IMG/VR virus record: IMGVR_UViG_3300025087_000082
Location: 1 to 56,426 of that record
DNA from: a virus
Length of the DNA stretch: 56,426 bases
Direction: 5' to 3' (one strand)
Part shown: one piece after another, positions 1 to 56,426 of the stretch
Layout of the letters: every line of letters starts with the position of its first letter
Position numbering within the stretch: the first letter of the stretch is position 1
Notes under the pieces: model-generated
Told to the model about the DNA's origin: nothing
Seen by the model: only the letters and a program-made list of their open reading frames with translations
The model's database searches: none
Program-made: the position numbers and the translations under genes

Positions 1-115
1 GCCTATGATGCGGAGTGCGAGTTACCGCTTGACATGGCAGAAAGCGTGCTGGTCAAGAATATCGCCTATGCCGTAAAGGAACAGGAGCAGACGCAGAAGC
101 CGGTTGATGCTGGCG
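1..115. repeat. Terminal direct repeat (assembly overlap), identical to 56312..56426
   Basis: The first 115 nt (gcctatgatgcggagtgcgag...ccggttgatgctggcg) recur exactly as the last 115 nt. Confidence 0.95.
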
Positions 116-237
116 ACGCCAAATGGCTACTGTCCAAGCGCGGCAAAAAGCGCGGGTATGGGGATAATGTTGAAATCGGCGGGCCACTTGGCGCGCCGCT
201 GACAATTACTGTCACAGTCAAAGGTATTGATGAATAA
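1..237 (+). CDS. terS: Terminase small subunit, 3' part
   Basis: Same frame as 56162.. through the 115-bp overlap. The ORF track shows the tail as 34..237. Confidence 0.6.
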   Translation, partial: AYDAECELPLDMAESVLVKNIAYAVKEQEQTQKPVDAGDAKWLLSKRGKKRGYGDNVEIGGPLGAPLTITVTVKGIDE

Positions 238-325
238 CGTCACGTGCTATAATAGAACAAATATTCAGGAAATGCCCCCGCGATGGTTGGACATCCGAGG
301 GCGTGACCAGCATAGGAGTGCTGAT

Positions 326-946
326 ATGAACATTTTAACACACAAGACAAGTGGGGTTTATGCCATTGTAAACAAAGCAGACGGCAAAAGATACGTAGGC
401 TCGTCGTGGAATATTGAAAGCCGATGGAAAAAACACATCTCATTACTTAACGCGGGGAAACATCACAGCATACATCTGCAACGCGCTTGGAATAAATACG
501 GGGCTAAAAACTTCGATTTTGTAATACTTGTTGCCTGTTTACGCACCGACCTTTTGATTTACGAACAGGATTATCTAGATTCCTGTAATCCTGAATACAA
601 CGTCTGTGTGACGGCTGGCAGCAAGGCTGGAACGCCGCGCTCATTGGCGACTAGGCTGAAACTTGCTATTGCCAACCTTGGTGAGAGGCACACAATTGAA
701 ACTCGGCAGAAAATGTCCATGTCTCACAAGGCAAATGGATGGCGACCATCCGAAGAAACTAAGCGGAAAATCTCTGTATCTCATACTGGTGTTTCTAAAG
801 GAGCGCACACAGCGAAGGCGAAACAAAAGATTTCAGCCGCACTAAAAGGCAAGCCGCTTTCAGACAAGAATAAACAAGGCATAGCTAATGCAATGAAAGG
901 CAATACAAATACATTAGGTAAACATTGGACGTGGAAAAAGAAATAG
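326..946 (+). CDS. GIY-YIG homing endonuclease with NUMOD3-like repeats
   Basis: Motifs GVYAIVN...RYVGSS...ESRWKKH...NFDF, followed by repeated H/S-x-E-T/K-R/K-x-K-I/M-S units. AGGAG lies 7 nt before the ATG at 326. The track ORF starts earlier, at 227. Confidence 0.85.
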   Translation: MNILTHKTSGVYAIVNKADGKRYVGSSWNIESRWKKHISLLNAGKHHSIHLQRAWNKYGAKNFDFVILVACLRTDLLIYEQDYLDSCNPEYNVCVTAGSKAGTPRSLATRLKLAIANLGERHTIETRQKMSMSHKANGWRPSEETKRKISVSHTGVSKGAHTAKAKQKISAALKGKPLSDKNKQGIANAMKGNTNTLGKHWTWKKK

Positions 947-947
947 A

Positions 948-2192
948 ATGACAATGATTAATGTAGATATAGACCCCGCCGTGTTTAATGATGCCTATAT
1001 TCCGTGTTTAAACGAAATGGCGCGAATACAAATTTACTATGGCGGTGCGTCGTCTGGAAAGTCTGTTTTTTTGGCGCAACGTGACATCAGGGACATTATG
1101 AAGGGCGGACGTAATTTCCTTGTTTGCAGGCAGGTGGCGCGTACGCTTCGCGGCTCAGTTGTGCAAGAGATAACAAAAGTTATTAGGGATTGGGGTTTGT
1201 CTGATTTGTTCTCTATAAATAAAACAGACGGGACAGTGACTTGTGTAAACGGATACCAGATAATATTTGCAGGTTTAGATGATGTTGAGAAGCTAAAAAG
1301 CCTGACCCCGGCTAAAGGTGTATTCACTGATGTTCGCATTGAAGAGGCAACAGAAATAGAACGTTCGTCAATCATCAAACAACTTTTGAAGCGTCAGCGC
1401 GGGGGGAGCGAGAAAACACCTAAGAGGCTGATGCTGTCATTTAATCCAATTCTACAATCACATTTTATCTATGCGGATTACTTCTCAATGATTGGGTGGA
1501 CTGACGACCAGAAAGAATATAAGTCGCCCGATTTATACATTCTAAAAACTACATACCGAGACAATAGGTTTCTTACCAGGGAAGATGTTAGGGGCTTGGA
1601 AAACGAGAAGGATAAGTATTATTTTGACGTATATTCAGAAGGCAACTGGGGCATTCTCGGCTATGTCATCTTCACCAACTGGCGGGTAGAGGATTTGTCC
1701 GGGATGCAGGCGCAATTCACCAACCACCGCAACGGCCTGGATTTCGGCTTCTCAGCAGACCCCGCCGCCCTGTGGGTGTCTCACTATGACGCGAAGCACA
1801 AACGCATTTATATCTTCGATGAGTTGTACGAGCGCGGGCTTACAAATGACCTGCTGGCCGTGGAAGTAAAGAACAGGATCGGCTCGGATTACGTAGTCTG
1901 TGATAGCGCCGAGCCGAAATCCATCGCCGAATTACAGCAGTATGGCGTTTCGGCGCTTGCGGCGGTCAAGGGCAAGGATAGCGTATTATTCGGTATCCAA
2001 TGGCTGCAACAGCAAGAGATCATCATTGATGCGAAATGCGTCAACGCAAAGAACGAGATTTCTACTTTTCACTGGCAGGAAGATGCTAACGGCAACGCAA
2101 TACGTAAGCCGGTCGAGAAGAACGACCATCTGATAGCCGCTGGCAGGTACGCGCACGAGGGCGACATGATCGATACATGGCTGGTTAGCTAA
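948..2192 (+). CDS. terL: Terminase large subunit (PBSX/Terminase_3-like)
   Basis: Walker A-like YYGGASSGKS, 414 aa, with a C-terminal nuclease-type acidic region. Position is between terS and portal. Confidence 0.9.
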   Translation: MTMINVDIDPAVFNDAYIPCLNEMARIQIYYGGASSGKSVFLAQRDIRDIMKGGRNFLVCRQVARTLRGSVVQEITKVIRDWGLSDLFSINKTDGTVTCVNGYQIIFAGLDDVEKLKSLTPAKGVFTDVRIEEATEIERSSIIKQLLKRQRGGSEKTPKRLMLSFNPILQSHFIYADYFSMIGWTDDQKEYKSPDLYILKTTYRDNRFLTREDVRGLENEKDKYYFDVYSEGNWGILGYVIFTNWRVEDLSGMQAQFTNHRNGLDFGFSADPAALWVSHYDAKHKRIYIFDELYERGLTNDLLAVEVKNRIGSDYVVCDSAEPKSIAELQQYGVSALAAVKGKDSVLFGIQWLQQQEIIIDAKCVNAKNEISTFHWQEDANGNAIRKPVEKNDHLIAAGRYAHEGDMIDTWLVS

Positions 2193-2201
2193 AGAGGACA
2201 A

Positions 2202-4178
2202 ATGACGAATTCACCATTCATTTTTGCAAGTCCAAACCCCTATAAATCTGGATTTGATTTTTCTCCCTGGGGAGGCATTGAGGGGTTCCTTGAGGCGTCC
2301 AGGACTGGGCAGACGGGTAACGTCACGTCGCTAAAAAAGTTTGTCCCTGACCTGGCACACGCGGTAGATATGACCGCCGTGGCGATCTCGTCCCTGCCGT
2401 TCGACATACTCGATAAGAACGACGATATTTTCGATACGTCGGCGAACTGGAAAAACAACCTGGGCGGGCTGCCGAACCCGCAGAAGATCATCTACCTGAT
2501 CGCCTCATCACTATGCGGCGGCGCGGCGTATCTCATTCCATGGCGCACCACCAAAATGATCGTTAACTTGCAATACTGTGCGCCGGGAACGATCCAGCCC
2601 TATATCGACATAAACGGCTTGCAGTGGTTCGAGCGTACGGCGCAACGGGGCAAGGCGGAGAAGGTATATCCGAACAAGATCATTTATTTCTGGCTGCCAG
2701 ATAGCGATGTGGAGATTGGTCCCGCCGAAAATCACCCGCTCGGCAATGCAACGTTGGACGCGCAGGTCATCTGGAACATGAAAAACACCATGCGGATGTA
2801 TGGCGAGCGTGGTTTCGTTCCGATAACCCTGCTCGGCGCGAAAGGGATGGTGAACCAGGGGGAGCGGGAAAAGGCGGAGGGCTTCTTCGACCGCTTGTTG
2901 CGCGGTGGCTTCAACGTGCTGGCAAAGATCGTCAACGCGGATGCGCTATCTCTTATCCGCGTCGGCGCTGGGATGGATGAACTCAAGCAATCATATATCG
3001 AACTGCGCCGGGACGCAAAGGAATCTGTCTCGGATAGTTTCGGCATCCCGACCGCCCTGTTCATGTCCGACAACGCCTTCGCCAGCGAATTCGACGCGCT
3101 GCGTAAACAGTGGTACACCGCCTCCCGCTTTGTCGGCATCAAGCAGACAATTGAGGAAACATTCACCGACCAGTTATTCAAGCCCTACGGCTACAAGATG
3201 CGCTTCAACCTGGAGGCGCTTGAGATATTCCAGGAGGATGAAAGTAAACGGGCAGAGTCGCTCGGCTCTCTTGTATCTTCCATTGCAGATAACCCGGAGG
3301 TGGCGCAGTTGGGGATGTCAATACTCGGCTACGATCTTGACAAGGCACAACAGGAGCAATTGGAGAAACTTATCTCGGCGAAAGAGGAAGCGCGGCAAAA
3401 CGTGGCGGAGCAGACGAAGCCGCCGGTCGCGGAGCAAGGCGAGCCGGTCGTGGCGGAGTCGGAAGAGGAGCAGGAGCCGAAGAAGTCTTTTGACCTTACC
3501 GCCGATGAAATCAAGGATTTGGCGTTATGGTACGACCGGGCGCGGCAGTGGCACGCGAAAGGCAAAGGCACGGCGGTGGATTGGGAGTGCAAACACTTGC
3601 GCGAGACCATTGCCGCTCCGATCCGCCTCAGACTGGCGGACGCAAAGAATGAGGGAGATATTGCGGCGGCATTTGTAATCGGCGAGACGACCACGCCCGC
3701 GCCGGTGTATCAGCCTGTACCCGATAATACCGAAGCGATCAAGGCGCTGGCGCTGACCATCGAGCGGGCGATTGTCGCCGCGAATGTGGAGCCGACAGTC
3801 GCACATGGGAGAGATGAAATGATTATCAACATTACAAATCCTGCTAACGTGGATATGACCAGCAAAGAAACGATTGCAGCGGTCAAGGCAATGACGGAAA
3901 ATCTGGCGGCAATGAAGCAGGCGGTTGCGAATCCCCTACCCCCGCCGAACGTGACATTCGCGCCAATCATCCATCCGTCGGAGGTAGCATTTGCGCCCGT
4001 CATCCATCCGTCGGAGGTGGCAGTAAGTGTGACTAACACGGTCCAGCCAACTCCGGTAGAGAATAATATCACGGTCCAGCCGTCCGATGTTGTTATCCAG
4101 AAAGAGGAGCGGAAGCCGCGAAAGGCGACCATCAAGCGCGGTGCGGACGGCAAGATCACAGAGATAGAGAGTAAGTAA
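2202..4178 (+). CDS. Portal protein
   Basis: 658-aa ORF directly after terL with an acidic coiled C-terminal extension. The call rests on position and size. Confidence 0.75.
   Translation: MTNSPFIFASPNPYKSGFDFSPWGGIEGFLEASRTGQTGNVTSLKKFVPDLAHAVDMTAVAISSLPFDILDKNDDIFDTSANWKNNLGGLPNPQKIIYLIASSLCGGAAYLIPWRTTKMIVNLQYCAPGTIQPYIDINGLQWFERTAQRGKAEKVYPNKIIYFWLPDSDVEIGPAENHPLGNATLDAQVIWNMKNTMRMYGERGFVPITLLGAKGMVNQGEREKAEGFFDRLLRGGFNVLAKIVNADALSLIRVGAGMDELKQSYIELRRDAKESVSDSFGIPTALFMSDNAFASEFDALRKQWYTASRFVGIKQTIEETFTDQLFKPYGYKMRFNLEALEIFQEDESKRAESLGSLVSSIADNPEVAQLGMSILGYDLDKAQQEQLEKLISAKEEARQNVAEQTKPPVAEQGEPVVAESEEEQEPKKSFDLTADEIKDLALWYDRARQWHAKGKGTAVDWECKHLRETIAAPIRLRLADAKNEGDIAAAFVIGETTTPAPVYQPVPDNTEAIKALALTIERAIVAANVEPTVAHGRDEMIINITNPANVDMTSKETIAAVKAMTENLAAMKQAVANPLPPPNVTFAPIIHPSEVAFAPVIHPSEVAVSVTNTVQPTPVENNITVQPSDVVIQKEERKPRKATIKRGADGKITEIESK
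3957..4022 (+). repeat. Tandem 33-bp repeat x2 inside the portal C-terminus
   Basis: ttcgcgccaatcatccatccgtcggaggtagca followed by tttgcgcccgtcatccatccgtcggaggtggca. These encode FAPIIHPSEVA and FAPVIHPSEVA. Confidence 0.9.
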
Positions 4179-5828
4179 ATGCCGACCACATTCCCAACAA
4201 CACTCGATGACTTTACCAACCCGACCCCGGCGGACAATCTCTCTACGCCCGCCGTCCTACACTCGACCCAGCACGCCAGCATCAACGACGCGGTGGAGGC
4301 GCTTGAAGCGAAGGTCGGGGTAGATAGCTCGGCGGTCACGGCGTCGTTGGATTACAAGGTCGCCAACAGACAGCCGCTTGACGCAACCCTGACCAGCATC
4401 GCCCTGCTCGGCACAGCCGCCGACAAGATGCTTTATACAACGGCGCTGGATACGTGGGCAGAAACGGGGCTGTCTGCCTTCGCACGCACGATCTTGGACG
4501 ATGCAAACGGGACGGCGGTTCTGGCTACGATTGGCGGACAGGCCGCGCTTACCCTGCCCCTCTCGGCAGCCAACGGCGGGACTGGTGTCGCGAACACAGG
4601 CACGATAACCAACGCATCGAATACAACCATCACAGGCGGGGGAACGGTTGCGCTGGGAGGCTTCACGCTGACTGTTCCGGCGACAGGGACGGCGGCGCTG
4701 CTGGCGACGGCGAATGTGTTTACCGCCATTCAAAAAATAAATGTTAATTCTACTTTGGCCTTGCTAGCGGAGCAGGATGGGGTAAAAGATAATGTCTTTA
4801 TTGTGGACACTACAAACGCAAGAGTTGGTATCAATGGCGTACCAACAACCAGTCTTACGCTCACACAAAAAGCAACGACGGACGGATTTATTTTCACAGG
4901 TATGTCTATTGGGGGTGTGGACACCGGGACTGGTTGTGTTGTGGCATTGGGATATAACGCCCTAGCTAATAAGCAGTTATGGTTTGGAGATGTTGATTAT
5001 TTGGGATTGTCCACTGGATATTTTAACAGATTAGTAATCTCAACTGGAGCGCCATTATGGGACGTTGTGAGGGGCGACAACTTAGCGTATGGAGCTTTGA
5101 ATCTTGGCAAAACTGGCGGCTCAAAAGTTGTTATTGGCGACTCAAGCATTTCTGCAACTCAGCCAGGTTCGCAGTTATATATTGGTGGAGGGGTATCCAT
5201 AGGTTCGGATGCATCTTATCGATCTGCTGCTGCTCCAGCAAGCGGTATGATAATTGCCGGGAGCGTTGGGATTGGTAGTACTTCTGCTTCTGCAAAATTG
5301 CATATTATCGATTCGACCACAACGACAAACGCGGTACTAGAAGTTGAACGAATACAGGCAATTGTTTCAACGGCATCAACAGGTGGTTCGGCAGGGTTTG
5401 GTGTTGGGCTGTCATGGTATGCAGAGACAGCCACCAACAACACTTCCCAGCCTCAAGGAATTATCTCAACCTCATGGATTGATGCAACCAACGCCACACG
5501 CAAAGCCAAACTGTCTCTCTCAGCCTACGACACGGCGGCGCGCTTGGGGATGGAGATAGAAGCCAGCGGGACGGCGGCGCGGCTGGCATTTTACGGCGGG
5601 ACCACGGTTGTGCGCGGTGCGGCACTCACTACACAACTGACGACCATCACGTTCACAGCCCCGACGCCGGATTACGCAATCCAGAACTTGACCAATGTTG
5701 CGCCTTATGGGTTCGTTACCCAGGATGAGGGCAACACGGTTCTATCAGTTATCGCCAACTTGCAAACACGAGTAGCGGAATTGGAAGCAAGACTCGGTTC
5801 TGCAACGGGCGTAAATCTATTTGCATAA
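4179..5828 (+). CDS. Fibre-like structural protein (tail-fibre-type N-terminus, C-terminal coiled coil)
   Basis: The N-terminus FPTTLDDFTNPTPADNLSTPAVLHSTQHASINDAVEALEAKVG resembles the conserved phage minor-tail/fibre N-terminal motif. The body is Gly/Thr/Ala-rich and the end is LQTRVAELEARLG. Confidence 0.5.
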   Translation: MPTTFPTTLDDFTNPTPADNLSTPAVLHSTQHASINDAVEALEAKVGVDSSAVTASLDYKVANRQPLDATLTSIALLGTAADKMLYTTALDTWAETGLSAFARTILDDANGTAVLATIGGQAALTLPLSAANGGTGVANTGTITNASNTTITGGGTVALGGFTLTVPATGTAALLATANVFTAIQKINVNSTLALLAEQDGVKDNVFIVDTTNARVGINGVPTTSLTLTQKATTDGFIFTGMSIGGVDTGTGCVVALGYNALANKQLWFGDVDYLGLSTGYFNRLVISTGAPLWDVVRGDNLAYGALNLGKTGGSKVVIGDSSISATQPGSQLYIGGGVSIGSDASYRSAAAPASGMIIAGSVGIGSTSASAKLHIIDSTTTTNAVLEVERIQAIVSTASTGGSAGFGVGLSWYAETATNNTSQPQGIISTSWIDATNATRKAKLSLSAYDTAARLGMEIEASGTAARLAFYGGTTVVRGAALTTQLTTITFTAPTPDYAIQNLTNVAPYGFVTQDEGNTVLSVIANLQTRVAELEARLGSATGVNLFA

Positions 5829-5839
5829 GGAGTTTTGAC

Positions 5840-6148
5840 ATGGCAGATTCAGCACAAAAATATACGTTTCTTCAGCGGGCACAGAACATCGCGAACATGA
5901 TGGCGATCCTTGACGCGGCAATCAAAGATGCGGGGTCGGTCCTGGTCAATCAGGGCTGGAACGCAGGTGGAGCAGACCCAATTGTTTCTGCTGACATTCC
6001 CGCAGAAGCAGGGTTCACAGTGGCGGAGGCACTCGCATTTTTCACGACCGCCGCGAAATACAACAATCTGATGAATGGCAGCGCAATCGCAGCAGACGCA
6101 AATACACGCGCAAACATTGACCGGATGCGCTCCAGTTTTAGTTTGTAG
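5840..6148 (+). CDS. Hypothetical protein
   Basis: 102-aa ORF in the co-directional head module. Confidence 0.5.
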   Translation: MADSAQKYTFLQRAQNIANMMAILDAAIKDAGSVLVNQGWNAGGADPIVSADIPAEAGFTVAEALAFFTTAAKYNNLMNGSAIAADANTRANIDRMRSSFSL

Positions 6149-6159
6149 AAAGGTAGATA

Positions 6160-6366
6160 ATGGCAAAAGGAAACACCACCCCCGCCCCGGCGGTGACGCC
6201 GCACAAGTACACGGCTGAGGAGTTCGCGAAAGAATATCGCGAACTCTGTCAGCGTACCGGCTTCAACATCGCATTTGAGCCGCGCTGGAAGCAGAGCCAG
6301 GATACAGGCGACTACCGGCTGGTCATCGCCTCCGGCGTCGTGCCGCTGCCGAAGCCTGAGGGATAA
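6160..6366 (+). CDS. Hypothetical protein
   Basis: 68-aa ORF, tightly packed. Confidence 0.45.
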   Translation: MAKGNTTPAPAVTPHKYTAEEFAKEYRELCQRTGFNIAFEPRWKQSQDTGDYRLVIASGVVPLPKPEG

Positions 6367-6551
6367 TGGCGATCACCGACTACGATGACGCTATCAACTA
6401 CGACGCGGCAATCCCCTACAACGGGGCGGAAGCAGCGGCGGATAATGCTGGCTGGCTTCTCATGCACGCGCCTGTGCGCCGCCGTCCGCCGGAGATAGAC
6501 GATGAGGACGAATTACTCGCCTGGTACGTCCTTGAGGTGATGGATGAATAA
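6366..6551 (+). CDS. Hypothetical acidic protein
   Basis: 61-aa ORF whose start overlaps the upstream stop. Confidence 0.4.
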   Translation: MAITDYDDAINYDAAIPYNGAEAAADNAGWLLMHAPVRRRPPEIDDEDELLAWYVLEVMDE

Positions 6552-7239
6552 AACCATCCTACTCGCCTCCCTGCGTGCGGCTGTGCGGCTAGTGCCGGAA
6601 GTCCTCCCGCACCTCTCCGTAGCCACACTCGCGGCGCTGAAAGCATCCGGCGATTACACCTCTATCCGCGCCGAGATGAGCGGCGAGATCCACGATGCGA
6701 TATACGATTATCTAACCGGCTCAGGCTACATCACGATATACAAGGCGTTGATGGCTGCGGCTATCTCGAAGGCATATGTCGAGACGGCGGACGTGGGCTA
6801 TACAGACGCTGGTGCGGAATTGCCGCTTGACGCGGAGACGGCTGCTTGGGCGCGGGCGGAACTGGACGCGCAGCTTAGTTTCGTGGATCAACTCTTTGAG
6901 AATCTGCGGGAGCTACGGAAAGGCGACCTGTCTGCACAGGCAGGCGTAAACGCCACAGCGGAGGCGCTGGGGAGAGCGAATGGATGGGCAAGTGGTCTTG
7001 ATGGTTTCTATAATGAGGCGGTGTTGCGCGGGTCAAGAAACCAGTTGGTAACATGGCATTTGGGCGCAACCGAGAAGCATTGCGCCACGTGCATCAGCCT
7101 GGACGGTAAGAGGCATCGAATAAGCTGGCTCATTGACAATAATTACATCCCACGCAAGCCGGGGGCAGGTATGGATTGCAACGGATATAACTGCGATTGC
7201 TCGATAACAGACAAAGATGGAAACGAGTTTACGATTTGA
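6544..7239 (+). CDS. Minor head / head-morphogenesis protein (Mu F / SPP1 gp7-like C-terminus)
   Basis: Cys-rich C-terminus HLGATEKHCATCISLDGKRH...PGAGMDCNGYNCDC resembles the Phage_Mu_F domain. Its position near the portal fits. Confidence 0.5.
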   Translation: MNKTILLASLRAAVRLVPEVLPHLSVATLAALKASGDYTSIRAEMSGEIHDAIYDYLTGSGYITIYKALMAAAISKAYVETADVGYTDAGAELPLDAETAAWARAELDAQLSFVDQLFENLRELRKGDLSAQAGVNATAEALGRANGWASGLDGFYNEAVLRGSRNQLVTWHLGATEKHCATCISLDGKRHRISWLIDNNYIPRKPGAGMDCNGYNCDCSITDKDGNEFTI

Positions 7240-7242
7240 GAC

Positions 7243-7271
7243 TTTTAAAATTCGAACATGCGGACTATAAT
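7243..7271 (+). promoter_or_regulatory. Possible sigma70-type promoter ahead of the sugar island
   Basis: TTTTAA, 17 nt spacer, TATAAT (7266..7271). The -35 is weak. Confidence 0.3.
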
Positions 7272-7294
7272 TGAATCGAGTAGAAAGGAAAAAG

Positions 7295-7531
7295 ATGATA
7301 GCCCGAAATGATATAGCCCGAAATGATATTGACCTGAATATGAACCTGGTTTTCAAATGTCGTCACTGTGGAAACACTATGGATAAAATCTTTGCTTCTG
7401 TTTACTGGTGTTCAAGATGTGGAACACTCAGAACGGGGCGTAAAGGAATAGTAAGCGTATATGTTCCAAGTTTCTATGACATCGAACTACCCGCCGAGCG
7501 GCTGGAACTGCTAGAAAGCACGGACGAGTGA
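7295..7531 (+). CDS. Small zinc-ribbon protein
   Basis: CRHCGN...CSRCG motifs. GAAAGGAAAAAG lies before the ATG at 7295. A 15-bp tandem repeat encodes ARNDIARNDI. Confidence 0.55.
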   Translation: MIARNDIARNDIDLNMNLVFKCRHCGNTMDKIFASVYWCSRCGTLRTGRKGIVSVYVPSFYDIELPAERLELLESTDE

Positions 7532-8217
7532 TTGCCCTTGTCACCGGCGGCTCACGCGGCATCGGCGCGGCGTGTGTCTGTGCGCTGAAGGACGCGGGGC
7601 ATACCGTCGCGGTTGTGGCAAGGACAAGGGCGGATTGTGACATGTTCATCAAAGCGGACTTATCGAATGAACAAGATCGGGAACACATCGTTGATAAGGT
7701 CGAGAGAGAACTAGGCGGGCTGGATATTCTCGTCAATAACGCGGGCTATCAACATCATGCACCTGTGACGGCTTACTGGCTGTCTGAGTGGCAATATCAA
7801 CTCGATCTGATTCTCACCGCCCCATTTGACCTATCCCAGCAGGCCGCCCGGCACATGCTTACCCACGGCGGCGGACACATCATCAATATCCTGTCCACGT
7901 CCGCCTTCCAGGGAGCGCGCAACATATCCGGCTATGTCGCCGCGAAACATGGTCTGCTCGGCCTCACGCGGGCGATGGCAATAGAGCTTGCACCGCTGAT
8001 AAGAGTTAATGCAATCGCGCCCGGTCTCATGGATACGCAGATGACGGCGGAGTACATTGATTTGCAGAGGCGGGAACTGCTGGAAAGCATAACGCCCGCG
8101 GGCAGATTCGGAAGGCCGGAGGAGATCGCTGGGGCGCTGATGTACTTAATTCAAAGTGAGTTTGTGTACGGTCAAACCATCGTGATTGATGGGGGATGGC
8201 TGGCGAAGAATGGCTAA
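7528..8217 (+). CDS. Short-chain dehydrogenase/reductase (FabG/ketoreductase-like)
   Basis: Motifs TGGSRGIG, NNAG and YVAAKHG (Y-x3-K). GTG start overlaps the upstream stop. Confidence 0.85.
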   Translation: MIALVTGGSRGIGAACVCALKDAGHTVAVVARTRADCDMFIKADLSNEQDREHIVDKVERELGGLDILVNNAGYQHHAPVTAYWLSEWQYQLDLILTAPFDLSQQAARHMLTHGGGHIINILSTSAFQGARNISGYVAAKHGLLGLTRAMAIELAPLIRVNAIAPGLMDTQMTAEYIDLQRRELLESITPAGRFGRPEEIAGALMYLIQSEFVYGQTIVIDGGWLAKNG

Positions 8218-8458
8218 AACGGTTTCACTTATTGGCGGCCCCGCTGACGGCGCAAAGGTGGATGTTTCAGAAGGCGTTGCCTATGTGATAGTGCCTTTCG
8301 CACAAGACATAAATTTATTGATAGACGAGAGCGACGTACTCCCCATTATTGGGTGGGATGATTGGGGGCCAATATTGAAGAGGGGTGATGTTCTACAGGC
8401 TCGTTATAACATCAATGGCAACATTGCCACCTATGAAGAAAGCGGGAGTGATGGCTAA
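8210..8458 (+). CDS. Hypothetical protein
   Basis: ATG at 8210 overlaps the SDR stop. 82 aa. Confidence 0.4.
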   Translation: MAKTVSLIGGPADGAKVDVSEGVAYVIVPFAQDINLLIDESDVLPIIGWDDWGPILKRGDVLQARYNINGNIATYEESGSDG

Positions 8459-9467
8459 GATAATCCAGGCTAAGGATTTGCGTGGGAAAAGAACTGACCG
8501 TCTTATAGACGTTGTGCCATTATCAACACCCTGGACGCTCTTTTTGGAGCCGACAAATTTATGCCAATATCGCTGCCGATATTGTCCTACGGGTGACACT
8601 GACCTACTCCGCAAGATAGGCAGAAAGAACACGCTGATGGATTGGGGTTTATGGGTCAAAGTCGTGGATGATCTGCGGGCGTTCCCTAATCGCATCCGGC
8701 AGTGCAATGTTTACAAAGATGGTGAGAGTTTGCTTCATCCCCGTTTCTGTGAGATGGTGCGATACCTTCGCGACGCTGATACAGTTGAACGCATCTGGTT
8801 GAAAACTAATGGATCAAAACTCTCCCCCTCCTACAACGCCCGCCTCGTTACCTGCGGCCTGGACATGATTGGCGTATCAGTCCAACACGTCCACGCGCAA
8901 GGCTTCTACGACATCGCCCGCGTGCGGATCGATTATGAGGAGTATCGTGCCAACGTGCTTGATCTGTACCAGCGGAGCCGGGATACCGGCGTACAGATTA
9001 GCACGAAGATAGCTGATGTTGGATTTAGCGACGCCGACAAGCAGAAATTCATAGACGACTTTAGTGATCGCTGCGACTTCATCGCAATAGAAGGTTTACA
9101 CGGCTGGTCTACGTCTGATTTGAAAGACTGGCGGCTGGGTACGGATAACAGCTTCGATGGCTCGCCGCGAACGCACAAGATTGCCTGCCCGTTGACGATG
9201 TACATGCTCACGGTAAACAGCAATGGCGATATATCCGTGTGTAATGATGACTTTGCCCATTATCACCAGCTTGGAAACGTAAACACAGAATCCCTTATTG
9301 ACATTTGGAACGGGAAACGTTTACGGGATTTTCGCCTGATGCACCTTGAGGGTAAACGAAGCGAGAACCGCGCATGTGGTACGTGTGATTATGTTTTAGC
9401 TTTGCCAGCCGTTGACAATATTGACGAATACCGCGAAGAATTTGCAGAAAGGTTGCGTGTTGTATGA
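8451..9467 (+). CDS. Radical SAM enzyme with C-terminal SPASM/twitch-type Cys cluster
   Basis: CQYRCRYC (CxxxCxxC) near the N-terminus. C-terminal cysteines in CPLTMY...SVCNDD...CGTCDY. GGGAG lies before the ATG at 8451. Confidence 0.85.
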   Translation: MAKIIQAKDLRGKRTDRLIDVVPLSTPWTLFLEPTNLCQYRCRYCPTGDTDLLRKIGRKNTLMDWGLWVKVVDDLRAFPNRIRQCNVYKDGESLLHPRFCEMVRYLRDADTVERIWLKTNGSKLSPSYNARLVTCGLDMIGVSVQHVHAQGFYDIARVRIDYEEYRANVLDLYQRSRDTGVQISTKIADVGFSDADKQKFIDDFSDRCDFIAIEGLHGWSTSDLKDWRLGTDNSFDGSPRTHKIACPLTMYMLTVNSNGDISVCNDDFAHYHQLGNVNTESLIDIWNGKRLRDFRLMHLEGKRSENRACGTCDYVLALPAVDNIDEYREEFAERLRVV

Positions 9468-10492
9468 GGCCTTGCCCCGTCTGTGAACATCTCTCCCGCA
9501 CCGAAGTATTTCGTATGCCCTACCGCATCCCCGACTCTTGGCCTCTGCCGTCTGAGATTATCTGGTACACCTGTGACGCCTGTTCGATGTTTTACGGAGA
9601 TGGTAATTTTGATCAAGCGATGCTCAACGAATACTACACCAAATACTACGGCTACGGCGTCAACAACCCCTCCAATATCGAGCGCCTGAAAATGGACGCG
9701 GTACGGATAGCGGAACTGGAACGCAACCGGGAGGCCGTCATCGTGGACTTCGGCGGAGCGGGCGATGATGGCAAAAGTATCATCGTTGGCATGTTGCAGG
9801 ACAGGGGATATACGAACGCCGTCTGCGTGGGTGCAGGCGATCCCCTGCCCCAGCAATGTGACCTTATCTATGCCTCCCACGTCATCGAGCATGTCTACGA
9901 TTTGCCTAAGACGATGGAACGGATAGACGATGCGCTCGCGCCTGATGGCTTGCTCATCATGGACGGACCAGACGCGACGGGCCTGCTTCAAAAGTGGAAG
10001 ATGCCGATATTGGACTTCAATACCAAGCACCTAAATCATTTCACGTTGCGGGATTATCTCAATTTGGGATACCATCACGGCTTCGAATTGGTTGACCTGC
10101 CTACGCAGGCAGGCGTGCGGAAGTACGAACTTGAGAACGCGCCCGCGTATCAATTGCAATTCAGGCGGCTGGACGTGGCGCGGGAGTCAGCGAAACACAT
10201 CACGGATAACATATCCGCCCGCGTGGATAGGCTCAAAACGCTTGCGGGCTTGCCGCTCAACGTCTGGGGCATGGGAGATATTACATGGCATCTGCTAGCA
10301 CAGGTGGAACTCAATATACTTGACTATATTGATAACGATCCCGCGTACCGCGGGCAGACCTACAACGGCAAGCCGGTACAGGAACGACCTACCAACGCCG
10401 CGCCGATCCTGATAATGGCGCAGGGACAGCGGCAACGGCTGATCGAAAATATCAGGAAGGCGGGTATAGAAAACCCGATCATTGAAACATGA
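9464..10492 (+). CDS. SAM-dependent methyltransferase with N-terminal Zn-ribbon (NDP-hexose C-methyltransferase-like architecture)
   Basis: CPVCEH...CDACSMF zinc ribbon, motif I VDFGGAGDDG, and an extra C-terminal domain. The architecture matches TylC3-type sugar C-methyltransferases. Confidence 0.7.
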   Translation: MRPCPVCEHLSRTEVFRMPYRIPDSWPLPSEIIWYTCDACSMFYGDGNFDQAMLNEYYTKYYGYGVNNPSNIERLKMDAVRIAELERNREAVIVDFGGAGDDGKSIIVGMLQDRGYTNAVCVGAGDPLPQQCDLIYASHVIEHVYDLPKTMERIDDALAPDGLLIMDGPDATGLLQKWKMPILDFNTKHLNHFTLRDYLNLGYHHGFELVDLPTQAGVRKYELENAPAYQLQFRRLDVARESAKHITDNISARVDRLKTLAGLPLNVWGMGDITWHLLAQVELNILDYIDNDPAYRGQTYNGKPVQERPTNAAPILIMAQGQRQRLIENIRKAGIENPIIET

Positions 10493-10998
10493 ACGTATCA
10501 CAAATAATTTGGGAAAGGCTGAAACAAGAAACTGAAGTTGTATTCTACCTTCCTGGCGGCGGCTCCGGGCCGCTGGTGGATGCGCTTGGCGCGTCGGGAT
10601 TGCGCGCCGTGTGCTGCCTACATGAGCAGGGCTGCGGCTACGCGGCGGTCGGGTATGCACAGTATCACGGATTCGGCGTGGCGTTGGTCACGTCGGGTCC
10701 TGGGGTCACTAATATTCTCACGCCTGTACTTGCTGCATGGGTAGACAGTATCGCCCTGTTGGTGATAAGCGGCCAAGTCATGCGGAAGTGGCTAGCGCTT
10801 GATGATATGCGATCACGCGGGACACAGGAGGGGCCGACAATAGAAATGGTGAGGCCGATAGTCAAGATAGCGCATCAGCCGAGCGTGAGTGCGGGAATAT
10901 TAGAAGTACTGGACGGGATGATTGAGATAGCAAAAGAAGGGCGTCCCGGCCCCGTGTGGCTCGACATCCCGCAAGACATACAGGCCGCCGATGTATAA
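10489..10998 (+). CDS. ThDP-dependent enzyme, N-terminal PYR domain (ALS/YerE-like), split gene part 1
   Basis: HEQGCGYAAVGYA...VTSGPGVTN...GPVWLDIPQD is typical of TPP_enzyme_N. It ends 8 nt inside the next ORF. Confidence 0.8.
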   Translation: MNVSQIIWERLKQETEVVFYLPGGGSGPLVDALGASGLRAVCCLHEQGCGYAAVGYAQYHGFGVALVTSGPGVTNILTPVLAAWVDSIALLVISGQVMRKWLALDDMRSRGTQEGPTIEMVRPIVKIAHQPSVSAGILEVLDGMIEIAKEGRPGPVWLDIPQDIQAADV

Positions 10999-12127
10999 GC
11001 CAGTCATCCTCATCGGCAACGGCATCCGCAATAACCCGGCGCTTATAAATCACCTTACTTCTTTACAAGTGCCGTGCATTACAACTTGGATGGCGGCTGA
11101 TCTACTGTCAGAAGATTCCCCCGTCTATTGCGGCAGACCTGGAATCTTCGGCCAGCGCGCATCTTGCATAATTCAGCAAAAAGCCACCCATCTCTATTGC
11201 TTCGGCGCACGGCTGGACGGTGAACAAGTCGCCTATGATTATGACCGCTTCGCGCCGAATGCGGAGATATATATTTATGATATAGACCCCGCAGAGGCAC
11301 AGAAGTTCCCGAAGCGTTACCACGTTACGCAGACCCTTGATTGTAGAGATGACATTGATTTTCTTCCGGCCTTTGAACCGCCTCATCGCGACTGGCTCAA
11401 CTGGTGCAAGGCGCTCTACACCCGCTTCCGGCCTGAACTGGACGGGAGACAGGAGACGGGAGACGGAGGCGGCGATCATTTCGTAGACCCGTTCACGTTC
11501 ACGCGACTCCTGCATGACCACAGCCAGTCGGATGACGTGTTCGCTATCGGCTCATCGGGCAACGCCCCGACTGTGTTCTTCCAGGCGTATAAAGTCCGAG
11601 CGGGGCAGCGTATCTCCAACGTCTGCACAATCGGCGCAATGGGCGCTGATATTCCGATGGCTCTCGGCTCTGCGCTGGCATCCGGGCGGCGCACTATCTG
11701 CGTGACGGGCGACGGCGGCTTTGCGATGAACGCGCAGGAACTGGAGACGATACGCAGGCTGCGCCTGCCGATTATCTTTTTCGTGATGAATAACGGCGGC
11801 TATAACTCCATCCGCGTGGGACAGCTTGCGCGCTTCGGGCGCGTGACGGGTGCCAACCCTGCCACAGGGCTGACGCTCCCCAGCATAGAAGCAATTGCGG
11901 AGGCATATCGCCTCTGTTACATGCCCTTGCATGGGCGGGATTTGCCGAACTTCGCCCGATGCTTCGGGATTGCGCCGATGGTCGTGGAAGTGTTTGTTGA
12001 CCCCGAATGGCAGCAGTTGCCGCGCGTGATGGCAAGTGGTAATCCGATCAGGACAGATGACATGGAGAATATGTATCCATATCTACCTGAGAATGAATTG
12101 AGAGAGATTATGGAGTGGGACGGGTAA
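10991..12127 (+). CDS. ThDP-dependent enzyme, central and PP domains (ALS/YerE-like), split gene part 2
   Basis: Central domain KPVILIGNG...PCITTW. ThDP motif GDGGFAMNAQELETIRRLRLPIIFFVMNNGGY. Confidence 0.85.
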   Translation: MYKPVILIGNGIRNNPALINHLTSLQVPCITTWMAADLLSEDSPVYCGRPGIFGQRASCIIQQKATHLYCFGARLDGEQVAYDYDRFAPNAEIYIYDIDPAEAQKFPKRYHVTQTLDCRDDIDFLPAFEPPHRDWLNWCKALYTRFRPELDGRQETGDGGGDHFVDPFTFTRLLHDHSQSDDVFAIGSSGNAPTVFFQAYKVRAGQRISNVCTIGAMGADIPMALGSALASGRRTICVTGDGGFAMNAQELETIRRLRLPIIFFVMNNGGYNSIRVGQLARFGRVTGANPATGLTLPSIEAIAEAYRLCYMPLHGRDLPNFARCFGIAPMVVEVFVDPEWQQLPRVMASGNPIRTDDMENMYPYLPENELREIMEWDG

Positions 12128-12155
12128 CCGCCACACTTCGGAAAGGTTTGAAAAA

Positions 12156-12377
12156 ATGAAAAAGACTATCTTCCTGATTTTAGTGCTGGTATTATTACTG
12201 ACTGCTTGTGGAGGCAGTAAACATACCTACGAAATGACGCTGACGTCTGGAGAGACAATTACGGTGGAGTACGCTGTCTGTAAACCGGGATACGGTGTTA
12301 TCGAATGTTGGAGTAATGTGATGCAACGCTTTCCAGACGCCTCCTATAGTGCAGTAACATTCAAGAAGATTAAATAA
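12156..12377 (+). CDS. Small lipoprotein
   Basis: Signal peptide with lipobox: MKKTIFLILVLVLLLTAC. Confidence 0.6.
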   Translation: MKKTIFLILVLVLLLTACGGSKHTYEMTLTSGETITVEYAVCKPGYGVIECWSNVMQRFPDASYSAVTFKKIK

Positions 12378-12393
12378 TAAGTATATTCAATTG

Positions 12394-12415
12394 TCGCCTT
12401 GCGCGCTGTCGCTGG
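12394..12415 (+). repeat. 22-bp direct repeat, copy 1 (TCGCCTTGCGCGCTGTCGCTGG)
   Basis: Recurs at 12621..12642 with one mismatch. Each copy lies roughly 13-17 nt after the stop of a small ORF. Confidence 0.85.
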
Positions 12416-12434
12416 AGACAAGAAAGGTTTTGAA

Positions 12435-12608
12435 ATGGCACTAACAATAGTTTTGATTTTGATGATTTTCCTGCCCCTGGTTGTTGGCAGTTACATGCAC
12501 TATACTTTGGGCATTACATCAGGAATGGATATTGCCGCGACGGTTTTACTGTATATCGTGGAAATGGCAGTGTTTTATTCCGTGATGATAAAGCGCCCTC
12601 AAAAGTAA
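12435..12608 (+). CDS. Small two-TM membrane protein
   Basis: MALTIVLILMIFLPLVVGSY... GAAAGG lies before the ATG at 12435. Confidence 0.5.
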   Translation: MALTIVLILMIFLPLVVGSYMHYTLGITSGMDIAATVLLYIVEMAVFYSVMIKRPQK

Positions 12609-12620
12609 CCTGTTGTATTT

Positions 12621-12642
12621 TCGCCTAGCGCGCTGTCGCTGG
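12621..12642 (+). repeat. 22-bp direct repeat, copy 2 (TCGCCTAGCGCGCTGTCGCTGG)
   Basis: See 12394..12415. Confidence 0.85.
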
Positions 12643-12713
12643 TAACAAAACTAATATGTATCAATCTCAGTGTATCGTTGTATACCTGTTACTTGATAAA
12701 GGTAACGGTATAT

Positions 12714-13844
12714 ATGAAAGTCCCTATTTCGGGGCAAGTGACTGGAAAGGAAGAAGCGGATAACGTGATAGAAGTCGCGAACTCGCAGAGTTACGGCGGA
12801 TTCATTTGGACGAACCGCTTCGAGCGCGGCTTCGCTCGATTCATGGGTGCGCGTGAGGCGATCCTGTGTAATAGCGGTTCGAGTGCAAATTTACTGGCAT
12901 TATCTGCTCTAGAGCTTCCGAAAGGCTCGGAGGTCATCACCACGGCGGTGAACTTCCCCACGACGGTCAATTGCATCATTCAGCTTGGCTTAGTGCCGGT
13001 GTTTGTGGACAGTGACCCAAAGACGCTGAACTGCGCGGACGGCTGGGAATATTCTCCCGACAATGTAAAAGCCATTATTATGGCGCATGCGCTTGGAAAC
13101 CCCGTAGACCTGACTTATTTGTCGAGCTATGGAATACCTATCATCGAAGATTGCTGCGACGCGGTAGGGAGCACGATCAACGGGCAGATGGTTGGTCGTC
13201 GCGGCATAATGTCTACCGTCTCATTTTACCCGGCGCATCACATCACCACCGGCGAAGGTGGCATGGTACTGACTGATAGCCCGCGGCTGAGGAAGATTAT
13301 CGAGAGTTACCGGGATTGGGGGCGGGACTGCTTCTGTGAGCCAGGAAAGGATAATACCTGCGGGAAACGATTTGACTATGAAATAGATCATAAATATATG
13401 TACTCGCGTATCGGGTGGAATCTCAAGGCAAGCGATTTCCAAGCCGCCGTAGGTGTGGCGCAACTGGATAGGCTTGAAGGGTTTATCGAAAAGCGGCGCG
13501 AGAACTGGACATATTTGTATAATAACTTGAAGGATTTACCGATTGAGATCGTCCAGGCTTCGCCGGGGAGCAACCCTTCATGGTTCGGCTTTGCTTTTGT
13601 TACAGAACACCGTAACAAATTGGCGCGGTATCTGGATGAGCGTGGAGTCGGGAATAGGCCCGCAATGGGCGGCAATCTGCTGAGACAATCCGCGTATAAG
13701 AACATAGAGCATCGCGTCATTGGTAATTTAGATGGCGCCAATATCATTCATGAAAAAGCGATTTGGGTCGGCGTCTTTCCAGGGATCAATGAGGAAATGA
13801 GAGAGTACCAAGCGGAAACCATTCGGAGTTTTTACAATGGCTAA
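12714..13844 (+). CDS. rfbH: CDP-6-deoxy-D-xylo-4-hexulose-3-dehydrase (E1 / RfbH / DdhC family, PMP- and [2Fe-2S]-dependent)
   Basis: NSGSSANLLAL. SFYPAHHITTGEGG has His in place of the PLP lysine. RDWGRDCFCEPGKDNTCGKRF, DHKYMYSRIGWNLK and PSWFGF are also present. C-X57-C-X1-C-X7-C spacing is intact. Confidence 0.9.
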   Translation: MKVPISGQVTGKEEADNVIEVANSQSYGGFIWTNRFERGFARFMGAREAILCNSGSSANLLALSALELPKGSEVITTAVNFPTTVNCIIQLGLVPVFVDSDPKTLNCADGWEYSPDNVKAIIMAHALGNPVDLTYLSSYGIPIIEDCCDAVGSTINGQMVGRRGIMSTVSFYPAHHITTGEGGMVLTDSPRLRKIIESYRDWGRDCFCEPGKDNTCGKRFDYEIDHKYMYSRIGWNLKASDFQAAVGVAQLDRLEGFIEKRRENWTYLYNNLKDLPIEIVQASPGSNPSWFGFAFVTEHRNKLARYLDERGVGNRPAMGGNLLRQSAYKNIEHRVIGNLDGANIIHEKAIWVGVFPGINEEMREYQAETIRSFYNG

Positions 13845-14085
13845 AACAAACAAGATCACGAAATTTGAGATTCGATCATCTGACGAATTGACAGACCTGA
13901 CATCGTTCGTAAAAGGCATGGAAGTAAAGCCGTACCATCCATCGCTTTTGCGTCGTTTGTTCAATTGGCTTTGGTGGCAATGGTTCAGGCATAAAATCAA
14001 CAGGTCATGGAGGAAAATATCAAGAGGTGCAACGATTGAGATTGAATTTGTAAAACGAATACGTGAGCCGTGGAGATGGAACTGA
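13837..14085 (+). CDS. Hypothetical basic Trp-rich protein
   Basis: 82-aa ORF that overlaps both neighbours. Confidence 0.4.
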   Translation: MAKTNKITKFEIRSSDELTDLTSFVKGMEVKPYHPSLLRRLFNWLWWQWFRHKINRSWRKISRGATIEIEFVKRIREPWRWN

Positions 14086-14087
14086 TA

Positions 14088-14765
14088 ATGGATAAAGTTT
14101 TAGTCGTAGGCGGTACAGGCTTCTGTGGCTTTTGGATGCGGCAAACCGCCCCGCCTGATTTACGTATCAGTTACATCGGCAAAAGCGACTACGAACTCCG
14201 GCACTGGAAATGGATGACCTGGGATTACATCGTGCATCTGGCGAATATCTCGCCGTATGAGGTTCTGGAATATGCACAGCCATTCGGTATCCGCGTGCTG
14301 TATGCTTCGAGCGGTATTGTCTATCACGATGAGAATGATACCGAGTACAGGCAGAATAAACTCGATTGGGAAAAAGAGTGCCTGGATAGCGGCGTCGATG
14401 TGGTCGTTTGTCGGTTGTTTGCATTTCATGGGGAAAGGCTATCAGCAGATCACGCGATAGTAGCATTTGAAAATGCGGCAAGAAAAGGCGAGCCACTGAG
14501 AATATTTGGGGATGGAAATACTATTAGAACATATATGAGCGGCGAAGATATGGCGCGGCGAATGTGGGCTGTGTTACTGCATGGCGAGCGCGGCGAATGC
14601 TACGACATCGGAGGCATTACGCCGATCACGATGCTTGAATTGGCAAAAAAGATTATCAAGGATAATAACTCAAAGTCAGAAATAGTTGTCGAGAATGGCA
14701 AAGACCCAATGCCTTGTTACGTGCCAGTAGATGCAGAAAAAACAGAGAGATTGCTAGATAAGTAA
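14088..14765 (+). CDS. NAD(P)-dependent epimerase/reductase (extended SDR, short form)
   Basis: Rossmann motif VLVVGGTGFCG and a later Y-x3-K-like region. The track ORF begins at 14070. Confidence 0.6.
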   Translation: MDKVLVVGGTGFCGFWMRQTAPPDLRISYIGKSDYELRHWKWMTWDYIVHLANISPYEVLEYAQPFGIRVLYASSGIVYHDENDTEYRQNKLDWEKECLDSGVDVVVCRLFAFHGERLSADHAIVAFENAARKGEPLRIFGDGNTIRTYMSGEDMARRMWAVLLHGERGECYDIGGITPITMLELAKKIIKDNNSKSEIVVENGKDPMPCYVPVDAEKTERLLDK

Positions 14766-14857
14766 TCTCTCTGCTCCCTACCGTACCTCACCCCGCCTAA
14801 CCAAGCCGTGCCAAACCAGAACCTACCGCACCATACCACGCCACGCCCAGCCGGGCC
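14766..14857 (+). terminator. C-rich, G-poor convergent intergenic tract (possible rut / Rho-dependent termination site)
   Basis: About 92 nt with C greatly exceeding G on the plus strand (ccctaccgtacctcaccccgcc...acctaccgcaccataccacgccacgcc). No hairpin is present. It lies between convergent genes. Confidence 0.25.
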
Positions 14858-15439
14858 TTACTTGTGACCATTCACGCGTTCGGAAGTAAAGCGTCCATAC
14901 TGCGGACGCCAGTCACCTAAACCAACCTGAGAGCCAGAGGCATTAAGCCATCTGTCAACCTGTGCGGGATTGACTAGTGTATCTTCCACATTAAGAGTAA
15001 CTATGGCAGACCATTCTCGAAAGATGGGACGCATCCGTGAAACACGGGAAGTCTGTACGCGAACAATAGAACTAAAACGGAATTGCTCATCATCCCATAA
15101 TTCATTAGCTGTACGCGGTCCAGCATATTCAAGCGGCGCATGTTCCAGACAAAAATAACCAGACTTTGAAGTCTGCCCCTCTTTGGATTTCTTAGCGCCT
15201 CCCAAGATTGTTGCTTCGATCATGTACGCGGGCAGGACGGGGCCAGACTCATCAAGATACAAGCCCGCCATAAATTCAAGGCGCGCCATTTCCTCATGAT
15301 CCGCGTCTGTCTTTGCGCGTTTGGATGAAATCTGTTTGATTAACTTCGACCACTTGTTTGTTGGGTCTGCCGTCTGCCCGTTGTGCATTATCAGCGGGGC
15401 GGATGAGTTCAGTTTGTATGTTAGTGTTTTCCAAGCCAT
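14858..15439 (-). CDS. Hypothetical protein (193 aa)
   Basis: AGGAG lies 7 nt before the ATG at 15439. Confidence 0.6.
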   Translation of the reverse strand: MAWKTLTYKLNSSAPLIMHNGQTADPTNKWSKLIKQISSKRAKTDADHEEMARLEFMAGLYLDESGPVLPAYMIEATILGGAKKSKEGQTSKSGYFCLEHAPLEYAGPRTANELWDDEQFRFSSIVRVQTSRVSRMRPIFREWSAIVTLNVEDTLVNPAQVDRWLNASGSQVGLGDWRPQYGRFTSERVNGHK

Positions 15440-15743
15440 GATATATCTCCTGTCTTATTTGAATGTTGGTCGTTATCGTTGTGGGTTCGTGTTCCAGTCG
15501 TCCATATCTATCTTCACGGATTACGTCCGTAATGAGGTTATGGCAACGGGAGCAAACCGTTATTAGATCATCTTCGATTGATTCGTTTGGAATTTTTGCA
15601 TAAGCAGATGGACGATGGTGTACCTCCAATTGATAGTGTGTCCCGTCCTCATCACACAGGCGGCAACGATACCCGTCTAGTTTCTTCCTGGCTTTACGTT
15701 TTTCGTCCCACTCTTTAGACGCAATATATTTGTTGTAATCCAT
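15294..15743 (-). CDS. HNH endonuclease
   Basis: CRLCDEDG...LEVHHRP...CSRCHNLI. Its 3' end overlaps the next gene by 146 nt. Confidence 0.8.
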   Translation of the reverse strand: MDYNKYIASKEWDEKRKARKKLDGYRCRLCDEDGTHYQLEVHHRPSAYAKIPNESIEDDLITVCSRCHNLITDVIREDRYGRLEHEPTTITTNIQIRQEIYHGLENTNIQTELIRPADNAQRADGRPNKQVVEVNQTDFIQTRKDRRGS

Positions 15744-15862
15744 AGGACACCTTCACAAAGAGCCGCCTCCTTCCTGTTTTTTCGCTTGTTGTCACACGCG
15801 CGAGTTTGGGAAAGAGACGGCTCTTTGTGGCGAAAAAATAACCCGCCGCGTGTGACGTAGAT

Positions 15863-15871
15863 ATTATAACA
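15863..15871 (-). promoter_or_regulatory. Extended -10 promoter (TGtTATAAT) for the HNH operon
   Basis: The minus strand reads catgTTATAAT. It is followed by a leader carrying 10-11 bp inverted repeats. Confidence 0.35.
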
Positions 15872-16005
15872 TGAAACAGAATAATTGTGCTAACATTGTG
15901 ACACTTATCCACCTTTGCGCCGTCGCTTGGGGCTTGTACGACCGTCACCGTTGGCGGGCGCTGGACAGGCACCGCCGCGAATGCAAAGAGTGTTGGAGTA
16001 AGACC

Positions 16006-16034
16006 TTGCATAAATAGAACAAATCGTCTATAAT
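16006..16034 (+). promoter_or_regulatory. Sigma70-type promoter for the capsid operon
   Basis: TTGCAT, 17 nt spacer, TATAAT. About 150 nt of leader precede the ATG at 16184. Confidence 0.6.
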
Positions 16035-16183
16035 GTTTGCAGGCAGGAATGCCCAGGCGACGCGCCCTACTGTGTAACAGAAGCGCACAGCCAATAACTA
16101 ACCGTTAGACTTTGAGCCGGTTGTTCTTTTCTCGAAAGAGAAGGAGAGCAGCCGGTTTTTGCGTTTAATACGCAGAGGGATAA

Positions 16184-18268
16184 ATGCCGAACGTATCGGA
16201 ATACGACGATAAAGATAAGTGGATGGGGGCTTGTATGCCTGCCATGCTGGAAGAGGGGAAAGAACAGGACGAAGCCGCCGCCGCTTGCATGAGCATATGG
16301 GGGGAGAAGAAGTCGTTCTATGGGATGTCTGTGGAAGATGCGGTCAAGCACTTCCTGAAAATCGGCGCGCGGCACACGCGCAAAGAAACAGAGGCGTTCC
16401 AGACCGTGCATGACATCATGGTGGAAAACGGCGCTGAGTGTGAAAAGCCAGGGGGTGAAATTCCTATGATGGAGGGTAAATCGCTGGATGAGGAATATAT
16501 CTACCCCGGCGATGCGGTCAAAGCCACGTCATTGGACGGCGGCGCGGTCAAATTAGGGGGTTATCTGATCCGCTTCGGGGATTCAAAAAATCCAGACCTG
16601 GAAGGCGATTACTTCACGAAAAATACCGACTTCGGCGACGCCAAACAATCCGATACATGGTTTAACCACCGTTTACCGATCCGCGTCAAGAAACATAACA
16701 ACATTGAAGTGAAATACACAGAGCCGCTATCCAATAAAGCGACACTCGCCATTGATGACGTTGGAGTGTTTGCCGAGGTGGTGATCGAAGCGCGTAATGA
16801 GTACGAAAAGACAATCGCGGAGCTGGGGCTTGCGGGGAAATTAGCCTGGTCGTCTGGAACTGCATCGCATCTTGTAGACCGCAAAGCAATCAAGAACGGC
16901 GTGTGGGAAGTCACGCGCTGGCGCTTAGGTCTGGACGCGTCGCTTACCCCGCATCCGGCAGAGTTCCGCAAGACCAATCAGATACTGCCAATTAAATCGT
17001 TACTAACTTCTCATGCGGCGTTGCCCGTTGAGGAGGATAACCAACCAAACCAAAACAAACAAACCAATCAACCTGTTACCAAACAAAGGGAGAACATCAT
17101 GGAAGAGTTAGAAATCAAATCCGCCGTAGATAAGGCGGTCGCTGACGCGCTTGCAGAGCGCGAAGCGAAATCCCAGGCGGAAGCGCAGAGGGCGGCAGAA
17201 CTGAAGGCCGCAGAGGACGCCGGGTACAAAAAGGCCGTTGAGGAGTTGAAAGAGCACGGGCCGCAGACTTTCTACCACCCCACTGAGCCGACCGATGATG
17301 ACAACGATGGCATCGGCGCATTCAAGTCCTGGCTCAAGACCGGGCAGGAAAATCAAGGGCTGCTCCGACCTGATTCGTCTTTCGACAACATCAAGGCAGG
17401 CAAGGCCGCCTGGAACATCACGACCGGAGCAAGCGGTGGGTTCCTGGTTCCCGATCCCTTGTACAACCAGATCATCGCCAAGCGCGATATCATGTCATGG
17501 GCGCGGCAAGTCCCTTGCACGTTCCTGACGACCCCTTCCGATCATCTGTTGGTCCCGCGTGAGAATACCAGCCTGACCGATTTTATTTTGACGGCTGAGG
17601 CTGGCACGTACGATGAGAATGAGGGAACCGTATCACAGAAAGACCTCATCCTGTACAAGTACACCAAATTGACCAAGATGAACGAAGAATTCTTGATGTA
17701 CAACGGCACGAACTGGGAAGCCTGGTTTACCAATGCTCTTGGGCGCGCAGTTGCCAACACCGAGAACACCATCTTCACCACAGGTACAGGCACGGCACAG
17801 CCTGAGGGTATCGTGACCGGCGCGACGGTTGCAAATACGACCGCCACGACCGACATCATTCTGCCTTCGGAACTCTCCGCGCTCATCGGCTATCTCGGCG
17901 GCGGGTACAACGTCCCAAGCGAGTCCGCCATGCTCATGGCGAATGTGACCAAGTGGTATCTCAAGGGCAGCGGTGGAACGTCCGCGGTCCCGTTTGCTTA
18001 CGTGCAGACCCCGCAGGATGGCGACTTTTTCGGCTACAAGGCCGTCATCGACGACGACCTTGAACCATATACCACAGCATCGGCAAAGTGTATTGTGTTC
18101 GGCAACTTCTCCTACTACGCGGTAGTCGAGAAGCCGGGCATGGTCGTACAGCGCAATCCGTACCTGTACATGGCGACCGGGCAGATCGGCATCTTTGCGT
18201 CGATCTTCCGCGGTGGCGGAGTGCTTCAAAGCGAAGCATTCTATTACCTGACCAACAAGGCCAGCTAA
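16184..18268 (+). CDS. Fused prohead protease - scaffold (coiled coil) - HK97-fold major capsid protein
   Basis: N-terminal GGYLIRFGDSKNPDLEGDYFTKNTDFG is prohead protease-like. A central Ala/Glu/Lys coiled coil spans about 305-350 aa. The C-terminal ~330 aa are HK97-MCP-like (GGFLVPDPLYNQII...). Confidence 0.75.
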   Translation: MPNVSEYDDKDKWMGACMPAMLEEGKEQDEAAAACMSIWGEKKSFYGMSVEDAVKHFLKIGARHTRKETEAFQTVHDIMVENGAECEKPGGEIPMMEGKSLDEEYIYPGDAVKATSLDGGAVKLGGYLIRFGDSKNPDLEGDYFTKNTDFGDAKQSDTWFNHRLPIRVKKHNNIEVKYTEPLSNKATLAIDDVGVFAEVVIEARNEYEKTIAELGLAGKLAWSSGTASHLVDRKAIKNGVWEVTRWRLGLDASLTPHPAEFRKTNQILPIKSLLTSHAALPVEEDNQPNQNKQTNQPVTKQRENIMEELEIKSAVDKAVADALAEREAKSQAEAQRAAELKAAEDAGYKKAVEELKEHGPQTFYHPTEPTDDDNDGIGAFKSWLKTGQENQGLLRPDSSFDNIKAGKAAWNITTGASGGFLVPDPLYNQIIAKRDIMSWARQVPCTFLTTPSDHLLVPRENTSLTDFILTAEAGTYDENEGTVSQKDLILYKYTKLTKMNEEFLMYNGTNWEAWFTNALGRAVANTENTIFTTGTGTAQPEGIVTGATVANTTATTDIILPSELSALIGYLGGGYNVPSESAMLMANVTKWYLKGSGGTSAVPFAYVQTPQDGDFFGYKAVIDDDLEPYTTASAKCIVFGNFSYYAVVEKPGMVVQRNPYLYMATGQIGIFASIFRGGGVLQSEAFYYLTNKAS

Positions 18269-18279
18269 GAGGTGATAAC

Positions 18280-18717
18280 ATGTCACGCAATAAAAACCCT
18301 GATATTCAGAAGTCGATGGTTGCAGTAGCAGCCAGCGGCGGACAAGTTGGTGCGCTGGTCGGAACAAAGGTCGACGCGACCGGATACTCCCGCGCGCACT
18401 TCATCTTCAATTTCGGCAATGGCGCTGCCACAACCGCCGCACTTTCGGCGGGTATTGGCCCCTGGCAGGCGTCCACATCCGGCGCAACTTACGCCGCTAT
18501 TGCCAGTGCATCCCTGGCCGCTGTGACCTCCGGCGTGCTATCGAGCACCTCGGTCACGCTAGAAGTGGATGTGCCTATTTCGGCGGGCACGCCCTGGTTG
18601 CTTGTCTCCGGTGGATCACTGCTCTCGACAGCCGTCCCGCATTCATGCGTGGTGGAACTGTACAACGGCATCAATCGTCCGCCAACAGCATCCAGCGTCG
18701 AAGTCGTAACCGTCTAA
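18280..18717 (+). CDS. Hypothetical virion protein (Ala/Ser/Thr/Gly-rich; possible decoration protein)
   Basis: AGAGGTG lies before the ATG at 18280. 145 aa, directly after the capsid gene. Confidence 0.5.
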   Translation: MSRNKNPDIQKSMVAVAASGGQVGALVGTKVDATGYSRAHFIFNFGNGAATTAALSAGIGPWQASTSGATYAAIASASLAAVTSGVLSSTSVTLEVDVPISAGTPWLLVSGGSLLSTAVPHSCVVELYNGINRPPTASSVEVVTV

Positions 18718-18727
18718 CAACTGATAA

Positions 18728-18770
18728 GGGGGAGGCGAGCAATTGCCTCCCCCGGAAAGCGTTTTGTTTT
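18728..18770 (+). terminator. Rho-independent terminator
   Basis: GGGGGAGGC-8 nt-GCCTCCCCC stem followed by a T-rich tract (gttttgtttt). Confidence 0.7.
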
Positions 18771-19515
18771 GCACATATTCCACTGGGTTCCCTCATCTGG
18801 CGCGCCGCCTCCGTGGTCGTGCGTCCACTCGTGGGTAAACCTGCTGTTGCCCGAGGGCGCAAAGCGGACATTTAGACAGAGCGGCGCGGGATCGGTTCGC
18901 GTCATCTGGAACGATATTGTGCGGGAGTTTCTCGCAACCGACGCCGAATGGATGTTCAGCACTCACCACGATGTTGTATTTGTCCCTGAAACACTTACGC
19001 GCCTTTTGTCCTGGGATAAGCCTCTCATATCGGCGCTAGTGTTCATGAGACATAACCCGGTCGTCCCGCAGATTTGGAAGTCCTACGACGGCGATGAGGG
19101 CCATTATGTGATGCGGATCAATGATACGCGTGATTGGTTCTACGACCACAAAGAGTGGATCAAGTTCGGGCCGTTCCTAATAGACCCCTGCCCGGACGAT
19201 GCGCTTGTCTCTGTCGGCTTCACCGCAACCGCCTGCACGCTAATACACCGGACTGTGCTTGAGGACATCCGCGCAAAAGTTCCCGACCAGGGAGACGGCC
19301 TGTGGTTCGCCTGCGACAACGAGACTTCGGGCGGCGGGGAAGATCGTCGCTTCTACGAGTACGCGCGGCAAGCCGGGTATGAAGCGTTTGTAGACCGCTC
19401 CTGTATAGCAGGTCATGTAGCTGGCGATATTCCCACATCCAGCGCAGATTTTATCGCCTGGGATAGCGTGAGCGATTTTCATAACACAGGAGAGCCGGAG
19501 GCGGTGGCGGAATGA
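18769..19515 (+). CDS. Glycosyltransferase (GT-A / family 2-like)
   Basis: WMFSTHHDVVFVPETLTRLL, CTLIHRTVLEDI and GGGEDRRFYEYARQAGYEAFVD. TTG start. Confidence 0.65.
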   Translation: MHIFHWVPSSGAPPPWSCVHSWVNLLLPEGAKRTFRQSGAGSVRVIWNDIVREFLATDAEWMFSTHHDVVFVPETLTRLLSWDKPLISALVFMRHNPVVPQIWKSYDGDEGHYVMRINDTRDWFYDHKEWIKFGPFLIDPCPDDALVSVGFTATACTLIHRTVLEDIRAKVPDQGDGLWFACDNETSGGGEDRRFYEYARQAGYEAFVDRSCIAGHVAGDIPTSSADFIAWDSVSDFHNTGEPEAVAE

Positions 19516-20138
19516 CGATTGACTTACGACTGGGCGACTGCCTTGAGATATTGCCAACGCTGGCTGATAAGAGCGTGGATGCTGTGATTACTGACCCGCC
19601 GTATGGAATCAACTACATAAACGGCGGGGGGCGCAATCCTAAGAACGGCTGGCGCGATTTCCGTCCCGATGGTGATTGGGATAAGTGGCGACCAACAAGA
19701 GAGCATTTTGACCAGTTGCTGAGAATTGGAAAGGTTGTAATTATTTGGGGCGGTAATTACTTTTCGGATTGTTTGCCGCCGTCGCAACAGTGGCTGATGT
19801 GGGATAAGGGGCAGCGGGATTTTAGTCTTGCGGATGGCGAGCTCGCTTGGAGCAGCCAAGATAAGGCGGTGAGGATTTTTACTTATTCCAGAGCCGCCAT
19901 GATGAAAGAGAATGGCTTACATCCAACACAGAAACCGATTTCGCTTATGAAGTGGTGTATTGAGATTGCGAAGGCCAAAACTATCCTTGACCCGTTTATG
20001 GGGTCTGGTAGCACGGGCGTAGCTGCGGCGCAATTAGGTTGTGATTTTACAGGCATTGAGATTTCGCCTAAGTATTTCGCTATTGCAGAGAAGCGCATTG
20101 CAGAGGCACAACAGCAGATGATTATGGAGCTTGCATGA
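19512..20138 (+). CDS. DNA N6-adenine/N4-cytosine methyltransferase (beta class)
   Basis: VITDPPYG near the N-terminus. ILDPFMGSGSTGVAAAQLG near the C-terminus. Confidence 0.9.
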   Translation: MTIDLRLGDCLEILPTLADKSVDAVITDPPYGINYINGGGRNPKNGWRDFRPDGDWDKWRPTREHFDQLLRIGKVVIIWGGNYFSDCLPPSQQWLMWDKGQRDFSLADGELAWSSQDKAVRIFTYSRAAMMKENGLHPTQKPISLMKWCIEIAKAKTILDPFMGSGSTGVAAAQLGCDFTGIEISPKYFAIAEKRIAEAQQQMIMELA

Positions 20139-21079
20139 CCATCAAGCAAGTGGAAACTTCAACCGTCGTCGGAACAGTCACCGGGACGGGGAACGCTACC
20201 GTCACTATAACCGCGCTCGGCATGGCAAACACGCCGAAGGCCGTTTCTGTCGCCGTCACGTCAGCAGATACCGCCTCCATCGTTGGTGGGTTGATACGCA
20301 CGGCGCTTGCCTTCGATGTAGATGTGGCGGCGTTGTTTTTGGTCTCAGGCTCTGGCGCAAATGTAGTCCTGACGAAGCATGTCGCGGTCGCCAATGATGA
20401 CACGCTGAATATCGCCATTGCCAACGGCACGTGTACCGGCCTGACCGCCGCGCCAACATCCACGAACACGACCGCAGGAACGGGGCTGACAAACGGCTAC
20501 TGTACGCTCGCGCAGGTGAAATCGTCTGACGTGCTGAACTTCTCGAACACAACCCATGATGAGATTTTGGAAACCATCATCGAAGCCGTCTCGCGCTTGA
20601 TAGACAACAAATGCGCCCGGCGCTTTTTCTCAGCATCCGAAACAAGATATTACACCGCGGACGAAGGCGATCTTGTCTTTGTAGATGACATCTCGACCTC
20701 AAGCGGGCTGACGCTCGTAACGGATGAGGACGGCGACCGAACATATGAAACCACCTGGGCAACGACAGACTACGACTTGACATCGTTCAACGCGACACTG
20801 GATGGCTGGCCTTACCAGATGATAGAGACCACGCCCGAAGGCGATTACTCATTCCCCGGCACAAAAAAGGGCGTGAAAGTCACTGCTTCGTTCGGCTGGG
20901 CGGCAGTCCCGAAAACCGTTGTACTGGCCTGTATCCTGCAAAGCAATCGCGAATACAAACGCTTCAACACGGCGCTTGGACAGGCCGGGGCGTCCAGCGT
21001 TGGCACGATCACTCTAACCATTCCAGCGCTTGATCCTGATGTAGAAAAACTCCTGTGTCCTTATGTGAGGATTACGTGA
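20135..21079 (+). CDS. Head-tail connector (gp6-like) with ~120-aa Thr/Ala/Val-rich N-terminal extension
   Basis: C-terminal part CTLAQVKSSDVLNFSNTTHDEILETIIEAVSRLIDNKCARRFF resembles the phage gp6-like connector. Confidence 0.6.
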   Translation: MTIKQVETSTVVGTVTGTGNATVTITALGMANTPKAVSVAVTSADTASIVGGLIRTALAFDVDVAALFLVSGSGANVVLTKHVAVANDDTLNIAIANGTCTGLTAAPTSTNTTAGTGLTNGYCTLAQVKSSDVLNFSNTTHDEILETIIEAVSRLIDNKCARRFFSASETRYYTADEGDLVFVDDISTSSGLTLVTDEDGDRTYETTWATTDYDLTSFNATLDGWPYQMIETTPEGDYSFPGTKKGVKVTASFGWAAVPKTVVLACILQSNREYKRFNTALGQAGASSVGTITLTIPALDPDVEKLLCPYVRIT

Positions 21080-21083
21080 AAAA

Positions 21084-21108
21084 AGAGACACCCGAAGGCG
21101 TCTCTTTT
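21084..21108 (+). terminator. Rho-independent terminator (possibly bidirectional)
   Basis: AGAGACACC-CGAA-GGCGTCTCT, then TTTT. An A-run lies upstream. Confidence 0.6.
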
Positions 21109-21188
21109 GGTGGGCAGGATTTTTACCTGCATCTTCTTACGCGTCGCTATGCTGTCTCTTACACCACCACCAATAGGATTTTATCACA

Positions 21189-21620
21189 ATGACGCAGGAC
21201 TACACCACAGCGGTAACGGAAGTCGCGGAGGTAGTGGCGGCGGTGGCGGGCATCGGAGCCGCGCCCGCGACGCCGCAGGAAAACATCAACGAACGGATTT
21301 TCGCATTGACATACCTTATGACATCAATGACTGAGATCAGCGAAACCGGGACGATGCAGCACCTTGCTACGATTGCTGTTGACATCCTGACGCCGCACAC
21401 CAATCTCGCATTGAACATCGCCGCGCTTTTGCCGATTGTAGACCTGGTTGACGCGGCGCTTCTGACCGAGATCACGACTACCAGTCGCTTCTTCGATGCG
21501 TCTATTGACACCTTTGGAATTTTGCGCTGGGAATTCCTGCCCGTATATATTTATTCAAGCGTGGATTGCGTAGGTTACCGGGCAATGCTTGAGAACGTGA
21601 AGCAGAAGATAAATCTATGA
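21189..21620 (+). CDS. Hypothetical neck/head-closure protein
   Basis: 143-aa ORF. The call is positional only. Confidence 0.45.
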   Translation: MTQDYTTAVTEVAEVVAAVAGIGAAPATPQENINERIFALTYLMTSMTEISETGTMQHLATIAVDILTPHTNLALNIAALLPIVDLVDAALLTEITTTSRFFDASIDTFGILRWEFLPVYIYSSVDCVGYRAMLENVKQKINL

Positions 21621-22024
21621 CGCAGTTATCCATCCAGATCAACAACGCCGATATTGTGCGGCGCGGTTTGCAAGATTTGTCGGCGGAGATCCCAAAAGTC
21701 GGGCGCTTGCAAATCTACCAGACATCACAGGCAATTGTCCGCCGGATGAAGATTTACCCGCCTGAGCGACCGGCGCAGACATATATCCGCACAGGCAGGC
21801 TCGGCGGTGGTTGGATGATTATACCGAACACGAACGGCTATACCACGCGCAACGACACGCCATACACAAAATATGTCGTGGGCAACGCCTACGGCCTGGA
21901 ACAAGCCTGGATGCACGAAGGGCGCTGGAATCTGCTGCGCGACGTGCAGGAGGAAGAAGTAGCAAAACTTCCGAAGGCAATCGAAGATGAGATCACGATG
22001 GTGGCGCGGAGAGTAGGATTATGA
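21617..22024 (+). CDS. Hypothetical neck/tail-completion protein
   Basis: 135-aa ORF with overlapping start. Positional call. Confidence 0.45.
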   Translation: MTQLSIQINNADIVRRGLQDLSAEIPKVGRLQIYQTSQAIVRRMKIYPPERPAQTYIRTGRLGGGWMIIPNTNGYTTRNDTPYTKYVVGNAYGLEQAWMHEGRWNLLRDVQEEEVAKLPKAIEDEITMVARRVGL

Positions 22025-22224
22025 CAATCCCTGATTTGGCTAAGATGTATGAAGAATATCTGAAAGGCGCTTTGAAATTTCATCGTGTTGTAGCTTCGCC
22101 GCCGATAGAAAACACCGAAGAAATTCAAAGACTATATGAAGCAGGTGACACTGTAGGCGCTCAGAAATTAATACTGGTAGAACTGGAAAAAGAAAACCAA
22201 GAGGCAGGTGAACATGGCAATTAA
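22021..22224 (+). CDS. Hypothetical protein
   Basis: 67-aa ORF, translationally coupled. Confidence 0.4.
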   Translation: MTIPDLAKMYEEYLKGALKFHRVVASPPIENTEEIQRLYEAGDTVGAQKLILVELEKENQEAGEHGN

Positions 22225-22417
22225 ATTACATTACATAGGCCAGGGAGACGCGATCATACACGTACCCGCCCGCGACCTGACGGACGAAGATTTCGCCGAG
22301 CGTGCGGAACTCTGGAAGGAAATTGGAATAGATGAGGCCGGGATACTTGCGAGCGGCCTCTACAAGAAACCAACAGCCGAACAAAAAAAGGTAATAGCGG
22401 CAAAGGAAGGTAAATAA
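22208..22417 (+). CDS. Hypothetical protein
   Basis: 69-aa ORF. Confidence 0.4.
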   Translation: MNMAIKLHYIGQGDAIIHVPARDLTDEDFAERAELWKEIGIDEAGILASGLYKKPTAEQKKVIAAKEGK

Positions 22418-23418
22418 TGGCTGGTCGTAGAAGTTTGAGAAAGTTACAATTTTACAGGGAGGCAACAGCCGGGACAACCTCATCCGCGACGTTTGTTTTT
22501 CGCGGCATCGGGACGATCCTGGACAATATCCAGGTGCAACGTGTCAGTGAGGACATCGGAATCATCAGCGGCACGACCCGCACGAATGTTCCGATGAAGG
22601 GCGGAACGCTGGCAATCAGTCAAACCCCCGCGACATTTGAAAGTCTCCTGCATATCCTGGAAATGAGTGTAAAAACCGTTGCCGGTTCTCAGGATGGCGC
22701 AGGGACGGATTATATCTATACCTATGCGTTCCCCACTACCGCAGGCAACGCGATCAAGACTTATTCCATCGAGAGCGGAGATGATAACGAAGTCGAACGC
22801 ATGGCGTATTGTTTCGTCAAGGACTGGACGCTATCCGGCAATGGGCGCACCGCATATCAGCTACAGGCAAACATCCAGGGGCGCGCCCCTGCCCTGGGCG
22901 CATTTTCGGCTGGGCTGTCCTTGTTAGCCGTCAATAACATGAATTTCGGGTTGACGAAAATCTACCAGGATGCAATCGGCGGCACAATTGGAACAACGAT
23001 CAAGTCCAACACGGTGCGCGGCGTCAATTTCAAGTTCGCATCGGGGATCGAAGCGAAGGATACGGCGGACGGGCGTCTTGACTTTTCGTTCACGCAAGGC
23101 ACGGATTATGTAGTTACCTGTGACCTGGAATTCGAGCATGATGCAATCGCCGCCGCGCAGAAAGTCTTGTGGCGCGCCCAAACCCCCGTCCTACTGCAAG
23201 TCAAAGTCGAAGGTTTAACGGCGTTCGCCACTCCCGGCACGACATACAGCGTTCCCACCCTGAAGATCAATCTCCCCGGCTATTGGGAGAGTTTCTCGAA
23301 GATCGGGGAAGCCAATGGCAATGATATTGTGACGGGTAAATTTGTGTCAGCCTATGACACTACTGCCGCCGCCGCCGGGTCCGTAGTGGTCGCGGTGGAG
23401 CTTAGTACGGTGCCTTGA
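22417..23418 (+). CDS. Major tail (tube) protein
   Basis: 333 aa, upstream of chaperone and tape measure. No sheath gene is present. Confidence 0.55.
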   Translation: MAGRRSLRKLQFYREATAGTTSSATFVFRGIGTILDNIQVQRVSEDIGIISGTTRTNVPMKGGTLAISQTPATFESLLHILEMSVKTVAGSQDGAGTDYIYTYAFPTTAGNAIKTYSIESGDDNEVERMAYCFVKDWTLSGNGRTAYQLQANIQGRAPALGAFSAGLSLLAVNNMNFGLTKIYQDAIGGTIGTTIKSNTVRGVNFKFASGIEAKDTADGRLDFSFTQGTDYVVTCDLEFEHDAIAAAQKVLWRAQTPVLLQVKVEGLTAFATPGTTYSVPTLKINLPGYWESFSKIGEANGNDIVTGKFVSAYDTTAAAAGSVVVAVELSTVP

Positions 23419-23683
23419 GTTCTGGGTGTTCTTTGACCCATACAACAGCCATGTGGTGATGAAGCCAACGGTGATAACTATTTGTGCAAATCAAAAGATT
23501 ACAGTTTCGATTATCAGATTTGTTTAGGTTTATGTGATGAACTATCTTGTTGGTGATTTTTACGCCGCAATACATACACGTTTTGCCTTTGGAAAAATCG
23601 TACTTCTTGGATCGGCAATTGGCGCAAAGTCCATAGTATTTAGGCTTCGGCGCTGGATTAATGCCGCAGATTTTACAAATCAT
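23402..23683 (-). CDS. Small HNH endonuclease
   Basis: CKICG...CANC...CMYCG...HHINLNKSDNRNCNLLICTNSYHRWLHH. Opposite strand, inserted between the tube and chaperone genes. Confidence 0.8.
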   Translation of the reverse strand: MICKICGINPAPKPKYYGLCANCRSKKYDFSKGKTCMYCGVKITNKIVHHINLNKSDNRNCNLLICTNSYHRWLHHHMAVVWVKEHPELKAPY

Positions 23684-23837
23684 TTTGTCCTCTTAAAGGA
23701 GCCAGCCCTTCGCAAATCCGCTTCACTGTCTAGGTGCGCGGGCAAAGGGCTGACATGAGAAACAAAAAGAAGCAGAACCGCAAGCACCTAGACAAGAACG
23801 ATTATACCACACGCCTACGGGCAGAAAGTAGTTTGTA

Positions 23838-24218
23838 ATGTCTGAGGATATACACATTAAGTTTTTGTTCGACGCAAAAACAATAGGGAAGCGCCTGAAG
23901 TGGAAAGATGTAAAAAAGGTGCAAAAATTCAGGCGCTTGAAAGAACAAGGCGAAGGTATTACCGACGAGTTTCTGGAACAAATCCAGATTCTATCCTGCC
24001 GCTTCATGGCTGACGAAAATAATCAGTACATTCCGCAAGACGAAGCGTATGAAATATTTGATGAATTGAGTCGGGATGAAGCGACGGATGCTATCAACAA
24101 ATTTAGCGAAGCACTTGTGGAATCTACCATCCCAAACGCGAAAGGGGGTCAATTGAACTCTACTTCAGAAGTCAATTCCCTGACCCCGCAGACCTCCCCG
24201 GATGGTTCGACGTTGTAG
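23838..24218 (+). CDS. Tail assembly chaperone (G-like, zero-frame product)
   Basis: 126-aa acidic ORF directly before the tape measure gene. Confidence 0.6.
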   Translation: MSEDIHIKFLFDAKTIGKRLKWKDVKKVQKFRRLKEQGEGITDEFLEQIQILSCRFMADENNQYIPQDEAYEIFDELSRDEATDAINKFSEALVESTIPNAKGGQLNSTSEVNSLTPQTSPDGSTL

Positions 24219-24381
24219 CGTTAGCGTTCGCTTTGCATCAATTACCCTGGAAAATCACAGGCGAAAAACCGTCGCGCTGGCGGCGGTATGTATGGCAATT
24301 AAGGCTCACTTTATATATCAATGAATTGAATGCGAAGATAGAACGGGAACGAACGCAGGTAAACCAGCATTTTCAGGAGTG
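23838..24381 (+). CDS. Tail assembly chaperone, -1 frameshift fusion (G-T-like)
   Basis: The -1 frame encodes ...GWFDVVALAFALHQLPWKITGEKPSRWRRYVWQLRLTLYINELNAKIERERTQVNQHFQE and ends 4 nt before the TMP start. Confidence 0.45.
24131..24137 (+). promoter_or_regulatory. Candidate -1 programmed frameshift heptamer C_CCA_AAC
   Basis: X_XXY_YYZ in the zero frame (atC CCA AAC). The -1 frame stays open to the TGA at 24379..24381, just before the TMP start. Confidence 0.45.
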
Positions 24382-24385
24382 ATAC

Positions 24386-26383
24386 GTGGCGATTGTTGAA
24401 ATCGTTATACAAGGCAAAGATGAAACGTCGGGGATGTTTGGGAACATCGGCGGCGCTCTTTCCAATCTTGGTAATATCGTCACTGGTATCAAGGCCGGTT
24501 TCGATTTGCTTGCCGGTGCATTTAATAATATCGTTGAGTTCGGCAATCAATTTGTGGTATCAGCCAGCGAGAGCGAGCAGGCTATCGCACGACTGGAAGG
24601 TATCTTGAGAGCGACAGAGGGAGCGGCTGGATTGACATCCGAGCAATTACAAAGTATGGCGGGTTCGCTCCAGGGGATAACGCGTTTCTCCGATGAGACT
24701 ATCCTAGCTGGAGCGTCCCTGCTTTTGACGTTTCGCAATATCAGCGGGGAAACTTTTGAGCGAACCGTCCCGGCGATGCTCGACATGGCGGAGATATTCG
24801 GGAGCGTCGATTCCGCCGCCATGCAATTAGGCAAGGCCTTGAATGATCCCTTGAATATGCTCGGCTCACTGACGCGTGCGGGCGTCACCTTCACTGACGC
24901 TCAAAAGGAAATGATAAAGAATTTCGTGGAAACGGGTAACGTGGCCGCCGCGCAAAATATCATCCTGACAGAAGTGGAACAGCAGGTCGGCGGATTGGCT
25001 GAGGCAATGGGACAGACATTCGCGGGCCAAGTGGAGATTGCCAAAAATAAACTGGATGAAATGAAGGAAATAATAGGAGGGCCTGTCCTGGCTGTGCTTG
25101 GTGATTTGCTTACGAAGTTAATGGAATTTGCCGATACCAACCCTGTTATTCAAGGAGTAATTGGCTTCTTTGAAAGATTCAATGATCTATTGAGATCAGA
25201 GGGCGATATACCTTTTTTGTCCGCACTCGGCGCGGCGATGCTTGATCTTGAGAATTTATCGCCTATATTGCATGACATTGGATATGCCCTGATTGTCATG
25301 CAGGGCGGATTGAATTTAGGACTTGAACCGCTGGAGGCGTTCAAGAAAGGGCTGGCTGACCTGGCTATCGTATGGGAAGGTACTCCACTTGAGGATGTTA
25401 TTACAGCCATTCAGAGTTTTATAGAGACAGGAGAGACGGAAGGCTGGGGAACGGCAATTCACAATCTATTTTCTGAGATTTGGACTAATCTTGATGTGCC
25501 TACCAAGATACAAGAATTAGTTGACACGCTCACTACTGCTATTGCAGGGGCGAATTGGGCGGGAGTTATTGATACTCTTGCTGATGTGGTCGCTGAGGTA
25601 ATACGACTTACTTTTGCGGGATTGGATATTATTGTCAATCAGGTCGACTGGGGGCCAATGGGTATTGCTTTGAAAAACGCAATCAGCGAAGCATGGCAGG
25701 GCGCGATGGAGGGAGTGGATGTTGGGTATACATTACAAACATATTTGGTTGACCCAATCATGGATAAACTTGTTGAGGCCTGGGTTGGCATTGTAGATTT
25801 CATAGTCGGCAAAGATGCCTGGATACAAATCGGGCAGGCCATCAAAGATGGCTGGCAAAAAGTAGTGGATTTCGACTGGTCATGGGATGCCAACGCGTGG
25901 GTACATGAGAAAATCATTGACCCTATAAAGAAATGGCTCGGCATTTCCAGTCGATCGACTGTGTTCATGGAGATCGGCAAAGATATCGTCCAGGGTCTAT
26001 GGGATGGAATGGCCTTTATGTGGAATGGTTTCGTGGATTGGGTGGGGGAGAAGATAGGCGCACTGCTCAGTGCTCTTACACTCCAAAATATATGGCAAGT
26101 CATCACGACTGATTTGACGCTGGCCGAATTACTCCAGGGCGCATATACCGGCACTTCTACAGGTTCCGGTAGTCCAGGTGGTTGGGGAGGGTATGTAGGC
26201 GGCATGACGGGCAGCGGGACTGGCAGTACCGGCGGTGGTACAGGCGGCGGAACGGGAACGGTTGTCAATCAATACTTCGCGGGCGCGACGATCAATGTCG
26301 GTTCGTGGAGTGAAATCGCCTATGACTGCATTTATCCCAACCCGTTCATCGCAGCGACCAGCGGGCAGTTAGGCGGAGTATGA
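24386..26383 (+). CDS. Tape measure protein
   Basis: 665 aa, helical and Ala/Leu/Gly-rich, with a Gly-rich C-terminus (GSGSPGGWGGYVGGMTGSGTGSTGGGTGGGTG). GTG start. Confidence 0.85.
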   Translation: MAIVEIVIQGKDETSGMFGNIGGALSNLGNIVTGIKAGFDLLAGAFNNIVEFGNQFVVSASESEQAIARLEGILRATEGAAGLTSEQLQSMAGSLQGITRFSDETILAGASLLLTFRNISGETFERTVPAMLDMAEIFGSVDSAAMQLGKALNDPLNMLGSLTRAGVTFTDAQKEMIKNFVETGNVAAAQNIILTEVEQQVGGLAEAMGQTFAGQVEIAKNKLDEMKEIIGGPVLAVLGDLLTKLMEFADTNPVIQGVIGFFERFNDLLRSEGDIPFLSALGAAMLDLENLSPILHDIGYALIVMQGGLNLGLEPLEAFKKGLADLAIVWEGTPLEDVITAIQSFIETGETEGWGTAIHNLFSEIWTNLDVPTKIQELVDTLTTAIAGANWAGVIDTLADVVAEVIRLTFAGLDIIVNQVDWGPMGIALKNAISEAWQGAMEGVDVGYTLQTYLVDPIMDKLVEAWVGIVDFIVGKDAWIQIGQAIKDGWQKVVDFDWSWDANAWVHEKIIDPIKKWLGISSRSTVFMEIGKDIVQGLWDGMAFMWNGFVDWVGEKIGALLSALTLQNIWQVITTDLTLAELLQGAYTGTSTGSGSPGGWGGYVGGMTGSGTGSTGGGTGGGTGTVVNQYFAGATINVGSWSEIAYDCIYPNPFIAATSGQLGGV

Positions 26384-28296
26384 ATCTTCTTTTGCTGACA
26401 TGGAACGGGATTAGCATCAATAACGGCTCGCCGTTCTATTCCGATTTCCCGCCCGGCTCGAAAGTGAATATACATGGTAATGTTGTTACCGTTCCGCGTG
26501 CGGATAACTACCCGTATGTTGCGGGAATAGTGGCAGACCCACAATCTCTTATAATCCGAGTGCGGATTGCGGCGGGGCAGGACATTGACACAAACCGGGA
26601 ATTACTCAAGCAGTATTTCAACTTTGAGGATAACACCCGCCACAACCTAATTGCGGAAAATGGAGCAAGCGGAACGCAGTGGTACGTGACCGGCTTTGTG
26701 CGCGATGTGCGGAATGAGGGGACAAATAAAAACTCATTCATGGTCTTATTCCAGATCGAGTATCCATACTGGAAACTCGTCACGGCGACGGACACAACCT
26801 GGAATGTAACAGCAACCGGGCAGACGCAGGCGATCACCAACGCAGGCAACCGCAAGATTGGGCCGAAGCTGACCCTGACCCCCACTAGCGCGAAAACGGG
26901 CGGATTATCTTACCGGCGCTGGATACCGATCTATAACAATATGGATATATCCTACATTGCCCCGCTGGATATTACATCCGGCGGGCTGGATACGGCAACG
27001 CTCACAACCGCCAAGATGCAGGCAGACGGGGATGATTTCCTGGTGCTCGTGGATGGGATATTTGTAGATAGATGGCTTCAGGACATGGACACGGCAAATA
27101 CAAAATGTTGGGTCAACCTGAACCTGGGGCCGCGCCGGGAAGGGACGACCAACACATCTATCGCAGGCTCCGGGGCGATCACCACCATTACGTTTGCAAA
27201 GACAAAGGCCAACCTGGAATTCCTGCACGCGATGGCGGCGGCGGTTAATAAGGTTGTGCTGATTGATTCGGAGGCGTTTACCTTCACGGGCGTCAATCTG
27301 GTAACCTATCAACTGACAGGCGTAACACGTACCAAAAAAGATACAACCATCGCGGCGCACACGCAACCGAAAACGGTACGCTGGATCGAGCATGACATCT
27401 GGATTTTATACGGGGATAGTACATTGACTGCTCCAGACGTGGACAATGATAACAAGCCGATATTCTCGCTCGCCTCCACAAACGGGGCCTGGGTGTTCAC
27501 AAACTTTTACGATGCGGACAGCGCCCGGACGGGCATGTGGAAGGGGGAGGTCTTATCATCCCGCACCGGGTTATCTTATGTCTACACCGCGCCGGATAAT
27601 ACCTTTGCTGACCCATCCACGTCGCTTGGGCTGGCGCTGATTGGCTCGGCAGACTTTCAGGTCCAGAACGAGACAGGAACGCTTGATTGGATATTTTCAC
27701 ACCCCGCCACGATCACGACTGTTTTGTTTTCTGGTGATAAGTACGCGTCTGGAAGCTGGCCCGCGATTGCCGGGCTGCAATATCTGCAAACAAATGCCGT
27801 ATGGTTTACCGCCGACAACCAGGCTGTTCCAACTGTGACTTATACGTGGCAGAGTTTTGGTCCTACGACCACATCACTAGCCACCCCCTACCCCTCCGCG
27901 ATCCGCTTCGTGATTGACGGCCTGCTGTCATCTGCAATCAGCGAAATGGCGCTTGTCCAAATCGACACAGTGACTATAACCTTTTCGAGTTCCAACCTAC
28001 CCACAATTGCGGTCGGGGCTGAAGCCGCCGCATATTACTTTGATGCTACTCTCACCAACAATACAAGCGGCGAGTATATCAAGTGCGCTGTGCCGTGCAT
28101 TTTGAACGATGTGGTGACGATCGATTGCGAGACGAAGGACGCGTATCTCTCGGACGGGAGCAGGGTCAATGTTACTTTGTCAACCGACCGTAGCGAGTGG
28201 CTCGACCTTTCCGTAGGTGCGAATACGCTGCAATGGGATGATGTGGGCAGCAACGCAATAACGATTCATGTAATCCATCGCGACAGGGTGCTCTAA
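26380..28296 (+). CDS. Distal tail protein (large Dit-like)
   Basis: 638-aa ORF overlapping the TMP stop. Confidence 0.5.
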   Translation: MNLLLLTWNGISINNGSPFYSDFPPGSKVNIHGNVVTVPRADNYPYVAGIVADPQSLIIRVRIAAGQDIDTNRELLKQYFNFEDNTRHNLIAENGASGTQWYVTGFVRDVRNEGTNKNSFMVLFQIEYPYWKLVTATDTTWNVTATGQTQAITNAGNRKIGPKLTLTPTSAKTGGLSYRRWIPIYNNMDISYIAPLDITSGGLDTATLTTAKMQADGDDFLVLVDGIFVDRWLQDMDTANTKCWVNLNLGPRREGTTNTSIAGSGAITTITFAKTKANLEFLHAMAAAVNKVVLIDSEAFTFTGVNLVTYQLTGVTRTKKDTTIAAHTQPKTVRWIEHDIWILYGDSTLTAPDVDNDNKPIFSLASTNGAWVFTNFYDADSARTGMWKGEVLSSRTGLSYVYTAPDNTFADPSTSLGLALIGSADFQVQNETGTLDWIFSHPATITTVLFSGDKYASGSWPAIAGLQYLQTNAVWFTADNQAVPTVTYTWQSFGPTTTSLATPYPSAIRFVIDGLLSSAISEMALVQIDTVTITFSSSNLPTIAVGAEAAAYYFDATLTNNTSGEYIKCAVPCILNDVVTIDCETKDAYLSDGSRVNVTLSTDRSEWLDLSVGANTLQWDDVGSNAITIHVIHRDRVL

Positions 28297-28298
28297 TG

Positions 28299-28565
28299 TT
28301 ACCAAGCACCTTTTTCGGCAAATACAGATTCATCTTTGCTGTCAATGCGCTCTCTGATTTCCTTGATACGGCGGACAATCTCATCAACTCTTGGCTTCAT
28401 TTCTTGATGATACGTTTCGCCTTGCCAGATGTGCCAGTTATTCCATCCGCGAATAGTTGCAGTAAAGCGGCGAAAGCCAAGATCAGGGTCAATCAACATA
28501 CTCTCTGTAATGGTTGCGCCTGCTACCCATTTATGTCTTGCGAGTATTTTCCATTTCTTAGTCAT
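28299..28565 (-). CDS. Hypothetical protein co-oriented with HNH
   Basis: 88-aa ORF overlapping the HNH gene stop. Confidence 0.45.
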   Translation of the reverse strand: MTKKWKILARHKWVAGATITESMLIDPDLGFRRFTATIRGWNNWHIWQGETYHQEMKPRVDEIVRRIKEIRERIDSKDESVFAEKGAW

Positions 28566-29085
28566 GTGATTCTCTCCAAGTTTTACCGTTTACTATGTAC
28601 CAAATCGTCGTCTTTACGACGCCATATCTATCTGCCAAACCTTGAAGGCTACAGCCTCTCACGTTGTTGGGATTGTATAGTTTACGGATTTCTTCAACTT
28701 GTTTTCCTGTTAGTTTGTGGCTTGGGGCTTGTTCTCCAATGTAATATTTCTCCCTACCTTTTCTCACCATATCATCCATATTGTCTTGTTGTGTTCCTAA
28801 AAACAAATGGTCTGGATTTACACATTTTCGATTATCGCAATGATGACAGACAAATAAATCAGAAGGGTCGCCTTTGGTTAGTTTATATGATACGCGGTGT
28901 GCTTTTTCCGCCCTATCGTAAAAACAAATTTCACCATAGCCCTTTTTGCCAACCGTCCCTGCCCATTCCCAGCATCTTGTGCCATTGTAAAAAGTTGTGG
29001 AATTTTCTTTGTCTACCCGCCCCCAGAATCTATCAATATATTTGTGCGGTATACTATTCATATCAAGCCTCCTGTGCTTGGTCAT
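28558..29085 (-). CDS. HNH homing endonuclease (HNH_3 type with C-terminal HTH)
   Basis: CWEWAGTVGKKGYG...AHRVSY...CHHCDNRKCVNPDHLFLGT..DN. Confidence 0.85.
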   Translation of the reverse strand: MTKHRRLDMNSIPHKYIDRFWGRVDKENSTTFYNGTRCWEWAGTVGKKGYGEICFYDRAEKAHRVSYKLTKGDPSDLFVCHHCDNRKCVNPDHLFLGTQQDNMDDMVRKGREKYYIGEQAPSHKLTGKQVEEIRKLYNPNNVRGCSLQGLADRYGVVKTTIWYIVNGKTWRESHD

Positions 29086-29140
29086 TCCCCCGGATGTTCA
29101 AGCATCGCGGGGGTTCATTGATGGGGGTAATTATAACATA

Positions 29141-30202
29141 ATGCCTAGTAATCTGCGTGTTTTTGACCACTTCTGCAAGCCCCTCGCCTACCTAGAATCA
29201 CCCACCACGCCCAGATCGTGGCTCCTGAACGGCTTCGGCAAAGCGGAATTCTCGGTCGGCTTGCAATATCTCAAGGACAAGTTCACGCCGAAAGAAGAAA
29301 CGGTCATGCAATACGGTAATCTTGTGTTCGTGGAACATATCCCCTCAAAAGACGCGGCGGGAACGGCAAACGGGAAATTACCGGACTGGGTCGGTATCAT
29401 CCTGCCTGACCGGAATTGGCCGGATAAGATTTTGAACGCAACAGCATACAGCGCGGAGGCAATCCTTACCTTTCGCCCCATGCCCCTGACCAAGATAAGC
29501 GGCACGCCCGCATCGATGTTTAAGCAGATGTTGGACATGGCGCACATGATCACTAATGATATTGTCATTCAGCCGGGAGTTATTGAGGACATTCCCGAAA
29601 CGTTCGGGGATAGTCTCGCCACCTCCGCCTATGACCACATCAAGAAACTATGCGCGAATTCGGGCATGGATTGGGACGTGACCGGGCAGATCGACGGGCG
29701 CGGTAATCTGCAACTATACGCCAACCTGTACAGGAGCAAGGGCGCGGTCACCCGGCTGGAATTGACGAGAGACAATGTTGAAGGCAGCGGGCCTCTCCTG
29801 ACCGAGCAGGGAACGCCTTATAACGTCATTTACGGATATTCCCAGGCAAGCACGAAGGAAAGTAGATATTTCGCGAAGGGGATTAATCAGGCGTCAGTGG
29901 ATAAGTACGGGGTACTGGCAACCAATATCGTTTTTTCCGGCATCACAGACCAGACATCCCTTGCCAACGCCGCGCAAACAATGGCGGATAACTCGCCGCC
30001 ACGAATAAAACTTCACCGCGTGGCGCTGGATATTGGTAAGACATTTGACAGCCTAGCGGCGGGGAACACAGTCACCGTGAGAGATAATGCAGTTGGTTTC
30101 AAGCCCGGCGGGGGCTTCGGCTTCGCGGCGAGTGCGCGGATATTGTCATTGGATTACAACGACCTGACAAATAACGCGCCGCTCAATTTGGAGATCATCT
30201 AA
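29141..30202 (+). CDS. Tail tip / baseplate-hub-like protein
   Basis: ATG at 29141, 353 aa. The upstream part of the track ORF is antisense to the HNH gene. Positional call. Confidence 0.45.
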   Translation: MPSNLRVFDHFCKPLAYLESPTTPRSWLLNGFGKAEFSVGLQYLKDKFTPKEETVMQYGNLVFVEHIPSKDAAGTANGKLPDWVGIILPDRNWPDKILNATAYSAEAILTFRPMPLTKISGTPASMFKQMLDMAHMITNDIVIQPGVIEDIPETFGDSLATSAYDHIKKLCANSGMDWDVTGQIDGRGNLQLYANLYRSKGAVTRLELTRDNVEGSGPLLTEQGTPYNVIYGYSQASTKESRYFAKGINQASVDKYGVLATNIVFSGITDQTSLANAAQTMADNSPPRIKLHRVALDIGKTFDSLAAGNTVTVRDNAVGFKPGGGFGFAASARILSLDYNDLTNNAPLNLEII

Positions 30203-31008
30203 TGGCAATTGTGAATGAGGGCGGCGGAGGCGGCGGTTCTTCCACGGATACAGGCGTCTGCGCCATCTCACCATCTGATTTGGTCAGTTACACAGGAAAC
30301 GGGCTAAACCGCATCAAGAGTTTGGAACAGAGAGTAGCGGAATTGGAAGCGGCAATAGTCCAGGTGAACCAACTCTCGGATTTGTCCCAGCAGGTCGGCT
30401 GGGTGGGCAATGTCATCTATATGGGAGTAGAGGGCTGGACACAAACAGAGTACGGGACGCTGATACCGCCTCCCGGCGTGAGTTTCTCGTCGCTCGGCTT
30501 CACCCTCTCGGATGGCAATACCTACCCGTTCGTCGTCATGGACGAAAACGGCGTGTTGCAATATGGGTTTACCAATACCGGCGGAGTGGGCGGGGCATTA
30601 TCTGGCAGTGTTTCTGATTACATTGTATTGGACGATTCATCTGCTGCGCGCCCCCCGGCGTTCACCACAGTCGCATCTCTTGGCACTGCCCTGTCATGCA
30701 TTGGGGATAATGTGATTTCAATCTCCGCGGCTGGGCTTTACATGATAACGTTTCACTGTTCCTTCAAAATGCCAACAGCGGCAACAGATCAGGATACAGC
30801 AGTAGACATTTACAACGGCACGACGCATTATTATGTCACGAACTACTATAACAAGAATACCGCAGACGGAACGCAGCAAAACCAGACGATTACAACCACC
30901 TTTGCATGGTATTTAGCATCCGGTTATACCCTCACTTTTACCTATGGCACGGCTGGAACGTCTGGTGCCCACATGGTTGCTACAGTAGTAAGACTTACGC
31001 GGAGTTAA
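30202..31008 (+). CDS. Tail fibre-like protein
   Basis: Gly-rich N-terminus and coiled coil LEQRVAELEAAIVQVNQL. Confidence 0.45.
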   Translation: MAIVNEGGGGGGSSTDTGVCAISPSDLVSYTGNGLNRIKSLEQRVAELEAAIVQVNQLSDLSQQVGWVGNVIYMGVEGWTQTEYGTLIPPPGVSFSSLGFTLSDGNTYPFVVMDENGVLQYGFTNTGGVGGALSGSVSDYIVLDDSSAARPPAFTTVASLGTALSCIGDNVISISAAGLYMITFHCSFKMPTAATDQDTAVDIYNGTTHYYVTNYYNKNTADGTQQNQTITTTFAWYLASGYTLTFTYGTAGTSGAHMVATVVRLTRS

Positions 31009-31042
31009 TAACCCACCCGTTTAGAAAGCTCATGGAGAACTT

Positions 31043-31765
31043 ATGCCATATAGAAATCTAGCACGCGAATACTCAACCACCCCAGGTACATCCGATTGTG
31101 TCCTTACCGGCGCTGTTCCCGGCTGCAATACTTGGGATTTGGCGGGCGTAGTGACCGGGGAAGTAGTGCGCTATGGGATCATCACCTATTCAACGACCAC
31201 GAACCGCCCGACGCATTCGGAGATCGGGGTTGGGACGTATACCACCAGCACAAAGACACTCGCGCGAACAACAGTTGAAAGTAGCACAGCGGCGGGCGCA
31301 AAGATCACCCTGACAGGATTATCCGAAGTCTATATCTGCCCTACTCGCAAGGACTTGCCGGTCTTTGCGGCTTATTACGGATCGACATTGGTGGTCAATG
31401 ACACGGTGGATAATGCGTTGCTGGATGTTTCTACCGAGTGGACAGACGAACACGGTCTGGCAACGCTGGCAAGCGACGTAATCACAATAAATTATCCATG
31501 CTGGGCGAGTATCTCCATGCAGGTCACATTCGACGCGGCGTCGGCTTTCAACGGTTACGTTCATGTCGAGTGCAACCAATACGGGCAGGGAACCCGCAAG
31601 GGATACACAACCGCGATGGGCATCCTGTCAGACACAATCTTTCTTGGCCCGTTCCTGTTCAATGTTACGACTACGCAGGCGGTTAGCTTTCAATTCGATA
31701 ACCACCTGGGCGCGAACGCGAACACGATTATCAATGATGTGCAGATAGAGGCGTGGCTAAAATGA
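31043..31765 (+). CDS. Hypothetical tail protein
   Basis: 240-aa ORF in the distal tail module. Confidence 0.45.
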   Translation: MPYRNLAREYSTTPGTSDCVLTGAVPGCNTWDLAGVVTGEVVRYGIITYSTTTNRPTHSEIGVGTYTTSTKTLARTTVESSTAAGAKITLTGLSEVYICPTRKDLPVFAAYYGSTLVVNDTVDNALLDVSTEWTDEHGLATLASDVITINYPCWASISMQVTFDAASAFNGYVHVECNQYGQGTRKGYTTAMGILSDTIFLGPFLFNVTTTQAVSFQFDNHLGANANTIINDVQIEAWLK

Positions 31766-31983
31766 TAGGATTTGACGGCATCGGCTTCCACGCCATAGGC
31801 GAGATGATAACGAATCTTTCCGCGCCGCTAACCTTCGATCCGGTCTCGCGCATCGTGGCCGGGGGCTGGTCTAACAATAGACCGGCTGAGGTGGCAGAAC
31901 TGGGTCTGGATTTAATTTGGGATAACGGTGATTATATAGTTTGGGATAACGGCGACAGGATTAATTGGATGCAATCCCCCTAG
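31753..31983 (+). CDS. Hypothetical protein
   Basis: 76-aa ORF. Confidence 0.4.
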   Translation: MAKMIGFDGIGFHAIGEMITNLSAPLTFDPVSRIVAGGWSNNRPAEVAELGLDLIWDNGDYIVWDNGDRINWMQSP

Positions 31984-31995
31984 TAGGAGATTATT

Positions 31996-32475
31996 ATGGC
32001 AGGCAGAAGATACATAGATGATGATACAGGCACAGGCGCGTCAGCAGGCGAAAAGACAACGCTGACAGGAGCGGAGTTCATTCCTATTTCCGGGAATTAT
32101 GTCGCTGCGGTTTCCACTGTCTTGAAATATACGCTTCAGAAATTGTCCACTACCACCGGCGTTGACATGAAAACGGCGGGGGCTACAACCCTTTATACCG
32201 TCCCTGCTGGAAAGACAGCCTATATTATGGTGGTTGTGATTCGGGATAACTCCGCAAGTTTGGCGGGCGGGACAGATTATGATTTTACAGGCTGGCGGCA
32301 AAGCGTGGATTTATCGGGGATGACCACCGCTAACACAACCTATCGAGTTTTGTATGCTACTGATAACACAAGTTACACGGAGGCGGCTGCGGCGTCTACA
32401 TTCCAGATCACAGTATCCACCGGCGCGACGGCTGCGGGTACAGCGACGATTGATGTATTTGGGTTCCTGGTGTAA
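31996..32475 (+). CDS. Hypothetical tail protein
   Basis: 159-aa ORF, the last plus-strand structural gene. Confidence 0.45.
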   Translation: MAGRRYIDDDTGTGASAGEKTTLTGAEFIPISGNYVAAVSTVLKYTLQKLSTTTGVDMKTAGATTLYTVPAGKTAYIMVVVIRDNSASLAGGTDYDFTGWRQSVDLSGMTTANTTYRVLYATDNTSYTEAAAASTFQITVSTGATAAGTATIDVFGFLV

Positions 32476-32493
32476 AGCACTTCCCCACAAAGC

Positions 32494-32528
32494 AATCAGA
32501 CCTGCTTGGCTCTAACTCAGGTCTGATT
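32494..32528. other. 11-bp stem hairpin between convergent operons
   Basis: AATCAGACCTG-13 nt-CAGGTCTGATT. No clear T-run on either side. Confidence 0.4.
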
Positions 32529-32696
32529 ACGGGAACGGAAACGCGCTTCCTGTCGCCTGCCTGCGCGGGCAGGGGCGGCTTGGCTCTGGTTGTGTAGTAG
32601 GGGGAAAAGACGGGCTGAAGGGAGAGGATCGCCGCCTCTCCAATTGTACACTTATGCGAAATAAGTGTCAAGTAGGCTAAATTCAGATTTAGGCTG

Positions 32697-32838
32697 TCCT
32701 AACGGCTGGCGTGAACTACTATATTAACTTGTCGTAGCTTACCGAATGCGTGTTTTTTGATGACGGGGGGCCAATTTCTTCAACACCCGTAGTTGGGCGT
32801 TGTTCAAGTGCGCGGATCGCCTGCATGCCTTGTTGGGC
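32697..32838 (-). repeat. attC-like site 1 (last, degenerate)
   Basis: Minus strand: R'' GCCCAAC (32838..32832), then AAGGCATGCAGGCG ..., then L' CACGCCAGCC and R' GTTAGGA (32703..32697). Arm pairing is weaker than at the other sites. Confidence 0.55.
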
Positions 32839-32961
32839 TGCCTCTAACTCCTGCAACCTTATTTGCAGGCGGGATATCTCGATACTTAACGCCTTCAAGC
32901 AATCGGCATCGTTTCTATGACTCATTATAATAAGACAACCACAACTCAAACAAATTTTCAT
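32719..32961 (-). CDS. Cassette I ORF 2 (80 aa)
   Basis: GGGAG lies before the ATG at 32961, 2 nt after the upstream stop. Confidence 0.55.
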   Translation of the reverse strand: MKICLSCGCLIIMSHRNDADCLKALSIEISRLQIRLQELEAAQQGMQAIRALEQRPTTGVEEIGPPSSKNTHSVSYDKLI

Positions 32962-32963
32962 GT

Positions 32964-33152
32964 CTACGACACTCCCATGTATGGCGAACTATTTTTCGCA
33001 ATTGCCTTTGTATTCTTTGATTTGCAGTATATACAAGGTTTCTTGTTGCGTGGGTAATTCAAACACCACGCACGACCACGACCACAACCAAAGCAATACA
33101 TATTAGGCTTTTTACGCAAATCCTTTCCGAGCAACATAGAAATTAGAGACAT
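32964..33152 (-). CDS. Cassette I ORF 1 (62 aa, zinc-ribbon-like)
   Basis: AAGGAG lies before the ATG at 33152. CFGCG...CIYC. Confidence 0.55.
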   Translation of the reverse strand: MSLISMLLGKDLRKKPNMYCFGCGRGRAWCLNYPRNKKPCIYCKSKNTKAIAKNSSPYMGVS

Positions 33153-33175
33153 ACAACTCCTTGTACCGCGAAGCG

Positions 33176-33298
33176 GGCTAACGGCTGGCGTTACTGGCGG
33201 GCGTATTGATGCTCAACACATTCGCCAGATTCAACATCGCTTTCGCGCAACACTATTCCGCACTCACGGCAAAGCCTGTCCAGTGCACGCTGTTGGTG
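33176..33298 (-). repeat. attC-like site 2
   Basis: R'' CACCAAC-AGCGTGCACTGG ... CCAG-TAACGCCAGCC-R' GTTAGCC. The ORF stop is the TAA inside the L' box. Confidence 0.7.
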
Positions 33299-33412
33299 GT
33301 GGGCATACCAATCATCACCAAATATGCGTAAATCTTCAATCCATTTCGCTTTATTGACAGCTTGTTCTTTTGTGCCATATTTTTCGATATAACAATCAAT
33401 TAGTAATTTCAT
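33191..33412 (-). CDS. Cassette H ORF (73 aa)
   Basis: AGGAGAAAGG lies before the ATG at 33412. MKLLIDCYIEKYGTKEQAVNKAKW... Confidence 0.55.
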   Translation of the reverse strand: MKLLIDCYIEKYGTKEQAVNKAKWIEDLRIFGDDWYAHHQQRALDRLCRECGIVLRESDVESGECVEHQYARQ

Positions 33413-33438
33413 AATATTGCCTTTCTCCTGGGCAGTCC

Positions 33439-33567
33439 GCCCAACGGCTGGCGTTACCCGCTGGTGGTGGGGATAGGAACACAAGCATGGGTTACATTCT
33501 TCCCGCTTGGGAAACCACAATCCGGGCAGGCGTGCCCACCACCAGTCGGGTGCACGCTGTGTTGGGC
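33439..33567 (-). repeat. attC-like site 3
   Basis: Plus strand: TCCGCCCAAC-GGCTGGCGTTA-CCCG-CTGGTGGTGGG pairs with CCCACCACCAG-T-CGGG-TGCACGCTGT-GTTGGGCGGA. There is a 10-bp R stem, an unpaired spacer, a 15-bp L stem and one unpaired T. Confidence 0.85.
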
Positions 33568-33876
33568 GGACAACCATAAACAATCTTTACTGTGGATAAC
33601 TTCACCTTCTTTGTCTTTTTCGTATTCTTTACAAAAGAAACAGTACAAACCGCCTTGAAATTCATACATTGGATCAAGCTGTGTTAGGATGCCCCTAAGC
33701 CTTCGGATTTCGGCGATTAGAAAAGGGACATCGTTTTGGATAACCTCTTTGCCATACTCGGATGCGTAGAGGAAACCACCATCGAAATGACACCCGCGAG
33801 TTGCGCGCCAATGTATCATTTCAAGTTCATCTTCTGTGAGTTCTTTATACTTCTGCACAGGTTTACTTTTTGGCAT
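33454..33876 (-). CDS. Cassette G ORF 2 (140 aa)
   Basis: ORF from the track. Its 3' end is encoded by attC 3. Confidence 0.6.
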   Translation of the reverse strand: MPKSKPVQKYKELTEDELEMIHWRATRGCHFDGGFLYASEYGKEVIQNDVPFLIAEIRRLRGILTQLDPMYEFQGGLYCFFCKEYEKDKEGEVIHSKDCLWLSAQHSVHPTGGGHACPDCGFPSGKNVTHACVPIPTTSG

Positions 33877-34018
33877 TTTTTTCCTTTCTCATTTTTGCGG
33901 CAATCTCTTTACACTTGGCAACGCCAGCACGGACGGCACGAAGATCAACGCGAACCATCATTTGATGATAGTGCAACTCTTGCCGAAGTTCTTTGATAAT
34001 GGTTTTACTTGTTTTCAT
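33863..34018 (-). CDS. Cassette G ORF 1 (51 aa, basic helical)
   Basis: Translated by hand as MKTSKTIIKELRQELHYHQMMVRVDLRAVRAGVAKCKEIAAKMRKEKNAKK. It overlaps the next start. Below the 60-aa cutoff of the ORF track. Confidence 0.4.
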   Translation of the reverse strand: MKTSKTIIKELRQELHYHQMMVRVDLRAVRAGVAKCKEIAAKMRKEKNAKK

Positions 34019-34043
34019 GGAGTACTTTTTTGTGCACGAGGCA

Positions 34044-34165
34044 GCCTAACTTTTGCGTTAGCGGCGGCGGATTGTGCCACGCATTACCGAATGCAGTTCA
34101 CCTTTTTCGGAAATACCAACATTTTCGCGCACGTCATCAGCCGTCCGCTGCACGCTTTGTTGGGC
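34044..34165 (-). repeat. attC-like site 4
   Basis: Minus strand: GCCCAAC-AAAGC-GTGCAGCGG-A-CGGC ... GCCGCCGC-TAACGCAAAA-GTTAGGC. L stem GCGGCGGC/GCCG-T-CCGC with an unpaired base. Confidence 0.85.
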
Positions 34166-34354
34166 GGCTTCCATGATTATTTGAATGGCAGAGATTGACA
34201 GATTTATACAATGAAAATCTGCAACGCCAATTACAGGACTCATGTGTCTGATAATACTAACTGTGCCATTACTCCTAATTTCGGCATAATGTACGTTATC
34301 AATCTCAACCGTCTTTAGGGTTGTTACTCCAATTGTAGGATCATCGTTTTGCAT
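34058..34354 (-). CDS. Cassette F ORF (98 aa)
   Basis: AGAAAGG lies before the ATG at 34354. Confidence 0.55.
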   Translation of the reverse strand: MQNDDPTIGVTTLKTVEIDNVHYAEIRSNGTVSIIRHMSPVIGVADFHCINLSISAIQIIMEAAQQSVQRTADDVRENVGISEKGELHSVMRGTIRRR

Positions 34355-34378
34355 AATTACCTTTCTGTGGGCGAGTCC

Positions 34379-34489
34379 GCCCAACGGCTTGCGTTAGCCG
34401 CCCTTTACAGGCTGTTTACCTTTGCTGGAGATCACGACTGCGGGCATTTTGCCAATGCTTTCAATAGTCGGCTGCACGCTTTGTTGGGC
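34379..34489 (-). repeat. attC-like site 5
   Basis: GCCCAAC-AAAGC-GTGCAGCCGACT ... CGGC-TAACGCAAGCC-GTTGGGC. Confidence 0.8.
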
Positions 34490-34594
34490 GGCTTCTTGGA
34501 CTGCGGGATGCCAATGATCGCTAACAACATCAACATGCCGCCATTCAGAACCGCTTAGATATATTTCTCGAAAACAAACTTTACACTTTTCCAT
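34394..34594 (-). CDS. Cassette E ORF (66 aa, CxxC...HxxH)
   Basis: GGAAGAAGGAAAC lies before the ATG at 34594. MEKCKVCFREIY... Confidence 0.55.
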   Translation of the reverse strand: MEKCKVCFREIYLSGSEWRHVDVVSDHWHPAVQEAAQQSVQPTIESIGKMPAVVISSKGKQPVKGG

Positions 34595-34618
34595 GTTTCC
34601 TTCTTCCTGGGCGAGTCC

Positions 34619-34730
34619 GCCCAACGGCTCGCTTTAGCGGCTGACCGCTGGCAGAGCCTTTTTGGATTTCGTAACCTTTGCGGGCTTTTCGGCGTGCTCG
34701 TCAATTAGTCCGCTGCACGCTTTGTTAGAC
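34619..34730 (-). repeat. attC-like site 6
   Basis: GTCTAAC-AAAGC-GTGCAGCGG-A-CTAA ... CCGC-TAAAGCGAGCC-GTTGGGC. Confidence 0.8.
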
Positions 34731-34852
34731 GCCCACACGACATATTGTGAAAGCTGCGAGCCGCGCCCGCGCTGGACTCGGAAGCCACAGGCACGGGCAG
34801 CGGCGACGATTTGCTCATAACGATCATCTGTGAAGTAGATGGACTTAGGCAT
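34634..34852 (-). CDS. Cassette D ORF 2 (72 aa, possible ribbon-helix-helix DNA-binding protein)
   Basis: The N-terminus MPKSIYFTDDRYEQIVAAARACGF has the beta-strand-then-helix pattern of CopG/Arc-type proteins. The basic tail is encoded through attC 6. Confidence 0.5.
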   Translation of the reverse strand: MPKSIYFTDDRYEQIVAAARACGFRVQRGRGSQLSQYVVWASNKACSGLIDEHAEKPAKVTKSKKALPAVSR

Positions 34853-34879
34853 TATTTAGGTTTCTGAGGGACAACGCCA

Positions 34880-35113
34880 TTATCTGTTTGCTTTCCAGTG
34901 ATTGATCGGCGCAATTTCCTTCATAGCCTTTTCAAATTCTTCCAGTGTTTTGAAGGTATCGTGACCGATCTCTCCTGTTTCGTCTTGACCGAAGTATGTC
35001 AGGCGATAACCACCCATCAATTCTTCGGTGGCGACTGTGGAAGAACTATCTTCCATTTCAAAAACTAAGCCGCCGTTGTATTCTCGCAGTTGATATTGTT
35101 TCTTGTCGTTCAT
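34880..35113 (-). CDS. Cassette D ORF 1 (77 aa, acidic)
   Basis: GGAG lies before the ATG at 35113. Confidence 0.6.
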   Translation of the reverse strand: MNDKKQYQLREYNGGLVFEMEDSSSTVATEELMGGYRLTYFGQDETGEIGHDTFKTLEEFEKAMKEIAPINHWKANR

Positions 35114-35130
35114 TTCGATCTCCTTTTTGT

Positions 35131-35142
35131 AATCTATAGATT
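35131..35142. promoter_or_regulatory. Perfect 12-bp palindrome AATCTATAGATT (operator-like), copy 1
   Basis: Lies between the -10 and the RBS of the 34880..35113 gene. Confidence 0.6.
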
Positions 35143-35143
35143 T

Positions 35144-35171
35144 ATTTTACTACTAATCTATAGATTGTCAA
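35144..35171 (-). promoter_or_regulatory. Cassette-internal sigma70-type promoter
   Basis: Minus strand: TTGACA (35171..35166), 16 nt spacer, TAAAAT (35149..35144). It overlaps two operator-like palindromes. Confidence 0.55.
35155..35166. promoter_or_regulatory. Perfect 12-bp palindrome AATCTATAGATT (operator-like), copy 2
   Basis: Abuts the -35 hexamer. Centres of the two copies are 24 bp apart. Confidence 0.6.
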
Positions 35172-35196
35172 GGGTGAGTTTTTACGCTTTCTGGGC

Positions 35197-35323
35197 GTCT
35201 AACGGCTGGTTTTAGCTGCGGGGCGGTTCCTGGGTGACATTACTCCAATCAAAATCACCCATGCTGCCATCGTCCATTTTGCGCCAACCCGTAGCCCCGT
35301 CAGACTGCAAACCTTTGTTAGGC
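35197..35323 (-). repeat. attC-like site 7
   Basis: GCCTAAC-AAAGG-TTTGCAGTCTG-A-CGGGGC ... GCCCCGCAGC-TAAAACCAGCC-GTTAGAC. The cassette ORF stops at the TAA inside R''. Confidence 0.8.
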
Positions 35324-35443
35324 GGCTATTTCACCTTGCAGAAAACCTATAACCTGCTCGGCTGTTGTAAAACCATACTTCCATGAGTTGCCATCCTCTT
35401 TTACGAAAATCAATTCAATGACAAAAAGGTTATCTAAATTCAT
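35318..35443 (-). CDS. Cassette C ORF (41 aa)
   Basis: GAAAGGAAG lies before the ATG at 35443. MNLDNLFVIELIFVKEDGNSWKYGFTTAEQVIGFLQGEIAA. The stop lies in R'' of attC 7. Confidence 0.45.
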   Translation of the reverse strand: MNLDNLFVIELIFVKEDGNSWKYGFTTAEQVIGFLQGEIAA

Positions 35444-35466
35444 AACTTCCTTTCGGCGGAGCGTCC

Positions 35467-35592
35467 GCCCAACGGCTCGCTTTAGCGGCGGCGTATTACG
35501 CCTCATGCTCCCGCTTGATAATCGCTTCCATTTCGCCACGCTTCACAGCCTCGGCAGACCGTTCAGCCGTCCGCTGCAAGCGTTTGTTAGCC
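35467..35592 (-). repeat. attC-like site 8
   Basis: GGCTAAC-AAACG-CTTGCAGCGG-A-CGGC ... GCCGCCGC-TAAAGCGAGCC-GTTGGGC. Confidence 0.85.
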
Positions 35593-35777
35593 CGCCCCCG
35601 TGCATTACAGAGCGCCCATTGTGCCTGAGCCAAAGACGGCGCAAGATCATCGCAGTTGAAGCCATCAACTTCGAATAAGCCCCACGCATCATCCATTTCC
35701 AAAATTTCAGGATGTGACGGAATTAGCGCAAGGATTCTATCTGCCAATTCATTACCAGTTGATTCATAATTCAACAT
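35496..35777 (-). CDS. Cassette B ORF (93 aa)
   Basis: AGAAAGGAA lies before the ATG at 35777. The ORF ends inside attC 8. Confidence 0.6.
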   Translation of the reverse strand: MLNYESTGNELADRILALIPSHPEILEMDDAWGLFEVDGFNCDDLAPSLAQAQWALCNARGRANKRLQRTAERSAEAVKRGEMEAIIKREHEA

Positions 35778-35805
35778 TTCAAATTCCTTTCTTTTGCCCG
35801 TAGCG

Positions 35806-35934
35806 GGCTAACGGCTTGCGTTAGCGGTTTGCCGAGCCGTGAACGGGACAATTAGGATCAATACTCAACGTCGTTGGAGTCGGTCGCGTGGAGCAGGTGC
35901 ATACCGGCAAATCCGCTGCACGCATTTGTTGGGC
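35806..35934 (-). repeat. attC-like site 9 (first complete site)
   Basis: GCCCAAC-AAATG-CGTGCAGCGG-A-TTTGCCGG ... CGGCAAACCGC-TAACGCAAGCC-GTTAGCC. Confidence 0.85.
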
Positions 35935-36048
35935 GGCTTTACAATCCAGGCACGTACATTCGGCGATAACGTAGGTTGTTTGGGATATAAACTTTGCACC
36001 GCACAACGCCATTGACCCATCACCACCGTTTGAAATTAGATGAACCAT
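35821..36048 (-). CDS. Cassette A ORF (75 aa, Cys-rich)
   Basis: AGAAAGGTG lies before the ATG at 36048. MVHLISNGGDGSMALCGAKF...CTCLDC... The 3' end runs through attC 9. Confidence 0.55.
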   Translation of the reverse strand: MVHLISNGGDGSMALCGAKFISQTTYVIAECTCLDCKAAQQMRAADLPVCTCSTRPTPTTLSIDPNCPVHGSANR

Positions 36049-36073
36049 AAGACACCTTTCTGCGGAACAAGTC

Positions 36074-36080
36074 CGCCCAA
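36074..36080 (-). repeat. Orphan R' box (GTTGGGC) at the head of the array (attI-like junction?)
   Basis: GTTGGGCGGAC is identical to the internal R' boxes, but the upstream flank (ggaataactccgtagataccata) lacks the L' consensus and no R'' partner lies upstream. Confidence 0.55.
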
Positions 36081-36097
36081 CTATGGTATCTACGGAG

Positions 36098-36271
36098 TTA
36101 TTCCGTATAACATCCCGCATGGGGATGTTTTTCCGGCTCCTCATCCAGCGCGTCATGATCATATGTACACTCCCAGCCCACGAGCGTCAGTTCCATCTCG
36201 TGATCGCAGATGCGGCAGACAGGATCGCCGTCCGGGGGTTCTGAGGGGGGGTCGAAGGTGAGGCGGGTCAT
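36098..36271 (-). CDS. Small Cys-containing protein (57 aa), third gene of the pre-array operon
   Basis: Hand translation: MTRLTFDPPSEPPDGDPVCRICDHEMELTLVGWECTYDHDALDEEPEKHPHAGCYTE. ATGA overlap with the upstream stop. Confidence 0.5.
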   Translation of the reverse strand: MTRLTFDPPSEPPDGDPVCRICDHEMELTLVGWECTYDHDALDEEPEKHPHAGCYTE

Positions 36272-36495
36272 GCTGGCTCCTGGGCGGTCTTAGCTGATGC
36301 GTGAAATTTTCCGGCAGGAACCGTTTCGGATGTGCCATCGGCATACCGCAGGCATAATATATTGTGATAACCCCACGTAGTACCCGCGCGGCGTGTGCGA
36401 AATCGGTTTATGATAGCGCATTGTTTCCCGTTATAAATAAATGTGAGTTTATTTGTTACCTGATTACCAATGCTGTATTTCATTTGTGTGTTCAT
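36268..36495 (-). CDS. Hypothetical protein (75 aa)
   Basis: The ATG at 36495 forms an ATGA overlap with the upstream stop. Confidence 0.55.
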   Translation of the reverse strand: MNTQMKYSIGNQVTNKLTFIYNGKQCAIINRFRTRRAGTTWGYHNILCLRYADGTSETVPAGKFHASAKTAQEPA

Positions 36496-36740
36496 GCCGG
36501 CACATCCCATACAATAGGCTTAGCACCCTTCGGGGCATGTTCAGCGCAATACCAGTGTCCAACATTGCACCATGATGGATTCTTTGATGGATCACAAACT
36601 GTGGCAAGGGTAGCAGGTCTCCCGCACCACACCGCGCTGGACATTGCCCATGATAACTTGCTGTCATCGTGTCCAACAATAGCAGCACAAGTAATCAGTG
36701 TATCCCCTTCATGTAATTTTCCATCTGCGTGTGTATTCAT
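36492..36740 (-). CDS. Hypothetical Cys/Trp-rich protein (82 aa), first gene of the leftward operon
   Basis: AAAAGGAAAAC lies before the ATG at 36740. Confidence 0.6.
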   Translation of the reverse strand: MNTHADGKLHEGDTLITCAAIVGHDDSKLSWAMSSAVWCGRPATLATVCDPSKNPSWCNVGHWYCAEHAPKGAKPIVWDVPA

Positions 36741-36765
36741 GTTCGTTTTCCTTTTCTATGCCTGG

Positions 36766-36794
36766 ATTATAAAGCAGGAATATGAATTTGTCAA
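36766..36794 (-). promoter_or_regulatory. Consensus sigma70 promoter driving the leftward operon and cassette array
   Basis: Minus strand: TTGACA (36794..36789), 17 nt spacer, TATAAT (36771..36766). Confidence 0.75.
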
Positions 36795-36804
36795 GCCTTA
36801 TGAC
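36790..36804. promoter_or_regulatory. 15-bp inverted repeat, left arm (GTCAAGCCTTATGAC)
   Basis: Perfect reverse complement of 36852..36866. It overlaps the leftward -35. Confidence 0.85.
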
Positions 36805-36825
36805 ATGCCAATTATTGCCAGAATG

Positions 36826-36839
36826 TTACAAACTTGTAA
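36826..36839. promoter_or_regulatory. Central palindrome TTACAA-ac-TTGTAA
   Basis: 6-bp arms, near the midpoint between the two 15-bp arms. Confidence 0.5.
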
Positions 36840-36851
36840 TGGAGGAATATC

Positions 36852-36866
36852 GTCATAAGGCTTGAC
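36852..36866. promoter_or_regulatory. 15-bp inverted repeat, right arm (GTCATAAGGCTTGAC)
   Basis: Overlaps the rightward -35. Confidence 0.85.
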
Positions 36867-36890
36867 ACGGCAGAGTTTATCGGTTATGCT
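36862..36890 (+). promoter_or_regulatory. Sigma70 promoter for the rightward operon (near-leaderless HTH gene)
   Basis: TTGACA, 17 nt spacer, TATGCT. The ATG at 36897 lies only 6 nt after the -10. Confidence 0.7.
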
Positions 36891-36896
36891 TGGGGC

Positions 36897-37136
36897 ATGA
36901 AAAAGAATTACATCACTCCCCCGTCCCGCCGTGCGCTGGAAATCGAAGTCGAGCAGACCCGCCGCGAATATGCAAAGCGGGCTAGAAAGCTGTTGCAAAA
37001 TGGCAAGTCACTGAGACAGACTGGAGATATTATCGGCGTGAGTTACGAGACGATCAGGGCGTGGATGAAAAAATACTATCCATCAGATAAGGAGGCCGAA
37101 GGGGAAGTGTACCCTTTTGATGAGTTACAAGTCTAG
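36897..37136 (+). CDS. HTH DNA-binding regulator (79 aa)
   Basis: SLRQTGDIIGVSYETIRAWMKK helix-turn-helix. First gene at the switch region. Confidence 0.65.
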   Translation: MKKNYITPPSRRALEIEVEQTRREYAKRARKLLQNGKSLRQTGDIIGVSYETIRAWMKKYYPSDKEAEGEVYPFDELQV

Positions 37137-37146
37137 TGATAGAATA

Positions 37147-37229
37147 AGAAAAAGCCCGTCACGTGAATGACGGGCAGGCAACTGAGCATCTCAACTTCTC
37201 CGGTTAAGCAGCTCTTCCCCATAATACCA
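37147..37229 (-). ncRNA. Candidate ~70-nt leftward small RNA (extended -10 promoter plus intrinsic terminator)
   Basis: Minus strand has TGgTATTAT (37229..37221). Hairpin GCCCGTCA-6 nt-TGACGGGC (37175..37154) is followed by TTTTTCTTATT. No plus-strand T-run. Confidence 0.25.
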
Positions 37230-37266
37230 CAACGGTAGAAAATGGGGTAGGGCGGAAAGGTCAAGA

Positions 37267-37626
37267 ATGTACAACCCACTAAAAGCAGAAACAATCAAAC
37301 GTATCTCCCAGGCGCAGGTAGCCGTCCGCGCCGCCACGTTGCAGGAGCAGCTTGAAATCCTGGACGAGCAGATCGCGAAGATCAAAGGCTGGATCACCGT
37401 GTACACAAAGGCGAGACAGACAAAAGGAGTAGTCGTCCATCAGGCGACACTCGCCCGCATCGAGATGGAACGCGAGCAGATCAAGGCAGAAATTTATGCT
37501 GCTGATATGAAGCCGCAACTTGATGAGTTTCTGGAGCGTGTCGGGACTGCATTGAACCTGACACCTGCAACCGTAGCCGAGAACCCTGACGACTGGGCGC
37601 GCCTGCTGAAAGCGGTGCGATCATGA
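37267..37626 (+). CDS. Hypothetical coiled-coil protein
   Basis: GGAAAGG lies before the ATG. 119 aa. Confidence 0.6.
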   Translation: MYNPLKAETIKRISQAQVAVRAATLQEQLEILDEQIAKIKGWITVYTKARQTKGVVVHQATLARIEMEREQIKAEIYAADMKPQLDEFLERVGTALNLTPATVAENPDDWARLLKAVRS

Positions 37627-37913
37627 GCGAACGCTATTCGAACAAACGTGCCTTACATCGCCAGGGCGGGCGCTTCTATAAGCCGACCGCTGCGGACTTC
37701 GGGATTGGCGGATTTTGCAAAATCCATCACCGCATGTTGCTGAGAGTTTATGACGGCGACCCGACAATCGGCACGCCTGACCCGCGCTTATTCCGTTATC
37801 GCTGCTTCGCGTGTGAACCTGAAACAGACGCAGAGAAGCAGGAAAGGGAAGCAAAGGAAGCCGCTGAGCCGAAATTCTCGTTGGCTACATTTATGGAAAG
37901 GGGAATGAAATGA
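37623..37913 (+). CDS. Hypothetical protein
   Basis: ATGA overlap. 96 aa. Confidence 0.5.
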   Translation: MSERYSNKRALHRQGGRFYKPTAADFGIGGFCKIHHRMLLRVYDGDPTIGTPDPRLFRYRCFACEPETDAEKQEREAKEAAEPKFSLATFMERGMK

Positions 37914-38149
37914 CCGACAACGAGTATGTCGATTTGATCTTTGAGGAACTCTACGCACATGCCGCATTCGAAGCGGATGACTGCGACGAGAACCTGAGCG
38001 AATGGGCGCACCTATCCCGCACATTGAGTCGGGAGCGAGCCGAGCGCGCCGCAAGCCGAGCGCCGCAATTGCCCCCCGCTGAGGCCTCCTCAGACACCTG
38101 GGAAGCGCAGGCGCTGGACAGCGGGTACGGATCGGGAGGTGTGATGTGA
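37910..38149 (+). CDS. Hypothetical acidic protein
   Basis: ATGA overlap. 79 aa. Confidence 0.5.
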   Translation: MTDNEYVDLIFEELYAHAAFEADDCDENLSEWAHLSRTLSRERAERAASRAPQLPPAEASSDTWEAQALDSGYGSGGVM

Positions 38150-38403
38150 AGCGCACAAAACAATGGTGGTCTGCATTGTCCAAAGCAGAACGGTCGTATC
38201 TTGTGTACGCAGAGCGTTTCCAAAACAGTTATTCGGGCATGGGCGGATACCTGCCTGACGATTGTTCGGAATGTCGGGTTTGTGGCGATCCTATGCTGGG
38301 AAGCGGTACATGTACATATTGCATAAACAAAATATCCAAACTAATTACAAAAGCAAACTCCGCGCCGCGTGGCGGTGCGAGTAAACAAACAGAAAAGGAG
38401 TAA
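38146..38403 (+). CDS. Zinc-ribbon protein
   Basis: CSECRVCG...CTYC. Confidence 0.5.
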   Translation: MKRTKQWWSALSKAERSYLVYAERFQNSYSGMGGYLPDDCSECRVCGDPMLGSGTCTYCINKISKLITKANSAPRGGASKQTEKE

Positions 38404-38405
38404 CA

Positions 38406-38966
38406 ATGTTAGATCAAGCAATTACACCCTTGCAGGAAATTGCCCAGCCCGCCGAAGCGGGATTCTCAACCAATATGTTTCTCAATCATCCGATGATGGG
38501 CCGCGTCCAGTTCACGTTCCGCGGCGCAACCGCCCGCGATTGGGGAACTGTGATGGAGGACGTAGGGCGCTTCCTGCACTACATGAAAGACAAGGGCTGG
38601 AACTTTGACGGCTATGCCGCCGCGAAGCCAGCCGAAGCCCCGCAAACACCCCAACCCCCCGATCCTAATGAGCCGCAATATACAAACGTTGATGACAGTG
38701 GCAGCGAACTGCCGCCCGTCAAATCGTTCGTGGCTGAAAGGCTATCCGTCAAGATGGAAGATGGTAAATACTTCTACAAGGTCATGGGCGGGCAGTTCAA
38801 CCAGTGGGGCATTAGCGTATGGCCTGAGGTGCTTGAGGCTTGCAGGATCAACGTCACTGACCCCGCCAGCCCTCCAAGCATCAACGGCTGGACGGCTGAG
38901 TACACCGAGATACAGAAGGACGGCAAGACCCGCCGCAAGGTGACGCGGTTACTGCCACCTAAATAA
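38406..38966 (+). CDS. Hypothetical protein (186 aa)
   Basis: AAAAGGAG lies before the ATG. Pro-rich linker in the centre. Confidence 0.6.
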   Translation: MLDQAITPLQEIAQPAEAGFSTNMFLNHPMMGRVQFTFRGATARDWGTVMEDVGRFLHYMKDKGWNFDGYAAAKPAEAPQTPQPPDPNEPQYTNVDDSGSELPPVKSFVAERLSVKMEDGKYFYKVMGGQFNQWGISVWPEVLEACRINVTDPASPPSINGWTAEYTEIQKDGKTRRKVTRLLPPK

Positions 38967-38978
38967 CCCCTGCCTCCC

Positions 38979-39010
38979 CCCAGCGCGGCATCTTGGCTCG
39001 CCGCGCTGGG
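38979..39010 (+). other. 11-bp stem hairpin
   Basis: CCCAGCGCGGC-10 nt-GCCGCGCTGGG. No T-run. Confidence 0.5.
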
Positions 39011-39032
39011 AGGAAGAAACAGAAAGAAGGAC

Positions 39033-39122
39033 ATGATAAAGCAGTGTAGCAAGTGCAAGCATTGGAAGTTGTTTACGGAGTTCAAAAAAGACAAGAGGCG
39101 CAAAAGTGGGTTAAGTGGATAA
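39033..39122 (+). pseudogene. 29-aa remnant resembling the Zn-ribbon N-terminus of phage HNH/homing endonucleases
   Basis: MIKQCSKCKHWKLFTEFKKDKRRKSGLSG, then a stop. Confidence 0.35.
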
Positions 39123-39221
39123 GGATTGTTCTCTGCTGTCTGCCCACCTGATAGCGCACCCTACCCTGGGACAGGCGACGAGTCACGGACGCTAGACGTG
39201 ACGGGCAGACAGGAGCGAACA

Positions 39222-39434
39222 ATGAAAACAACCATCAAAAGCGAAAGTCTTTTACAGATCGGCTTGAATGAGTTACAGGCGGCTGAGGCGGCTGAATGCG
39301 CAGCCAGCGAAGCGTTCCACGCCTCTAACCTATGGCAAGATCGTGGCGCATGGCTGGCCGCGTGGAACAAGCTAGATAGCTTACGGAAGCTATATGAGCA
39401 GGGCGAGTCTCTGCTACTCTCGAAAGGATTTTGA
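39222..39434 (+). CDS. Hypothetical protein (70 aa)
   Basis: CAGGAG lies before the ATG at 39222. Confidence 0.5.
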   Translation: MKTTIKSESLLQIGLNELQAAEAAECAASEAFHASNLWQDRGAWLAAWNKLDSLRKLYEQGESLLLSKGF

Positions 39435-39435
39435 T

Positions 39436-39795
39436 ATGACCGCATTGGATGAAATGGTGAACCCCCGTTCCGGGGCAAGCGTTGGTGACACATTTATTTA
39501 CAGCGTTCCGGCTGAGGTTGCGCGAGCAGCACCCGCCGAACTCGCCCGCCTGCAAGCAATTGAAGAACATGTAAACGAAGCGGTCGAGAAGATCACCGAC
39601 TGGAAAGACAAAGCATACCCGCTTGGCATCTTTCCAGAACCGGACTTTGAACGGGCGCATGAACTCCTGACAGCAGGCGGAATGTCTCTTGACGCTGTAA
39701 GCGCCTCCGCCATCCGATTTGCGCTAAGCCGCGTGTGCGAGATACTCGCCGCCTGTCTGCCCAGACAGGCGGCGCTGAAAGGACAAACGGAATGA
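39436..39795 (+). CDS. Hypothetical protein (119 aa), paralog of the next gene
   Basis: Begins MTALDEM and contains ELARLQAIEEH. Confidence 0.5.
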   Translation: MTALDEMVNPRSGASVGDTFIYSVPAEVARAAPAELARLQAIEEHVNEAVEKITDWKDKAYPLGIFPEPDFERAHELLTAGGMSLDAVSASAIRFALSRVCEILAACLPRQAALKGQTE

Positions 39796-39983
39796 GCGCA
39801 TTGGATGAACTTATTAGGATTTGTAAAGACGATGAGATTTTGAGGCAATGGGCAAGCGACGCTGAACAGGAACTCGCCCGCCTGCAAGCCATCGAGAAGG
39901 CGGCGCGGAAATACATGGAGCATGACGACAACATGAACCATTCGCGCTATGACGCACTCGCCGCCGCGCTGGGCAAGGAGTAG
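39792..39983 (+). CDS. Hypothetical protein (63 aa), paralog of the previous gene
   Basis: Begins MSALDEL and contains ELARLQAIEKA. Confidence 0.5.
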   Translation: MSALDELIRICKDDEILRQWASDAEQELARLQAIEKAARKYMEHDDNMNHSRYDALAAALGKE

Positions 39984-39985
39984 GG

Positions 39986-40123
39986 ATGAGTACCATCCTG
40001 CTAGAGGGTGATTGCCTGAAAATGTTGCCAGGCCTGGCCACGGAGAGCATTGACTTAGTTTTCACTTCCCCGCCTTACCCTGGTGTAAATAAGAAGAACA
40101 CAAAGCATATTGACTATAGATAG
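39986..40123 (+). pseudogene. Truncated DNA methyltransferase (N-terminal 45 aa only)
   Basis: MSTILLEGDCLKMLPGLATESIDLVFTSPPYPGV..., then a stop. No SAM-binding half lies downstream in any frame. Confidence 0.6.
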
Positions 40124-40346
40124 TTCCTTCAACGATGCTCTAAGACGCTCCGATATGAGCATCCACATACAACAAAACAAACAGTAAGCCAAAGCGTATT
40201 CAACGCAAAGCCCTGAGGTGTATTTCGGAGCAAACTGTTACAGGTTTGAAGACCACGACGCGCCGTTTCCTGAGTTGGGCGAAAGCCCTATCCTGTGTCA
40301 AAGCCGAGAACAGGCAGGACATTGATGAAACCCTAATCGGGTAGAG

Positions 40347-40481
40347 ATGAAAAGTGAAACGGACAACCCTTTTGAACTAACCGTTCGATTTGTCCTTGAA
40401 AAAGGAAGGGAGGCCATGCCGCAGGGAATTAACGCGTCAATTTTTAAATACAACTTAAACCCTAACCGGAGGCAACAATGA
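40347..40481 (+). CDS. Possible small ORF (44 aa) coupled to the next gene
   Basis: Its stop forms an ATGA overlap with the ATG at 40478. Confidence 0.3.
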   Translation: MKSETDNPFELTVRFVLEKGREAMPQGINASIFKYNLNPNRRQQ

Positions 40482-40951
40482 CTCAGACAACCGACTCAAG
40501 GCAGATCGGAATGATAGTAAGAGGAATATTGAGTAAACATAATTTGGATAATCTCCAATTGGAGATCGACCTAACTGAATCATTCAAGCGGTATATGGAT
40601 GGCAAAAAACAGGGCCGGGATATTGCCAAAATCCGCGAGGAAATATTGCTCTCGCTTGAAATAGGAGCACTCAAGGAAAATGCAAAGATAAACATGGAGG
40701 CGCGGGTCAAGCTGTCGCTTGGGATAGAAGTTTCAGGGAGAAGCCGCTACGATGACATGATTCGCTTCCTTCTCAAAAAGGATGCGGAGGGGCAGTCAGT
40801 GGAACTGTTCGCGGAGTGGTGCAGAAATAACCCATTCAATGCTCCGAAGTTTTTCAAGATTGCGGAAATGCCTGATTTGCTTATGGTCAACTGGCCTGCC
40901 GCATTCGCTGAATATGCAGTGAAAGTTTCTGAATATGTGACGCTGACATGA
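40478..40951 (+). CDS. Hypothetical replication-associated protein (possible helicase loader/initiator)
   Basis: 157 aa, with a start/stop overlap into dnaB. Positional call only. Confidence 0.4.
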   Translation: MTQTTDSRQIGMIVRGILSKHNLDNLQLEIDLTESFKRYMDGKKQGRDIAKIREEILLSLEIGALKENAKINMEARVKLSLGIEVSGRSRYDDMIRFLLKKDAEGQSVELFAEWCRNNPFNAPKFFKIAEMPDLLMVNWPAAFAEYAVKVSEYVTLT

Positions 40952-42273
40952 CGCTTACTATCCCCCACTCACGCGAAGCGGAAGAAGCCGCGCTCGGCTG
41001 CGTCATGATAGATCATAACGCGCTTTATGATCTTGCGCCTTTCCTGCGCTCCCATCATTTCTACATCGAAAGACATAAATGGATTTGGGATGCCTTCCTT
41101 GCGCTGGACGGGCGGCGCTCCTCCATTGACCTTGTTATGGTTGCTGACGAATTGGAACGGCATGGGAAGTTGGCGGAGGCTGGCGGGCCCGCCTATCTTA
41201 CCAAACTGGTTAGCAATGTTCCGTCATCCCTCAACGCCGAAAGCTATGGGCGGATCGTGACAGGTACGGCGGCGCGGCGGGCCATGATCCAGGCCGCAAA
41301 CAAGATTGCCACACTCGCCTACGATGAATCGAAGCCGATTGAGTTATGTGTATCAGACGCGATGGCTGAGACATCCGGCTTGGAGATTCTCAACAACAGC
41401 GCGAACTTTGTACAACTTGGCGACTTGTTGAGTCGAGTTATTGATGACATCGAAGTCCGCGCCAAAGATCCTAAGGAAGTTTGGGGGCTGGCGACCGGAC
41501 TTCCGAAGTTTGATAAAAAGACGGGCGGCCTGCAACTTGGTGAACTTACCTATCTTGTGGGTGGGCCTGGGATTGGCAAGACATGGCTTGAACTTAGCTG
41601 GGCAATCGAACTCGGCAAACAGGAGCCGGGCGCGGTCATCTCGCTTGAGATGCACCGGAACGCAATCGGGCGGCGTGTCCTGTCTGGTGTAACAGGCGTA
41701 TCCACGCGGGCTATGAAATCAGGCTTTATGGCGGATGGAGATTGGCCTGTGCTGGTACGCGCGCTGGGGGAACATGAAAAGACACCAATCTGGATAGATG
41801 ACTCAAGTTATGACACCTCCCGCCTGCGCGCTACCCTGGCATGGCTGAAACGCGAGCATGGTATCAGATGGTTTATTCTGGACTACGCCCTGCTAATGAT
41901 GGACAGCGGCAAGGATGAAACTGAACAGACGAAGATCATCAGCGCGAACATGAAGCGCATTGTGCATGACATGAATATATGCGGCGTTGTCTTGCACTCT
42001 GTTACAAAGGTCGGCATGGAGGGGGAGGAGCCGAAACAGAGCGACCAGCGGGGCAGCGGGCAGGCGATCCACGACGCCGATGTGCAATTGTTTCTTACCA
42101 AACTCTACGAAAAGGATACCAATGTATCCGGTCTAACTCCCGAACAAAAGGCGAAGATGGCGACGCTATGGTGCAGTAAGGGCCGGGAGCTGGAAGAATC
42201 GAAATTCAAACTCCACCTGATACGGCGCGGCAATAGTCCGTTTTGGGCCGAGTATGATCCATACCATGAATAG
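40948..42273 (+). CDS. dnaB: Replicative DNA helicase DnaB
   Basis: N-terminal PHSREAEEAALGCVM...GGPAYL and Walker A GGPGIGKT. 441 aa. Confidence 0.9.
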   Translation: MTLTIPHSREAEEAALGCVMIDHNALYDLAPFLRSHHFYIERHKWIWDAFLALDGRRSSIDLVMVADELERHGKLAEAGGPAYLTKLVSNVPSSLNAESYGRIVTGTAARRAMIQAANKIATLAYDESKPIELCVSDAMAETSGLEILNNSANFVQLGDLLSRVIDDIEVRAKDPKEVWGLATGLPKFDKKTGGLQLGELTYLVGGPGIGKTWLELSWAIELGKQEPGAVISLEMHRNAIGRRVLSGVTGVSTRAMKSGFMADGDWPVLVRALGEHEKTPIWIDDSSYDTSRLRATLAWLKREHGIRWFILDYALLMMDSGKDETEQTKIISANMKRIVHDMNICGVVLHSVTKVGMEGEEPKQSDQRGSGQAIHDADVQLFLTKLYEKDTNVSGLTPEQKAKMATLWCSKGRELEESKFKLHLIRRGNSPFWAEYDPYHE

Positions 42274-42284
42274 AAAGGATTGAC

Positions 42285-42584
42285 ATGACTAACAGACCAC
42301 GATATTACAAGATGCTCCGCACAGACAAAGAGGATCAGGAACGCGCCGCGCTCTTCGACGGCTGGCTCTCGAAGCAGACCAGAGATAACCAGAACAGGTG
42401 TATCTATTATCTGTATATGCTGACAGAGGAAAAAGGTCTGCCAGAGACGGGTGCTAAGGCGCTGCTTGCAGAACTATTCTGCTTTGCGTCTTTGTTGCCT
42501 GACCAGCGCGACCACATGCAGACGCATGGTACGGCGGTACAGCGCGCCTATGAGTGGAGCCGAATTGACGGGAGGGAGGTGTGA
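42285..42584 (+). CDS. Hypothetical protein
   Basis: 99-aa ORF. Confidence 0.5.
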   Translation: MTNRPRYYKMLRTDKEDQERAALFDGWLSKQTRDNQNRCIYYLYMLTEEKGLPETGAKALLAELFCFASLLPDQRDHMQTHGTAVQRAYEWSRIDGREV

Positions 42585-42585
42585 T

Positions 42586-42801
42586 ATGCCCGCAATGTAT
42601 GAATGTGCAAACCATGATTATTGTGGGGGTTATGTGATCGGCATCAGTAAGACGCATCTGTGCGACAAGTGCCGCGAGACGGCGCGCCAGCTTGATCGCA
42701 AGATCGAGCAGGATGCGCTAATCGAGCAGGAATACAAGCGCCTGAACGCCAAGCATCCGAACCGTCCGACGTTCAAGGAGATCGAGCGGGAGGTCAAATG
42801 A
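42586..42801 (+). CDS. Hypothetical Cys-containing protein (71 aa)
   Basis: GGAGG lies before the ATG at 42586. Confidence 0.5.
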   Translation: MPAMYECANHDYCGGYVIGISKTHLCDKCRETARQLDRKIEQDALIEQEYKRLNAKHPNRPTFKEIEREVK

Positions 42802-43253
42802 AACGTAAAAGTCCTGTGGGCAGCAACTATCCCGATAACTGGCCTGAGATAGCGAAGGCGGTAAAAGACGCCGCGAATTGGCGTTGTGTGCGTTGCGGAA
42901 AGCTGCATGATCCTGAGAATGGGTACACTCTGACGGTACATCATCTGGACATCAACCCTGAAAACTGCGCTTGGTGGAATATCCCGGCACTTTGCCAGCG
43001 TTGCCATTTGTCGATACAAAGCAAGGTCGTGATGGAACAGCCATATATGTTTCCTCATTCAGAATGGTTCAGACCCTATGTCGCAGCTTACTACGCGGTA
43101 GTCGAGGGTGAATTGCAACCGACATTCGATTATTACGAAAGCCTGAAACTTGCGCCGCGCGAAATAGTGATGGAACATATTGACGAGTACCTTGCATTAG
43201 GGCAGGCAATGACACTAATCCCAGGTACAGACCATTTTGAGGAGGCGTGGTGA
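42798..43253 (+). CDS. HNH endonuclease-domain protein
   Basis: CVRCG...LTVHHLDINPENC...LCQRCH. Confidence 0.75.
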   Translation: MKRKSPVGSNYPDNWPEIAKAVKDAANWRCVRCGKLHDPENGYTLTVHHLDINPENCAWWNIPALCQRCHLSIQSKVVMEQPYMFPHSEWFRPYVAAYYAVVEGELQPTFDYYESLKLAPREIVMEHIDEYLALGQAMTLIPGTDHFEEAW

Positions 43254-43489
43254 CCACCCCTGCGAATGATACGCGCCGAACCACAGACCTGCTCATCGGC
43301 TTGTGGAACCTGGCTGCGGAAGCCACGCTGAAAACATGCAATGCCGAACAGCAGCAGATTATCCGGCTGTTTCTGAGTTCGCCGGAATGGGGCGCGGTAC
43401 GGTTTGCAAAGTGCAAGGAGTTCGCGCAGAAACTGACAGGCAGAGTGCCTGCTCGTAAACTAAAAAAAGAAAGGACTATGACAAAATGA
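43247..43489 (+). CDS. Hypothetical protein
   Basis: 80-aa ORF. Confidence 0.45.
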   Translation: MVTTPANDTRRTTDLLIGLWNLAAEATLKTCNAEQQQIIRLFLSSPEWGAVRFAKCKEFAQKLTGRVPARKLKKERTMTK

Positions 43490-43599
43490 TTTACATTGCC
43501 GCGATTGTTTTAGGTATCCTGTTCGTCTGGTTCCTGCTGCTTGCGGCTGGGCTGGGCGCGATGGTTGATGACCGCGAAGAGCGGGAGTGTGAGAAATGA
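43486..43599 (+). CDS. Small single-TM protein (37 aa)
   Basis: MIYIAAIVLGILFVWFLLLAAGLGAMV... ATGA overlap with the next gene. Confidence 0.4.
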   Translation: MIYIAAIVLGILFVWFLLLAAGLGAMVDDREERECEK

Positions 43600-43832
43600 A
43601 ATGCTGGCTTTGCGAACGTGAGACCGCCCTGGACAAAGGCGGCCTGAACCCGTCCGAGATCAAGCTGAATATGTTCAATGACGCCGAGTGCATCAACTGT
43701 ACCGACCGCCTGAACTTCACGGCGCTGCTGCTGGCGAAGCCTGAACTCATCCCGCTTGTGGTAGGTGTGCAAAAGTTGCCCAGCGTGGAAGGCGTAACGG
43801 TTGGTATCAGGTTTGATGAGGAGGACGAATAA
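43596..43832 (+). CDS. Hypothetical Cys-containing protein
   Basis: 78-aa ORF. Confidence 0.5.
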   Translation: MKCWLCERETALDKGGLNPSEIKLNMFNDAECINCTDRLNFTALLLAKPELIPLVVGVQKLPSVEGVTVGIRFDEEDE

Positions 43833-43921
43833 TGCCCATTATTCTCGCTGCATGTTCTTTTGCCGCTGCCGCTGTTGTTTGGGCGGCTTATTGTGTAAGT
43901 CAATTTAAGAAAGGAAAATGA
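43832..43921 (+). CDS. Small single-TM protein (29 aa)
   Basis: MPIILAACSFAAAAVVWAAYCVSQFKKGK. Confidence 0.35.
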   Translation: MPIILAACSFAAAAVVWAAYCVSQFKKGK

Positions 43922-43922
43922 A

Positions 43923-44120
43923 ATGTCAGGACCTACTCGTGGAGTTGGCGATTTTGATACAAGCGATCTGCCGGGCGGCAGCCGTCCGTCAAATGACGCT
44001 TATCGTCGTGATTATCCCAAATCGAAACATTGCAGGTTGACACAATCAATGGATATAGTGTTGTTGTTAATAGATACAATGGCAACAGTGAGAAGTTGCA
44101 GGTTATCATTGATAATGTGA
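43923..44120 (+). CDS. Uncertain ORF (65 aa)
   Basis: The N-terminal half looks plausible and the C-terminal half does not. It competes with the 44030..44194 frame. Confidence 0.3.
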   Translation: MSGPTRGVGDFDTSDLPGGSRPSNDAYRRDYPKSKHCRLTQSMDIVLLLIDTMATVRSCRLSLIM

Positions 44121-44194
44121 AACTCGATACGTCCACTGTGGAATATGTAAGCATTGACAAACTGGATGGCTATATCAGGAGCCATACAAGATGA
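44030..44194 (+). CDS. Uncertain ORF (54 aa, TTG start)
   Basis: The frame reads ..INGYSVVVNRYNGNSEKLQVIIDNVKLDTSTVEYVSIDKLDGYIRSHTR. Its 3' end is the duplicated 73-bp segment. Confidence 0.3.
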   Translation: MQVDTINGYSVVVNRYNGNSEKLQVIIDNVKLDTSTVEYVSIDKLDGYIRSHTR

Positions 44195-44195
44195 G
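44123..44195 (+). repeat. 73-bp imperfect direct repeat, copy 1
   Basis: Matches 44396..44468. The last 34 nt are identical: ctggatggctatatcaggagccatacaagatgag. Confidence 0.85.
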
Positions 44196-44226
44196 TACTC
44201 CCACCATCGCAGAAAAGGAATAATCC

Positions 44227-44400
44227 ATGAAAACACCAACAGGATACACAACATCCAAAAGATATAACCGCCCTGGCTTGATGATACTTACTTGCTATAA
44301 ATGTGGAAAACAAATTGACTCTAAGAACGCATATAAGGATAAGCAGGATCGGGACATTTGCGAAGCATGCTCAAGAAAAATGGTTGAGGATAAGACTTGA
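44227..44400 (+). CDS. Zinc-ribbon protein (57 aa) flanked by the 73-bp repeats
   Basis: MKTPTGYTTSKRYNRPGLMILTCYKCGKQIDSKNAYKDKQDRDICEACSRKMVEDKT. Confidence 0.5.
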   Translation: MKTPTGYTTSKRYNRPGLMILTCYKCGKQIDSKNAYKDKQDRDICEACSRKMVEDKT

Positions 44401-44468
44401 TACTTCCATTGTGGGGTATGTCAGTATGAGCAAGCTGGATGGCTATATCAGGAGCCATACAAGATGAG
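44396..44468 (+). repeat. 73-bp imperfect direct repeat, copy 2
   Basis: See 44123..44195. Confidence 0.85.
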
Positions 44469-44661
44469 CGTACTAAGTGATTTGAAATGGAATCTGGTTC
44501 ACGAACGTCCAGATAAGAACGGGAGATGTGTCACCTACATCGTGGACGCGAAAGGCAATAGAATTGCCGTATCCAAAAAGCGCCAAACCGGAGAGGATGC
44601 TTACGCTCAAGCCGAAAAATACGCGGAGAAATACTTGTCTGAGCATCCGGGCGGGGATTGA
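44464..44661 (+). CDS. Hypothetical protein (65 aa)
   Basis: Its start lies within repeat copy 2. Confidence 0.5.
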   Translation: MSVLSDLKWNLVHERPDKNGRCVTYIVDAKGNRIAVSKKRQTGEDAYAQAEKYAEKYLSEHPGGD

Positions 44662-44662
44662 T

Positions 44663-44833
44663 ATGACCACCCCCACCGTCACAACCATAGCCGAGCAGAT
44701 GGGACTCATCCGGGTCATTATCGTCTGCGCCGGATGCAAACAGCAGGTCGCTATCTGGGTCAAGCCGGGGGAAAGTCCGCGAAAAGCCTGCCCCCGCTGC
44801 GGTGGGCTGATGAAGCAGTCAGGCAGGGATTGA
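44663..44833 (+). CDS. Zinc-ribbon protein, tandem paralog 1 (56 aa)
   Basis: MTTPTVTTIAEQMGLIRVIIVCAGCKQQVAIWVKPGESPRKACPRCGG. Confidence 0.5.
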   Translation: MTTPTVTTIAEQMGLIRVIIVCAGCKQQVAIWVKPGESPRKACPRCGGLMKQSGRD

Positions 44834-44835
44834 CA

Positions 44836-44994
44836 TTGACCACTCCTACCATCATCGCAGAGAAGGTCCTTGTCGTGATCGTTTGCAGATGCGGGATAGA
44901 GTATGCGGTGTGGCAAAAGCCAGGAGATGTCGTGTGCCTCACCTGCCCCAAATGCGGGCAGACGCTGACGGCGATAGCGCCCATGCGGGGATGA
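44836..44994 (+). CDS. Zinc-ribbon protein, tandem paralog 2 (52 aa, TTG start)
   Basis: (L)TTPTIIAEKVLVVIVCRCGIEYAVWQKPGDVVCLTCPKCGQ. The start was aligned to the ATG of paralog 1. Confidence 0.45.
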   Translation: MTTPTIIAEKVLVVIVCRCGIEYAVWQKPGDVVCLTCPKCGQTLTAIAPMRG

Positions 44995-45005
44995 AGTAGC
45001 AGGGA

Positions 45006-45034
45006 TTGACATCTGGAATGAGGGGGAGTAAAAT
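45006..45034 (+). promoter_or_regulatory. Sigma70-type promoter
   Basis: TTGACA, 17 nt spacer, TAAAAT. It sits inside the recurrent GGGATTGACAT motif. Confidence 0.55.
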
Positions 45035-45064
45035 CACACACATACATACATTGAAAGGTGTACT

Positions 45065-45277
45065 ATGATTATGACAGATGAACAAATCACCGCTTATACG
45101 CCCCTCAAAAGGTCTGAGGCAACTTGGGTTGCATCGTGGCTGAAAGCCGATAAAAGAAAGACGGTAAGAAGTGGGTGGCTGGGAGTATATCGTATGACGC
45201 CCGCCGAAATCTCGAAAAGATACCACGTACCCGTTGACGAAGTACTCTCCGCGGCGCGCGGCGAACAGAGACGATAA
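45065..45277 (+). CDS. Hypothetical protein (70 aa)
   Basis: GAAAGGTG lies before the ATG. Confidence 0.5.
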   Translation: MIMTDEQITAYTPLKRSEATWVASWLKADKRKTVRSGWLGVYRMTPAEISKRYHVPVDEVLSAARGEQRR

Positions 45278-45294
45278 GAAAGGAAAGTGAGATC

Positions 45295-45456
45295 ATGACA
45301 AAGTGCGATTTAGTTGTTGTTGTAATGACCTGGTTTGGCATTATTTCAGGTGGGATTTTGATTTATAACTATCTCCCTAGAATTTGGATGTTCATAGCAT
45401 TGGCGGCGTGGACATTGGCCTGCGCTGAAATTGGAATGCGATTACAGAAAGGATAA
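45295..45456 (+). CDS. Small two-TM membrane protein (53 aa)
   Basis: MTKCDLVVVVMTWFGIISGGILIYNYLPRIWMFIALAAWTLACAEIG... Confidence 0.4.
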   Translation: MTKCDLVVVVMTWFGIISGGILIYNYLPRIWMFIALAAWTLACAEIGMRLQKG

Positions 45457-45461
45457 TTGAC

Positions 45462-46541
45462 ATGGCTGATAAAAATAGGAACGAGTTCTTTGACATGGGA
45501 GCACTCGACGAACTGGACAAGCAGATCACGGAGCGCATGGCTCGCCCCACCCTTGTAAAGAAACTCAAAGAAAAAAAGAAAGCCGCAAGCAAGGTCGAAG
45601 GCTTGAACTGGAAGAAGGAGATGGAGGAATATTGGTACGTGTATCTGTTCCTTGCCATCTCTGCTATGTTCACAGGCACGCTCGGCATCTATATGGGACT
45701 ATCCCCAAAACTACTCCCTGAACAGAACGTAATATTCTACAATACCGACATTCCCCACATCATTCTTGCGTTGGTGTATTTTATCGCGTTCATTGGTGTC
45801 ACTGAATTGGCTTTTGCGATTATGAAGTGGAAATTCCACACGCGTGAAGAAAACAACGGTACGCAGCAATGGACAATGATAACAGGAATGGGTGTCAGTG
45901 GTCTGAGCATCCTGGCAACCGGAATTGCAGGCGGAACGGTGATTGCAAGCAACATTACTTTTCTTACGGACTTCGCCAGTGTTCCCGATGCCGCGCAGAA
46001 GTGGGTCGTGATCGCCATTCCTGTCTTAATTACTACCTATACGTTTTTACTCTCCGCCTATGCCCTATCATCCGAGAGCGCACAGTCTGAGCGGTTGACC
46101 CGCGAGCAGGAACGGGAAAACGAGTTGGATCACCGTACCCGCCTTAAGAGTATTGAGCAAATCGGCGCGCAACAATTACAGGTTGCTGAAATCCGGCGTT
46201 ATCAGCAATTGGTACTAGCTGGCAAGATTAGCGCCGCGGAAGCAGCCGCAGCCATTCGTGCGGGCAGGACACTCAATCAAGAAGAGACGCGTCAGAGTCG
46301 TGATATTGACGGCGATAATATTGTTGGCGGTTCACGTACTCAGTTTTATGACATGGATGCATTTCTTGCCGCGGTCGGCATGACCCGCGAGCAGGCCGTC
46401 GCAAAGTGGAAGGGCAAAGAGTATAAAGACTTTGCGGGAGAGATCAGTCAAAAGCTGGACATTCGCGGGGAGAACATGAGGCAATTGTTCGGTGAACTTT
46501 TCCCTCAAGCCCAGGGGGTGAGCAACAACGGGCGGCGGTAG
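45462..46541 (+). CDS. Multi-pass membrane protein with C-terminal coiled-coil/soluble domain
   Basis: About 5 hydrophobic segments between roughly aa 55 and 205, then a charged helical region. Confidence 0.6.
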   Translation: MADKNRNEFFDMGALDELDKQITERMARPTLVKKLKEKKKAASKVEGLNWKKEMEEYWYVYLFLAISAMFTGTLGIYMGLSPKLLPEQNVIFYNTDIPHIILALVYFIAFIGVTELAFAIMKWKFHTREENNGTQQWTMITGMGVSGLSILATGIAGGTVIASNITFLTDFASVPDAAQKWVVIAIPVLITTYTFLLSAYALSSESAQSERLTREQERENELDHRTRLKSIEQIGAQQLQVAEIRRYQQLVLAGKISAAEAAAAIRAGRTLNQEETRQSRDIDGDNIVGGSRTQFYDMDAFLAAVGMTREQAVAKWKGKEYKDFAGEISQKLDIRGENMRQLFGELFPQAQGVSNNGRR

Positions 46542-46549
46542 GGGAGGCG

Positions 46550-47011
46550 GTGGGGCAGGGGGGGCTAGTGGCTGACGATATACCACTACCTGCCACTAGC
46601 CTAGTGGCTGACGATACAGATCAAGATATTATTTCGGCGGCGCTAAGTAAACCTGGTGGCAATCAGGAGAAGTTCAAGAAACAACCCTGGATTGAGTTCG
46701 ATTGTCAGAAAGGCGTGCATCATGGCAAATGGTCAACCTATCAAGACGGGAAGCGTGTCAGAGTTGAAGGAGGCTACATTGGACGATTCGATAAAGTCCG
46801 CAAACTTGGGAACTATGCCACTAGGCGAGTCACCGAGTTCATCACCATCAACCACAACTGCCACTACCCTGAGAGGTTCCAGGAAGATTTGGAAGAATGC
46901 GGCATTAGTGGAATTGCGGTCGAAAGCTGGCCTAGTGGCAGGGGCGCTGGCAGACTTTCAGGCAGCAAACGGCCTAGTGGTAGTGAAGGAAACGACCTAC
47001 ACATCACCTAG
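46550..47011 (+). CDS. Hypothetical protein overlapping the repeat field (frame 1)
   Basis: The N-terminal ~125 aa look protein-like (HHGKWSTYQDGKRVRVEGGYIGRFDK). The tail looks like read-through of the repeats (PSG x3). Confidence 0.4.
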   Translation: MGQGGLVADDIPLPATSLVADDTDQDIISAALSKPGGNQEKFKKQPWIEFDCQKGVHHGKWSTYQDGKRVRVEGGYIGRFDKVRKLGNYATRRVTEFITINHNCHYPERFQEDLEECGISGIAVESWPSGRGAGRLSGSKRPSGSEGNDLHIT

Positions 47012-47112
47012 TGGCAGGGTTTGCAAAGCCTTGAAACTATTCCTGATCGTGGAAGATATTGACCTAGTGGCAGTAAAGACGGCTGATGGTCTTGACTTTG
47101 ACCTAGTGGCAG
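46564..47112. repeat. Iteron-like field of CCTAGTGGCAG motifs (candidate origin or protein-binding array)
   Basis: Direct copies start at 46931, 46973, 47007, 47063 and 47102. The 17-mer (G/C)CTAGTGGCTGACGATA occurs at 46564 and 46600. Inverted copies lie at 46592 and 46817. A palindrome GCCACTAG-c-CTAGTGGC spans 46592..46608. Confidence 0.7.
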
Positions 47113-47120
47113 GAGAATAA
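46656..47120 (+). CDS. Hypothetical protein overlapping the repeat field (frame 2)
   Basis: The C-terminal ~65 aa look protein-like (GLVAGALADFQAANGLVVVKETTY...LIVEDIDLVAVKTADGLDFDLVAGE). The N-terminal part is low-complexity. Confidence 0.35.
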   Translation: MAIRRSSRNNPGLSSIVRKACIMANGQPIKTGSVSELKEATLDDSIKSANLGTMPLGESPSSSPSTTTATTLRGSRKIWKNAALVELRSKAGLVAGALADFQAANGLVVVKETTYTSPSGRVCKALKLFLIVEDIDLVAVKTADGLDFDLVAGE

Positions 47121-47121
47121 C

Positions 47122-47247
47122 ATGCACGTCGTAGATTGGTTGATTGTATTTTCGTTTGTTGTGTGCTGGCCGATTGCCGGATATCTTTTCTGGAAATGGG
47201 ATATCGGCGGTTATCGCTCCGAGCGCGAGAACAAGGCGAAGAAATGA
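47122..47247 (+). CDS. Small single-TM protein (41 aa)
   Basis: MHVVDWLIVFSFVVCWPIAGYLFWKW... Confidence 0.4.
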   Translation: MHVVDWLIVFSFVVCWPIAGYLFWKWDIGGYRSERENKAKK

Positions 47248-47272
47248 CCCGCCTATATCGGATGAATGAAAA

Positions 47273-47377
47273 GTGAAAATAAAATACGATCAAAGTTATT
47301 GGGATACCAAGAAGTGTTCGCGTTGCAATAAAACAAAAAATCGCCATGAATTTTACAACAATGTAATCTCGCTTTAG
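47273..47377 (+). pseudogene. 34-aa remnant resembling a homing-endonuclease Zn-ribbon N-terminus
   Basis: (V)KIKYDQSYWDTKKCSRCNKTKNRHEFYNNVISL, then a stop. Compare 39033..39122. Confidence 0.3.
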
Positions 47378-47438
47378 GAAACGCGAGAGAAGATATGAAT
47401 ATATTGCTCAGCTTAGTTGAGTATGTACGGAATTTCTG

Positions 47439-47654
47439 ATGATCCGCTATGCAAGAACGCAGATTCTATTTATGTTGATAATCCTGTTGTTTATATTGAC
47501 AATGGCAAGCCTTGCCTGCCGCGTCCCGGTCCTTCCGGTGGTGACCGTCACGCCAACCCCGACCGCGTATGAGTACAGGTACACTCCGCTGCCGCCAACT
47601 CCCGGAATACAGGAAAGTGTCCTGCCTACAACGGAAAGAAAATGGATGCCGTGA
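47439..47654 (+). CDS. Secreted/membrane-anchored Pro/Thr-rich protein
   Basis: N-terminal hydrophobic signal ending in ...LTMASLAC. Confidence 0.5.
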   Translation: MIRYARTQILFMLIILLFILTMASLACRVPVLPVVTVTPTPTAYEYRYTPLPPTPGIQESVLPTTERKWMP

Positions 47655-47836
47655 AAATAACAACGTTTCATCAAGAATATTTTTGTAAGAAATGTGGTTC
47701 ACCGCTTGGCGATCCTACTTCCGCGGAGTTTCTTCAAGACGAGATATATCTTTATTATGTGTGCTTGAAGTGCCTGATATATCATTGCGTATATTTTACT
47801 GTTGCTAATTTTGTATCGTTTCCAAAAGATGAATAG
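47642..47836 (+). CDS. Zinc-ribbon protein
   Basis: CKKCGS...CLKCLIYHC. Confidence 0.45.
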   Translation: MDAVKITTFHQEYFCKKCGSPLGDPTSAEFLQDEIYLYYVCLKCLIYHCVYFTVANFVSFPKDE

Positions 47837-47950
47837 ATCATAACCCGAACAAATGTTCAGTAATGAATTTGCAACGTTTGGAAATGTTACCTTGCGTGAC
47901 AATCCACGTCTAGATTAGCGGGGCGGGACCAGGCTCCAGCCAGTCCGCCA

Positions 47951-48220
47951 TTGGAGCACGATATGGGCGAAGCACAACTGACACAGAGCCAGGAGGACTG
48001 GCTGCGACAAATCGACACGACATATCGGCGTGATTTTTTCCGAAGGGTAATGCTAAATGCCCGTCCTGAAAATCAGGCTATGGTTATTCCAGAGGGGGTG
48101 GAGTGGTACAGGAACTTGAATTTTATCGAGCAGAAAGTAGCCGAGCATGATACGCGGCTGAATAAACTCTTTGGCGCTCTGAAAAGAAGCGCCGGTCAAC
48201 TGTCAAAACTACTCGACTGA
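47951..48220 (+). CDS. Hypothetical protein
   Basis: 89-aa ORF. An alternative ATG lies at 47963. Confidence 0.5.
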   Translation: MEHDMGEAQLTQSQEDWLRQIDTTYRRDFFRRVMLNARPENQAMVIPEGVEWYRNLNFIEQKVAEHDTRLNKLFGALKRSAGQLSKLLD

Positions 48221-48307
48221 TGGTATAATATTTTGTAATTGAATATCGTCATTCACACGGCGCAAGCCCTCTGAATGATGCAAAGCGACCTCTCACGTAA
48301 GTGACAC

Positions 48308-48347
48308 GCCGCAAAGACTCAACCGAGTCTTTGCGGCGCTTTTTTTG
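48308..48347 (+). terminator. Strong Rho-independent terminator
   Basis: GCCGCAAAGACTC-aacc-GAGTCTTTGCGGC (13-bp stem), then gcTTTTTTT. Confidence 0.85.
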
Positions 48348-48383
48348 TCAACATAATAAGCCTGTTTGTAAACATAAGGAGAT

Positions 48384-48590
48384 TTGAAAATGAAACTTAG
48401 TCTGACTCTGATTGCCCTTGCGGTCGGTTTGGCATACGGGATCATCGTGCAATATTTCCCGGACTTTCCTGTCTCGCAAGAGGTCTTACTTGCCTTCGTG
48501 GTCTACGTCCTGGCGAAGCTGGGCATCGAGATCGTCGAGCCTTTCGTCCGCGCTGGGCTTGTTAAGGCTGGCTTACGCGGCTTCAAATAA
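48384..48590 (+). CDS. Holin-like small two-TM protein
   Basis: Two hydrophobic helices and a basic C-terminus. It is the first gene after the terminator. Confidence 0.4.
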   Translation: MKMKLSLTLIALAVGLAYGIIVQYFPDFPVSQEVLLAFVVYVLAKLGIEIVEPFVRAGLVKAGLRGFK

Positions 48591-48695
48591 TCCCCGTCCC
48601 ATGCTTGCGCCGCTGGCTCGATCTATTCTCCGGGGCGGCGCGGCGGGACAATTACACTTGCGCCGCACGCCAGTGCAGGTGTTACCCTATATGCC

Positions 48696-48941
48696 ATGAC
48701 AGAAACCGAAGGTTATAAACTGATGCGTAGCGGGATCATGAACCGAGTGGGCAGCTTCCACTGGCTTGTATTGTGGGGCGGCCGTCGTGCCGCCCGCGCT
48801 GGAGGCGGGTTGATCGCCGTCGAAGGTTGGAGGAATAACGCGACCTCCTGGCATATATGTAGTGTCAACGTCCCGGCCAACACTCACTCCATGCCTGATA
48901 CAGGTGATGGCCGGGGCTTGACCAAATTGAACTATGGATAA
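48696..48941 (+). CDS. Uncertain ORF (81 aa)
   Basis: Its stop overlaps the next ATG, but it has no clear RBS and its composition is unconvincing. Confidence 0.25.
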   Translation: MTETEGYKLMRSGIMNRVGSFHWLVLWGGRRAARAGGGLIAVEGWRNNATSWHICSVNVPANTHSMPDTGDGRGLTKLNYG

Positions 48942-49185
48942 AAACAAGAAAACAGAATTCGATGGGAGCACGGAATACACTGACATAGTTCGTTTTCCGC
49001 TCAAGCTATTTGTGGACGCAATAGTATTCGAGCCGTCTGCGTCGATAGACGTGGTCAGGTCATCGTACGAATTGCATTTGACTCCGTATGACATGAAAAA
49101 ATTCCATGACTGGCTGGGGGAAAAACTGGAGAAGGAACCGTATACCGACCAGACGGTAACGGTTATCGGGAGGCTTGTGAGTTGA
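48934..49185 (+). CDS. Hypothetical protein
   Basis: 83-aa ORF. Confidence 0.5.
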   Translation: MDKNKKTEFDGSTEYTDIVRFPLKLFVDAIVFEPSASIDVVRSSYELHLTPYDMKKFHDWLGEKLEKEPYTDQTVTVIGRLVS

Positions 49186-49532
49186 CGATGGAACAAAACG
49201 ATCATGACATTCTGGTAACACTCAAAACCCTCATGGATGTGATGATAAAAAACCAGGCCGATTTTTACAAGCGATATGAGGAAAGGCATACCGAATTAGT
49301 GAGCCGCGTCTCTGTGCTGGAAAAAAGTGACAGCCGGGATAGCGAGCGTTTCCGCGGCATCATGGAACAGATACAGCGAAGTTTGGATAACTCCAAACGA
49401 ATAGAGAAGTTGATCGCCGACATGGATAACCTGGGTGGAAACTTTCGGGAGATGCAGAAGAAATCAAATCTGTTCGATATTGTAAATGGTCTCGGTGTTG
49501 CTATTGCCGCGGCGGTGGGGTGGAACCGATGA
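49182..49532 (+). CDS. Coiled-coil protein with C-terminal TM (XhlA-like architecture)
   Basis: Long helical region, then LFDIVNGLGVAIAAAVGW. Confidence 0.4.
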   Translation: MTMEQNDHDILVTLKTLMDVMIKNQADFYKRYEERHTELVSRVSVLEKSDSRDSERFRGIMEQIQRSLDNSKRIEKLIADMDNLGGNFREMQKKSNLFDIVNGLGVAIAAAVGWNR

Positions 49533-49693
49533 GACACTACCGCCACTTGTCCCGCTTTGAAAGATGGATGCAGGATGCACACGATTACATCCGGGCCTTG
49601 TGTGAGGCGCTGGTGATGAACCCGCTATTTTTCTTCGCGCTGTTATTGGATTGTTTGGCGCTCGTGGTGTTGTGGTTCGTGGGGCTGCAATGA
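49529..49693 (+). CDS. Small TM protein (54 aa)
   Basis: ATGA overlaps on both sides. ...NPLFFFALLLDCLALVVLWFVGLQ. Confidence 0.4.
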   Translation: MRHYRHLSRFERWMQDAHDYIRALCEALVMNPLFFFALLLDCLALVVLWFVGLQ

Positions 49694-50775
49694 TTGAATT
49701 AGTAGAAAAGTTGAATGTGATCGAAGATACCGCATTAGTTCAAATAAGCGAAGGCAGGCAGAGACTAGCCCGCGCCAATGACATACCAACTATGCTCACG
49801 CTTAGGGACATGGCGGCGGCGGCGCAACTGTTCGCCAACGCGCAGGGCTTCAAGGAAGCCGCGCAGGAAGCCAAGATATTCCAGTTGCAAGCCGAGCGGA
49901 AAGCAGGCGGGTGGCTGGAGGAGAATGTCGCTCATAACGGCGGCGATGCTCGCACGCTGTCGCAAGATGCGACTGCGTTACCCGAAGGCATAGACAAATA
50001 CGAATCATCCCGCTGGCAATTGGAGGCGGCGCTGCCGGAAGAACAATTCAATGAGTGGGTGGATAAATGCCTCGCCTACGACAAGGAAATCAGCGCGTCG
50101 GCTTTGCGGGGTATAGCTAAAAATTACGTAAGGCAGGAAGCACGTGCTGAAGTTGCCAGCAGTGCTGAGAATGTCAAGCCGTCCGATAAGTGGCACATTT
50201 ACCATGCGGACATGGCAACATGGAAAGCGCCGCGACAATACGATTTTATTATCACCGACCCGCCGTATCCAAAAGAATATTTGCCGCTTTATGAAACACT
50301 GGCAGAGCGTGCTAAGGAATGGCTGAAACCTGGCGGGCTGTTAATTGCCATGTGCGGTCAATCTTACCTTGATGAGATTTACTGCATGATGAGCAAGCAT
50401 ATCGAATACTACTGGACGGCGGCATATCTTACACCCGGACAGCCTACGCCGATGAGACAGAGGAACGTCAATTCGACATGGAAACCGCTGTTGGTATTCT
50501 CCAACGGCGATTACAAAGGCAAGATTTTTGGTGATGTATTCAAGAGTGACGGGAACGATAAAGACCTTCACAAATGGGGTCAGTCCGAGAGTGGCATGTA
50601 CTCGATTGTCAGTGGCATATGCCTGCCTGGTCAGTCTATCTTGGACCCGTTCTGCGGGGCAGGCACAACCGGAAAAGCCGCGCTAAAACACAAATGCTTT
50701 TTTGATGGTGTTGACTGTGATGAGCAGAATGTCAATATCTCAATTGGAAGGTTGGGAAGTGACAGCGCAGCGTAG
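49690..50775 (+). CDS. DNA methyltransferase (N6-A/N4-C, beta class) with ~170-aa N-terminal domain
   Basis: FIITDPPYPKEY and ILDPFCGAGTTGKAAL. The ATG at 49690 overlaps the upstream stop. Confidence 0.85.
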   Translation: MIELVEKLNVIEDTALVQISEGRQRLARANDIPTMLTLRDMAAAAQLFANAQGFKEAAQEAKIFQLQAERKAGGWLEENVAHNGGDARTLSQDATALPEGIDKYESSRWQLEAALPEEQFNEWVDKCLAYDKEISASALRGIAKNYVRQEARAEVASSAENVKPSDKWHIYHADMATWKAPRQYDFIITDPPYPKEYLPLYETLAERAKEWLKPGGLLIAMCGQSYLDEIYCMMSKHIEYYWTAAYLTPGQPTPMRQRNVNSTWKPLLVFSNGDYKGKIFGDVFKSDGNDKDLHKWGQSESGMYSIVSGICLPGQSILDPFCGAGTTGKAALKHKCFFDGVDCDEQNVNISIGRLGSDSAA

Positions 50776-51190
50776 AGACAACAACTCAACCGAGTTTGGT
50801 TTGTGGCTGAGAAACAAGGCTCCAGATAATGAGACGGTTCTGAGAATAGATGACCCGCTTGATAGTTATTTGGGGTATAGAGTCACAAATATAGATTATG
50901 TGTGGCTCAACGAGGAAACAGGCAATTGGATGATTATCGAGGAGAAACGGAATCGGGGGTATGTCAAACCCTGGCAAAAAAATATATTCAGGAAGATTCA
51001 TAAAGCCTGTAACGGAATGAAAGGTTACAAAGGTTTTCATCTGTTGGTTTTTGAGAAAACAAATCCAGAAGATGGAAAGATTTGGCTTGACCGCAAAGAG
51101 ATCAGCAAAGATGACTTAATTGGCTTCCTGAAATTCGAGAAGCAAGTAAAAGAGATAGCGCAAGTGAAACTGGAGTTAGTGTCAGCATGA
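50759..51190 (+). CDS. Possible PD-(D/E)xK-type nuclease
   Basis: NIDYVW...WMIIEEKRNRG resembles the D...ExK motif. GTG start was inferred. Confidence 0.3.
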   Translation: MTAQRRDNNSTEFGLWLRNKAPDNETVLRIDDPLDSYLGYRVTNIDYVWLNEETGNWMIIEEKRNRGYVKPWQKNIFRKIHKACNGMKGYKGFHLLVFEKTNPEDGKIWLDRKEISKDDLIGFLKFEKQVKEIAQVKLELVSA

Positions 51191-51224
51191 ACTTATTCAA
51201 CCGCCAATACTGGAAGGAATAAAA

Positions 51225-51581
51225 ATGACTTACAACTTCGTCCCAGGTACATATCGTCTAAAAGCATTTCGTCTCAACGTAAGAGGCACACCCGATTCGA
51301 CTCAAGACGGGAATCTCGTAGGGATACAACTCACGCAGGGGAAGGAATTTCCTGTTTATGCCATAGAATTCGACAAGAAAGGTTTCCCCTGGGGCATCAT
51401 CACCCCAAAAGGTGCGCCTCAGGCGCATTATGTATGTCTTTGGAACGGGAACACCGTATTTGCCGATTTAGTTTCACCGTTTGAAGGAACCCCGGACACC
51501 GTTGTCGTATCCCTGGCCTGGGCGCTCTCGATTGACGCATGGGCAAGAGACAATGGATACACAGGAGGGATGCCGCTTTGA
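51225..51581 (+). CDS. SH3-like (bacterial SH3_3) domain protein
   Basis: RLNVRGTPDSTQDGNLVGIQLTQGKEFPVYAI...WGIITPKG...YVCLW. Confidence 0.45.
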   Translation: MTYNFVPGTYRLKAFRLNVRGTPDSTQDGNLVGIQLTQGKEFPVYAIEFDKKGFPWGIITPKGAPQAHYVCLWNGNTVFADLVSPFEGTPDTVVVSLAWALSIDAWARDNGYTGGMPL

Positions 51582-51742
51582 TGTACGTATATTCCAGCGG
51601 TTATGTCCTTGTTTACGAGTGCTGCAAATGCGGCGCAAGACACAAGACGTTGATCTGGCGCAAAGACGGCTGGTACTGCCTGTTGTGTTTGCCGTCCGTG
51701 GAGGCCATGCCGGTAGGGAATGGACGGCAGACAGAACTTTGA
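51581..51742 (+). CDS. Zinc-ribbon protein (53 aa)
   Basis: CCKCG...CLLC. TGATG overlap with the upstream gene. Confidence 0.45.
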   Translation: MYVYSSGYVLVYECCKCGARHKTLIWRKDGWYCLLCLPSVEAMPVGNGRQTEL

Positions 51743-52608
51743 AAATCGAAAAGAATAGCAGGAACGTCCTGACGGTGCGCTTCGATGATGTTGGCGAAAA
51801 TTGGGAACACTGGTTTTTGTTATCTGCTGACCGTCATCACGATAGCCGGGACTGCAACCGGGAACTGGAAATCGAACATCTGGACATGGTGAAGGAGCGC
51901 GGCGGGCACATATTTGACTTTGGCGACATATTCGACGCCATGCAAGGCAAGTACGACCCGCGCAGGAGTTACCCGGAGATGCGTCCAGAGTACATGGATA
52001 TGATGCAGGACGGGCGTGGTTATCTGGATGTAATCACGGAGGACGCATCCGAGTTTTACAAAAAATACGCAGATCGCTTTTTACTCATAGCGAGAGGCAA
52101 CCACGAAGCGGCGATACAAAGCCATAACGACACAGACCTTATCAACCGCCTGGTTGGAAAGCTAAACACAAAAGCCAGGACGCAGATCAATACCGGCGAA
52201 TATGGTGGATGGGTGCGCTTCCTGTTCAAGATCGGAAAGACACAATCCGAGAGTGTCAACCTGAAATACTTCCACGGTTCGGGTGGCGGAGGGCCTGTCA
52301 CGAAGGGCGTTATCCAGTCCAACAGGCAGGCCGTGTATTTGCCGGACGCGCAGATCGTCGTGAATGGGCATATCCATGAAAGCTGGCTCCTGGCTTTGAA
52401 GCGTGAGCGTATCAGTGAAAGAGGCGTTATCAGTCAGGACGTGCAGTATCACGTCAGGACTGCCACGTACAAGGACGATTATCTTGACGGCGCGAACGGC
52501 TGGCATGTGCAGAGGGGATCACCGCCGAAGCCGATGGGCGCAACGTGGCTGAGGTTTTACCATGACCGGAAGCACGTCCGAATTCAGTTATTGCAGGATA
52601 TAAGGTAG
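51739..52608 (+). CDS. Calcineurin-like metallophosphoesterase
   Basis: SADRHHD, FGDIFD and RGNHE motifs, plus a later GH..H. TTG start was inferred. The track ORF begins at 51481. Confidence 0.7.
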   Translation: MKIEKNSRNVLTVRFDDVGENWEHWFLLSADRHHDSRDCNRELEIEHLDMVKERGGHIFDFGDIFDAMQGKYDPRRSYPEMRPEYMDMMQDGRGYLDVITEDASEFYKKYADRFLLIARGNHEAAIQSHNDTDLINRLVGKLNTKARTQINTGEYGGWVRFLFKIGKTQSESVNLKYFHGSGGGGPVTKGVIQSNRQAVYLPDAQIVVNGHIHESWLLALKRERISERGVISQDVQYHVRTATYKDDYLDGANGWHVQRGSPPKPMGATWLRFYHDRKHVRIQLLQDIR

Positions 52609-52622
52609 AGAAAGGCGCATGA

Positions 52623-52811
52623 ATGAACATACGAAAGATCGAACTCAAAACGGATGACCGTGAATACGGGACGATGTATGAGGTACATGTTTACCTGAAA
52701 TTCCAGAAGGAACCTGAAATCCTGTATTTATCAACATGGGCTGATGGATATGCAGTCATTACAGCCATACTTGATTTCCTGAAACTGCTGATTGCGAAGA
52801 AAGACAGATGA
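52623..52811 (+). CDS. Hypothetical protein
   Basis: 62-aa ORF. Confidence 0.45.
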   Translation: MNIRKIELKTDDREYGTMYEVHVYLKFQKEPEILYLSTWADGYAVITAILDFLKLLIAKKDR

Positions 52812-52906
52812 AAGACGAAGATCATAAGGACAATTACTGGCTCTGGTACGTGTTCCTGGCGCTGCTGTTCGTGGCAATTCTGATTAGCGGCCTGCCTGTC
52901 CGGTAG
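52808..52906 (+). CDS. Small single-TM protein (32 aa)
   Basis: MKDEDHKDNYWLWYVFLALLFVAILISGLPVR. Confidence 0.35.
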   Translation: MKDEDHKDNYWLWYVFLALLFVAILISGLPVR

Positions 52907-52917
52907 GCAGGAGTGAT

Positions 52918-53118
52918 GTGGAGATGACACAAGCCAAATCAGGCGGCGCGAAAAAGATCGGGCGCAGCAAGGAAAAATGCGCTCATTACCGGGCTATGCA
53001 CGCGCGCGAGATGAATAAGGTACGGCGCGTGCTGAGGTCCAACGGATGGGACGCGGCGCAAGCGTACGCGGCGAAAAACAACGTGGTTGGATACTTGTCA
53101 AAGCTGGTGGCGGCATGA
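52918..53118 (+). CDS. Hypothetical basic protein
   Basis: 66-aa ORF. Confidence 0.45.
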   Translation: MEMTQAKSGGAKKIGRSKEKCAHYRAMHAREMNKVRRVLRSNGWDAAQAYAAKNNVVGYLSKLVAA

Positions 53119-53123
53119 CGAGA

Positions 53124-53149
53124 AACAAAAAGTGGCGCCGAAGCGCCAC
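53124..53149 (-). terminator. Rho-independent terminator of the leftward HNH operon
   Basis: GTGGCGC-cgaa-GCGCCAC, followed on the minus strand by TTTTTGTTT. Confidence 0.65.
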
Positions 53150-53167
53150 AGAGGAGTAAGAGACGTG

Positions 53168-53578
53168 CTACCACCTATCTTTCTTTTGCGAGTTACAGGA
53201 TTTACATAATGGCTGAATATTTTCAATGCAATGCAGACCACCTTTTGAAAGCGGCTGAATATGATCCATTGTCAAAGGTTTTTGTTTATGACAATTAGCG
53301 CATTTATTCCCGTATCTTTCATAAACGGCAACCCATTCATCGCGGGTGATTTTTCCATCAAGCCCAAGTTTGTGAGCCCTGTTGTTTTCGACAGACGCTA
53401 TTCCCATTCCGGGCAATTTTCGGTAATAAGACCCACCGCCTTGAACAACGCTTATGTCGTTCATAACAGCAGGGAAGGAACTGCTGAACATCTTGGCTAC
53501 TTCCCTTACTTCAAAAGCCTCCCCGTTGTCAAGGAGACTCTTGATATATGCTCTGCGTTCGTTGATGTTATCGCGCAT
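53168..53578 (-). CDS. HNH endonuclease
   Basis: CANCHKQKPLTMDHIQPLSKGGLHCIENIQPLCKSCNSQK. Confidence 0.85.
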   Translation of the reverse strand: MRDNINERRAYIKSLLDNGEAFEVREVAKMFSSSFPAVMNDISVVQGGGSYYRKLPGMGIASVENNRAHKLGLDGKITRDEWVAVYERYGNKCANCHKQKPLTMDHIQPLSKGGLHCIENIQPLCKSCNSQKKDRW

Positions 53579-53884
53579 TTAATTTTTCAGGTATGTTTGC
53601 AAGGCATCCAGGATAAGCTCTCGGAGCGATGTGCCGTCATCAACCGCCTTGTGCTTGGCTGCATCCCAGAGTTCGGCGGGGATGTCTCGCAGGATGTAAT
53701 CGCCAGTCGAGAATTGCTCGCGGAACATGCGCCGCGCAATTCCTGCCACGTTGACCTGCTTACCTTCGGCGCGGATCGTTTCGACTTCGGCCAGGATGTC
53801 GGCAAAGTGCTCCTTACACAGGAGCACCCCGCCAAGACTGCCGTTGATGTTTTTCGTGGTTCCGCACGCTTCGCATTTTTTCAT
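53579..53884 (-). CDS. Zn-ribbon plus ribbon-helix-helix-like protein (101 aa)
   Basis: MKKCEACG...LLCKEH, with C-terminus DDGTSLRELILDALQTYLKN. The upstream part of the 202-aa track ORF is rejected. Confidence 0.5.
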   Translation of the reverse strand: MKKCEACGTTKNINGSLGGVLLCKEHFADILAEVETIRAEGKQVNVAGIARRMFREQFSTGDYILRDIPAELWDAAKHKAVDDGTSLRELILDALQTYLKN

Positions 53885-53894
53885 GGCGTCCGTC

Positions 53895-54137
53895 CTAGTC
53901 CTGATTCCGAGGGTCGTGAGAGTCAAGCGGATCATTCGCATCTTTGCCGTAACCGTAGCCTTCGGTCTGGAGCATTTCGATTGCATGATTGCGAGCGGCT
54001 TCTTCGGCTTTGCTTTCAATCTGCCAGACTTCGACTTTTTTGCCATTGATGATCTTGCTCTTCTGTTTGCGTGCTCCGCATGAGCATACATACAGTGTGA
54101 GTCCGTTGCTGAGGATTTGTGGTGAGTGAGTGTGCAT
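53895..54137 (-). CDS. Hypothetical protein (80 aa)
   Basis: AAAGGAG lies before the ATG at 54137. Confidence 0.55.
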   Translation of the reverse strand: MHTHSPQILSNGLTLYVCSCGARKQKSKIINGKKVEVWQIESKAEEAARNHAIEMLQTEGYGYGKDANDPLDSHDPRNQD

Positions 54138-54175
54138 TTTGCCATCTCCTTTCTTGAGATGATATTAGTATACAT

Positions 54176-54188
54176 CTTGATTATCAAG
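54176..54188. promoter_or_regulatory. Palindrome CTTGAT-t-ATCAAG in a divergent intergenic region
   Basis: AT-rich 100-bp region between the divergent starts at 54137 and 54240. TAGTACT repeats lie nearby. Confidence 0.45.
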
Positions 54189-54239
54189 TAGTATGTAGTA
54201 CTTTAGTACTATGACATTTGTTCTAATTTTGGAGCCTGA

Positions 54240-54455
54240 ATGACCGAGACCGAGAAGATCCAAAACATGCACCAGGACGCACGCAAGGCGGCGGAAAACT
54301 ACCGGGCAAATTTCTGGCCGGTGGCCTACTCCGTACCGCATTATGTTGGAGGGGAATGGGTGAGAGTGACGATCGAGCCGGACAGCCAGCGCATGAGGCC
54401 AATCCAACCGGGGCGGATACTGGAGGGCGAGAAGGACATGGGCGCGTATGAGTGA
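54240..54455 (+). CDS. Hypothetical protein
   Basis: GGAG lies before the ATG. 71 aa. Confidence 0.55.
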   Translation: MTETEKIQNMHQDARKAAENYRANFWPVAYSVPHYVGGEWVRVTIEPDSQRMRPIQPGRILEGEKDMGAYE

Positions 54456-54514
54456 CTGGAGATACATAAGCGCGACTGACATGAGCCGGGCAATATGTAA
54501 CAAGATGAGGCGAA

Positions 54515-54712
54515 ATGCGACGTGGTGAATGGATGCAATGTGATTGTTGCGGAGAGGAAACGATTATCGTGTGGCGCGATCCATGTGATTTCGTCTGCTC
54601 GTCATGCGGAGGCGGTGCTGTGATGTTCAGTTATACGACTAATTTTTTACCGCTTGTTGGCTGTTTTACCCTTCTGGGTATCACTCCATCTATTTGGAAT
54701 TATATCGAATGA
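54515..54712 (+). CDS. Zinc-ribbon protein with C-terminal TM
   Basis: CDCCG...CSSCG, then a hydrophobic tail. Confidence 0.45.
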   Translation: MRRGEWMQCDCCGEETIIVWRDPCDFVCSSCGGGAVMFSYTTNFLPLVGCFTLLGITPSIWNYIE

Positions 54713-54722
54713 TAAGGAAACC

Positions 54723-54917
54723 ATGAAAAAACTACTCCCCTTCCTGCTCGGCTTCGCCCTCTCCGCCTACGTCCTGCCCTGGCTAATGATGCGTAGGCAG
54801 TACGATCCCTGGAAGCCTGCGACTAGCTGCGACATTGAAGACGTGCCGCCCTACAATTTCGTAATGACCAGGACTGATACCGGACACACGGTAACGTGGA
54901 CATGGAATACAGAATAA
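54723..54917 (+). CDS. Small membrane/secreted protein (64 aa)
   Basis: MKKLLPFLLGFALSAYVLPWLMM... Confidence 0.45.
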   Translation: MKKLLPFLLGFALSAYVLPWLMMRRQYDPWKPATSCDIEDVPPYNFVMTRTDTGHTVTWTWNTE

Positions 54918-54921
54918 ACCA

Positions 54922-56139
54922 ATGAAGCCTTTCGAAGATAACCCCAGGACGCTTTCGAAGTCGCAGGCAAAGCGGCTGAAGGAAACCATGCAGGAGTTTG
55001 GCGATCTATCTGGAATCGTCCACGATCTTGAGACTGATGAGGTCATCGGCGGGAACCAGCGTTCCAACGTTGCGGCGCTGATGCAGACAGAGCCGGTCAT
55101 CACCGAACGCTTTGACCCTGCCCTACCGGACGGAACCGCGTTACTCGGACACTTCGAGTACCAGGGCAGGCGCTTCGCATACCGGGCGGTAACGGGCTGG
55201 GACGCGGATAAGCGGACGCGGGCGAATCTGGTAGCAAATGCTGGAGGCGGTGCATGGGATATTGACCTGCTTAGTGGAATTGACACATCTGTTCTAACAT
55301 CGGTCGGCTTCGATACCGAGATGCTCCTGAACACGCGCGGGTTCGCTAGTGCGCTGGATGCGATGCTGAAAAGTGAGACGCCAACAAATGACGCAGAGCC
55401 GGAGATTGATAGAGCCGCCGAACTGCTGGAGAAGTGGAAAGTTCGCACAGGTGATATGTTCGCTATCGGTGGACATAAACTTATTTGCGGCGATTGCACC
55501 GACGCGGCGGTAGTGGCGAGGGTGATGCAGGGAGAGAAGGCGGGCGCGTGTGTAACCGATAGCCCTTACGGGATAAACCGCGAGGGAATAGAGAACGATG
55601 ATCCCGAGGGCTTGCGTAAGTTGTTTGATGGTTGCCTTGCTGTAATGCCGATAGAGAATGGTGTGATTATAAATTTTCAATCGCCGCGATTGTTTTCTGT
55701 GTGGCTGGACGCGGTAAGGGACGCGGGGCATAAGTTTGAGCGGGCTTTGTGGATGTACAAGCAGAATGACGTTACTTTTACTTGGCATGGATGGCTTACA
55801 AAATCAGAAGCAATTATTGTTTCCAGTATTGGAAAGCCGAAATGGAATATCCCCGCTGAATATATGCACGACTGTTATTTAGTGAATTGGGACAAGGAAA
55901 GCATGGTTGAGATTGACGGCTGGCACGCTTCAATAAAACCGCCGCAAGTTGTCATAAGCCTTATAGATAATACAACGGGCGATTTATACGAGCCGTTTTG
56001 TGGAAGTGGAACGGGATTAGTCGCCTGTCAGAACTTAGGGCGCAAGTGTAGAGCCGTGGAAATATCTGCGGCATATTGTAGCGTGGCGTTAGAGCGCATG
56101 TCGCAGGCGTTCCCCCACCTATCCATAGAGAGAATCTAG
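54922..56139 (+). CDS. ParB-like nuclease domain fused to a DNA methyltransferase
   Basis: N-terminus ...QEFGDLSGIVHDLETDEVIGGNQR is ParBc-like. CVTDSPYGINREG and LYEPFCGSGTGLVACQNLG are methyltransferase motifs. Confidence 0.8.
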   Translation: MKPFEDNPRTLSKSQAKRLKETMQEFGDLSGIVHDLETDEVIGGNQRSNVAALMQTEPVITERFDPALPDGTALLGHFEYQGRRFAYRAVTGWDADKRTRANLVANAGGGAWDIDLLSGIDTSVLTSVGFDTEMLLNTRGFASALDAMLKSETPTNDAEPEIDRAAELLEKWKVRTGDMFAIGGHKLICGDCTDAAVVARVMQGEKAGACVTDSPYGINREGIENDDPEGLRKLFDGCLAVMPIENGVIINFQSPRLFSVWLDAVRDAGHKFERALWMYKQNDVTFTWHGWLTKSEAIIVSSIGKPKWNIPAEYMHDCYLVNWDKESMVEIDGWHASIKPPQVVISLIDNTTGDLYEPFCGSGTGLVACQNLGRKCRAVEISAAYCSVALERMSQAFPHLSIERI

Positions 56140-56161
56140 AGTAATTCCGAGAATAACGCGA

Positions 56162-56426
56162 ATGGCAAAGCATCCGACCAAGATACGCAAGGCGCAACTA
56201 CTCAAGGCAATCGCAGGCAGCGGCGGCATTGTCTCGACTATCGCGGCGCGGCTGGATGTCTCATGGTCTACAGCTAAGGGTGCTATTCCTGTATACCCTG
56301 AAGCACAGGCCGCCTATGATGCGGAGTGCGAGTTACCGCTTGACATGGCAGAAAGCGTGCTGGTCAAGAATATCGCCTATGCCGTAAAGGAACAGGAGCA
56401 GACGCAGAAGCCGGTTGATGCTGGCG
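56162..56426 (+). CDS. terS: Terminase small subunit, 5' part (ORF continues through the overlap into 1..237)
   Basis: ATG at 56162. Translation MAKHPTKIRKAQLLKAIAGSGGIVSTIAARLDVSWSTAKGAI has an HTH-like N-terminus. It is in frame with the 34..237 ORF across the repeat, giving 128 aa in the circular genome. It lies immediately upstream of terL. Confidence 0.6.
   Translation, partial: MAKHPTKIRKAQLLKAIAGSGGIVSTIAARLDVSWSTAKGAIPVYPEAQAAYDAECELPLDMAESVLVKNIAYAVKEQEQTQKPVDAG
56312..56426. repeat. Second copy of the 115-bp terminal direct repeat
   Basis: Exact match to 1..115. Confidence 0.95.

Follow-up and report, generated by a model that had tools for sequence, protein, structure and literature searches.

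How could an array of attC recombination sites be used by a phage that encodes no enzyme to act on them? The question is raised by IMG/VR record IMGVR_UViG_3300025087_000082, analyzed here over its whole length of 56,426 nucleotides (the window), which represents the 56.3-kb closed genome of a groundwater tailed phage. The original prediction described the array as a CALIN, a cluster of attC sites lacking an integron integrase, and considered that its cassettes are swapped using the IntI of the host, that it was captured wholesale from a sedentary integron of the host, or that its sites let host IntI integrate the whole phage.

The Window Genome Is Closed and Encodes No Recognizable Recombinase

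Closure of the genome through a 115-bp overlap, as originally proposed, was confirmed by the identity of the termini (Table 1), the IMG/VR class of the record (direct terminal repeats, 100% complete), a terminase-small-like ORF remaining open across the join of the ends, and independent assemblies in which the same phage matched at 99.9–100% across the array, with no additional gene there. The cassette set and order were identical in all sampled strains of the window phage covering the array, so no swap was caught on the window genome itself. Apparent gene differences in one strain contig (L305) were rejected as gene-calling differences only, the DNA being the same.

The claimed lack of any integrase, recombinase or transposase was examined by six-frame HMM searches of the window with tyrosine recombinase (Phage_integrase), intI-specific, serine recombinase (Resolvase) and DDE family profiles. 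PF00589, TIGR02249, PF00239, PF07508, PF00665, PF13495 and PF01609 gave zero matches with the positive controls detected; PF02914 also gave none, but its positive controls were equally silent, which makes this profile uninformative. The best E reached in the window was only 0.012 with an HMM trained on IntI of Anaerolineae and of their phages, and 0.013 with tblastn for IntI. The feared divergent recombinase among the small ORFs was not found either, as the comparison of 64 small or unassigned ORFs with Pfam gave no recombinase among the 25 families listed. The transposase-labelled matches comprised only generic HTH domains and a 71-aa ORF whose match to the non-catalytic C-terminal part of Mu stayed below the cutoff (16.6 bits vs. 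27). Approximately 40 larger ORFs compared with PHROGs or Pfam gave no recombinase match, and about a dozen of them had no assignment. Matches to tyrosine and serine recombinase motif regexes were confined to short shadow frames, a search of the window against Rfam gave no match, and no intI relic was detected in the window.

The unassigned ORFs longer than 150 aa, about a dozen including a 359-aa protein at 45462–46541, might in principle hide an unrecognized phage recombinase. The chance of this appears close to negligible: none of them gave a profile match, no recombinase family occurred among the Atlas look-alikes of the 359-aa protein or of a 186-aa protein, and the window sites resemble canonical IntI substrates common to IntI-bearing hosts.

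The Array Retains an attI-like Site Downstream of a Predicted Promoter

Nine attC sites, each 111–142 bp long, were located on the minus strand between 32697 and 35934. By definition, attC sites have R'' (RYYYAAC) and R' (GTTRRRY) boxes spanning 57–141 bp overall, with inner L arms; the boxes were found in the window sites, those of sites 8 and 9 being degenerate. A two-arm PWM detector, seeded on only 15 sites (two of them from the window) and missing degenerate sites, recovered 8 of the 9 and produced a single hit when applied to 10 codon-shuffled window copies. In minimum-energy folds, the R and L arms were paired in attC 1, 3, 5, 6 and 7, alternative structures winning in attC 2, 4, 8 and 9. 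The footprint of crossover was visible in the array: R'' with its flank was closer to the start of its own cassette than to the downstream R' in six of the nine cases (two ties, one reverse), the corresponding ratios being 137:7 for viral and 118:2 for host arrays. In 8/9 window cassettes, the ORF read through into attC by 31–39 codons. The ten cassette ORFs compared with PHROGs gave no real match.

Table 1. Coordinates of the genome ends and of the predicted elements of the array in the window.
Feature	Position	Strand	Characteristics
Terminal direct repeat, copy 1	1–115		identical to 56312–56426; assembly overlap closing the genome
Terminal direct repeat, copy 2	56312–56426		identical to 1–115
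Predicted sigma70-type promoter	36766–36794	−	perfect match (12/12); heads the leftward operon; conserved in sister phage L225
Three small non-cassette leader ORFs	36098–36740	−	82, about 75 and 57 aa; between promoter and attI
attI-like site	36075–36115	−	crossover G|TT between 36081 and 36080; short inverted repeat upstream
Cassette 1 (269 bp)	35812–36080	−	about 75-aa Cys-rich ORF; attC 35806–35934
Cassette 2 (339 bp)	35473–35811	−	93-aa ORF; attC 35467–35592
Cassette 3 (270 bp)	35203–35472	−	41-aa ORF ending at R''; attC 35197–35323
Cassette 4 (578 bp)	34625–35202	−	77-aa ORF and 72-aa RHH-like ORF; attC 34619–34730
Putative own promoter of cassette 4	35171–35144	−	sequence match
Cassette 5 (240 bp)	34385–34624	−	66-aa ORF; attC 34379–34489
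Cassette 6 (335 bp)	34050–34384	−	98-aa ORF; attC 34044–34165
Cassette 7 (605 bp)	33445–34049	−	51-aa and 140-aa ORFs; attC 33439–33567
Cassette 8 (263 bp)	33182–33444	−	73-aa ORF; degenerate attC 33176–33298
Cassette 9 (479 bp)	32703–33181	−	62-aa and 80-aa ORFs; degenerate attC 32697–32838

Judging by the match to host and phage attI profiles, an attI is present at the head of the array. Its core matches the attI core of Anaerolineae chromosomal integrons, and among 1752 GTT sites it ranked second with the host PWM and first with the phage PWM. The head junction matches host attI cores adjoining chromosomal intI, being identical to one host attI at 25/40 positions. The window attI had no exact match in metagenome contigs. 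One frame resembling the C-termini of phage IntI gave rise to the idea that the site is the 3' stump of a lost intI. The idea was rejected, as the 60 bases upstream of the crossover scored 15–26 against attI sites at intI 3' ends, other phage attI sites scored a mean of 22 (best 30) and a host attI was closer (25/40).

The predicted promoter, which faces the cassettes, precedes attI by about 690 bp, with three ORFs in between. It was recognized by consensus match only and is the probable equivalent of Pc, from which the cassettes may be expressed. The three leader ORFs showed no similarity to IntI. A divergent promoter pair with an HTH gene is also present in the window phage; relatives of this HTH gene were sought in metagenome contigs and not found.

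The CALIN definition used by IntegronFinder, at least two attC sites with no nearby intI (Cury et al. 2016, PMC4889954), applies to the nine sites of the window, and the original classification was correct in this respect. The definition ignores attI, whereas the window retains the attI-like site and the consensus promoter at the array head, which the picture of a bare CALIN omitted. The locus may therefore be an acceptor platform, beyond a mere donor of cassettes. Compared with a complete integron, it lacks an intI encoding the IntI-specific domain, attI and the upstream promoter appearing to be present.

Single Cassettes Are Shared among Related Phages

Cassette 2 was also found in phage contig L292, with 337/339 identical positions (99%), a 3' boundary precisely at G|TT and unrelated neighbors on both sides. 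Such near-identity (2/339 differences) amid other neighbors indicates that the cassette moved recently and alone, either on the window genome or on an intI-bearing donor. Sister contigs L312 and L313 differed by a single 270-bp cassette, at G|TT, with the crossover inside a shared stretch of a few bases only. L292, L312 and L313 are fragments, and IntI could be encoded elsewhere on those genomes; L292 itself carries only a 54-aa internally deleted intI relic, located before its attI. In the syntenic sister phage L225, the flanks were 73–94% identical and the promoter was the same, with a wholly different array and no intI at the array locus. Its attI sequence also differs from that of the window, which suggests that whole attI-plus-array modules are exchanged by other means as well.

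The first cassette differed behind an identical attI in G027 and G033, and in one conserved attI family the first cassette after attI was different in each phage. Further complete phages without IntI retained the attI core and intact cassettes. The cassettes of near-complete intI-less phages showed no detectable extra decay relative to those of intI-bearing phages (own-start match of 8.95 vs. 9.54 of 10, p = 0.08; arm score of 46.1 vs. 44.8, p = 0.29). Viral contigs with the attC type of the window numbered about 60 or more, and many Anaerolineae had this type too. Eight viral records encoded their own IntI scoring over the cutoff, with attI at the 3' end of intI; no LexA-like boxes, and hence no sign of SOS control, were found upstream of intI by regex. 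Relatives identified through the tail-side gene at 31996 had no array within 10 kb, and the 50,697 GenBank phage records gave no blastn match.

Signs of aging were seen in the distal part of the array. The R'' of cassette 7 mismatches its own cassette start, and this cassette is older and rearranged. Cassette 9 is a fusion, since its 62-aa gene stands alone in L292 (84% identical) as a cassette equipped with an attC. Exchange inside attC was also detected: within the conserved left arm, interiors had been traded from one cassette body to another, and the attC of cassette 6 was 91% identical to an attC of L225 located behind a different gene. Such swaps point to homologous or non-canonical recombination acting as well.

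These data bear on the view that the array is frozen or passively refreshed, that is, built on an intI-bearing phage which later lost intI, or received whole or in pieces by homologous recombination via the conserved attC arms, with no IntI needed now. Some phage integrons do encode their own IntI, L292 and G108 show loss of intI, and the invariance among strains, the exchange of attC interiors and the decay of cassettes 7–9 fit such a history. It is nevertheless rather unlikely, given the recent and solitary movement of cassette 2, the few shared bases at the L312/L313 crossover and the conservation of attI cores in many intI-less phages. Moreover, the window contains no intI relic, and its attI resembles the intI-3'-end type no more than it does other attI sites.

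The Phage Cassettes Form a Pool Distinct from That of the Probable Host

The host probably belongs to the class Anaerolineae (Chloroflexota), as suggested almost exclusively by the type of attC and attI. IntI over the cutoff was encoded in 111/401 genomes of this class, so integron integrases, as the original prediction presupposed, do occur in the probable host class. No prophage and no close DnaB, terminase or array relative of the window phage was found in the 401 genomes.

Host cassettes had a median length of 777 bp and an ORF ending at R'' in 89/159 cases, whereas phage cassettes had a median of 378 bp and an ORF running into attC in 126/163 cases. Cassette bodies were shared by 36 phage–phage pairs and only 5 phage–host pairs, all five on short contigs of doubtful origin. 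The phage cassettes are thus their own pool, distinct from host cassettes, which makes wholesale capture of the array from a sedentary integron of the host very unlikely, although its attC arms and attI core are of the host type and 127 phage–host attC pairs had at least 80% of the interior in common. The window array was, in addition, unmatched in the 401 class genomes.

It is similarly improbable that host IntI uses the att sites to insert the entire phage genome into an integron of the host, in the manner of CTX-phi and XerCD. Such integration is mechanistically possible for a phage with attI and attC and no integrase, the divergent promoter pair with the HTH gene is compatible with it, and a Vibrio prophage flanked by attC repeats was reported (PMC9892861). 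The search for an inserted phage in the 401 genomes revealed none, and G021, the one array-bearing provirus with no tyrosine recombinase match, carries an internal array and no att site at its ends, both negatives being weak. Many array-bearing phages also encode an ordinary tyrosine recombinase, and a cointegrate would readily be excised again by IntI according to the established integron mechanism.

Discussion

A phage without a recombinase that keeps attI and cassettes, one of them shared at 99%, most likely borrows the enzyme from its host or a co-infecting phage. The locus is thus probably a non-autonomous integron platform, composed of a promoter, attI and nine cassettes without intI in a tailed phage, and served in trans by IntI from the host or a helper phage. 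Small accessory genes would circulate as single cassettes among phages of the same host group. The infected cell would express IntI, either from the host chromosome or from the integron of another phage, co-infecting or resident, and folded single-stranded attC sites would be recombined at G|TT by the supplied enzyme. Cassettes would be excised and newcomers would be inserted at the attI of the phage, close to the early promoter, with older ones shifting distally, fusing and decaying. Swapping via host IntI, the first of the original possibilities, is thereby the best-supported reading, with the amendment that a co-infecting phage encoding IntI itself is an equally plausible helper, as such phages exist.

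In virulent and uncharacterized phages, 17 CALINs were previously found, and five of six phage attC sites tested recombined with attI1 in the presence of IntI1 in E. coli (Qi, Rajabal, Ghaly, Tetu, Gillings 2023, Front Microbiol 14:1091391, PMC9892861). The window resembles them in its cluster of co-oriented attC sites, small ORFs and intI-less phage genome. In that study, attI was reported only for class 1 cases and those of Shewanella prophages, and the bacterial cassettes were suggested to have been captured by illegitimate or homologous recombination, whereas the window phage keeps a host-type attI, its cassettes belong to a phage-specific pool and single cassettes are common to phages. 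Since CALINs on lytic phages were already published in 2023, the surprise is limited. Mobilization of CALINs, as hitcher elements, by an integrase encoded elsewhere was also proposed (PLoS Biol 2024, PMC11389934). Neither IntI clades encoded by phages nor attI sites of integrase-less phages were the subject of any paper in a literature search of incomplete coverage.

The sedentary chromosomal integrons of Anaerolineae share with the window the attC arms, the attI core and the own-start footprint. They differ in having divergent intI, long cassettes and ORFs ending at R'', the window having no intI, short cassettes and ORFs reading into attC. IMEX such as CTX-phi (XerCD/dif) are likewise recombinase-less phages that carry a site on which a host tyrosine recombinase acts, the DNA being folded and single-stranded. 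They use this site to integrate the whole genome, whereas the evidence from the window points to internal cassette exchange. Resemblance to the reverse integron of Treponema denticola (PMC4909258), a chromosomal element, is seen in the intI-bearing relatives and not in the window: their intI points in the same direction as the array, and attI lies at the 3' end of intI.

The chances are about even that Anaerolineae phages run a shared, phage-specific integron economy, in which a minority carry IntI of phage clades, with attI at the 3' end of intI, and the majority, the window phage among them, have only attI and a promoter and hijack IntI. The IntI tree had no outgroup, and its long rows L266, L217 and L218 were unreliably placed. 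Under such a shared economy, single early genes would be traded via host or helper IntI, host integron machinery would also equip phages, and read-through into exchangeable attC interiors would add variable C-terminal tails.

Integrons are usually seen as bacterial gene-capture devices and stores of defense genes. If recombinase-less phages keep a working attI and borrow IntI, host machinery would reshuffle phage early genes one at a time, and part of the mosaicism of small phage genes would be explained by site-specific recombination. The locus, which offers named substrates (attI at 36081, attC 1–6) and named enzymes (host and phage IntI clades), would then be a concrete case of the long-proposed use of CALINs in trans.

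Genome Closure and Absence of Recombinases

The genome has a 115-base terminal repeat at its ends, is classed as a complete viral genome and encodes terminase, portal, major head, tape measure and Dit proteins, DnaB and three DNA methyltransferases. The HMM searches proposed earlier for integrase, resolvase and DDE families were run on all six frames, and zero matches were obtained in the window for tyrosine recombinase, integron integrase (IntI), integrase SAM domain, resolvase, large serine recombinase, rve and DDE_Tnp_1, with the controls being detected. A custom HMM of IntIs from the probable host group gave a best E value of only 0.012, and recombinase families were absent from the Pfam results for 64 small or unassigned ORFs. 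A Mu-labelled Pfam match in one ORF was under the cutoff and covered a non-catalytic part. The array and its flanks were 99.9–100% identical in other assemblies of this phage, so a gap in the assembly does not explain why no such gene is present. The closed genome without a recombinase was thus confirmed, and the attC array is equally real. A homing endonuclease gene, a sugar-modification island and two insertions in L304, a strain of this phage, are listed in the table.

Table. Features of the window and of the compared loci
Feature	Position	Remark
GIY-YIG-type homing endonuclease	227-946	between terminase small- and large-subunit genes
Sugar-modification island	7528-14765	head module; SDR reductase, radical SAM protein, thiamine-pyrophosphate enzyme, aminotransferase, nucleotide-sugar epimerase
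attC sites (n = 9)	32697-35934	minus strand
attC with exchanged interior	34044-34165	counterpart in sister phage, L225:2473-2588
RHH-like gene of cassette 4	34634-34852	49% identical to RHH-like gene in L056
Cassette 4 promoter with palindromes	35171-35110	97% identical over 64 bases in L056
R' box starting cassette 1	36081	no attC precedes
Putative array promoter	36794-36766	12/12 match to consensus
Sites of ~90-base insertions in L304	38864-38886; 44438-44482	outside array
intI relic of phage contig L292	L292:385-549	54 aa; before attI
L293 compared with L292	L293:1-1246	distal array common at 99.9%, heads differ
Complete phage-borne integrons	L189-L193, L263-L265	G033, G027, G039, G020, G003, G095, G099, G103

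Organization of the Array

A detector tuned to the attC sites of the window gave one match across ten shuffled windows. Between the putative array promoter and the nine cassettes of 240–605 bp lie three small ORFs. With a profile of host attI sites, taken directly from upstream of intI in 15 Anaerolineae chromosomal integrons, the R' box of cassette 1 ranked second among 1752 GTT sites of the genome, and it ranked first of the 1752 with a profile built from the heads of 24 other phage arrays. Such ranks suggest that the element consists of a promoter, an attI-like site and cassettes, with only intI missing.

The R'' box and its flank were closer to the cassette's own start than to the downstream R' in six of the nine cassettes, the trace that insertion of circular cassettes at G/TT should leave; in viral arrays, this trace prevailed by 137:7. 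It fades distally, as cassette 7 breaks it, both attC 8 and attC 9 are degenerate, and cassette 9 has arisen by fusion, its first gene standing as a separate cassette elsewhere. Terminal ORFs read 31–39 codons through attC in one common frame in eight of nine cases. The cassette 4 promoter has a copy in L056 that likewise precedes an RHH-like gene, but within another cassette context.

Probable Host and Sources of IntI

An exact 21-base attC left-arm pattern occurred in 63 stretches of viral contigs and had more than 120 matches in prokaryotic genomes, mostly Anaerolineae, and this att-site type points to Anaerolineae as the putative host. IntI scored over the cutoff in 18 of 30 prokaryotic genomes with the pattern, and a sample of 401 genomes of the class contained 111 that also passed, so plausible hosts do carry an integrase.

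Full IntI was found in eight viral records. The phage IntIs form two phage-only groups, 50–57% identical to host IntIs. In the seven records with a readable site, intI has the same orientation as the array side, and its stop codon overlaps or directly adjoins attI, a likeness to Treponema, where co-orientation is known (PMC4909258); in Anaerolineae hosts, chromosomal intI is divergent. Two intI-bearing phages with 99.9% identity share their attI but carry different first cassettes behind it. The relic in L292 joins the N-terminus of IntI to its C-terminus and sits behind an ordinary tyrosine recombinase fragment. Among other decay stages, L267 (G108) retains a 180-aa N-terminal fragment and L266 (G087) encodes a very divergent 345-aa IntI-like protein. 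For the window phage, IntI would come from a host chromosomal intI or an intI-bearing phage.

Probable Cassette Movement Among Phages

Cassette 2 is identical to its L292 counterpart at 337/339 positions (99.4%) with different neighbours; the identity ends at G/TT on the 3' side and enters the conserved arm by ten bases only on the 5' side. The sister phage L225 has 73–94% flank identity and the same promoter and leader gene, but at this locus it has no intI, a different attI and about 14 different cassettes; two of these are also present in L292. A single, exact 270-bp cassette distinguishes L312 from L313, and one attI family occurs in several phages with a different first cassette in each. 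At least five complete array-bearing phages lack any tyrosine recombinase; the attI core persists in most of those examined, and cassette integrity is about the same as in phages that carry intI. Of the three original proposals, cassette exchange with borrowed IntI is therefore the best backed, by single-cassette sharing, retained attI and IntI in hosts and phages; the IntI could come from a co-infecting phage just as well as from the host first proposed.

Several related loci were also recorded. The different heads of L292 and L293 stem from exchange of a module or else from chimeric assembly, and the attI that opens L293 is close to the host type seen in L212 and L222. The complete 38-kb phage G034 (L276-L277), which lacks a tyrosine recombinase, bears clusters of attC sites on each strand, and the attI at the start of one cluster is almost the same as the host consensus. 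The 93-bp attC missing upstream of the cassette 2 homologue in L295 and L297 is probably an assembly collapse of the hairpin.

The main rival is an array that is frozen or refreshed by homology and does not now require IntI. It is favoured by the lack of array variation among strains of the window phage, by the attI difference between the sister phages and by the exchange of attC interiors from one cassette body to another, with breakpoints in the conserved left arm (59 phage–phage pairs at ≥80% identity). There are also 127 phage–host pairs at that identity. One window attC shows such an exchange with L225 between unrelated cassette genes. Since the ORFs continue through attC in a single frame, the exchange swaps 31–39-aa C-terminal tails. 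These exchanges and the attI difference indicate that recombination beyond canonical IntI is at work here as well.

Capture of the whole array from a host integron, also proposed originally, is disfavoured, as phage and host cassettes are unlike in size and ORF–attC overlap, cassette bodies recur between phages but hardly between phages and hosts, and the window array has no match in the 401 class genomes. Integration of the whole phage genome through attC or attI, although possible in principle, is unsupported: no relative of the phage, as prophage or array, was found in these genomes, a weak negative given their incompleteness and no positive control.

The label CALIN (a cluster of attC sites without an integron integrase) fits by definition, but it misses that the element probably acts as an integron acceptor platform needing IntI in trans. 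CALINs in phages, virulent ones included, and the action of IntI1 on their attC sites were described by Qi et al. 2023 (PMC9892861), and CALIN mobilisation in trans has been proposed but little tested (PMC4889954, PMC11389934). In an incomplete coverage of the literature, no paper was found on an attI kept by phages that lack recombinases, on a cassette pool specific to phages or on IntI clades confined to phages. This kind of element is already published and widespread; the present genome provides unusually direct evidence in its attI, a single cassette 99.4% identical in another phage and a sister phage whose array has been replaced.

Follow-up and report, generated by a model that had tools for sequence, protein, structure and literature searches.

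Yersiniose A is synthesised in Yersinia pseudotuberculosis (ddhA-D, yerE, yerF) by enzymes that act on CDP-4-keto-6-deoxyhexose, among them an E1-type dehydrase (DdhC), the carboligase YerE and an NAD(P)H reductase. Branched sugars more generally follow a scheme of a keto-acid-forming enzyme, a YerE-like enzyme and a reductase, with a methyltransferase in some cases (PMC9306805); clusters for longer-branched sugars include those of erwiniose (ErwE/F/I/J) and caryophyllose (MMAR_2331-2333) and a Rhodopseudomonas palustris cluster with a methyltransferase, and YerE-like enzymes accept functionalised C4-C8 keto acids (PMC9306805). In mycobacteriophages (Che8 and relatives), virions are glycosylated by phage glycosyltransferases, as summarised in PMC11256854 (citing Freeman et al. 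2023).

A cassette comparable to the yersiniose A pathway in its E1/DdhC enzyme, YerE-type carboligase and reductase is encoded in the head module of an uncultured groundwater siphophage with a 56-kb genome (the window, 56,426 nt, is the whole stretch of DNA analysed). The operon most likely converts a host sugar-nucleotide to a rare branched, deoxygenated and methylated sugar.

Layout of the head-module island

The island and its surroundings comprise the following features:

6544-7239: 231-aa gene upstream of the island, motif-level likeness to MuF protein
7295-7531, + strand: Cys4 zinc-ribbon/rubredoxin-like ORF, 78-86 aa (CxxC...CxxC)
7528-8217, + strand: classical SDR, FabG/KduD-like ketoreductase (Pfam adh_short, E 2e-44)
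8210-8458, + strand: 82-aa ORF, no function assigned
8433-9467, + strand: radical-SAM enzyme, BtrN/DesII-like (Pfam Radical_SAM and SPASM)
9464-10492, + strand: SAM methyltransferase with N-terminal Cys4 zinc ribbon and extra C-terminal domain (Pfam Methyltransf_23)
10489-10998, + strand: 169-aa subunit with the N-terminal PYR domain of a putative ThDP carboligase (Pfam TPP_enzyme_N, 3e-28)
10991-12127, + strand: putative ThDP carboligase, middle and PP subunit, 378 aa (Pfam TPP_enzyme_M and TPP_enzyme_C)
12156-12377, + strand: lipoprotein, 73 aa, with signal peptide and lipobox LLTAC
12435-12608, + strand: membrane protein, 57 aa, two transmembrane helices
12714-13844, + strand: E1-type PMP/[2Fe-2S] NDP-4-keto-6-deoxyhexose 3-dehydratase (RfbH/DdhC)
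13837-14085, + strand: 82-aa ORF, no function assigned
14076-14765, + strand: short extended SDR, 229 aa (Pfam Epimerase, 3.8e-13)
14858-15439, - strand: phrog_4652 gene, between island and capsid gene
15294-15743, - strand: HNH endonuclease, between island and capsid gene
16184-18268: capsid gene, downstream of the island
18769-19515, + strand: conserved 248-aa protein, two genes past the capsid gene

The ORFs of the island, seven for enzymes and five small, all lie on the + strand, with the enzyme genes spanning 7271-14765, and gene junctions at which stops and starts overlap by 4-26 nt give the island an operon-like appearance. Several groundwater samples yielded independently assembled contigs with identical gene calls, which excludes an assembly artefact. 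The initial annotation had described a co-directional island, and every enzyme gene that it listed is present, as are its two tiny lipoprotein and membrane-protein genes; three further small ORFs had been missed. It had also placed the island between a MuF-like gene and the capsid gene; the head-module position holds, and two minus-strand genes separate the island from the capsid gene. The "MuF-like" label of the upstream gene is plausible, given a resemblance to a MuF protein at the level of motifs alone (pairwise E 0.03), although comparison with Pfam and PHROG gave no match. Accessory genes commonly occupy the stretch that follows MuF, and a virion role is therefore not proved by position alone. 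No promoter signal above chance was detected for the operon, and no integrase or lysogeny module in the phage genome; the operon is best read as late-expressed, among the late head genes.

The 7295-7531 product weakly matches two domains, desulfoferrodoxin-N and rubredoxin-like (E 1e-4 to 8e-4, below cut-offs), and has homologues (36% identical) in four other loci (L023-L025 and L037); speculatively, it may be an electron carrier for Fe-S enzymes. Conservation of the 8210-8458 ORF is limited to close relatives. The lipoprotein, which has a weak LPAM_1 match, is not encoded in seven of the related loci (L007-L011, L018, L031) and the membrane-protein gene is missing in diverged relatives; both genes are accessory and outside the conserved core. 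Small Cys4 ORFs unrelated to the 7295-7531 product recur in other cassettes.

Enzymes of the cassette

The E1 assignment made initially is well founded: the protein scores 437 bits against the NCBIfam RfbH equivalog (cut-off 423) and matches Yersinia E1 (PDB 3BCX) at 4.7e-99, and its AHH and DCFC-x7-C line up with the motifs of E1. Both the His-for-Lys substitution and the Fe-S cysteines are kept, and these motifs are preserved in phage and bacterial homologues. The two SDR family assignments are likewise upheld by Pfam, PDB and motif evidence. The classical SDR has the motifs TGGSRGIG and S...YVAAK, the PDB entries that it matches best are those of glucose 1-dehydrogenase and 2-deoxy-gluconate 3-dehydrogenase, and its gene is directly 5' of the radical-SAM gene in nearly all phage and bacterial loci examined. 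The short extended SDR contains GGTGFCG, SSGIVY and YRQNK, with weak PDB matches in which epimerases and dehydratases align by their C-terminal halves; its homologues measure 212-268 aa in phages and 327-374 aa in bacterial clusters. Its sequence has no TDE dehydratase motif, and it is not a 4,6-dehydratase; we regard it as a candidate ketoreductase or epimerase with a YerF-like role.

In the radical-SAM enzyme, the CX3CX2C motif (C44/C48/C51) and four C-terminal cysteines (C252, C270, C315, C318) are invariant across 43 homologues, and the C-terminal domain is twitch-like, with one auxiliary cluster. BtrN is its sole PDB sequence match, and its AF2 model (pLDDT 93.6) retrieves BtrN (4.8e-12) and DesII (1.2e-10) at the top of a Foldseek search; domains, cysteines and fold thus agree with the radical-SAM/SPASM annotation. 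BtrN (2-deoxy-scyllo-inosamine dehydrogenase) and DesII (TDP-4-amino-4,6-dideoxyglucose deaminase) share with it a radical-SAM core and a four-cysteine C-terminal domain, but identity is 14-19%, TM-scores are 0.5-0.7 and the likeness is one of fold; the reaction may be a dehydrogenation, a deamination or a dehydration.

The methyltransferase had been proposed to have the layout of NDP-hexose C-methyltransferases, and its predicted structure (AF2, pLDDT 92.5) is consistent with this: the top 18 Foldseek matches are all KijD1, TcaB9 or MtmC (4e-15 to 2e-12; next class 1e-7), that is, NDP-sugar C3-methyltransferases only, which argues against a small-molecule O-methyltransferase. Its best PDB sequence matches are also all sugar 3-C-methyltransferases, although weak (E 7e-4). 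Like these enzymes it combines a zinc ribbon (C4, C7, C37 and C40 conserved), a class I methyltransferase domain and a C-terminal domain; unlike them, it is ~70 residues shorter, at ~16% identity, and matches Methyltransf_23 alone in Pfam, without the domains specific to C-methyltransferases. Alignment recovers no more than part of the TcaB9 active site, tentatively the two histidines alone.

The "three-domain ThDP enzyme" of the initial annotation does possess PYR, middle and PP domains, but they are encoded by two overlapping ORFs in different frames (overlap ATGTATAA). The catalytic HEQ glutamate is retained in the PYR subunit and the GDG...NN motif in the other; the split costs the inter-domain linker only. 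When the two sequences are fused, the best match is JanthE (8RPH, YerE-like; 4e-62, versus 1.6e-52 for ALS), and NCBIfam acetolactate-synthase models score 100-127 bits against cut-offs of 538-1084; the protein is accordingly very unlikely to be a true acetolactate synthase, and the two subunits are predicted to form a YerE-like enzyme together. The best 120 relatives of the PYR subunit are all stand-alone proteins of 125-199 aa, and this split (N-terminal domain separate from middle and C-terminal domains) is kept in >115 distinct protein clusters (58-100% identity), across phages with portal identity as low as 35%. Split nucleotide-metabolism genes of T4-like phages are known examples of phage genes divided by homing endonucleases. 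The ThDP gene resembles these in being divided at an inter-domain linker with both halves kept as separate subunits, and a GIY-YIG/NUMOD3 endonuclease ORF lies exactly at the break in two related loci (L020, L009). It differs in that the endonuclease is gone from the break in the window, leaving the split alone, and in that a second, independent split, separating the C-terminal domain from the other two, is found in two loci (L018, L033).

Distribution and bacterial relatives

Many uncultured phages carry the cassette, and no deposited phage genome does. It had been described as inserted in the head module; it is no recent insertion, and a large clade of uncultured phages shares it as an ancient, conserved trait. 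In every phage locus it is flanked by the portal/MuF genes on one side and the capsid gene on the other, although its internal gene order is shuffled. Even where phage portals share only 35% identity, cassette proteins share 46-71%, which, together with the retained motifs and the widespread ThDP split, is evidence of a functional cassette. The invariant core across the wider phage family is the trio of SDR, radical-SAM enzyme and methyltransferase, not E1/YerE; in phages L016, L035 and L036 the trio accompanies NeuC/NeuB, without E1 or ThDP genes. An orthologous pair of genes for a GT1 and a small GT-like protein is located immediately 3' of the capsid gene in L050 and L051 and in the NeuB-type L016 and L036.

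Homologous bacterial clusters were identified in four MAGs (Omnitrophica, Sedimenticola, a betaproteobacterium and Acidobacteria); in these the ThDP enzyme is unsplit (~600 aa) and is accompanied by the SDR-radical-SAM pair (43-49% identity), E1 (39-43%) and a methyltransferase. Their neighbours include a G1P cytidylyltransferase, which scores 414 and 446 bits against a cut-off of 300, a 4,6-dehydratase of the CDP-glucose type, GT2s, GtrA and NeuB-family genes, the last adjoining or near the ThDP gene in all four. Derivation of the phage cassette from bacterial surface-glycan clusters is the best explanation, and these clusters reinforce the logic first proposed for the locus, in which E1, a YerE-type enzyme and a reductase yield a 4-C-branched 3,6-dideoxyhexose.

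The sugar set had been called complete, yet the whole 56-kb genome yielded no cytidylyltransferase or other nucleotidylyltransferase, no 4,6-dehydratase, no E3 reductase and no recognisable glycosyltransferase. The phage would thus depend on host precursors, and the host probably has a related pathway; with these supply and transfer genes missing from the window, we infer both substrate supply and acceptor. An unproven candidate for the missing transferase is the 248-aa protein (18769-19515), encoded at the same position, with 42-61% identity, in five other loci (L008, L018 in two copies, L026, L027 and L031). It has invariant H-x-D-V and GGEDxRF...VDRSC..GH motifs and a non-significant hhalign match to GT2 (E 0.099) over a DxD-like stretch; a PDB profile search returned nothing, and all database names are "hypothetical".

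Proposed pathway and comparison with known systems

On balance, and with modest confidence, we posit that the cassette tailors host CDP-4-keto-6-deoxyglucose to a 4-C-branched, methylated 3,6-dideoxyhexose nucleotide, with the virion slightly favoured as its destination. Since neither a cytidylyltransferase nor a 4,6-dehydratase is encoded by the phage, the host would provide CDP-4-keto-6-deoxy-D-glucose; if it makes none, the E1 substrate must be another NDP-sugar. As a member of its family, E1 (PMP, [2Fe-2S]) would remove the 3-hydroxyl, with electrons, at a guess, from a host reductase or a small phage Cys4 protein. Family and gene context suggest that the two-subunit carboligase would decarboxylate an alpha-keto acid, most simply pyruvate, and transfer the acyl group to C-4, giving a tertiary-alcohol branch that the short extended SDR may reduce or epimerise in the manner of YerF. 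The trio (radical-SAM enzyme, TcaB9-type methyltransferase and classical SDR) would then C-methylate the sugar, deoxygenate it further, or do both; a chemically sensible order, speculative like the regiochemistry, would start with the radical oxidation of a hydroxyl to a ketone, continue with methylation at the adjacent carbon and end with a reduction. The product would be a further modified, yersiniose-like 3,6-dideoxyhexose nucleotide, and glycosylation of the virion with it by a so far unrecognised transferase is slightly favoured.

The same chemistry could instead serve the host envelope, with host glycosyltransferases placing the phage-made NDP-sugar in an O-antigen, capsule, S-layer or wall glycan, thereby changing receptors, blocking superinfection or, alternatively, keeping a host pathway running after host shut-off. 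We consider this possible but somewhat unlikely: the lack of a phage glycosyltransferase, the reliance on host CDP-sugars and the envelope-glycan setting of the bacterial homologues (GT2, GtrA) all fit it, whereas the embedding among late head genes without a promoter signal, the undetected lysogeny module, the constant capsid-adjacent position across differing portal and capsid types and the sister phages that couple the cassette to their own glycosyltransferases beside the capsid gene argue against it. It is distinctly unlikely that the product belongs with the long-branched, higher-carbon sugars (caryophyllose/gastriose class) and not with the two-carbon-branched, yersiniose-like ones; in that case the ThDP enzyme would use a long host 2-keto-3-deoxy acid (e.g., a KDO-like or NeuB-type product) and the trio would tailor the side chain. 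The trio may indeed act on a keto-acid side chain instead of the hexose ring, because it occurs with NeuB genes in phages without E1 or ThDP genes; the NeuB-family genes beside the bacterial ThDP genes and the C4-C8 donor range of YerE-like enzymes point the same way. Set against this, the window contains no NeuB or aldolase gene, and donor specificity is not a property that sequence reveals.

Two readings that deny sugar synthesis altogether fare worse. That the cassette is a decaying remnant with a ThDP pseudogene would accord with the broken reading frame, an additional break in the second ThDP half of a close variant (L003) and the invasion of the cassette by homing endonucleases, but it is very improbable in view of the many clusters and diverged phages that keep the split, the loss of the linker alone, and the overlap of ThDP start and stop codons, as translational coupling would predict. 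Hardly credible, and disfavoured, is a non-sugar metabolism built on a true acetolactate synthase, FabG, a peptide-modifying SPASM maturase and a small-molecule O-methyltransferase. Source-database names ("acetolactate synthase large subunit", "FabG-like") suggest it, peptide maturation is a frequent role of SPASM enzymes, and the fold search does list RiPP maturases further down; the opposing evidence consists of the low acetolactate-synthase scores, the YerE-like best solved relative, the E1 score above its equivalog cut-off, the sugar-modifying enzymes that the radical-SAM and methyltransferase models match first, and the CDP-sugar/glycosyltransferase clusters of the bacterial homologues.

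Compared with mycobacteriophage virion glycosylation as summarised in the source cited above, glycan genes again accompany structural genes, with two GT genes past the capsid gene in L050, L051, L016 and L036. Mycobacteriophages in that account encode transferases and draw on host sugar nucleotides, whereas the present phage has a predicted multi-step tailoring pathway and no recognisable transferase in the window. The bacterial homologues fit the scheme of the longer-branched sugar clusters (PMC9306805), except that they use NeuB-family enzymes, not class II aldolases, and contain an SDR-radical-SAM pair not described in the reviews consulted; the phage, unlike those clusters, has no keto-acid-forming enzyme. 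Relative to the yersiniose A pathway, the phage lacks ddhA, ddhB, ddhD (E3) and a transferase, its ThDP enzyme consists of two polypeptides encoded in a head operon, and it adds a radical-SAM enzyme, a C-methyltransferase-type enzyme and a second SDR.

Genomic setting of the sugar-enzyme island

The window represents essentially an entire phage genome (56.4 kb), and proteins identical to those it encodes occur in groundwater metagenomes, on a contig of 56,452 bp and numerous shorter ones (including ERZ27254811, ANAN16 scaffolds, and PRJNA268031). Backbone genes encode a GIY-YIG endonuclease, large terminase, portal, HK97-type capsid, tape-measure, Dit, and DnaB helicase, and three DNA methyltransferase genes are also present. 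No integrase gene was found in the window, and a tRNA scan of the window for host clues identified no tRNA genes; the host label “Anaerolineales” comes only from metagenomic binning of relatives and is not trusted here. The three N6/N4 DNA methyltransferase genes are at 19512-20138, 49690-50775, and 54922-56139, one of them amid head-tail connector genes. Homing-type endonucleases are abundant in the genome and comprise a GIY-YIG/NUMOD3 gene (227-946), just upstream of the large terminase gene, and HNH ORFs at 15294-15743 (minus strand; located after the sugar island and before the capsid gene), 28558-29085 (minus strand), 42798-43253, and 53168-53578 (minus strand).

The sugar island (7271-14765) comprises twelve plus-strand ORFs with overlapping stop and start codons, in the following order:

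7295-7531, plus strand: Cys4 zinc-ribbon protein
7528-8217, plus strand: classical SDR
third ORF, plus strand: 82-aa ORF
8433-9467, plus strand: radical-SAM/SPASM enzyme
9464-10492, plus strand: methyltransferase
10489-10998, plus strand: ThDP N-domain protein (169 aa)
10991-12127, plus strand: ThDP middle and C-domain protein (378 aa)
eighth ORF, plus strand: lipoprotein
ninth ORF, plus strand: small membrane protein
12714-13844, plus strand: E1-like protein
eleventh ORF, plus strand: 82-aa ORF
14076-14765, plus strand: short extended SDR

The genes that the initial annotation placed in this island are present, but the ThDP gene is split, the small ORFs had not all been listed, and the label “MuF-like” for the preceding gene is unproven. 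Between the last island gene and the capsid gene lie phrog_4652 and an HNH endonuclease gene, both on the minus strand. A separate promoter or terminator for the island was considered and rejected, as motif counts equal those expected by chance. GC content within 10001-15000 is uneven (55-57% in the ThDP genes, 46-49% from the lipoprotein gene through the short SDR gene), which may reflect a mosaic ancestry. A 549-aa protein (4179-5828) encoded between the portal and the 231-aa “MuF-like” genes, an odd site for a fibre gene, has tail-fibre-like N-terminal similarity (PHROG tail fibre, 6e-9). The capsid gene (16184-18268) encodes a 694-aa fusion in which about 300 N-terminal residues, similar to Salinibacter phage proteins, precede a major capsid domain of HK97 type; the homologue in L018, a related phage locus, has a weak Peptidase_S78 match, which suggests a putative prohead protease-capsid fusion.

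Cassette enzymes and missing steps

The E1-like protein scores 437 bits against the RfbH equivalog (NCBIfam NF011936; cut-off 423) and matches the crystal structure of Yersinia E1 (PDB 3BCX) at E 4.7e-99. Enzymes of this type are PMP-dependent dehydratases in which the Schiff-base lysine of aminotransferases is swapped for histidine. Here, SFYPAHHIT aligns with FYPAHHIT of wild-type E1 (AKH at this place in the 3BB8 variant), and the histidine pair is AHH or PHH in 12 of 15 aligned phage and bacterial homologues. The [2Fe-2S] motif (C...C-x-C-x7-C) is also present, with IEDCCDA and DCFCEPGKDNTC aligned to the E1 motifs; C-x-C-x7-C is retained in all 15 homologues, and the position of the first cysteine is variable. 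On these sequence characters, the protein is assigned to the E1/RfbH family. A dedicated E3 partner (DdhD/AscD) was not identified, as the window has no gene for a Fer2, FAD, or NAD reductase, and none was seen in the bacterial homologous loci either. Small unrelated Cys4 proteins (CxxC...CxxC) recur at varying cassette positions (window 7295-7531; L050 9749-9994 and 11004-11264; L051 9082-9321 and 10996-11247; L008 4140-4346; the L-numbers denote related loci), and that of the window has weak rubredoxin and desulfoferrodoxin-N matches. These proteins might be electron carriers in place of the absent E3. Ferritin-like genes open the cassette in two related phages (L007, 4883-5542; L008, 4343-4834) and their products may provide or buffer the iron that E1 and the radical-SAM enzyme need as Fe-S enzymes.

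Pfam PYR, middle, and PP domains are spread across the two ThDP ORFs, and both the catalytic HEQ glutamate and the GDG...NN (GDG-x-NN) motif are present. When the halves are joined in silico, the best PDB match is 8RPH (4e-62, vs 1.6e-52 for acetolactate synthases), which is JanthE, a YerE-like carboligase (PMC12188165); every acetolactate-synthase equivalog score (NCBIfam) is far under its cut-off. With JanthE as the YerE-like reference of this comparison, the predicted enzyme is thus nearer to YerE-like enzymes than to acetolactate synthases. The ThDP gene adjoins or neighbours E1 in phage and bacterial loci.

In the radical-SAM family (43 sequences), the CX3CX2C cysteines (C44, C48, and C51) are invariant, and the C-terminus contains exactly four invariant cysteines (C252, C270, C315, and C318), the predicted ligands of one auxiliary cluster; a seven-cysteine SPASM motif is absent. 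BtrN is the sole PDB sequence match. A structural model (pLDDT 93.6) matched BtrN (4.8e-12), DesII (1.2e-10), and SpeY (3e-7) in Foldseek, and in its predicted fold the enzyme is BtrN/DesII-like. BtrN and DesII act on aminocyclitol or NDP-sugar substrates.

For the methyltransferase, Pfam gives only generic Methyltransf_23/11/12 domains, domains specific to NDP-hexose C3-methyltransferases are unmatched, and PDB sequence matches are weak (E 7e-4 to 2e-2). An AlphaFold (AF2) model built from 45 homologues (pLDDT 92.5) returned KijD1, TcaB9, or MtmC as all of the top 18 fold matches (4e-15 to 2e-12, full length), with the next methyltransferase class appearing only at 1e-7. The three-part layout consists of a Cys4 zinc ribbon, whose four cysteines are conserved among homologues, a class I methyltransferase domain, and a C-terminal domain, and the modelled fold establishes a TcaB9-like relationship. 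Y76, H181, Y222, E224, and H225 are reportedly the active-site residues probed in TcaB9. Profile alignment with MtmC, though weak, tentatively pairs the family-invariant H139 and H189 with the histidines of RHVFAH and YH-EH, and puts K188 and D184 at the Glu and Tyr positions.

Both SDRs have intact cofactor and catalytic motifs. The short extended SDR was considered as the absent 4,6-dehydratase and rejected, as it has no dehydratase TDE motif; without the 4,6-dehydratase acid/base pair, it therefore cannot stand in for DdhB. The pathway had been described initially as complete, a description contradicted by the missing genes for activation, 4,6-dehydration, and transfer: no nucleotidylyltransferase, 4,6-dehydratase, or recognisable glycosyltransferase was identified in the 56-kb window. 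For glycosyltransferases, the Pfam annotations of contig records, a lenient Pfam search, PHROGs, tblastn with sister-phage transferases, profile-profile and PDB profile searches of a 248-aa protein, and cluster names all yielded nothing significant in the window.

Relatives of the cassette in phages and bacteria

Among 50,697 deposited phage genomes, the island has no megablast match, the YerE-like gene is absent, and tblastn with the radical-SAM enzyme returned zero matches; the ThDP subunit retrieved only host acetolactate-synthase contamination (25-30% identity), and E1 retrieved at best a match of no more than 45% identity in a 2.5-kb fragment, along with ColD-like cyanophage genes (about 30% identity). 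In metagenomes, the radical-SAM enzyme, the methyltransferase, and the ThDP subunit are each represented by >115 distinct 90%-identity clusters, none of them on a contig longer than about 80 kb, and one sister lineage is listed in 84 blocks of the collection. In each phage locus the cassette occupies the interval from the portal/MuF genes to the capsid gene, even though its internal order is shuffled. In L007-L011, cassette proteins have 46-71% identity, vs 35% for the portal and 43% for the capsid.

Other phages (L016/L032, L035, and L036; L017 and L032 being duplicate loci of this NeuB-type lineage) encode UDP-GlcNAc 2-epimerase, NeuB, SDR, methyltransferase, and radical-SAM enzymes immediately before MuF, with no E1 or ThDP gene. 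Because these NeuB-type phages keep the trio of classical SDR, radical-SAM enzyme, and methyltransferase without E1 or ThDP genes, the trio represents the constant core and E1/YerE one of two front ends. No CMP-sugar synthetase was seen in the NeuB-type loci (L016, L035, and L036). Individual loci show further peculiarities: a methylase apparently split into two ORFs within the sugar cassette of L016 (2866-4206), an RNA-ligase-1-like ORF within the cassette of L020 (11319-11915), and an 832-aa sister-phage portal with a faint 2',5' RNA ligase match (L052, 1172-3670).

The expected single YerE-like chain of ~550-620 aa is not found in the window, where the two ThDP ORFs (169 and 378 aa) overlap at ATGTATAA and the break loses only the ~35-residue linker between the PYR and middle domains. 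The best 120 relatives of the N subunit (58-100% identity) are all stand-alone proteins with the N domain only, and the split extends to phages whose portal is just 35% identical to that of the window. Related phages exhibit three states of this gene: intact, in L031 (530 aa) and L051 (546 aa); split as N / M+C; and split as N+M / C, in L018 and L033. The bacterial homologues are unsplit (about 600 aa). The sites are:

window 10489-12127: N / M+C split
L020 13666-14652: split with intervening endonuclease
L009 335-1006: split with intervening endonuclease
L018 10253-11931: N+M / C split
L033 4309-7027: N+M / C split
L031 4979-6571: intact gene

An assembly error or a programmed frameshift is ruled out as the cause of the split, because it recurs in independent assemblies and in >115 clusters, and the linker is simply missing. 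A GIY-YIG/NUMOD3 homing-endonuclease ORF occupies the exact point between the ThDP halves in L020 and L009; that of L020 has 29% identity to the window endonuclease at 227-946. The window retains the N / M+C split with no endonuclease at the break. We read the pair as a putative stable two-subunit enzyme born at a homing-endonuclease site, and not as a pseudogene; it would clearly exemplify the permanent division of a metabolic enzyme at such a site.

A radical-SAM profile scan of 185,579 species genomes matched four MAG loci, from Omnitrophica, Sedimenticola, a betaproteobacterium, and Acidobacteria (L039, L042, L044, and L049). All four have the SDR-radical-SAM pair beside an unsplit ThDP gene, as well as divergent NeuB-family enzymes, some cupin-fused, that score under the NeuB and PseI cut-offs. 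Three of the four have an E1 gene (that of L039 scores 715 bits as RfbH), and most encode an extended SDR of 327-374 aa along with a methyltransferase. Two encode glucose-1-phosphate cytidylyltransferase (414 and 446 bits, against a cut-off of 300), which only indirectly hints at a CDP-linked substrate for E1; one encodes a 4,6-dehydratase of the CDP-glucose type, and one or more encode HAD phosphatase, GT2 transferases, and GtrA. L039 also contains a second, distant radical-SAM gene. These YerE-type loci are envelope-glycan clusters, and they fit a branched-sugar scheme that combines a keto-acid-forming enzyme, a YerE-like enzyme, a reductase, and sometimes a methyltransferase (PMC9306805). 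The previously unnoticed SDR-radical-SAM pair is now tied to bacterial YerE-type clusters, and those that combine it with NeuB are possible routes to new long-branched sugars.

Proposed route, destination of the sugar, and comparison with known systems

The host would supply CDP-4-keto-6-deoxyglucose, from which E1 would remove the 3-hydroxyl group with electrons from host reductases or the small Cys4 protein. The two-subunit carboligase would then add an acyl branch at C-4, and the extended SDR would reduce the branched product. More speculatively, the trio could install a C-methyl group via radical oxidation, alpha-methylation, and re-reduction, or could instead carry out a deoxygenation; if the donor were a long keto acid, the target of the trio may be the side chain and not the ring.

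Certain sister phages encode a GT1 glycosyltransferase paired with a small GT-like protein immediately after a 284-287-aa capsid gene:

L050 17757-19576: GT1 and GT-like pair
L051 14104-15938: GT1 and GT-like pair
L016 9040-10787: GT1 and GT-like pair
L036 5281-7118: GT1 and GT-like pair

The pair is orthologous across these four phages (35-77% identity), which carry different sugar cassettes, and L050 combines it with the window's own cassette, split ThDP gene included. Downstream of the pair, L051 encodes a Laminin_G_3 protein. The window has no homologue of the pair (tblastn E > 0.09), and its HK97-capsid relatives likewise lack it. At the corresponding place, two genes after the capsid, the window (18769-19515) and these relatives encode the conserved 248-aa protein, with homologues in L008, L018 (two copies), L026, L027, and L031. 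Its invariant motifs (H-x-D-V and GGEDxRF...VDRSC..GH) recall GT-A enzymes, a resemblance that we treat purely as a lead to a candidate transferase; profile-profile searches, PDB profile searches, and cluster names gave no significant family match.

Two observations favour the virion as the place where the sugar ends up: the cassette sits within the head operon, and sister phages encode transferases. Virion glycosylation has a precedent in mycobacteriophages (Freeman 2023, as cited in PMC11256854); we regard this destination as plausible, at somewhat less than even odds. Host envelope glycan is a less probable destination, favoured by the lack of a recognisable transferase in the window and by the need for precursors from the host. 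It is established that the bacterial homologues sit in glycan clusters, and that the cassette and its head-module position are conserved. Building on virion glycosylation, we tentatively propose, while considering the full scenario rather doubtful, that a large group of uncultured tailed phages makes a rare sugar in the head-morphogenesis operon to coat the virion, using a radical-SAM, C-methyltransferase, and SDR core with exchangeable front ends (E1 plus split YerE, or NeuC/NeuB) and, here, a transferase of an unrecognised family such as the 248-aa protein. If so, it would be the first route to a branched-chain dideoxy sugar found encoded by a phage, the radical-SAM enzyme would gain a sugar-branch-tailoring role, and the sugar would probably be new to chemistry.

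That many environmental phages conserve, within their head operon, a pathway of six to seven enzymes probably leading to a branched, C-methylated dideoxy sugar suggests an unexplored side of phage biology, whether virion glycan coats or a directed remodelling of host envelope glycans. Three cassette members are also of interest as small, novel catalysts for making chiral tertiary alcohols and branched sugars, namely the naturally two-subunit YerE-like carboligase, the BtrN/DesII-like radical-SAM enzyme, and the minimal extended SDR.

Sugar genes carried by phages tend to encode lone transferases or widespread enzymes of nucleotide-sugar metabolism, and no phage-borne E1/YerE pathway was found in the literature searched. 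The phage cassette is a tailoring subset of a bacterial cluster of the kind identified here, and lacks activation, 4,6-dehydration, a keto-acid-forming enzyme, E3, and transfer. The chemistry follows a known bacterial pathway in variant form, and neither phage sugar genes nor virion glycosylation is new in itself; within the same literature, a phage operon for branched dideoxy-sugar tailoring, its radical-SAM/C-methyltransferase/SDR core and its broad occurrence in uncultured phages, and a natural two-subunit YerE-like enzyme appear to be previously undescribed.

Follow-up and report, generated by a model that had tools for sequence, protein, structure and literature searches.

A cluster of integron-type attC cassettes in the early operon of a tailed phage, with probable cassette exchange by host integrase

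The attC sites of class 1 integrons (59-base elements) and of the Vibrio superintegron (VCRs) have a 1L/2L...2R/1R organization with RYYYAAC and GTTRRRY cores. They carry an extra base on the '' side, crossover takes place at G|TT, and the promoterless cassettes are read from an upstream promoter. The array described here corresponds to these descriptions in its organization, cores, extra '' base, G|TT crossover, and upstream promoter. However, its sites belong to a different sequence family, it has no linked integrase, it is part of a phage early operon, and one of its cassettes has a promoter-like site of its own. The promoter-early stem-loops (PeSLs) of T4-type phages are modules of a promoter and a terminator that recombine by homology. 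As described, they resemble the array in being repeated stem-loops that separate small early genes, within a hyperplastic part of the phage genome where modular shuffling occurs; by contrast, the elements studied here are identified as integron attC sites with footprints of site-specific recombination.

In a survey of 10,705 cultured-phage genomes, integrons and 17 CALINs (clusters of attC sites without an integron integrase) have been found in phages, virulent ones included, and their attCs recombine with IntI1 (Qi et al. 2023, Front Microbiol, PMC9892861). Each CALIN has at least two predicted attCs, and the example phage TJE1 has three (PMC9892861). The array in the window, which is the whole stretch of 56,426 nucleotides analysed, similarly consists of attC-bounded cassettes with one orientation in a tailed phage without intI. 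Orphan DNA methyltransferases are part of the cargo (here, in relatives), and in both cases cassette exchange between phage and bacterium by means of host IntI has been proposed. Unlike for the phages of that survey, recombination is inferred here from comparative sequence footprints, and hypervariability of the locus is evident between close relatives. The initial annotation was not aware of attC arrays in virulent-looking phages, which is contradicted by the survey. CALINs in virulent phages and functional attCs were already known, the arrangement is rare, and the novelty is limited to the Chloroflexota type of the attCs, the size of the array (nine attCs, compared with 14 in a relative), the occurrence of the site type on about 90 or more uncultivated viral contigs from IMG/VR, and the reading of phage attCs, about half of them from end to end, by translation.

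Integrons have been noted in Chloroflexi (Cury et al. 2016, PMC4889954). The sedentary chromosomal integrons of Anaerolineae (Chloroflexota) share with the phage array identical R''/L'' and L'/R' arms, a length class of about 110–135 nt, the same unpaired features, and the same pairing footprint of the R boxes. By contrast, they possess IntI and attI, whereas the phage array is without IntI, and the centres of their attCs are similar to each other (modal length 129–130 nt), whereas those of the phage are unique.

The array and its phage genome

The window is the complete circular genome of a siphovirus-like phage (56.3 kb, with a terminal overlap of 115 bp), in which genes encoding TerL, portal, MCP, TMP, Dit, and DnaB have been recognized. 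No recombinase or integrase gene has been found in the complete 56.3-kb genome. Nine minus-strand repeats with lengths of 111–142 bp are located between positions 35934 and 32697, each preceded by one or two small ORFs, as had been reported in the initial annotation. Because the circular genome is complete and no recombinase has been found in it, the region is very probably a CALIN within a leftward early operon, composed of nine cassettes in the same orientation and the scar of a tenth, with exchange that presumably depends on the IntI of the host. The locus has the following features:

36766..36794, minus strand: consensus early promoter TTGACA-17-TATAAT (12/12), from which the leftward operon with the array would be transcribed
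36098..36271, minus strand: backbone ORF of 57 aa with CxxC motifs, directly upstream of the array, conserved in the relative L142
36075..36097, minus strand: 5' junction of the array; anchor CTCCGTAGATACCATAG, then a lone R' box G|TTGGGC that forms the 5' end of cassette 1
35806..35934, minus strand: attC 1, 129 nt, GCCCAAC...GTTAGCC; covariance model (CM) 54.2 bits, E 7.7e-14; folds as R/L stems
35467..35592, minus strand: attC 2, 126 nt, GGCTAAC...GTTGGGC; CM 40.5 bits, E 7.1e-10; R'' complements the attC 1 R' box exactly
35197..35323, minus strand: attC 3, 127 nt, GCCTAAC...GTTAGAC; CM 46.6 bits, E 1.2e-11; folds
35144..35171, minus strand: promoter-like site TTGACA-16-TAAAAT, internal, at the start of cassette 4
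34619..34730, minus strand: attC 4, 112 nt, GTCTAAC...GTTGGGC; CM 50.8 bits, E 7.7e-13; R'' complements the attC 3 R' box exactly
34379..34489, minus strand: attC 5, 111 nt, GCCCAAC...GTTGGGC; CM 64.7 bits, E 7.2e-17
34044..34165, minus strand: attC 6, 122 nt, GCCCAAC...GTTAGGC; CM 59.4 bits
33678..33690, minus strand: remnant of a tenth attC, R'' box and spacer ATCCTAACACAGC, inside ORF I
33439..33567, minus strand: attC 7, 129 nt, GCCCAAC...GTTGGGC; CM 76.6 bits, E 2.7e-20
33176..33298, minus strand: attC 8, 123 nt, CACCAAC...GTTAGCC; CM 32.2 bits, E 1.8e-7
32697..32838, minus strand: attC 9, degenerate and last in the array, 142 nt, GCCCAAC...GTTAGGA; CM 16.1 bits, E 0.008

The -35 box of the early promoter lies within a 16-nt perfect inverted repeat that is common to a divergent promoter. 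The backbone ORF has 73% amino-acid identity to positions 18843–19001 of L142. In the window and in the related phage contigs L142 and L145, the conserved anchor terminates with TAG|TT, and divergence begins past G|TT; the attI junctions of the Anaerolineae contigs L088 and L117 read ATAG|TT. Two features are additional to the initial annotation. The lone R' box at 36081–36075 and the R'' of attC 1 are perfect complements. The truncated tenth attC at 33690–33678 matches in position an intact cassette of phage contig L172 with the attC GCCTAACACAGCGTGCAC..., which indicates that the remainder of the site has been lost by a deletion through which two cassette ORFs became joined as ORF I; this ORF is a mosaic at the protein level.

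The R'' boxes (GCCCAAC in five elements, and GGCTAAC, GCCTAAC, GTCTAAC, and CACCAAC) are exactly those annotated. The R' boxes GTTGGGC (four elements), GTTAGCC (two), GTTAGAC, and GTTAGGC had also been listed, with the degenerate GTTAGGA of the last copy omitted. The left-arm pattern with at most three mismatches has five matches, compared with 0.01 expected by chance. With DNA parameters, five of the nine plus-strand (bottom-strand) copies fold alone into an R stem, internal loop, and L stem; attC 9 does not fold when taken alone. The '' arm of the consensus structure includes a 2-versus-1 asymmetric loop, with GC opposite A/T, and, within GAC, a bulged A corresponding to the plus-strand T that had been described as consistently unpaired.

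Relationship to the integrons of Anaerolineae

At least 120 genome contigs, among them Anaerolinea thermolimosa IMO-1, contain the 21-mer from the left arm. Among the matches listed, 82 are titled Chloroflexota or Anaerolineae and about one third belong to bins labelled otherwise. Sites of the same family adjoin IntI in three Anaerolineae contigs (L088, L099, and L117), where IntI scores 463–479 bits on TIGR02249 (cutoff 265). In these contigs, IntI is divergent, and an attI-like G|TT junction is followed by cassettes that end in attCs of the family. The phage cassettes thus end in the attC type of Anaerolineae chromosomal integrons, which points to this class of Chloroflexota as the likely host, as judged by the attC type alone.

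The covariance model was constructed from 82 bacterial attCs that had been gathered by a pattern derived from the arms of the window itself; its matches therefore show membership of the family and not an independent attC identity. The model has exactly nine matches in the 56-kb window, all of them on the minus strand (E 2.7e-20 to 8e-3), and none beyond the nine elements. The bacterial attCs contain compensatory changes at 12 of 22 pairs. Of the cells in 101 viral attCs, 91.4% are paired; 17 of the 22 pairs covary, and the covariation score is 0.42, compared with 0.04–0.09 when the partners are slid. The compensatory change is strong and of a Watson-Crick-only kind. In the per-pair tally of the L stem, G-U accounts for about 22 of about 100 non-Watson-Crick cells, near the share expected without a preference for wobble. 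That G-U pairs are not favoured in the L stem argues for a hairpin of DNA rather than RNA. The outer positions of the viral R boxes are 73% paired, compared with 98% for AAC/GTT.

These properties bear on the explanation that the elements function only as RNA, as mRNA processing sites, attenuators, or translational couplers, and have no role in DNA recombination. The elements are transcribed within one operon, ORFs terminate at a constant place in L' that immediately precedes the next Shine-Dalgarno sequence, and many R' boxes are trailed by small hairpins, as an RNA function would predict. However, the explanation is extremely improbable: Rfam gives no matches, wobble pairs have no advantage over other mismatches, the outer R-box positions are less often paired than AAC/GTT, the R-box footprint and the cassette boundaries are signatures of DNA recombination, and the same sites flank bacterial cassettes beside IntI. 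The attC reading of the initial annotation is supported by the presence of the family beside IntI, the nine of nine model matches, covariation, the R-box footprint, and the G|TT boundaries, by which the nine repeats are recognized as genuine attC sites.

Cassette turnover and recombination footprints

The flanks of the array are 80–95% identical between the window and the related contigs L142/L146 and L145. At the same locus, L142/L146 carry 14 and L145 carries seven attC cassettes, all of which differ from those of the window. The comparison indicates that the content of the array turns over completely between related phages and that the locus is hypervariable. Another 19 public loci from the lineage of this phage (metagenome assemblies, mostly from groundwater) are all 99.3–100% identical over the parts of the array covered and show no cassette polymorphism.

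In viral arrays, R'' complements the R' box of the attC before it, and not that of the same site, in 36 versus 2 cases (p = 5e-9); the corresponding numbers for bacterial arrays are 25 versus 5. This pairing fits the insertion of circular cassettes at G|TT. Four of the seven scored pairs in the window (cassettes 2, 4, 6, and 8) follow it, and the addition of cassette 1 and the lone first R' box results in five supporting pairs. The sole exception in the window is cassette 7, which has been independently shown to be rearranged. The window cassette 34049–33675 is 96.5% identical to L172; the identity sets in at GTTAGGC, upstream of which the attC centres show no relationship. A whole cassette of 700 bp is common to L175 and L230; at its upstream junction, a shared GTTAGGC box lies behind unrelated attC centres, and the identity ends directly after the GTT of the cassette's own R' box (GTTAGGC versus GTTGGGC). 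Of 54 ends of isolated homology blocks, 10 are within 25 nt of a crossover site in both partners, compared with 2.7% for the null. Cassette content differs at the same locus in related phages, and shared cassettes break at G|TT, both in support of the attC reading of the annotation.

Some breakpoints are positioned elsewhere than at G|TT. L145 and L008 share ORF bodies without the attC, and the inner parts (L'' to L') of attC 6 and attC 7 are shared together with different R boxes and spacers. The inner part of attC 6 is 91% identical to that of the last attC of L142, which a different ORF precedes, and the inner part of attC 7 is 93% identical to that of an L170/L171 attC behind an unrelated ORF. 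Such breakpoints would result if the conserved arms of about 22 bp served as short stretches of homology at which a phage or host recombinase, or template switching, shuffled modules in place of IntI, and the likeness to attC reflected no more than ancestry. This is rather unlikely, because the pairing of R'' with the preceding R' needs crossovers at G|TT within the core of 7 bp, and not at any position in the arms, the cassette of L175 and L230 ends directly after GTT, and no recombinase gene has been recognized in the window. Recombination through the arms probably operates alongside IntI and not in its place.

Alternatively, a piece of a host integron could have been captured once, by illegitimate or homologous recombination, and now be inert, non-recombining, and useless cargo. 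The phage genome without IntI, the near-identity of the array in 19 of 19 further loci of the lineage, the degenerate last attC, and the attC destroyed by a deletion are consistent with such a fossil. By contrast, three related lineages have wholly different cassette sets behind the same TAG|TT anchor, separate phage arrays have G|TT-bounded cassettes in common, the unique and translated centres of phage attCs set them systematically apart from bacterial ones, and the site type is spread over the many IMG/VR contigs, all of which makes a single capture distinctly unlikely.

The match of the sites to those of Anaerolineae integrons, in a phage without an integrase, and the comparative footprints suggest that the phage probably swaps small genes by means of the host integrase. 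During infection, the plus strand, which is the bottom strand of attC, would become single-stranded and adopt the R/L hairpin form, in which some bases are extrahelical. The IntI of the host would act in trans and cut between G and TT, and would then excise cassettes or insert them, with the conserved TAG|TT anchor or other attCs as targets. The phage may thereby obtain a hypervariable set of small early genes.

Cassette genes and translation of attC sites

Twelve cassette ORFs with lengths of 41–140 aa span positions 32719..36048 of the minus strand:

36048-35821, 35777-35496, 35443-35318, 35113-34880, minus strand: first four cassette ORFs, in order
34852-34634, 34594-34394, 34354-34058, 34018-33863, minus strand: next four cassette ORFs, in order
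33876-33454, 33412-33191, 33152-32964, 32961-32719, minus strand: last four cassette ORFs, in order

Identical public contigs show the same cassette gene calls, and the cassette ORFs of the window have no family matches in Pfam and PHROG. Eight of the nine cassettes have a Shine-Dalgarno sequence after the R' box; the annotation had assigned one to every cassette, and cassette 7 is without it. The TAA of L' is the ORF stop at six of the nine sites and not at seven, as had been counted. The stop is positioned in the central part of site 2, as a TAA within R'' of site 3, and as a TAG immediately before the degenerate L' of site 9. The TAA of L' is located about 30–45 nt ahead of the next start codon, just upstream of the next Shine-Dalgarno sequence.

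The upstream ORF stops in L' at 47 of 101 sites (47%) in viral arrays, compared with 8 of 113 (7%) in bacterial arrays, where the stop precedes the attC in 80 of 113 (71%). By contrast, the centres of phage attCs are mostly coding, and the statistics indicate that about half of phage attCs are translated end to end. It is possible that ribosomes reading through keep the attC hairpin melted in the mRNA and that translation is coupled along the operon.

The cassettes of relatives encode Dam (L142) and a C5-methylase (L172). These orphan DNA methyltransferases suggest that at least part of the cargo is probably anti-restriction or host-takeover. The promoter-like site at the start of cassette 4 contains two copies of ATCTATAGATTA in its -10 region and the stretch just downstream.

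The repeat array and its assignment to attC sites

From position 36081 to 32697, the minus strand of the window carries a lone GTTGGGC box and then nine units, every one of which comprises one or two small ORFs and an element of 111–142 nt. The nine elements, numbered attC 1 to attC 9 in the 5' to 3' direction of the minus strand, are all located on that strand within 3.4 kb and are spaced 240–605 bp from each other. Their 5' ends have the sequence GCCCAAC-AAA-GCGTGCAGCGGAC or a variant of it, and their 3' ends CCGCTAACGC-AAGCC-GTTGGGC or a variant. The nine repeats described in the initial annotation are thus present at their positions, and the description is correct apart from small points, among them that the final R' box is GTTAGGA and that cassette 7 lacks a Shine-Dalgarno sequence. 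The left-arm pattern, with up to three mismatches allowed, has five matches in the window, compared with 0.01 expected. The AAC and GTT cores are kept in all nine elements, and the full consensus is retained in seven of the nine R'' boxes (RYYYAAC) and six of the nine R' boxes (GTTRRRY). The off-consensus boxes GGCTAAC, CACCAAC, GTTAGCC (twice), and GTTAGGA differ from it at one or two outer positions. The lengths of 111–142 nt compare with the range of about 57–141 bp used to define attC sites. The centers of the elements are unrelated from copy to copy; the arms covary, with compensatory changes among the copies (CAGCGG/CCGCT, CAGCCG/CGGCT, CACCCG/CGGGT, and CACTGG/CCAGT).

Selfish repeats of the MITE or REP type were considered and rejected, since each copy has a unique center and a fixed place after ORFs, and simple terminators were rejected because T tracts are absent. 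No Rfam family and no tRNA was identified in the whole window, and the array had no near-identical match among 50,697 GenBank phages.

A 115-bp direct overlap between its termini shows the window to be a complete circular assembly of about 56.3 kb. Among its genes are those for the large terminase, portal, major head protein, tape measure, Dit, and DnaB helicase, together with several DNA methylases and homing endonucleases. No homolog of the integron integrase IntI was detected in the window by tblastn at E ≤ 1e-3, with IntI1 as the query, and no domain of an integrase or other recombinase was identified in the approximately 40 larger ORFs scanned. The region is a cluster of attC sites lacking integron integrase (CALIN) and not a complete integron, because intI with an adjacent attI and Pc was not found; a CALIN is recognized by two or more clustered attC sites in the same orientation, here in a 56-kb replicon in which no IntI was found.

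The left-arm 21-mer was searched in GTDB, with one genome per species, and occurs in at least 120 contigs. Among the matches listed, 82 titles are labelled Chloroflexota, mostly Anaerolineales, according to our own count of titles. The matches include the isolate Anaerolinea thermolimosa IMO-1, and many of them are arrays of 129–131-nt elements. Homologs of IntI1 were identified by tblastn in six of the bacterial loci fetched. Three of them, in the Anaerolineae contigs L088, L099, and L117, are full-length and score 463–479 bits on the NCBIfam model TIGR02249 "integron integrase", which has a cutoff of 265. The layout of L088 is that of a textbook integron: intI and the cassettes are on opposite strands, separated by an intergenic region with an ATAG|TTGGGC junction, and each cassette closes with GCCCAACAAAGCGTGCAC...GGTAACGCAAACCGTTAGGC. 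L099 and L117 have the same layout, with an attI-like junction and cassettes with arms of the window type. Because the same sites adjoin TIGR02249-positive integrases, the repeats of the window are, on this comparative evidence, attC sites of Anaerolineae integrons. The presence of integrons in Chloroflexi was noted previously (Cury et al. 2016, PMC4889954).

Folded one at a time with DNA parameters, five of the nine plus-strand copies form a 7-bp outer stem and a long inner stem, separated by an internal loop; the inner stem contains one 2-versus-1 loop and one bulged T. These five folds display the R and L boxes and the extrahelical base that the initial annotation proposed to look for. The consensus fold, found in bacterial and phage sets alike, consists of a 7-bp R stem, a 3x5 internal loop, a 4-bp helix, a 2x1 loop (GC versus A), a 5-bp helix, a bulged A, and an extended stem. 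The bulged A, which is a T on the bottom strand, lies on the '' arm. A covariance model was trained on 82 bacterial attC sites and zero window or viral sequences; compensatory changes occur in 12 of the 22 pairs of the RNAalifold consensus of these sites. Applied to the entire window with its filters switched off, the model gave exactly nine hits, all full-length, on the minus strand, and matching the attC coordinates, with E-values from 2.7e-20 to 8e-3. The training sites were chosen by a pattern from the arms of the window itself, so the model demonstrates family membership, and the independent evidence that the repeat family is attC is its position adjoining IntI in bacteria.

The type of structure was analyzed using 101 attC sites from the window and IMG/VR contigs. 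In this set 91.4% of cells are paired, double changes occur in 17 of the 22 pairs, and the covariation score is 0.42, compared with 0.04–0.09 when the partners are slid. Wobble pairs account for about 22 of the approximately 100 non-Watson-Crick cells of the L stem, which is about the share expected if G-U were equivalent to any other mismatch; no advantage of G-U is expected for attC, which forms its hairpin in DNA. Pairing reaches 98% in AAC/GTT but only 73% in the four outer pairs of the R box, as expected for attC because the last six bases of R' are swapped at every recombination. Both features argue for DNA structures rather than RNA structures.

Probable cassette exchange and distribution of the sites among viral contigs

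When a cassette is free and circular, its 5' end re-creates the R' box with which its R'' pairs; within an array, this 5' end is found as the R' box of the attC before it. Consecutive attC sites with differing R' boxes were therefore used to compare the fit of each R'' to the preceding R' and to its own. The preceding box fits better in 36 cases and the own box in two, with seven ties, in viral arrays (p = 5e-9), and the corresponding counts in bacterial arrays are 25 and five. In the window, the pairing with the preceding box is perfect for cassettes 1, 2, 4, and 6 and better for cassette 8; cassettes 3 and 9 tie, and only cassette 7 is contrary. The 5' 375 bp of cassette 7 are 96.5% identical to phage contig L172, which originates from the same sample as one contig carrying the window phage. 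The identity starts at the GTTAGGC box, upstream of which the attC centers are unrelated. The L172 cassette closes with its own attC, the R'' of which, GCCTAAC, is the complement of its 5' end. The window retains only ATCCTAACACAGC of an attC of the L172 type, at 33690-33678, past which the reading frame continues into the apparent ORF of a next cassette (ATG at 33669) and attC 7. Judging from these alignments, cassette 7 was formed by a deletion that fused two cassettes, which accounts for both its exceptional R box and the mosaic alignment of its protein.

A 700-bp cassette is common to the IMG/VR contigs L175 and L230, with 95% identity between unrelated neighbors. The identity begins in the generic L' arm and GTTAGGC and ends directly after the GTT of the cassette's own R' box, which is GTTAGGC in one contig versus GTTGGGC in the other. 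More generally, of the 54 ends of isolated high-identity blocks, ten are no more than 25 nt from a crossover site in each of the two partners, compared with 2.7% for random positions. These strong comparative footprints point to a probable mobilization of the cassettes by host IntI. Together with the adjacency to IntI in L088, L099, and L117 and the model hits to nine of nine elements, the footprints at G|TT support the attC interpretation of the initial annotation.

The inner segments, from L'' to L', of attC 6 (34165-34044) and attC 7 (33567-33439) recur elsewhere at 91–93% identity, with partners that include positions 14242-14365 of the related phage contig L142 and 1104-1232 of contig L170. 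The recurring segments, including the peptide tails that they encode, are combined with unrelated upstream ORFs and with other spacers and R boxes. This sharing suggests additional exchange within the conserved arms, because the canonical G|TT crossover does not explain it.

Relatives of the phage were found through its tail protein, which has amino-acid identities of 94% to that of L142/L146 and 87% to that of L145. These contigs are collinear with the window and 80–95% identical to it in nucleotide sequence on both flanks of the array. Between the flanks, L142 has 14 attC sites and L145 has seven, and none of their cassettes is common to the window save the inner part of one attC. In this comparison of related genomes, which the initial annotation had proposed, the cassette content at the locus differs. 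The arrays of the window, L142, and L145 all begin after a conserved anchor of about 20 nt ending in TAG|TT and diverge beyond it; the host attI junction is ATAG|TT in two of three cases. Exact copies of two flanking proteins identified 19 further loci in ENA and JGI metagenome assemblies, several of them labelled groundwater. All 19 are 99.3–100% identical to the window over the parts of the array that they cover, and no single-cassette insertions or deletions were observed among them. A strain contig otherwise identical to the window, L153, has about 150 bp extra, with a 43-bp duplication, inside a backbone ORF upstream of the array (L153 2305-2413 versus window 36215-36257). A search with DnaB for viral loci related to the window gave no confirmed relatives, and a single metagenome scan returned contigs of 1–7 kb only, none of them informative on the array.

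Among the relatives, L142 has a cassette for a Dam methylase, and L172 carries cassettes for a C5-methylase and an FtsK-gamma protein. The window cassettes contain twelve ORFs of 41–140 amino acids, several of which have CxxC motifs. No family was assigned to the twelve ORFs in Pfam and PHROGs, and comparison with about 0.9 Mb of fetched arrays identified only a weak homolog of ORF E in contig L036.

The left-arm pattern occurs in 21 IMG/VR contigs. The right-arm pattern occurs in 78 IMG/VR stretches, where our own estimate of the collection size predicts about one or two chance hits. Several phage lineages are involved, because the IMG/VR contigs resemble the window only slightly beyond their arrays. 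Six contigs classified as viral in IMG/VR (L206, L213, L216, L222, L227, and L237) combine the same attC type with an integron-integrase homolog that is 45–59% identical to IntI1 or the IntI of L088. The homolog is full-length in five of the six; the copy in L237 is cut by the end of the locus. The neighboring genes, which encode an actin-like partition protein, methylases, and FtsK, are plasmid-like or typical of mobile genetic elements, and the six contigs could be phage-plasmids, other mobile elements, or bacterial fragments.

Translated attC sites and relation to known phage integrons

Of 113 ORFs upstream of an attC in bacterial arrays, 80 stop before the site and eight within the L' region. 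By contrast, the stop in viral arrays is positioned in L' in 47 of 101 cases, in the center in 16, and before the attC in only 13; the contrast of 47% versus 7% for stops in L' rests on sites chosen by pattern. The L' stop of the viral arrays is the TAA of CGCTAACGC. Six ORFs of the window, and not seven as initially counted, stop at the L' TAA, and the next start is about 30–45 nt further on, with a Shine-Dalgarno sequence between. Since the reading frame through the arm varies from cassette to cassette, the conservation of the arm is at the DNA level, as previously noted. Several of the C-terminal tails encoded by attC sites carry CxxC knuckles.

Hairpins of attC sites are known to impede the expression of downstream cassettes. 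Ribosomes translating through an attC would keep the mRNA hairpin open and would couple translation along the long operon, and coding attC sites would spare about 1 kb of non-coding DNA. The translated attC sites look like a phage-specific answer to the impeded downstream expression, and they offer a testable adaptation in phages.

Short GC hairpins occur about 20 nt after the R' boxes of the window, for example at 34620-34605, 34380-34365, and 35468-35452. They use the RRRY half of the R' box (GGGCGGAC..GCCC) and are positioned just upstream of the Shine-Dalgarno sequence. Such a hairpin of −8 kcal/mol or lower is present in six of the nine window cassettes; at −5 kcal/mol or lower, hairpins follow 34% of viral and 17% of bacterial attC sites, which is a weak enrichment.

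Integrons are commonly regarded as bacterial devices, and chromosomal integrons have lately been reported as stores of anti-phage defense genes. The window shows the other side of the relation between integrons and phages: a complete phage genome and many uncultivated relatives carry large, fast-turning arrays that lack an integrase and have the attC type of the probable host phylum. In this under-studied phylum, phages would thereby draw on, and feed, the cassette pool of their hosts, and the attC type would provide a new means of linking such phages to hosts. It is possible, but at present doubtful, that a Chloroflexota phage lineage maintains an integrase-less cassette platform, in which a fixed attI-like TAG|TT anchor behind an early promoter is reloaded by host IntI, and in which the attC sites have turned coding and double as an exchangeable C-terminal protein module and a translational coupler. 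If so, integron recombination would shuffle protein tails as well as genes, and supply a phage arsenal for host takeover and anti-defense.

The novelty claimed in the initial annotation does not stand, since a screen of 10,705 NCBI phage genomes had already identified three integrons, one In0, and 17 CALINs, including one with three attC sites in the virulent phage TJE1 (Qi et al. 2023, PMC9892861). In the same study, five of six phage attC sites recombined with attI1 under IntI1. The methyltransferase cargo reported for those CALINs is echoed by the Dam and C5-methylase cassettes of the relatives of the window phage (PMC9892861). The window is a new, unusually large case of a published kind, and not a new kind. 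Neither attC arrays in Chloroflexota phages nor translated attC sites were the subject of any paper located in a literature search; the scale, hypervariability, and coding attC sites give the array its value for integron and phage specialists.

Promoters and other genes of the window

The following promoters, repeats, and genes were identified in and around the array and elsewhere in the window.

36794-36766, perfect-consensus promoter directed into the array
36789-36804 and 36852-36867, 16-nt perfect inverted repeat TGTCAAGCCTTATGAC holding the −35 boxes of two divergent promoters
35171-35144 (-), promoter-like site within the array, at the start of cassette 4
32671-32480 (-), block starting with a strong promoter-like site, TTGACA-17-TACAAT, directly past the last attC
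227-946 (+), GIY-YIG/NUMOD3 homing endonuclease, directly upstream of the large terminase gene
7528-14765 (+), genes for an SDR, a radical-SAM-like protein, an aminotransferase, and an epimerase, from the portal to the major head gene
19512-20138 (+), N6_N4 DNA methylase gene in the structural module, with no attC flanking it
42798-43253 (+), HNH endonuclease gene outside the array

The inverted repeat at 36789-36867 looks like a phage early regulatory switch. In the start of cassette 4 (35171-35125, minus strand), the 12-mer ATCTATAGATTA is present twice, once over the −35/−10 spacer and the −10 box and once just downstream, and the pair may be an operator inside the cassette. In the block past the array, the promoter-like site is followed by the hairpin GGAGAGGCGGCGATCCTCTCC and by about 180 nt without a convincing ORF, converging on the tail gene at 31996-32475. 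A comparable block was found by eye past the array of L142 (about 13650-13590), and the block in the window may encode a small RNA or an antisense RNA.

The sugar- or cofactor-type enzymes at 7528-14765 are in an unusual place and may have a role in modifying DNA or the virion. The methylase region is an insertion relative to L142 and L145, with about 640 bp in the window, compared with 189 bp in L142 and a few base pairs in L145. Homologs of this methylase occur in L003, L023, and L055, which are stretches fetched for the attC arm motif, and the homolog in L003 is near attC sites. A homolog of the HNH endonuclease is a cassette in the Anaerolineales integron of L117 (159-371).
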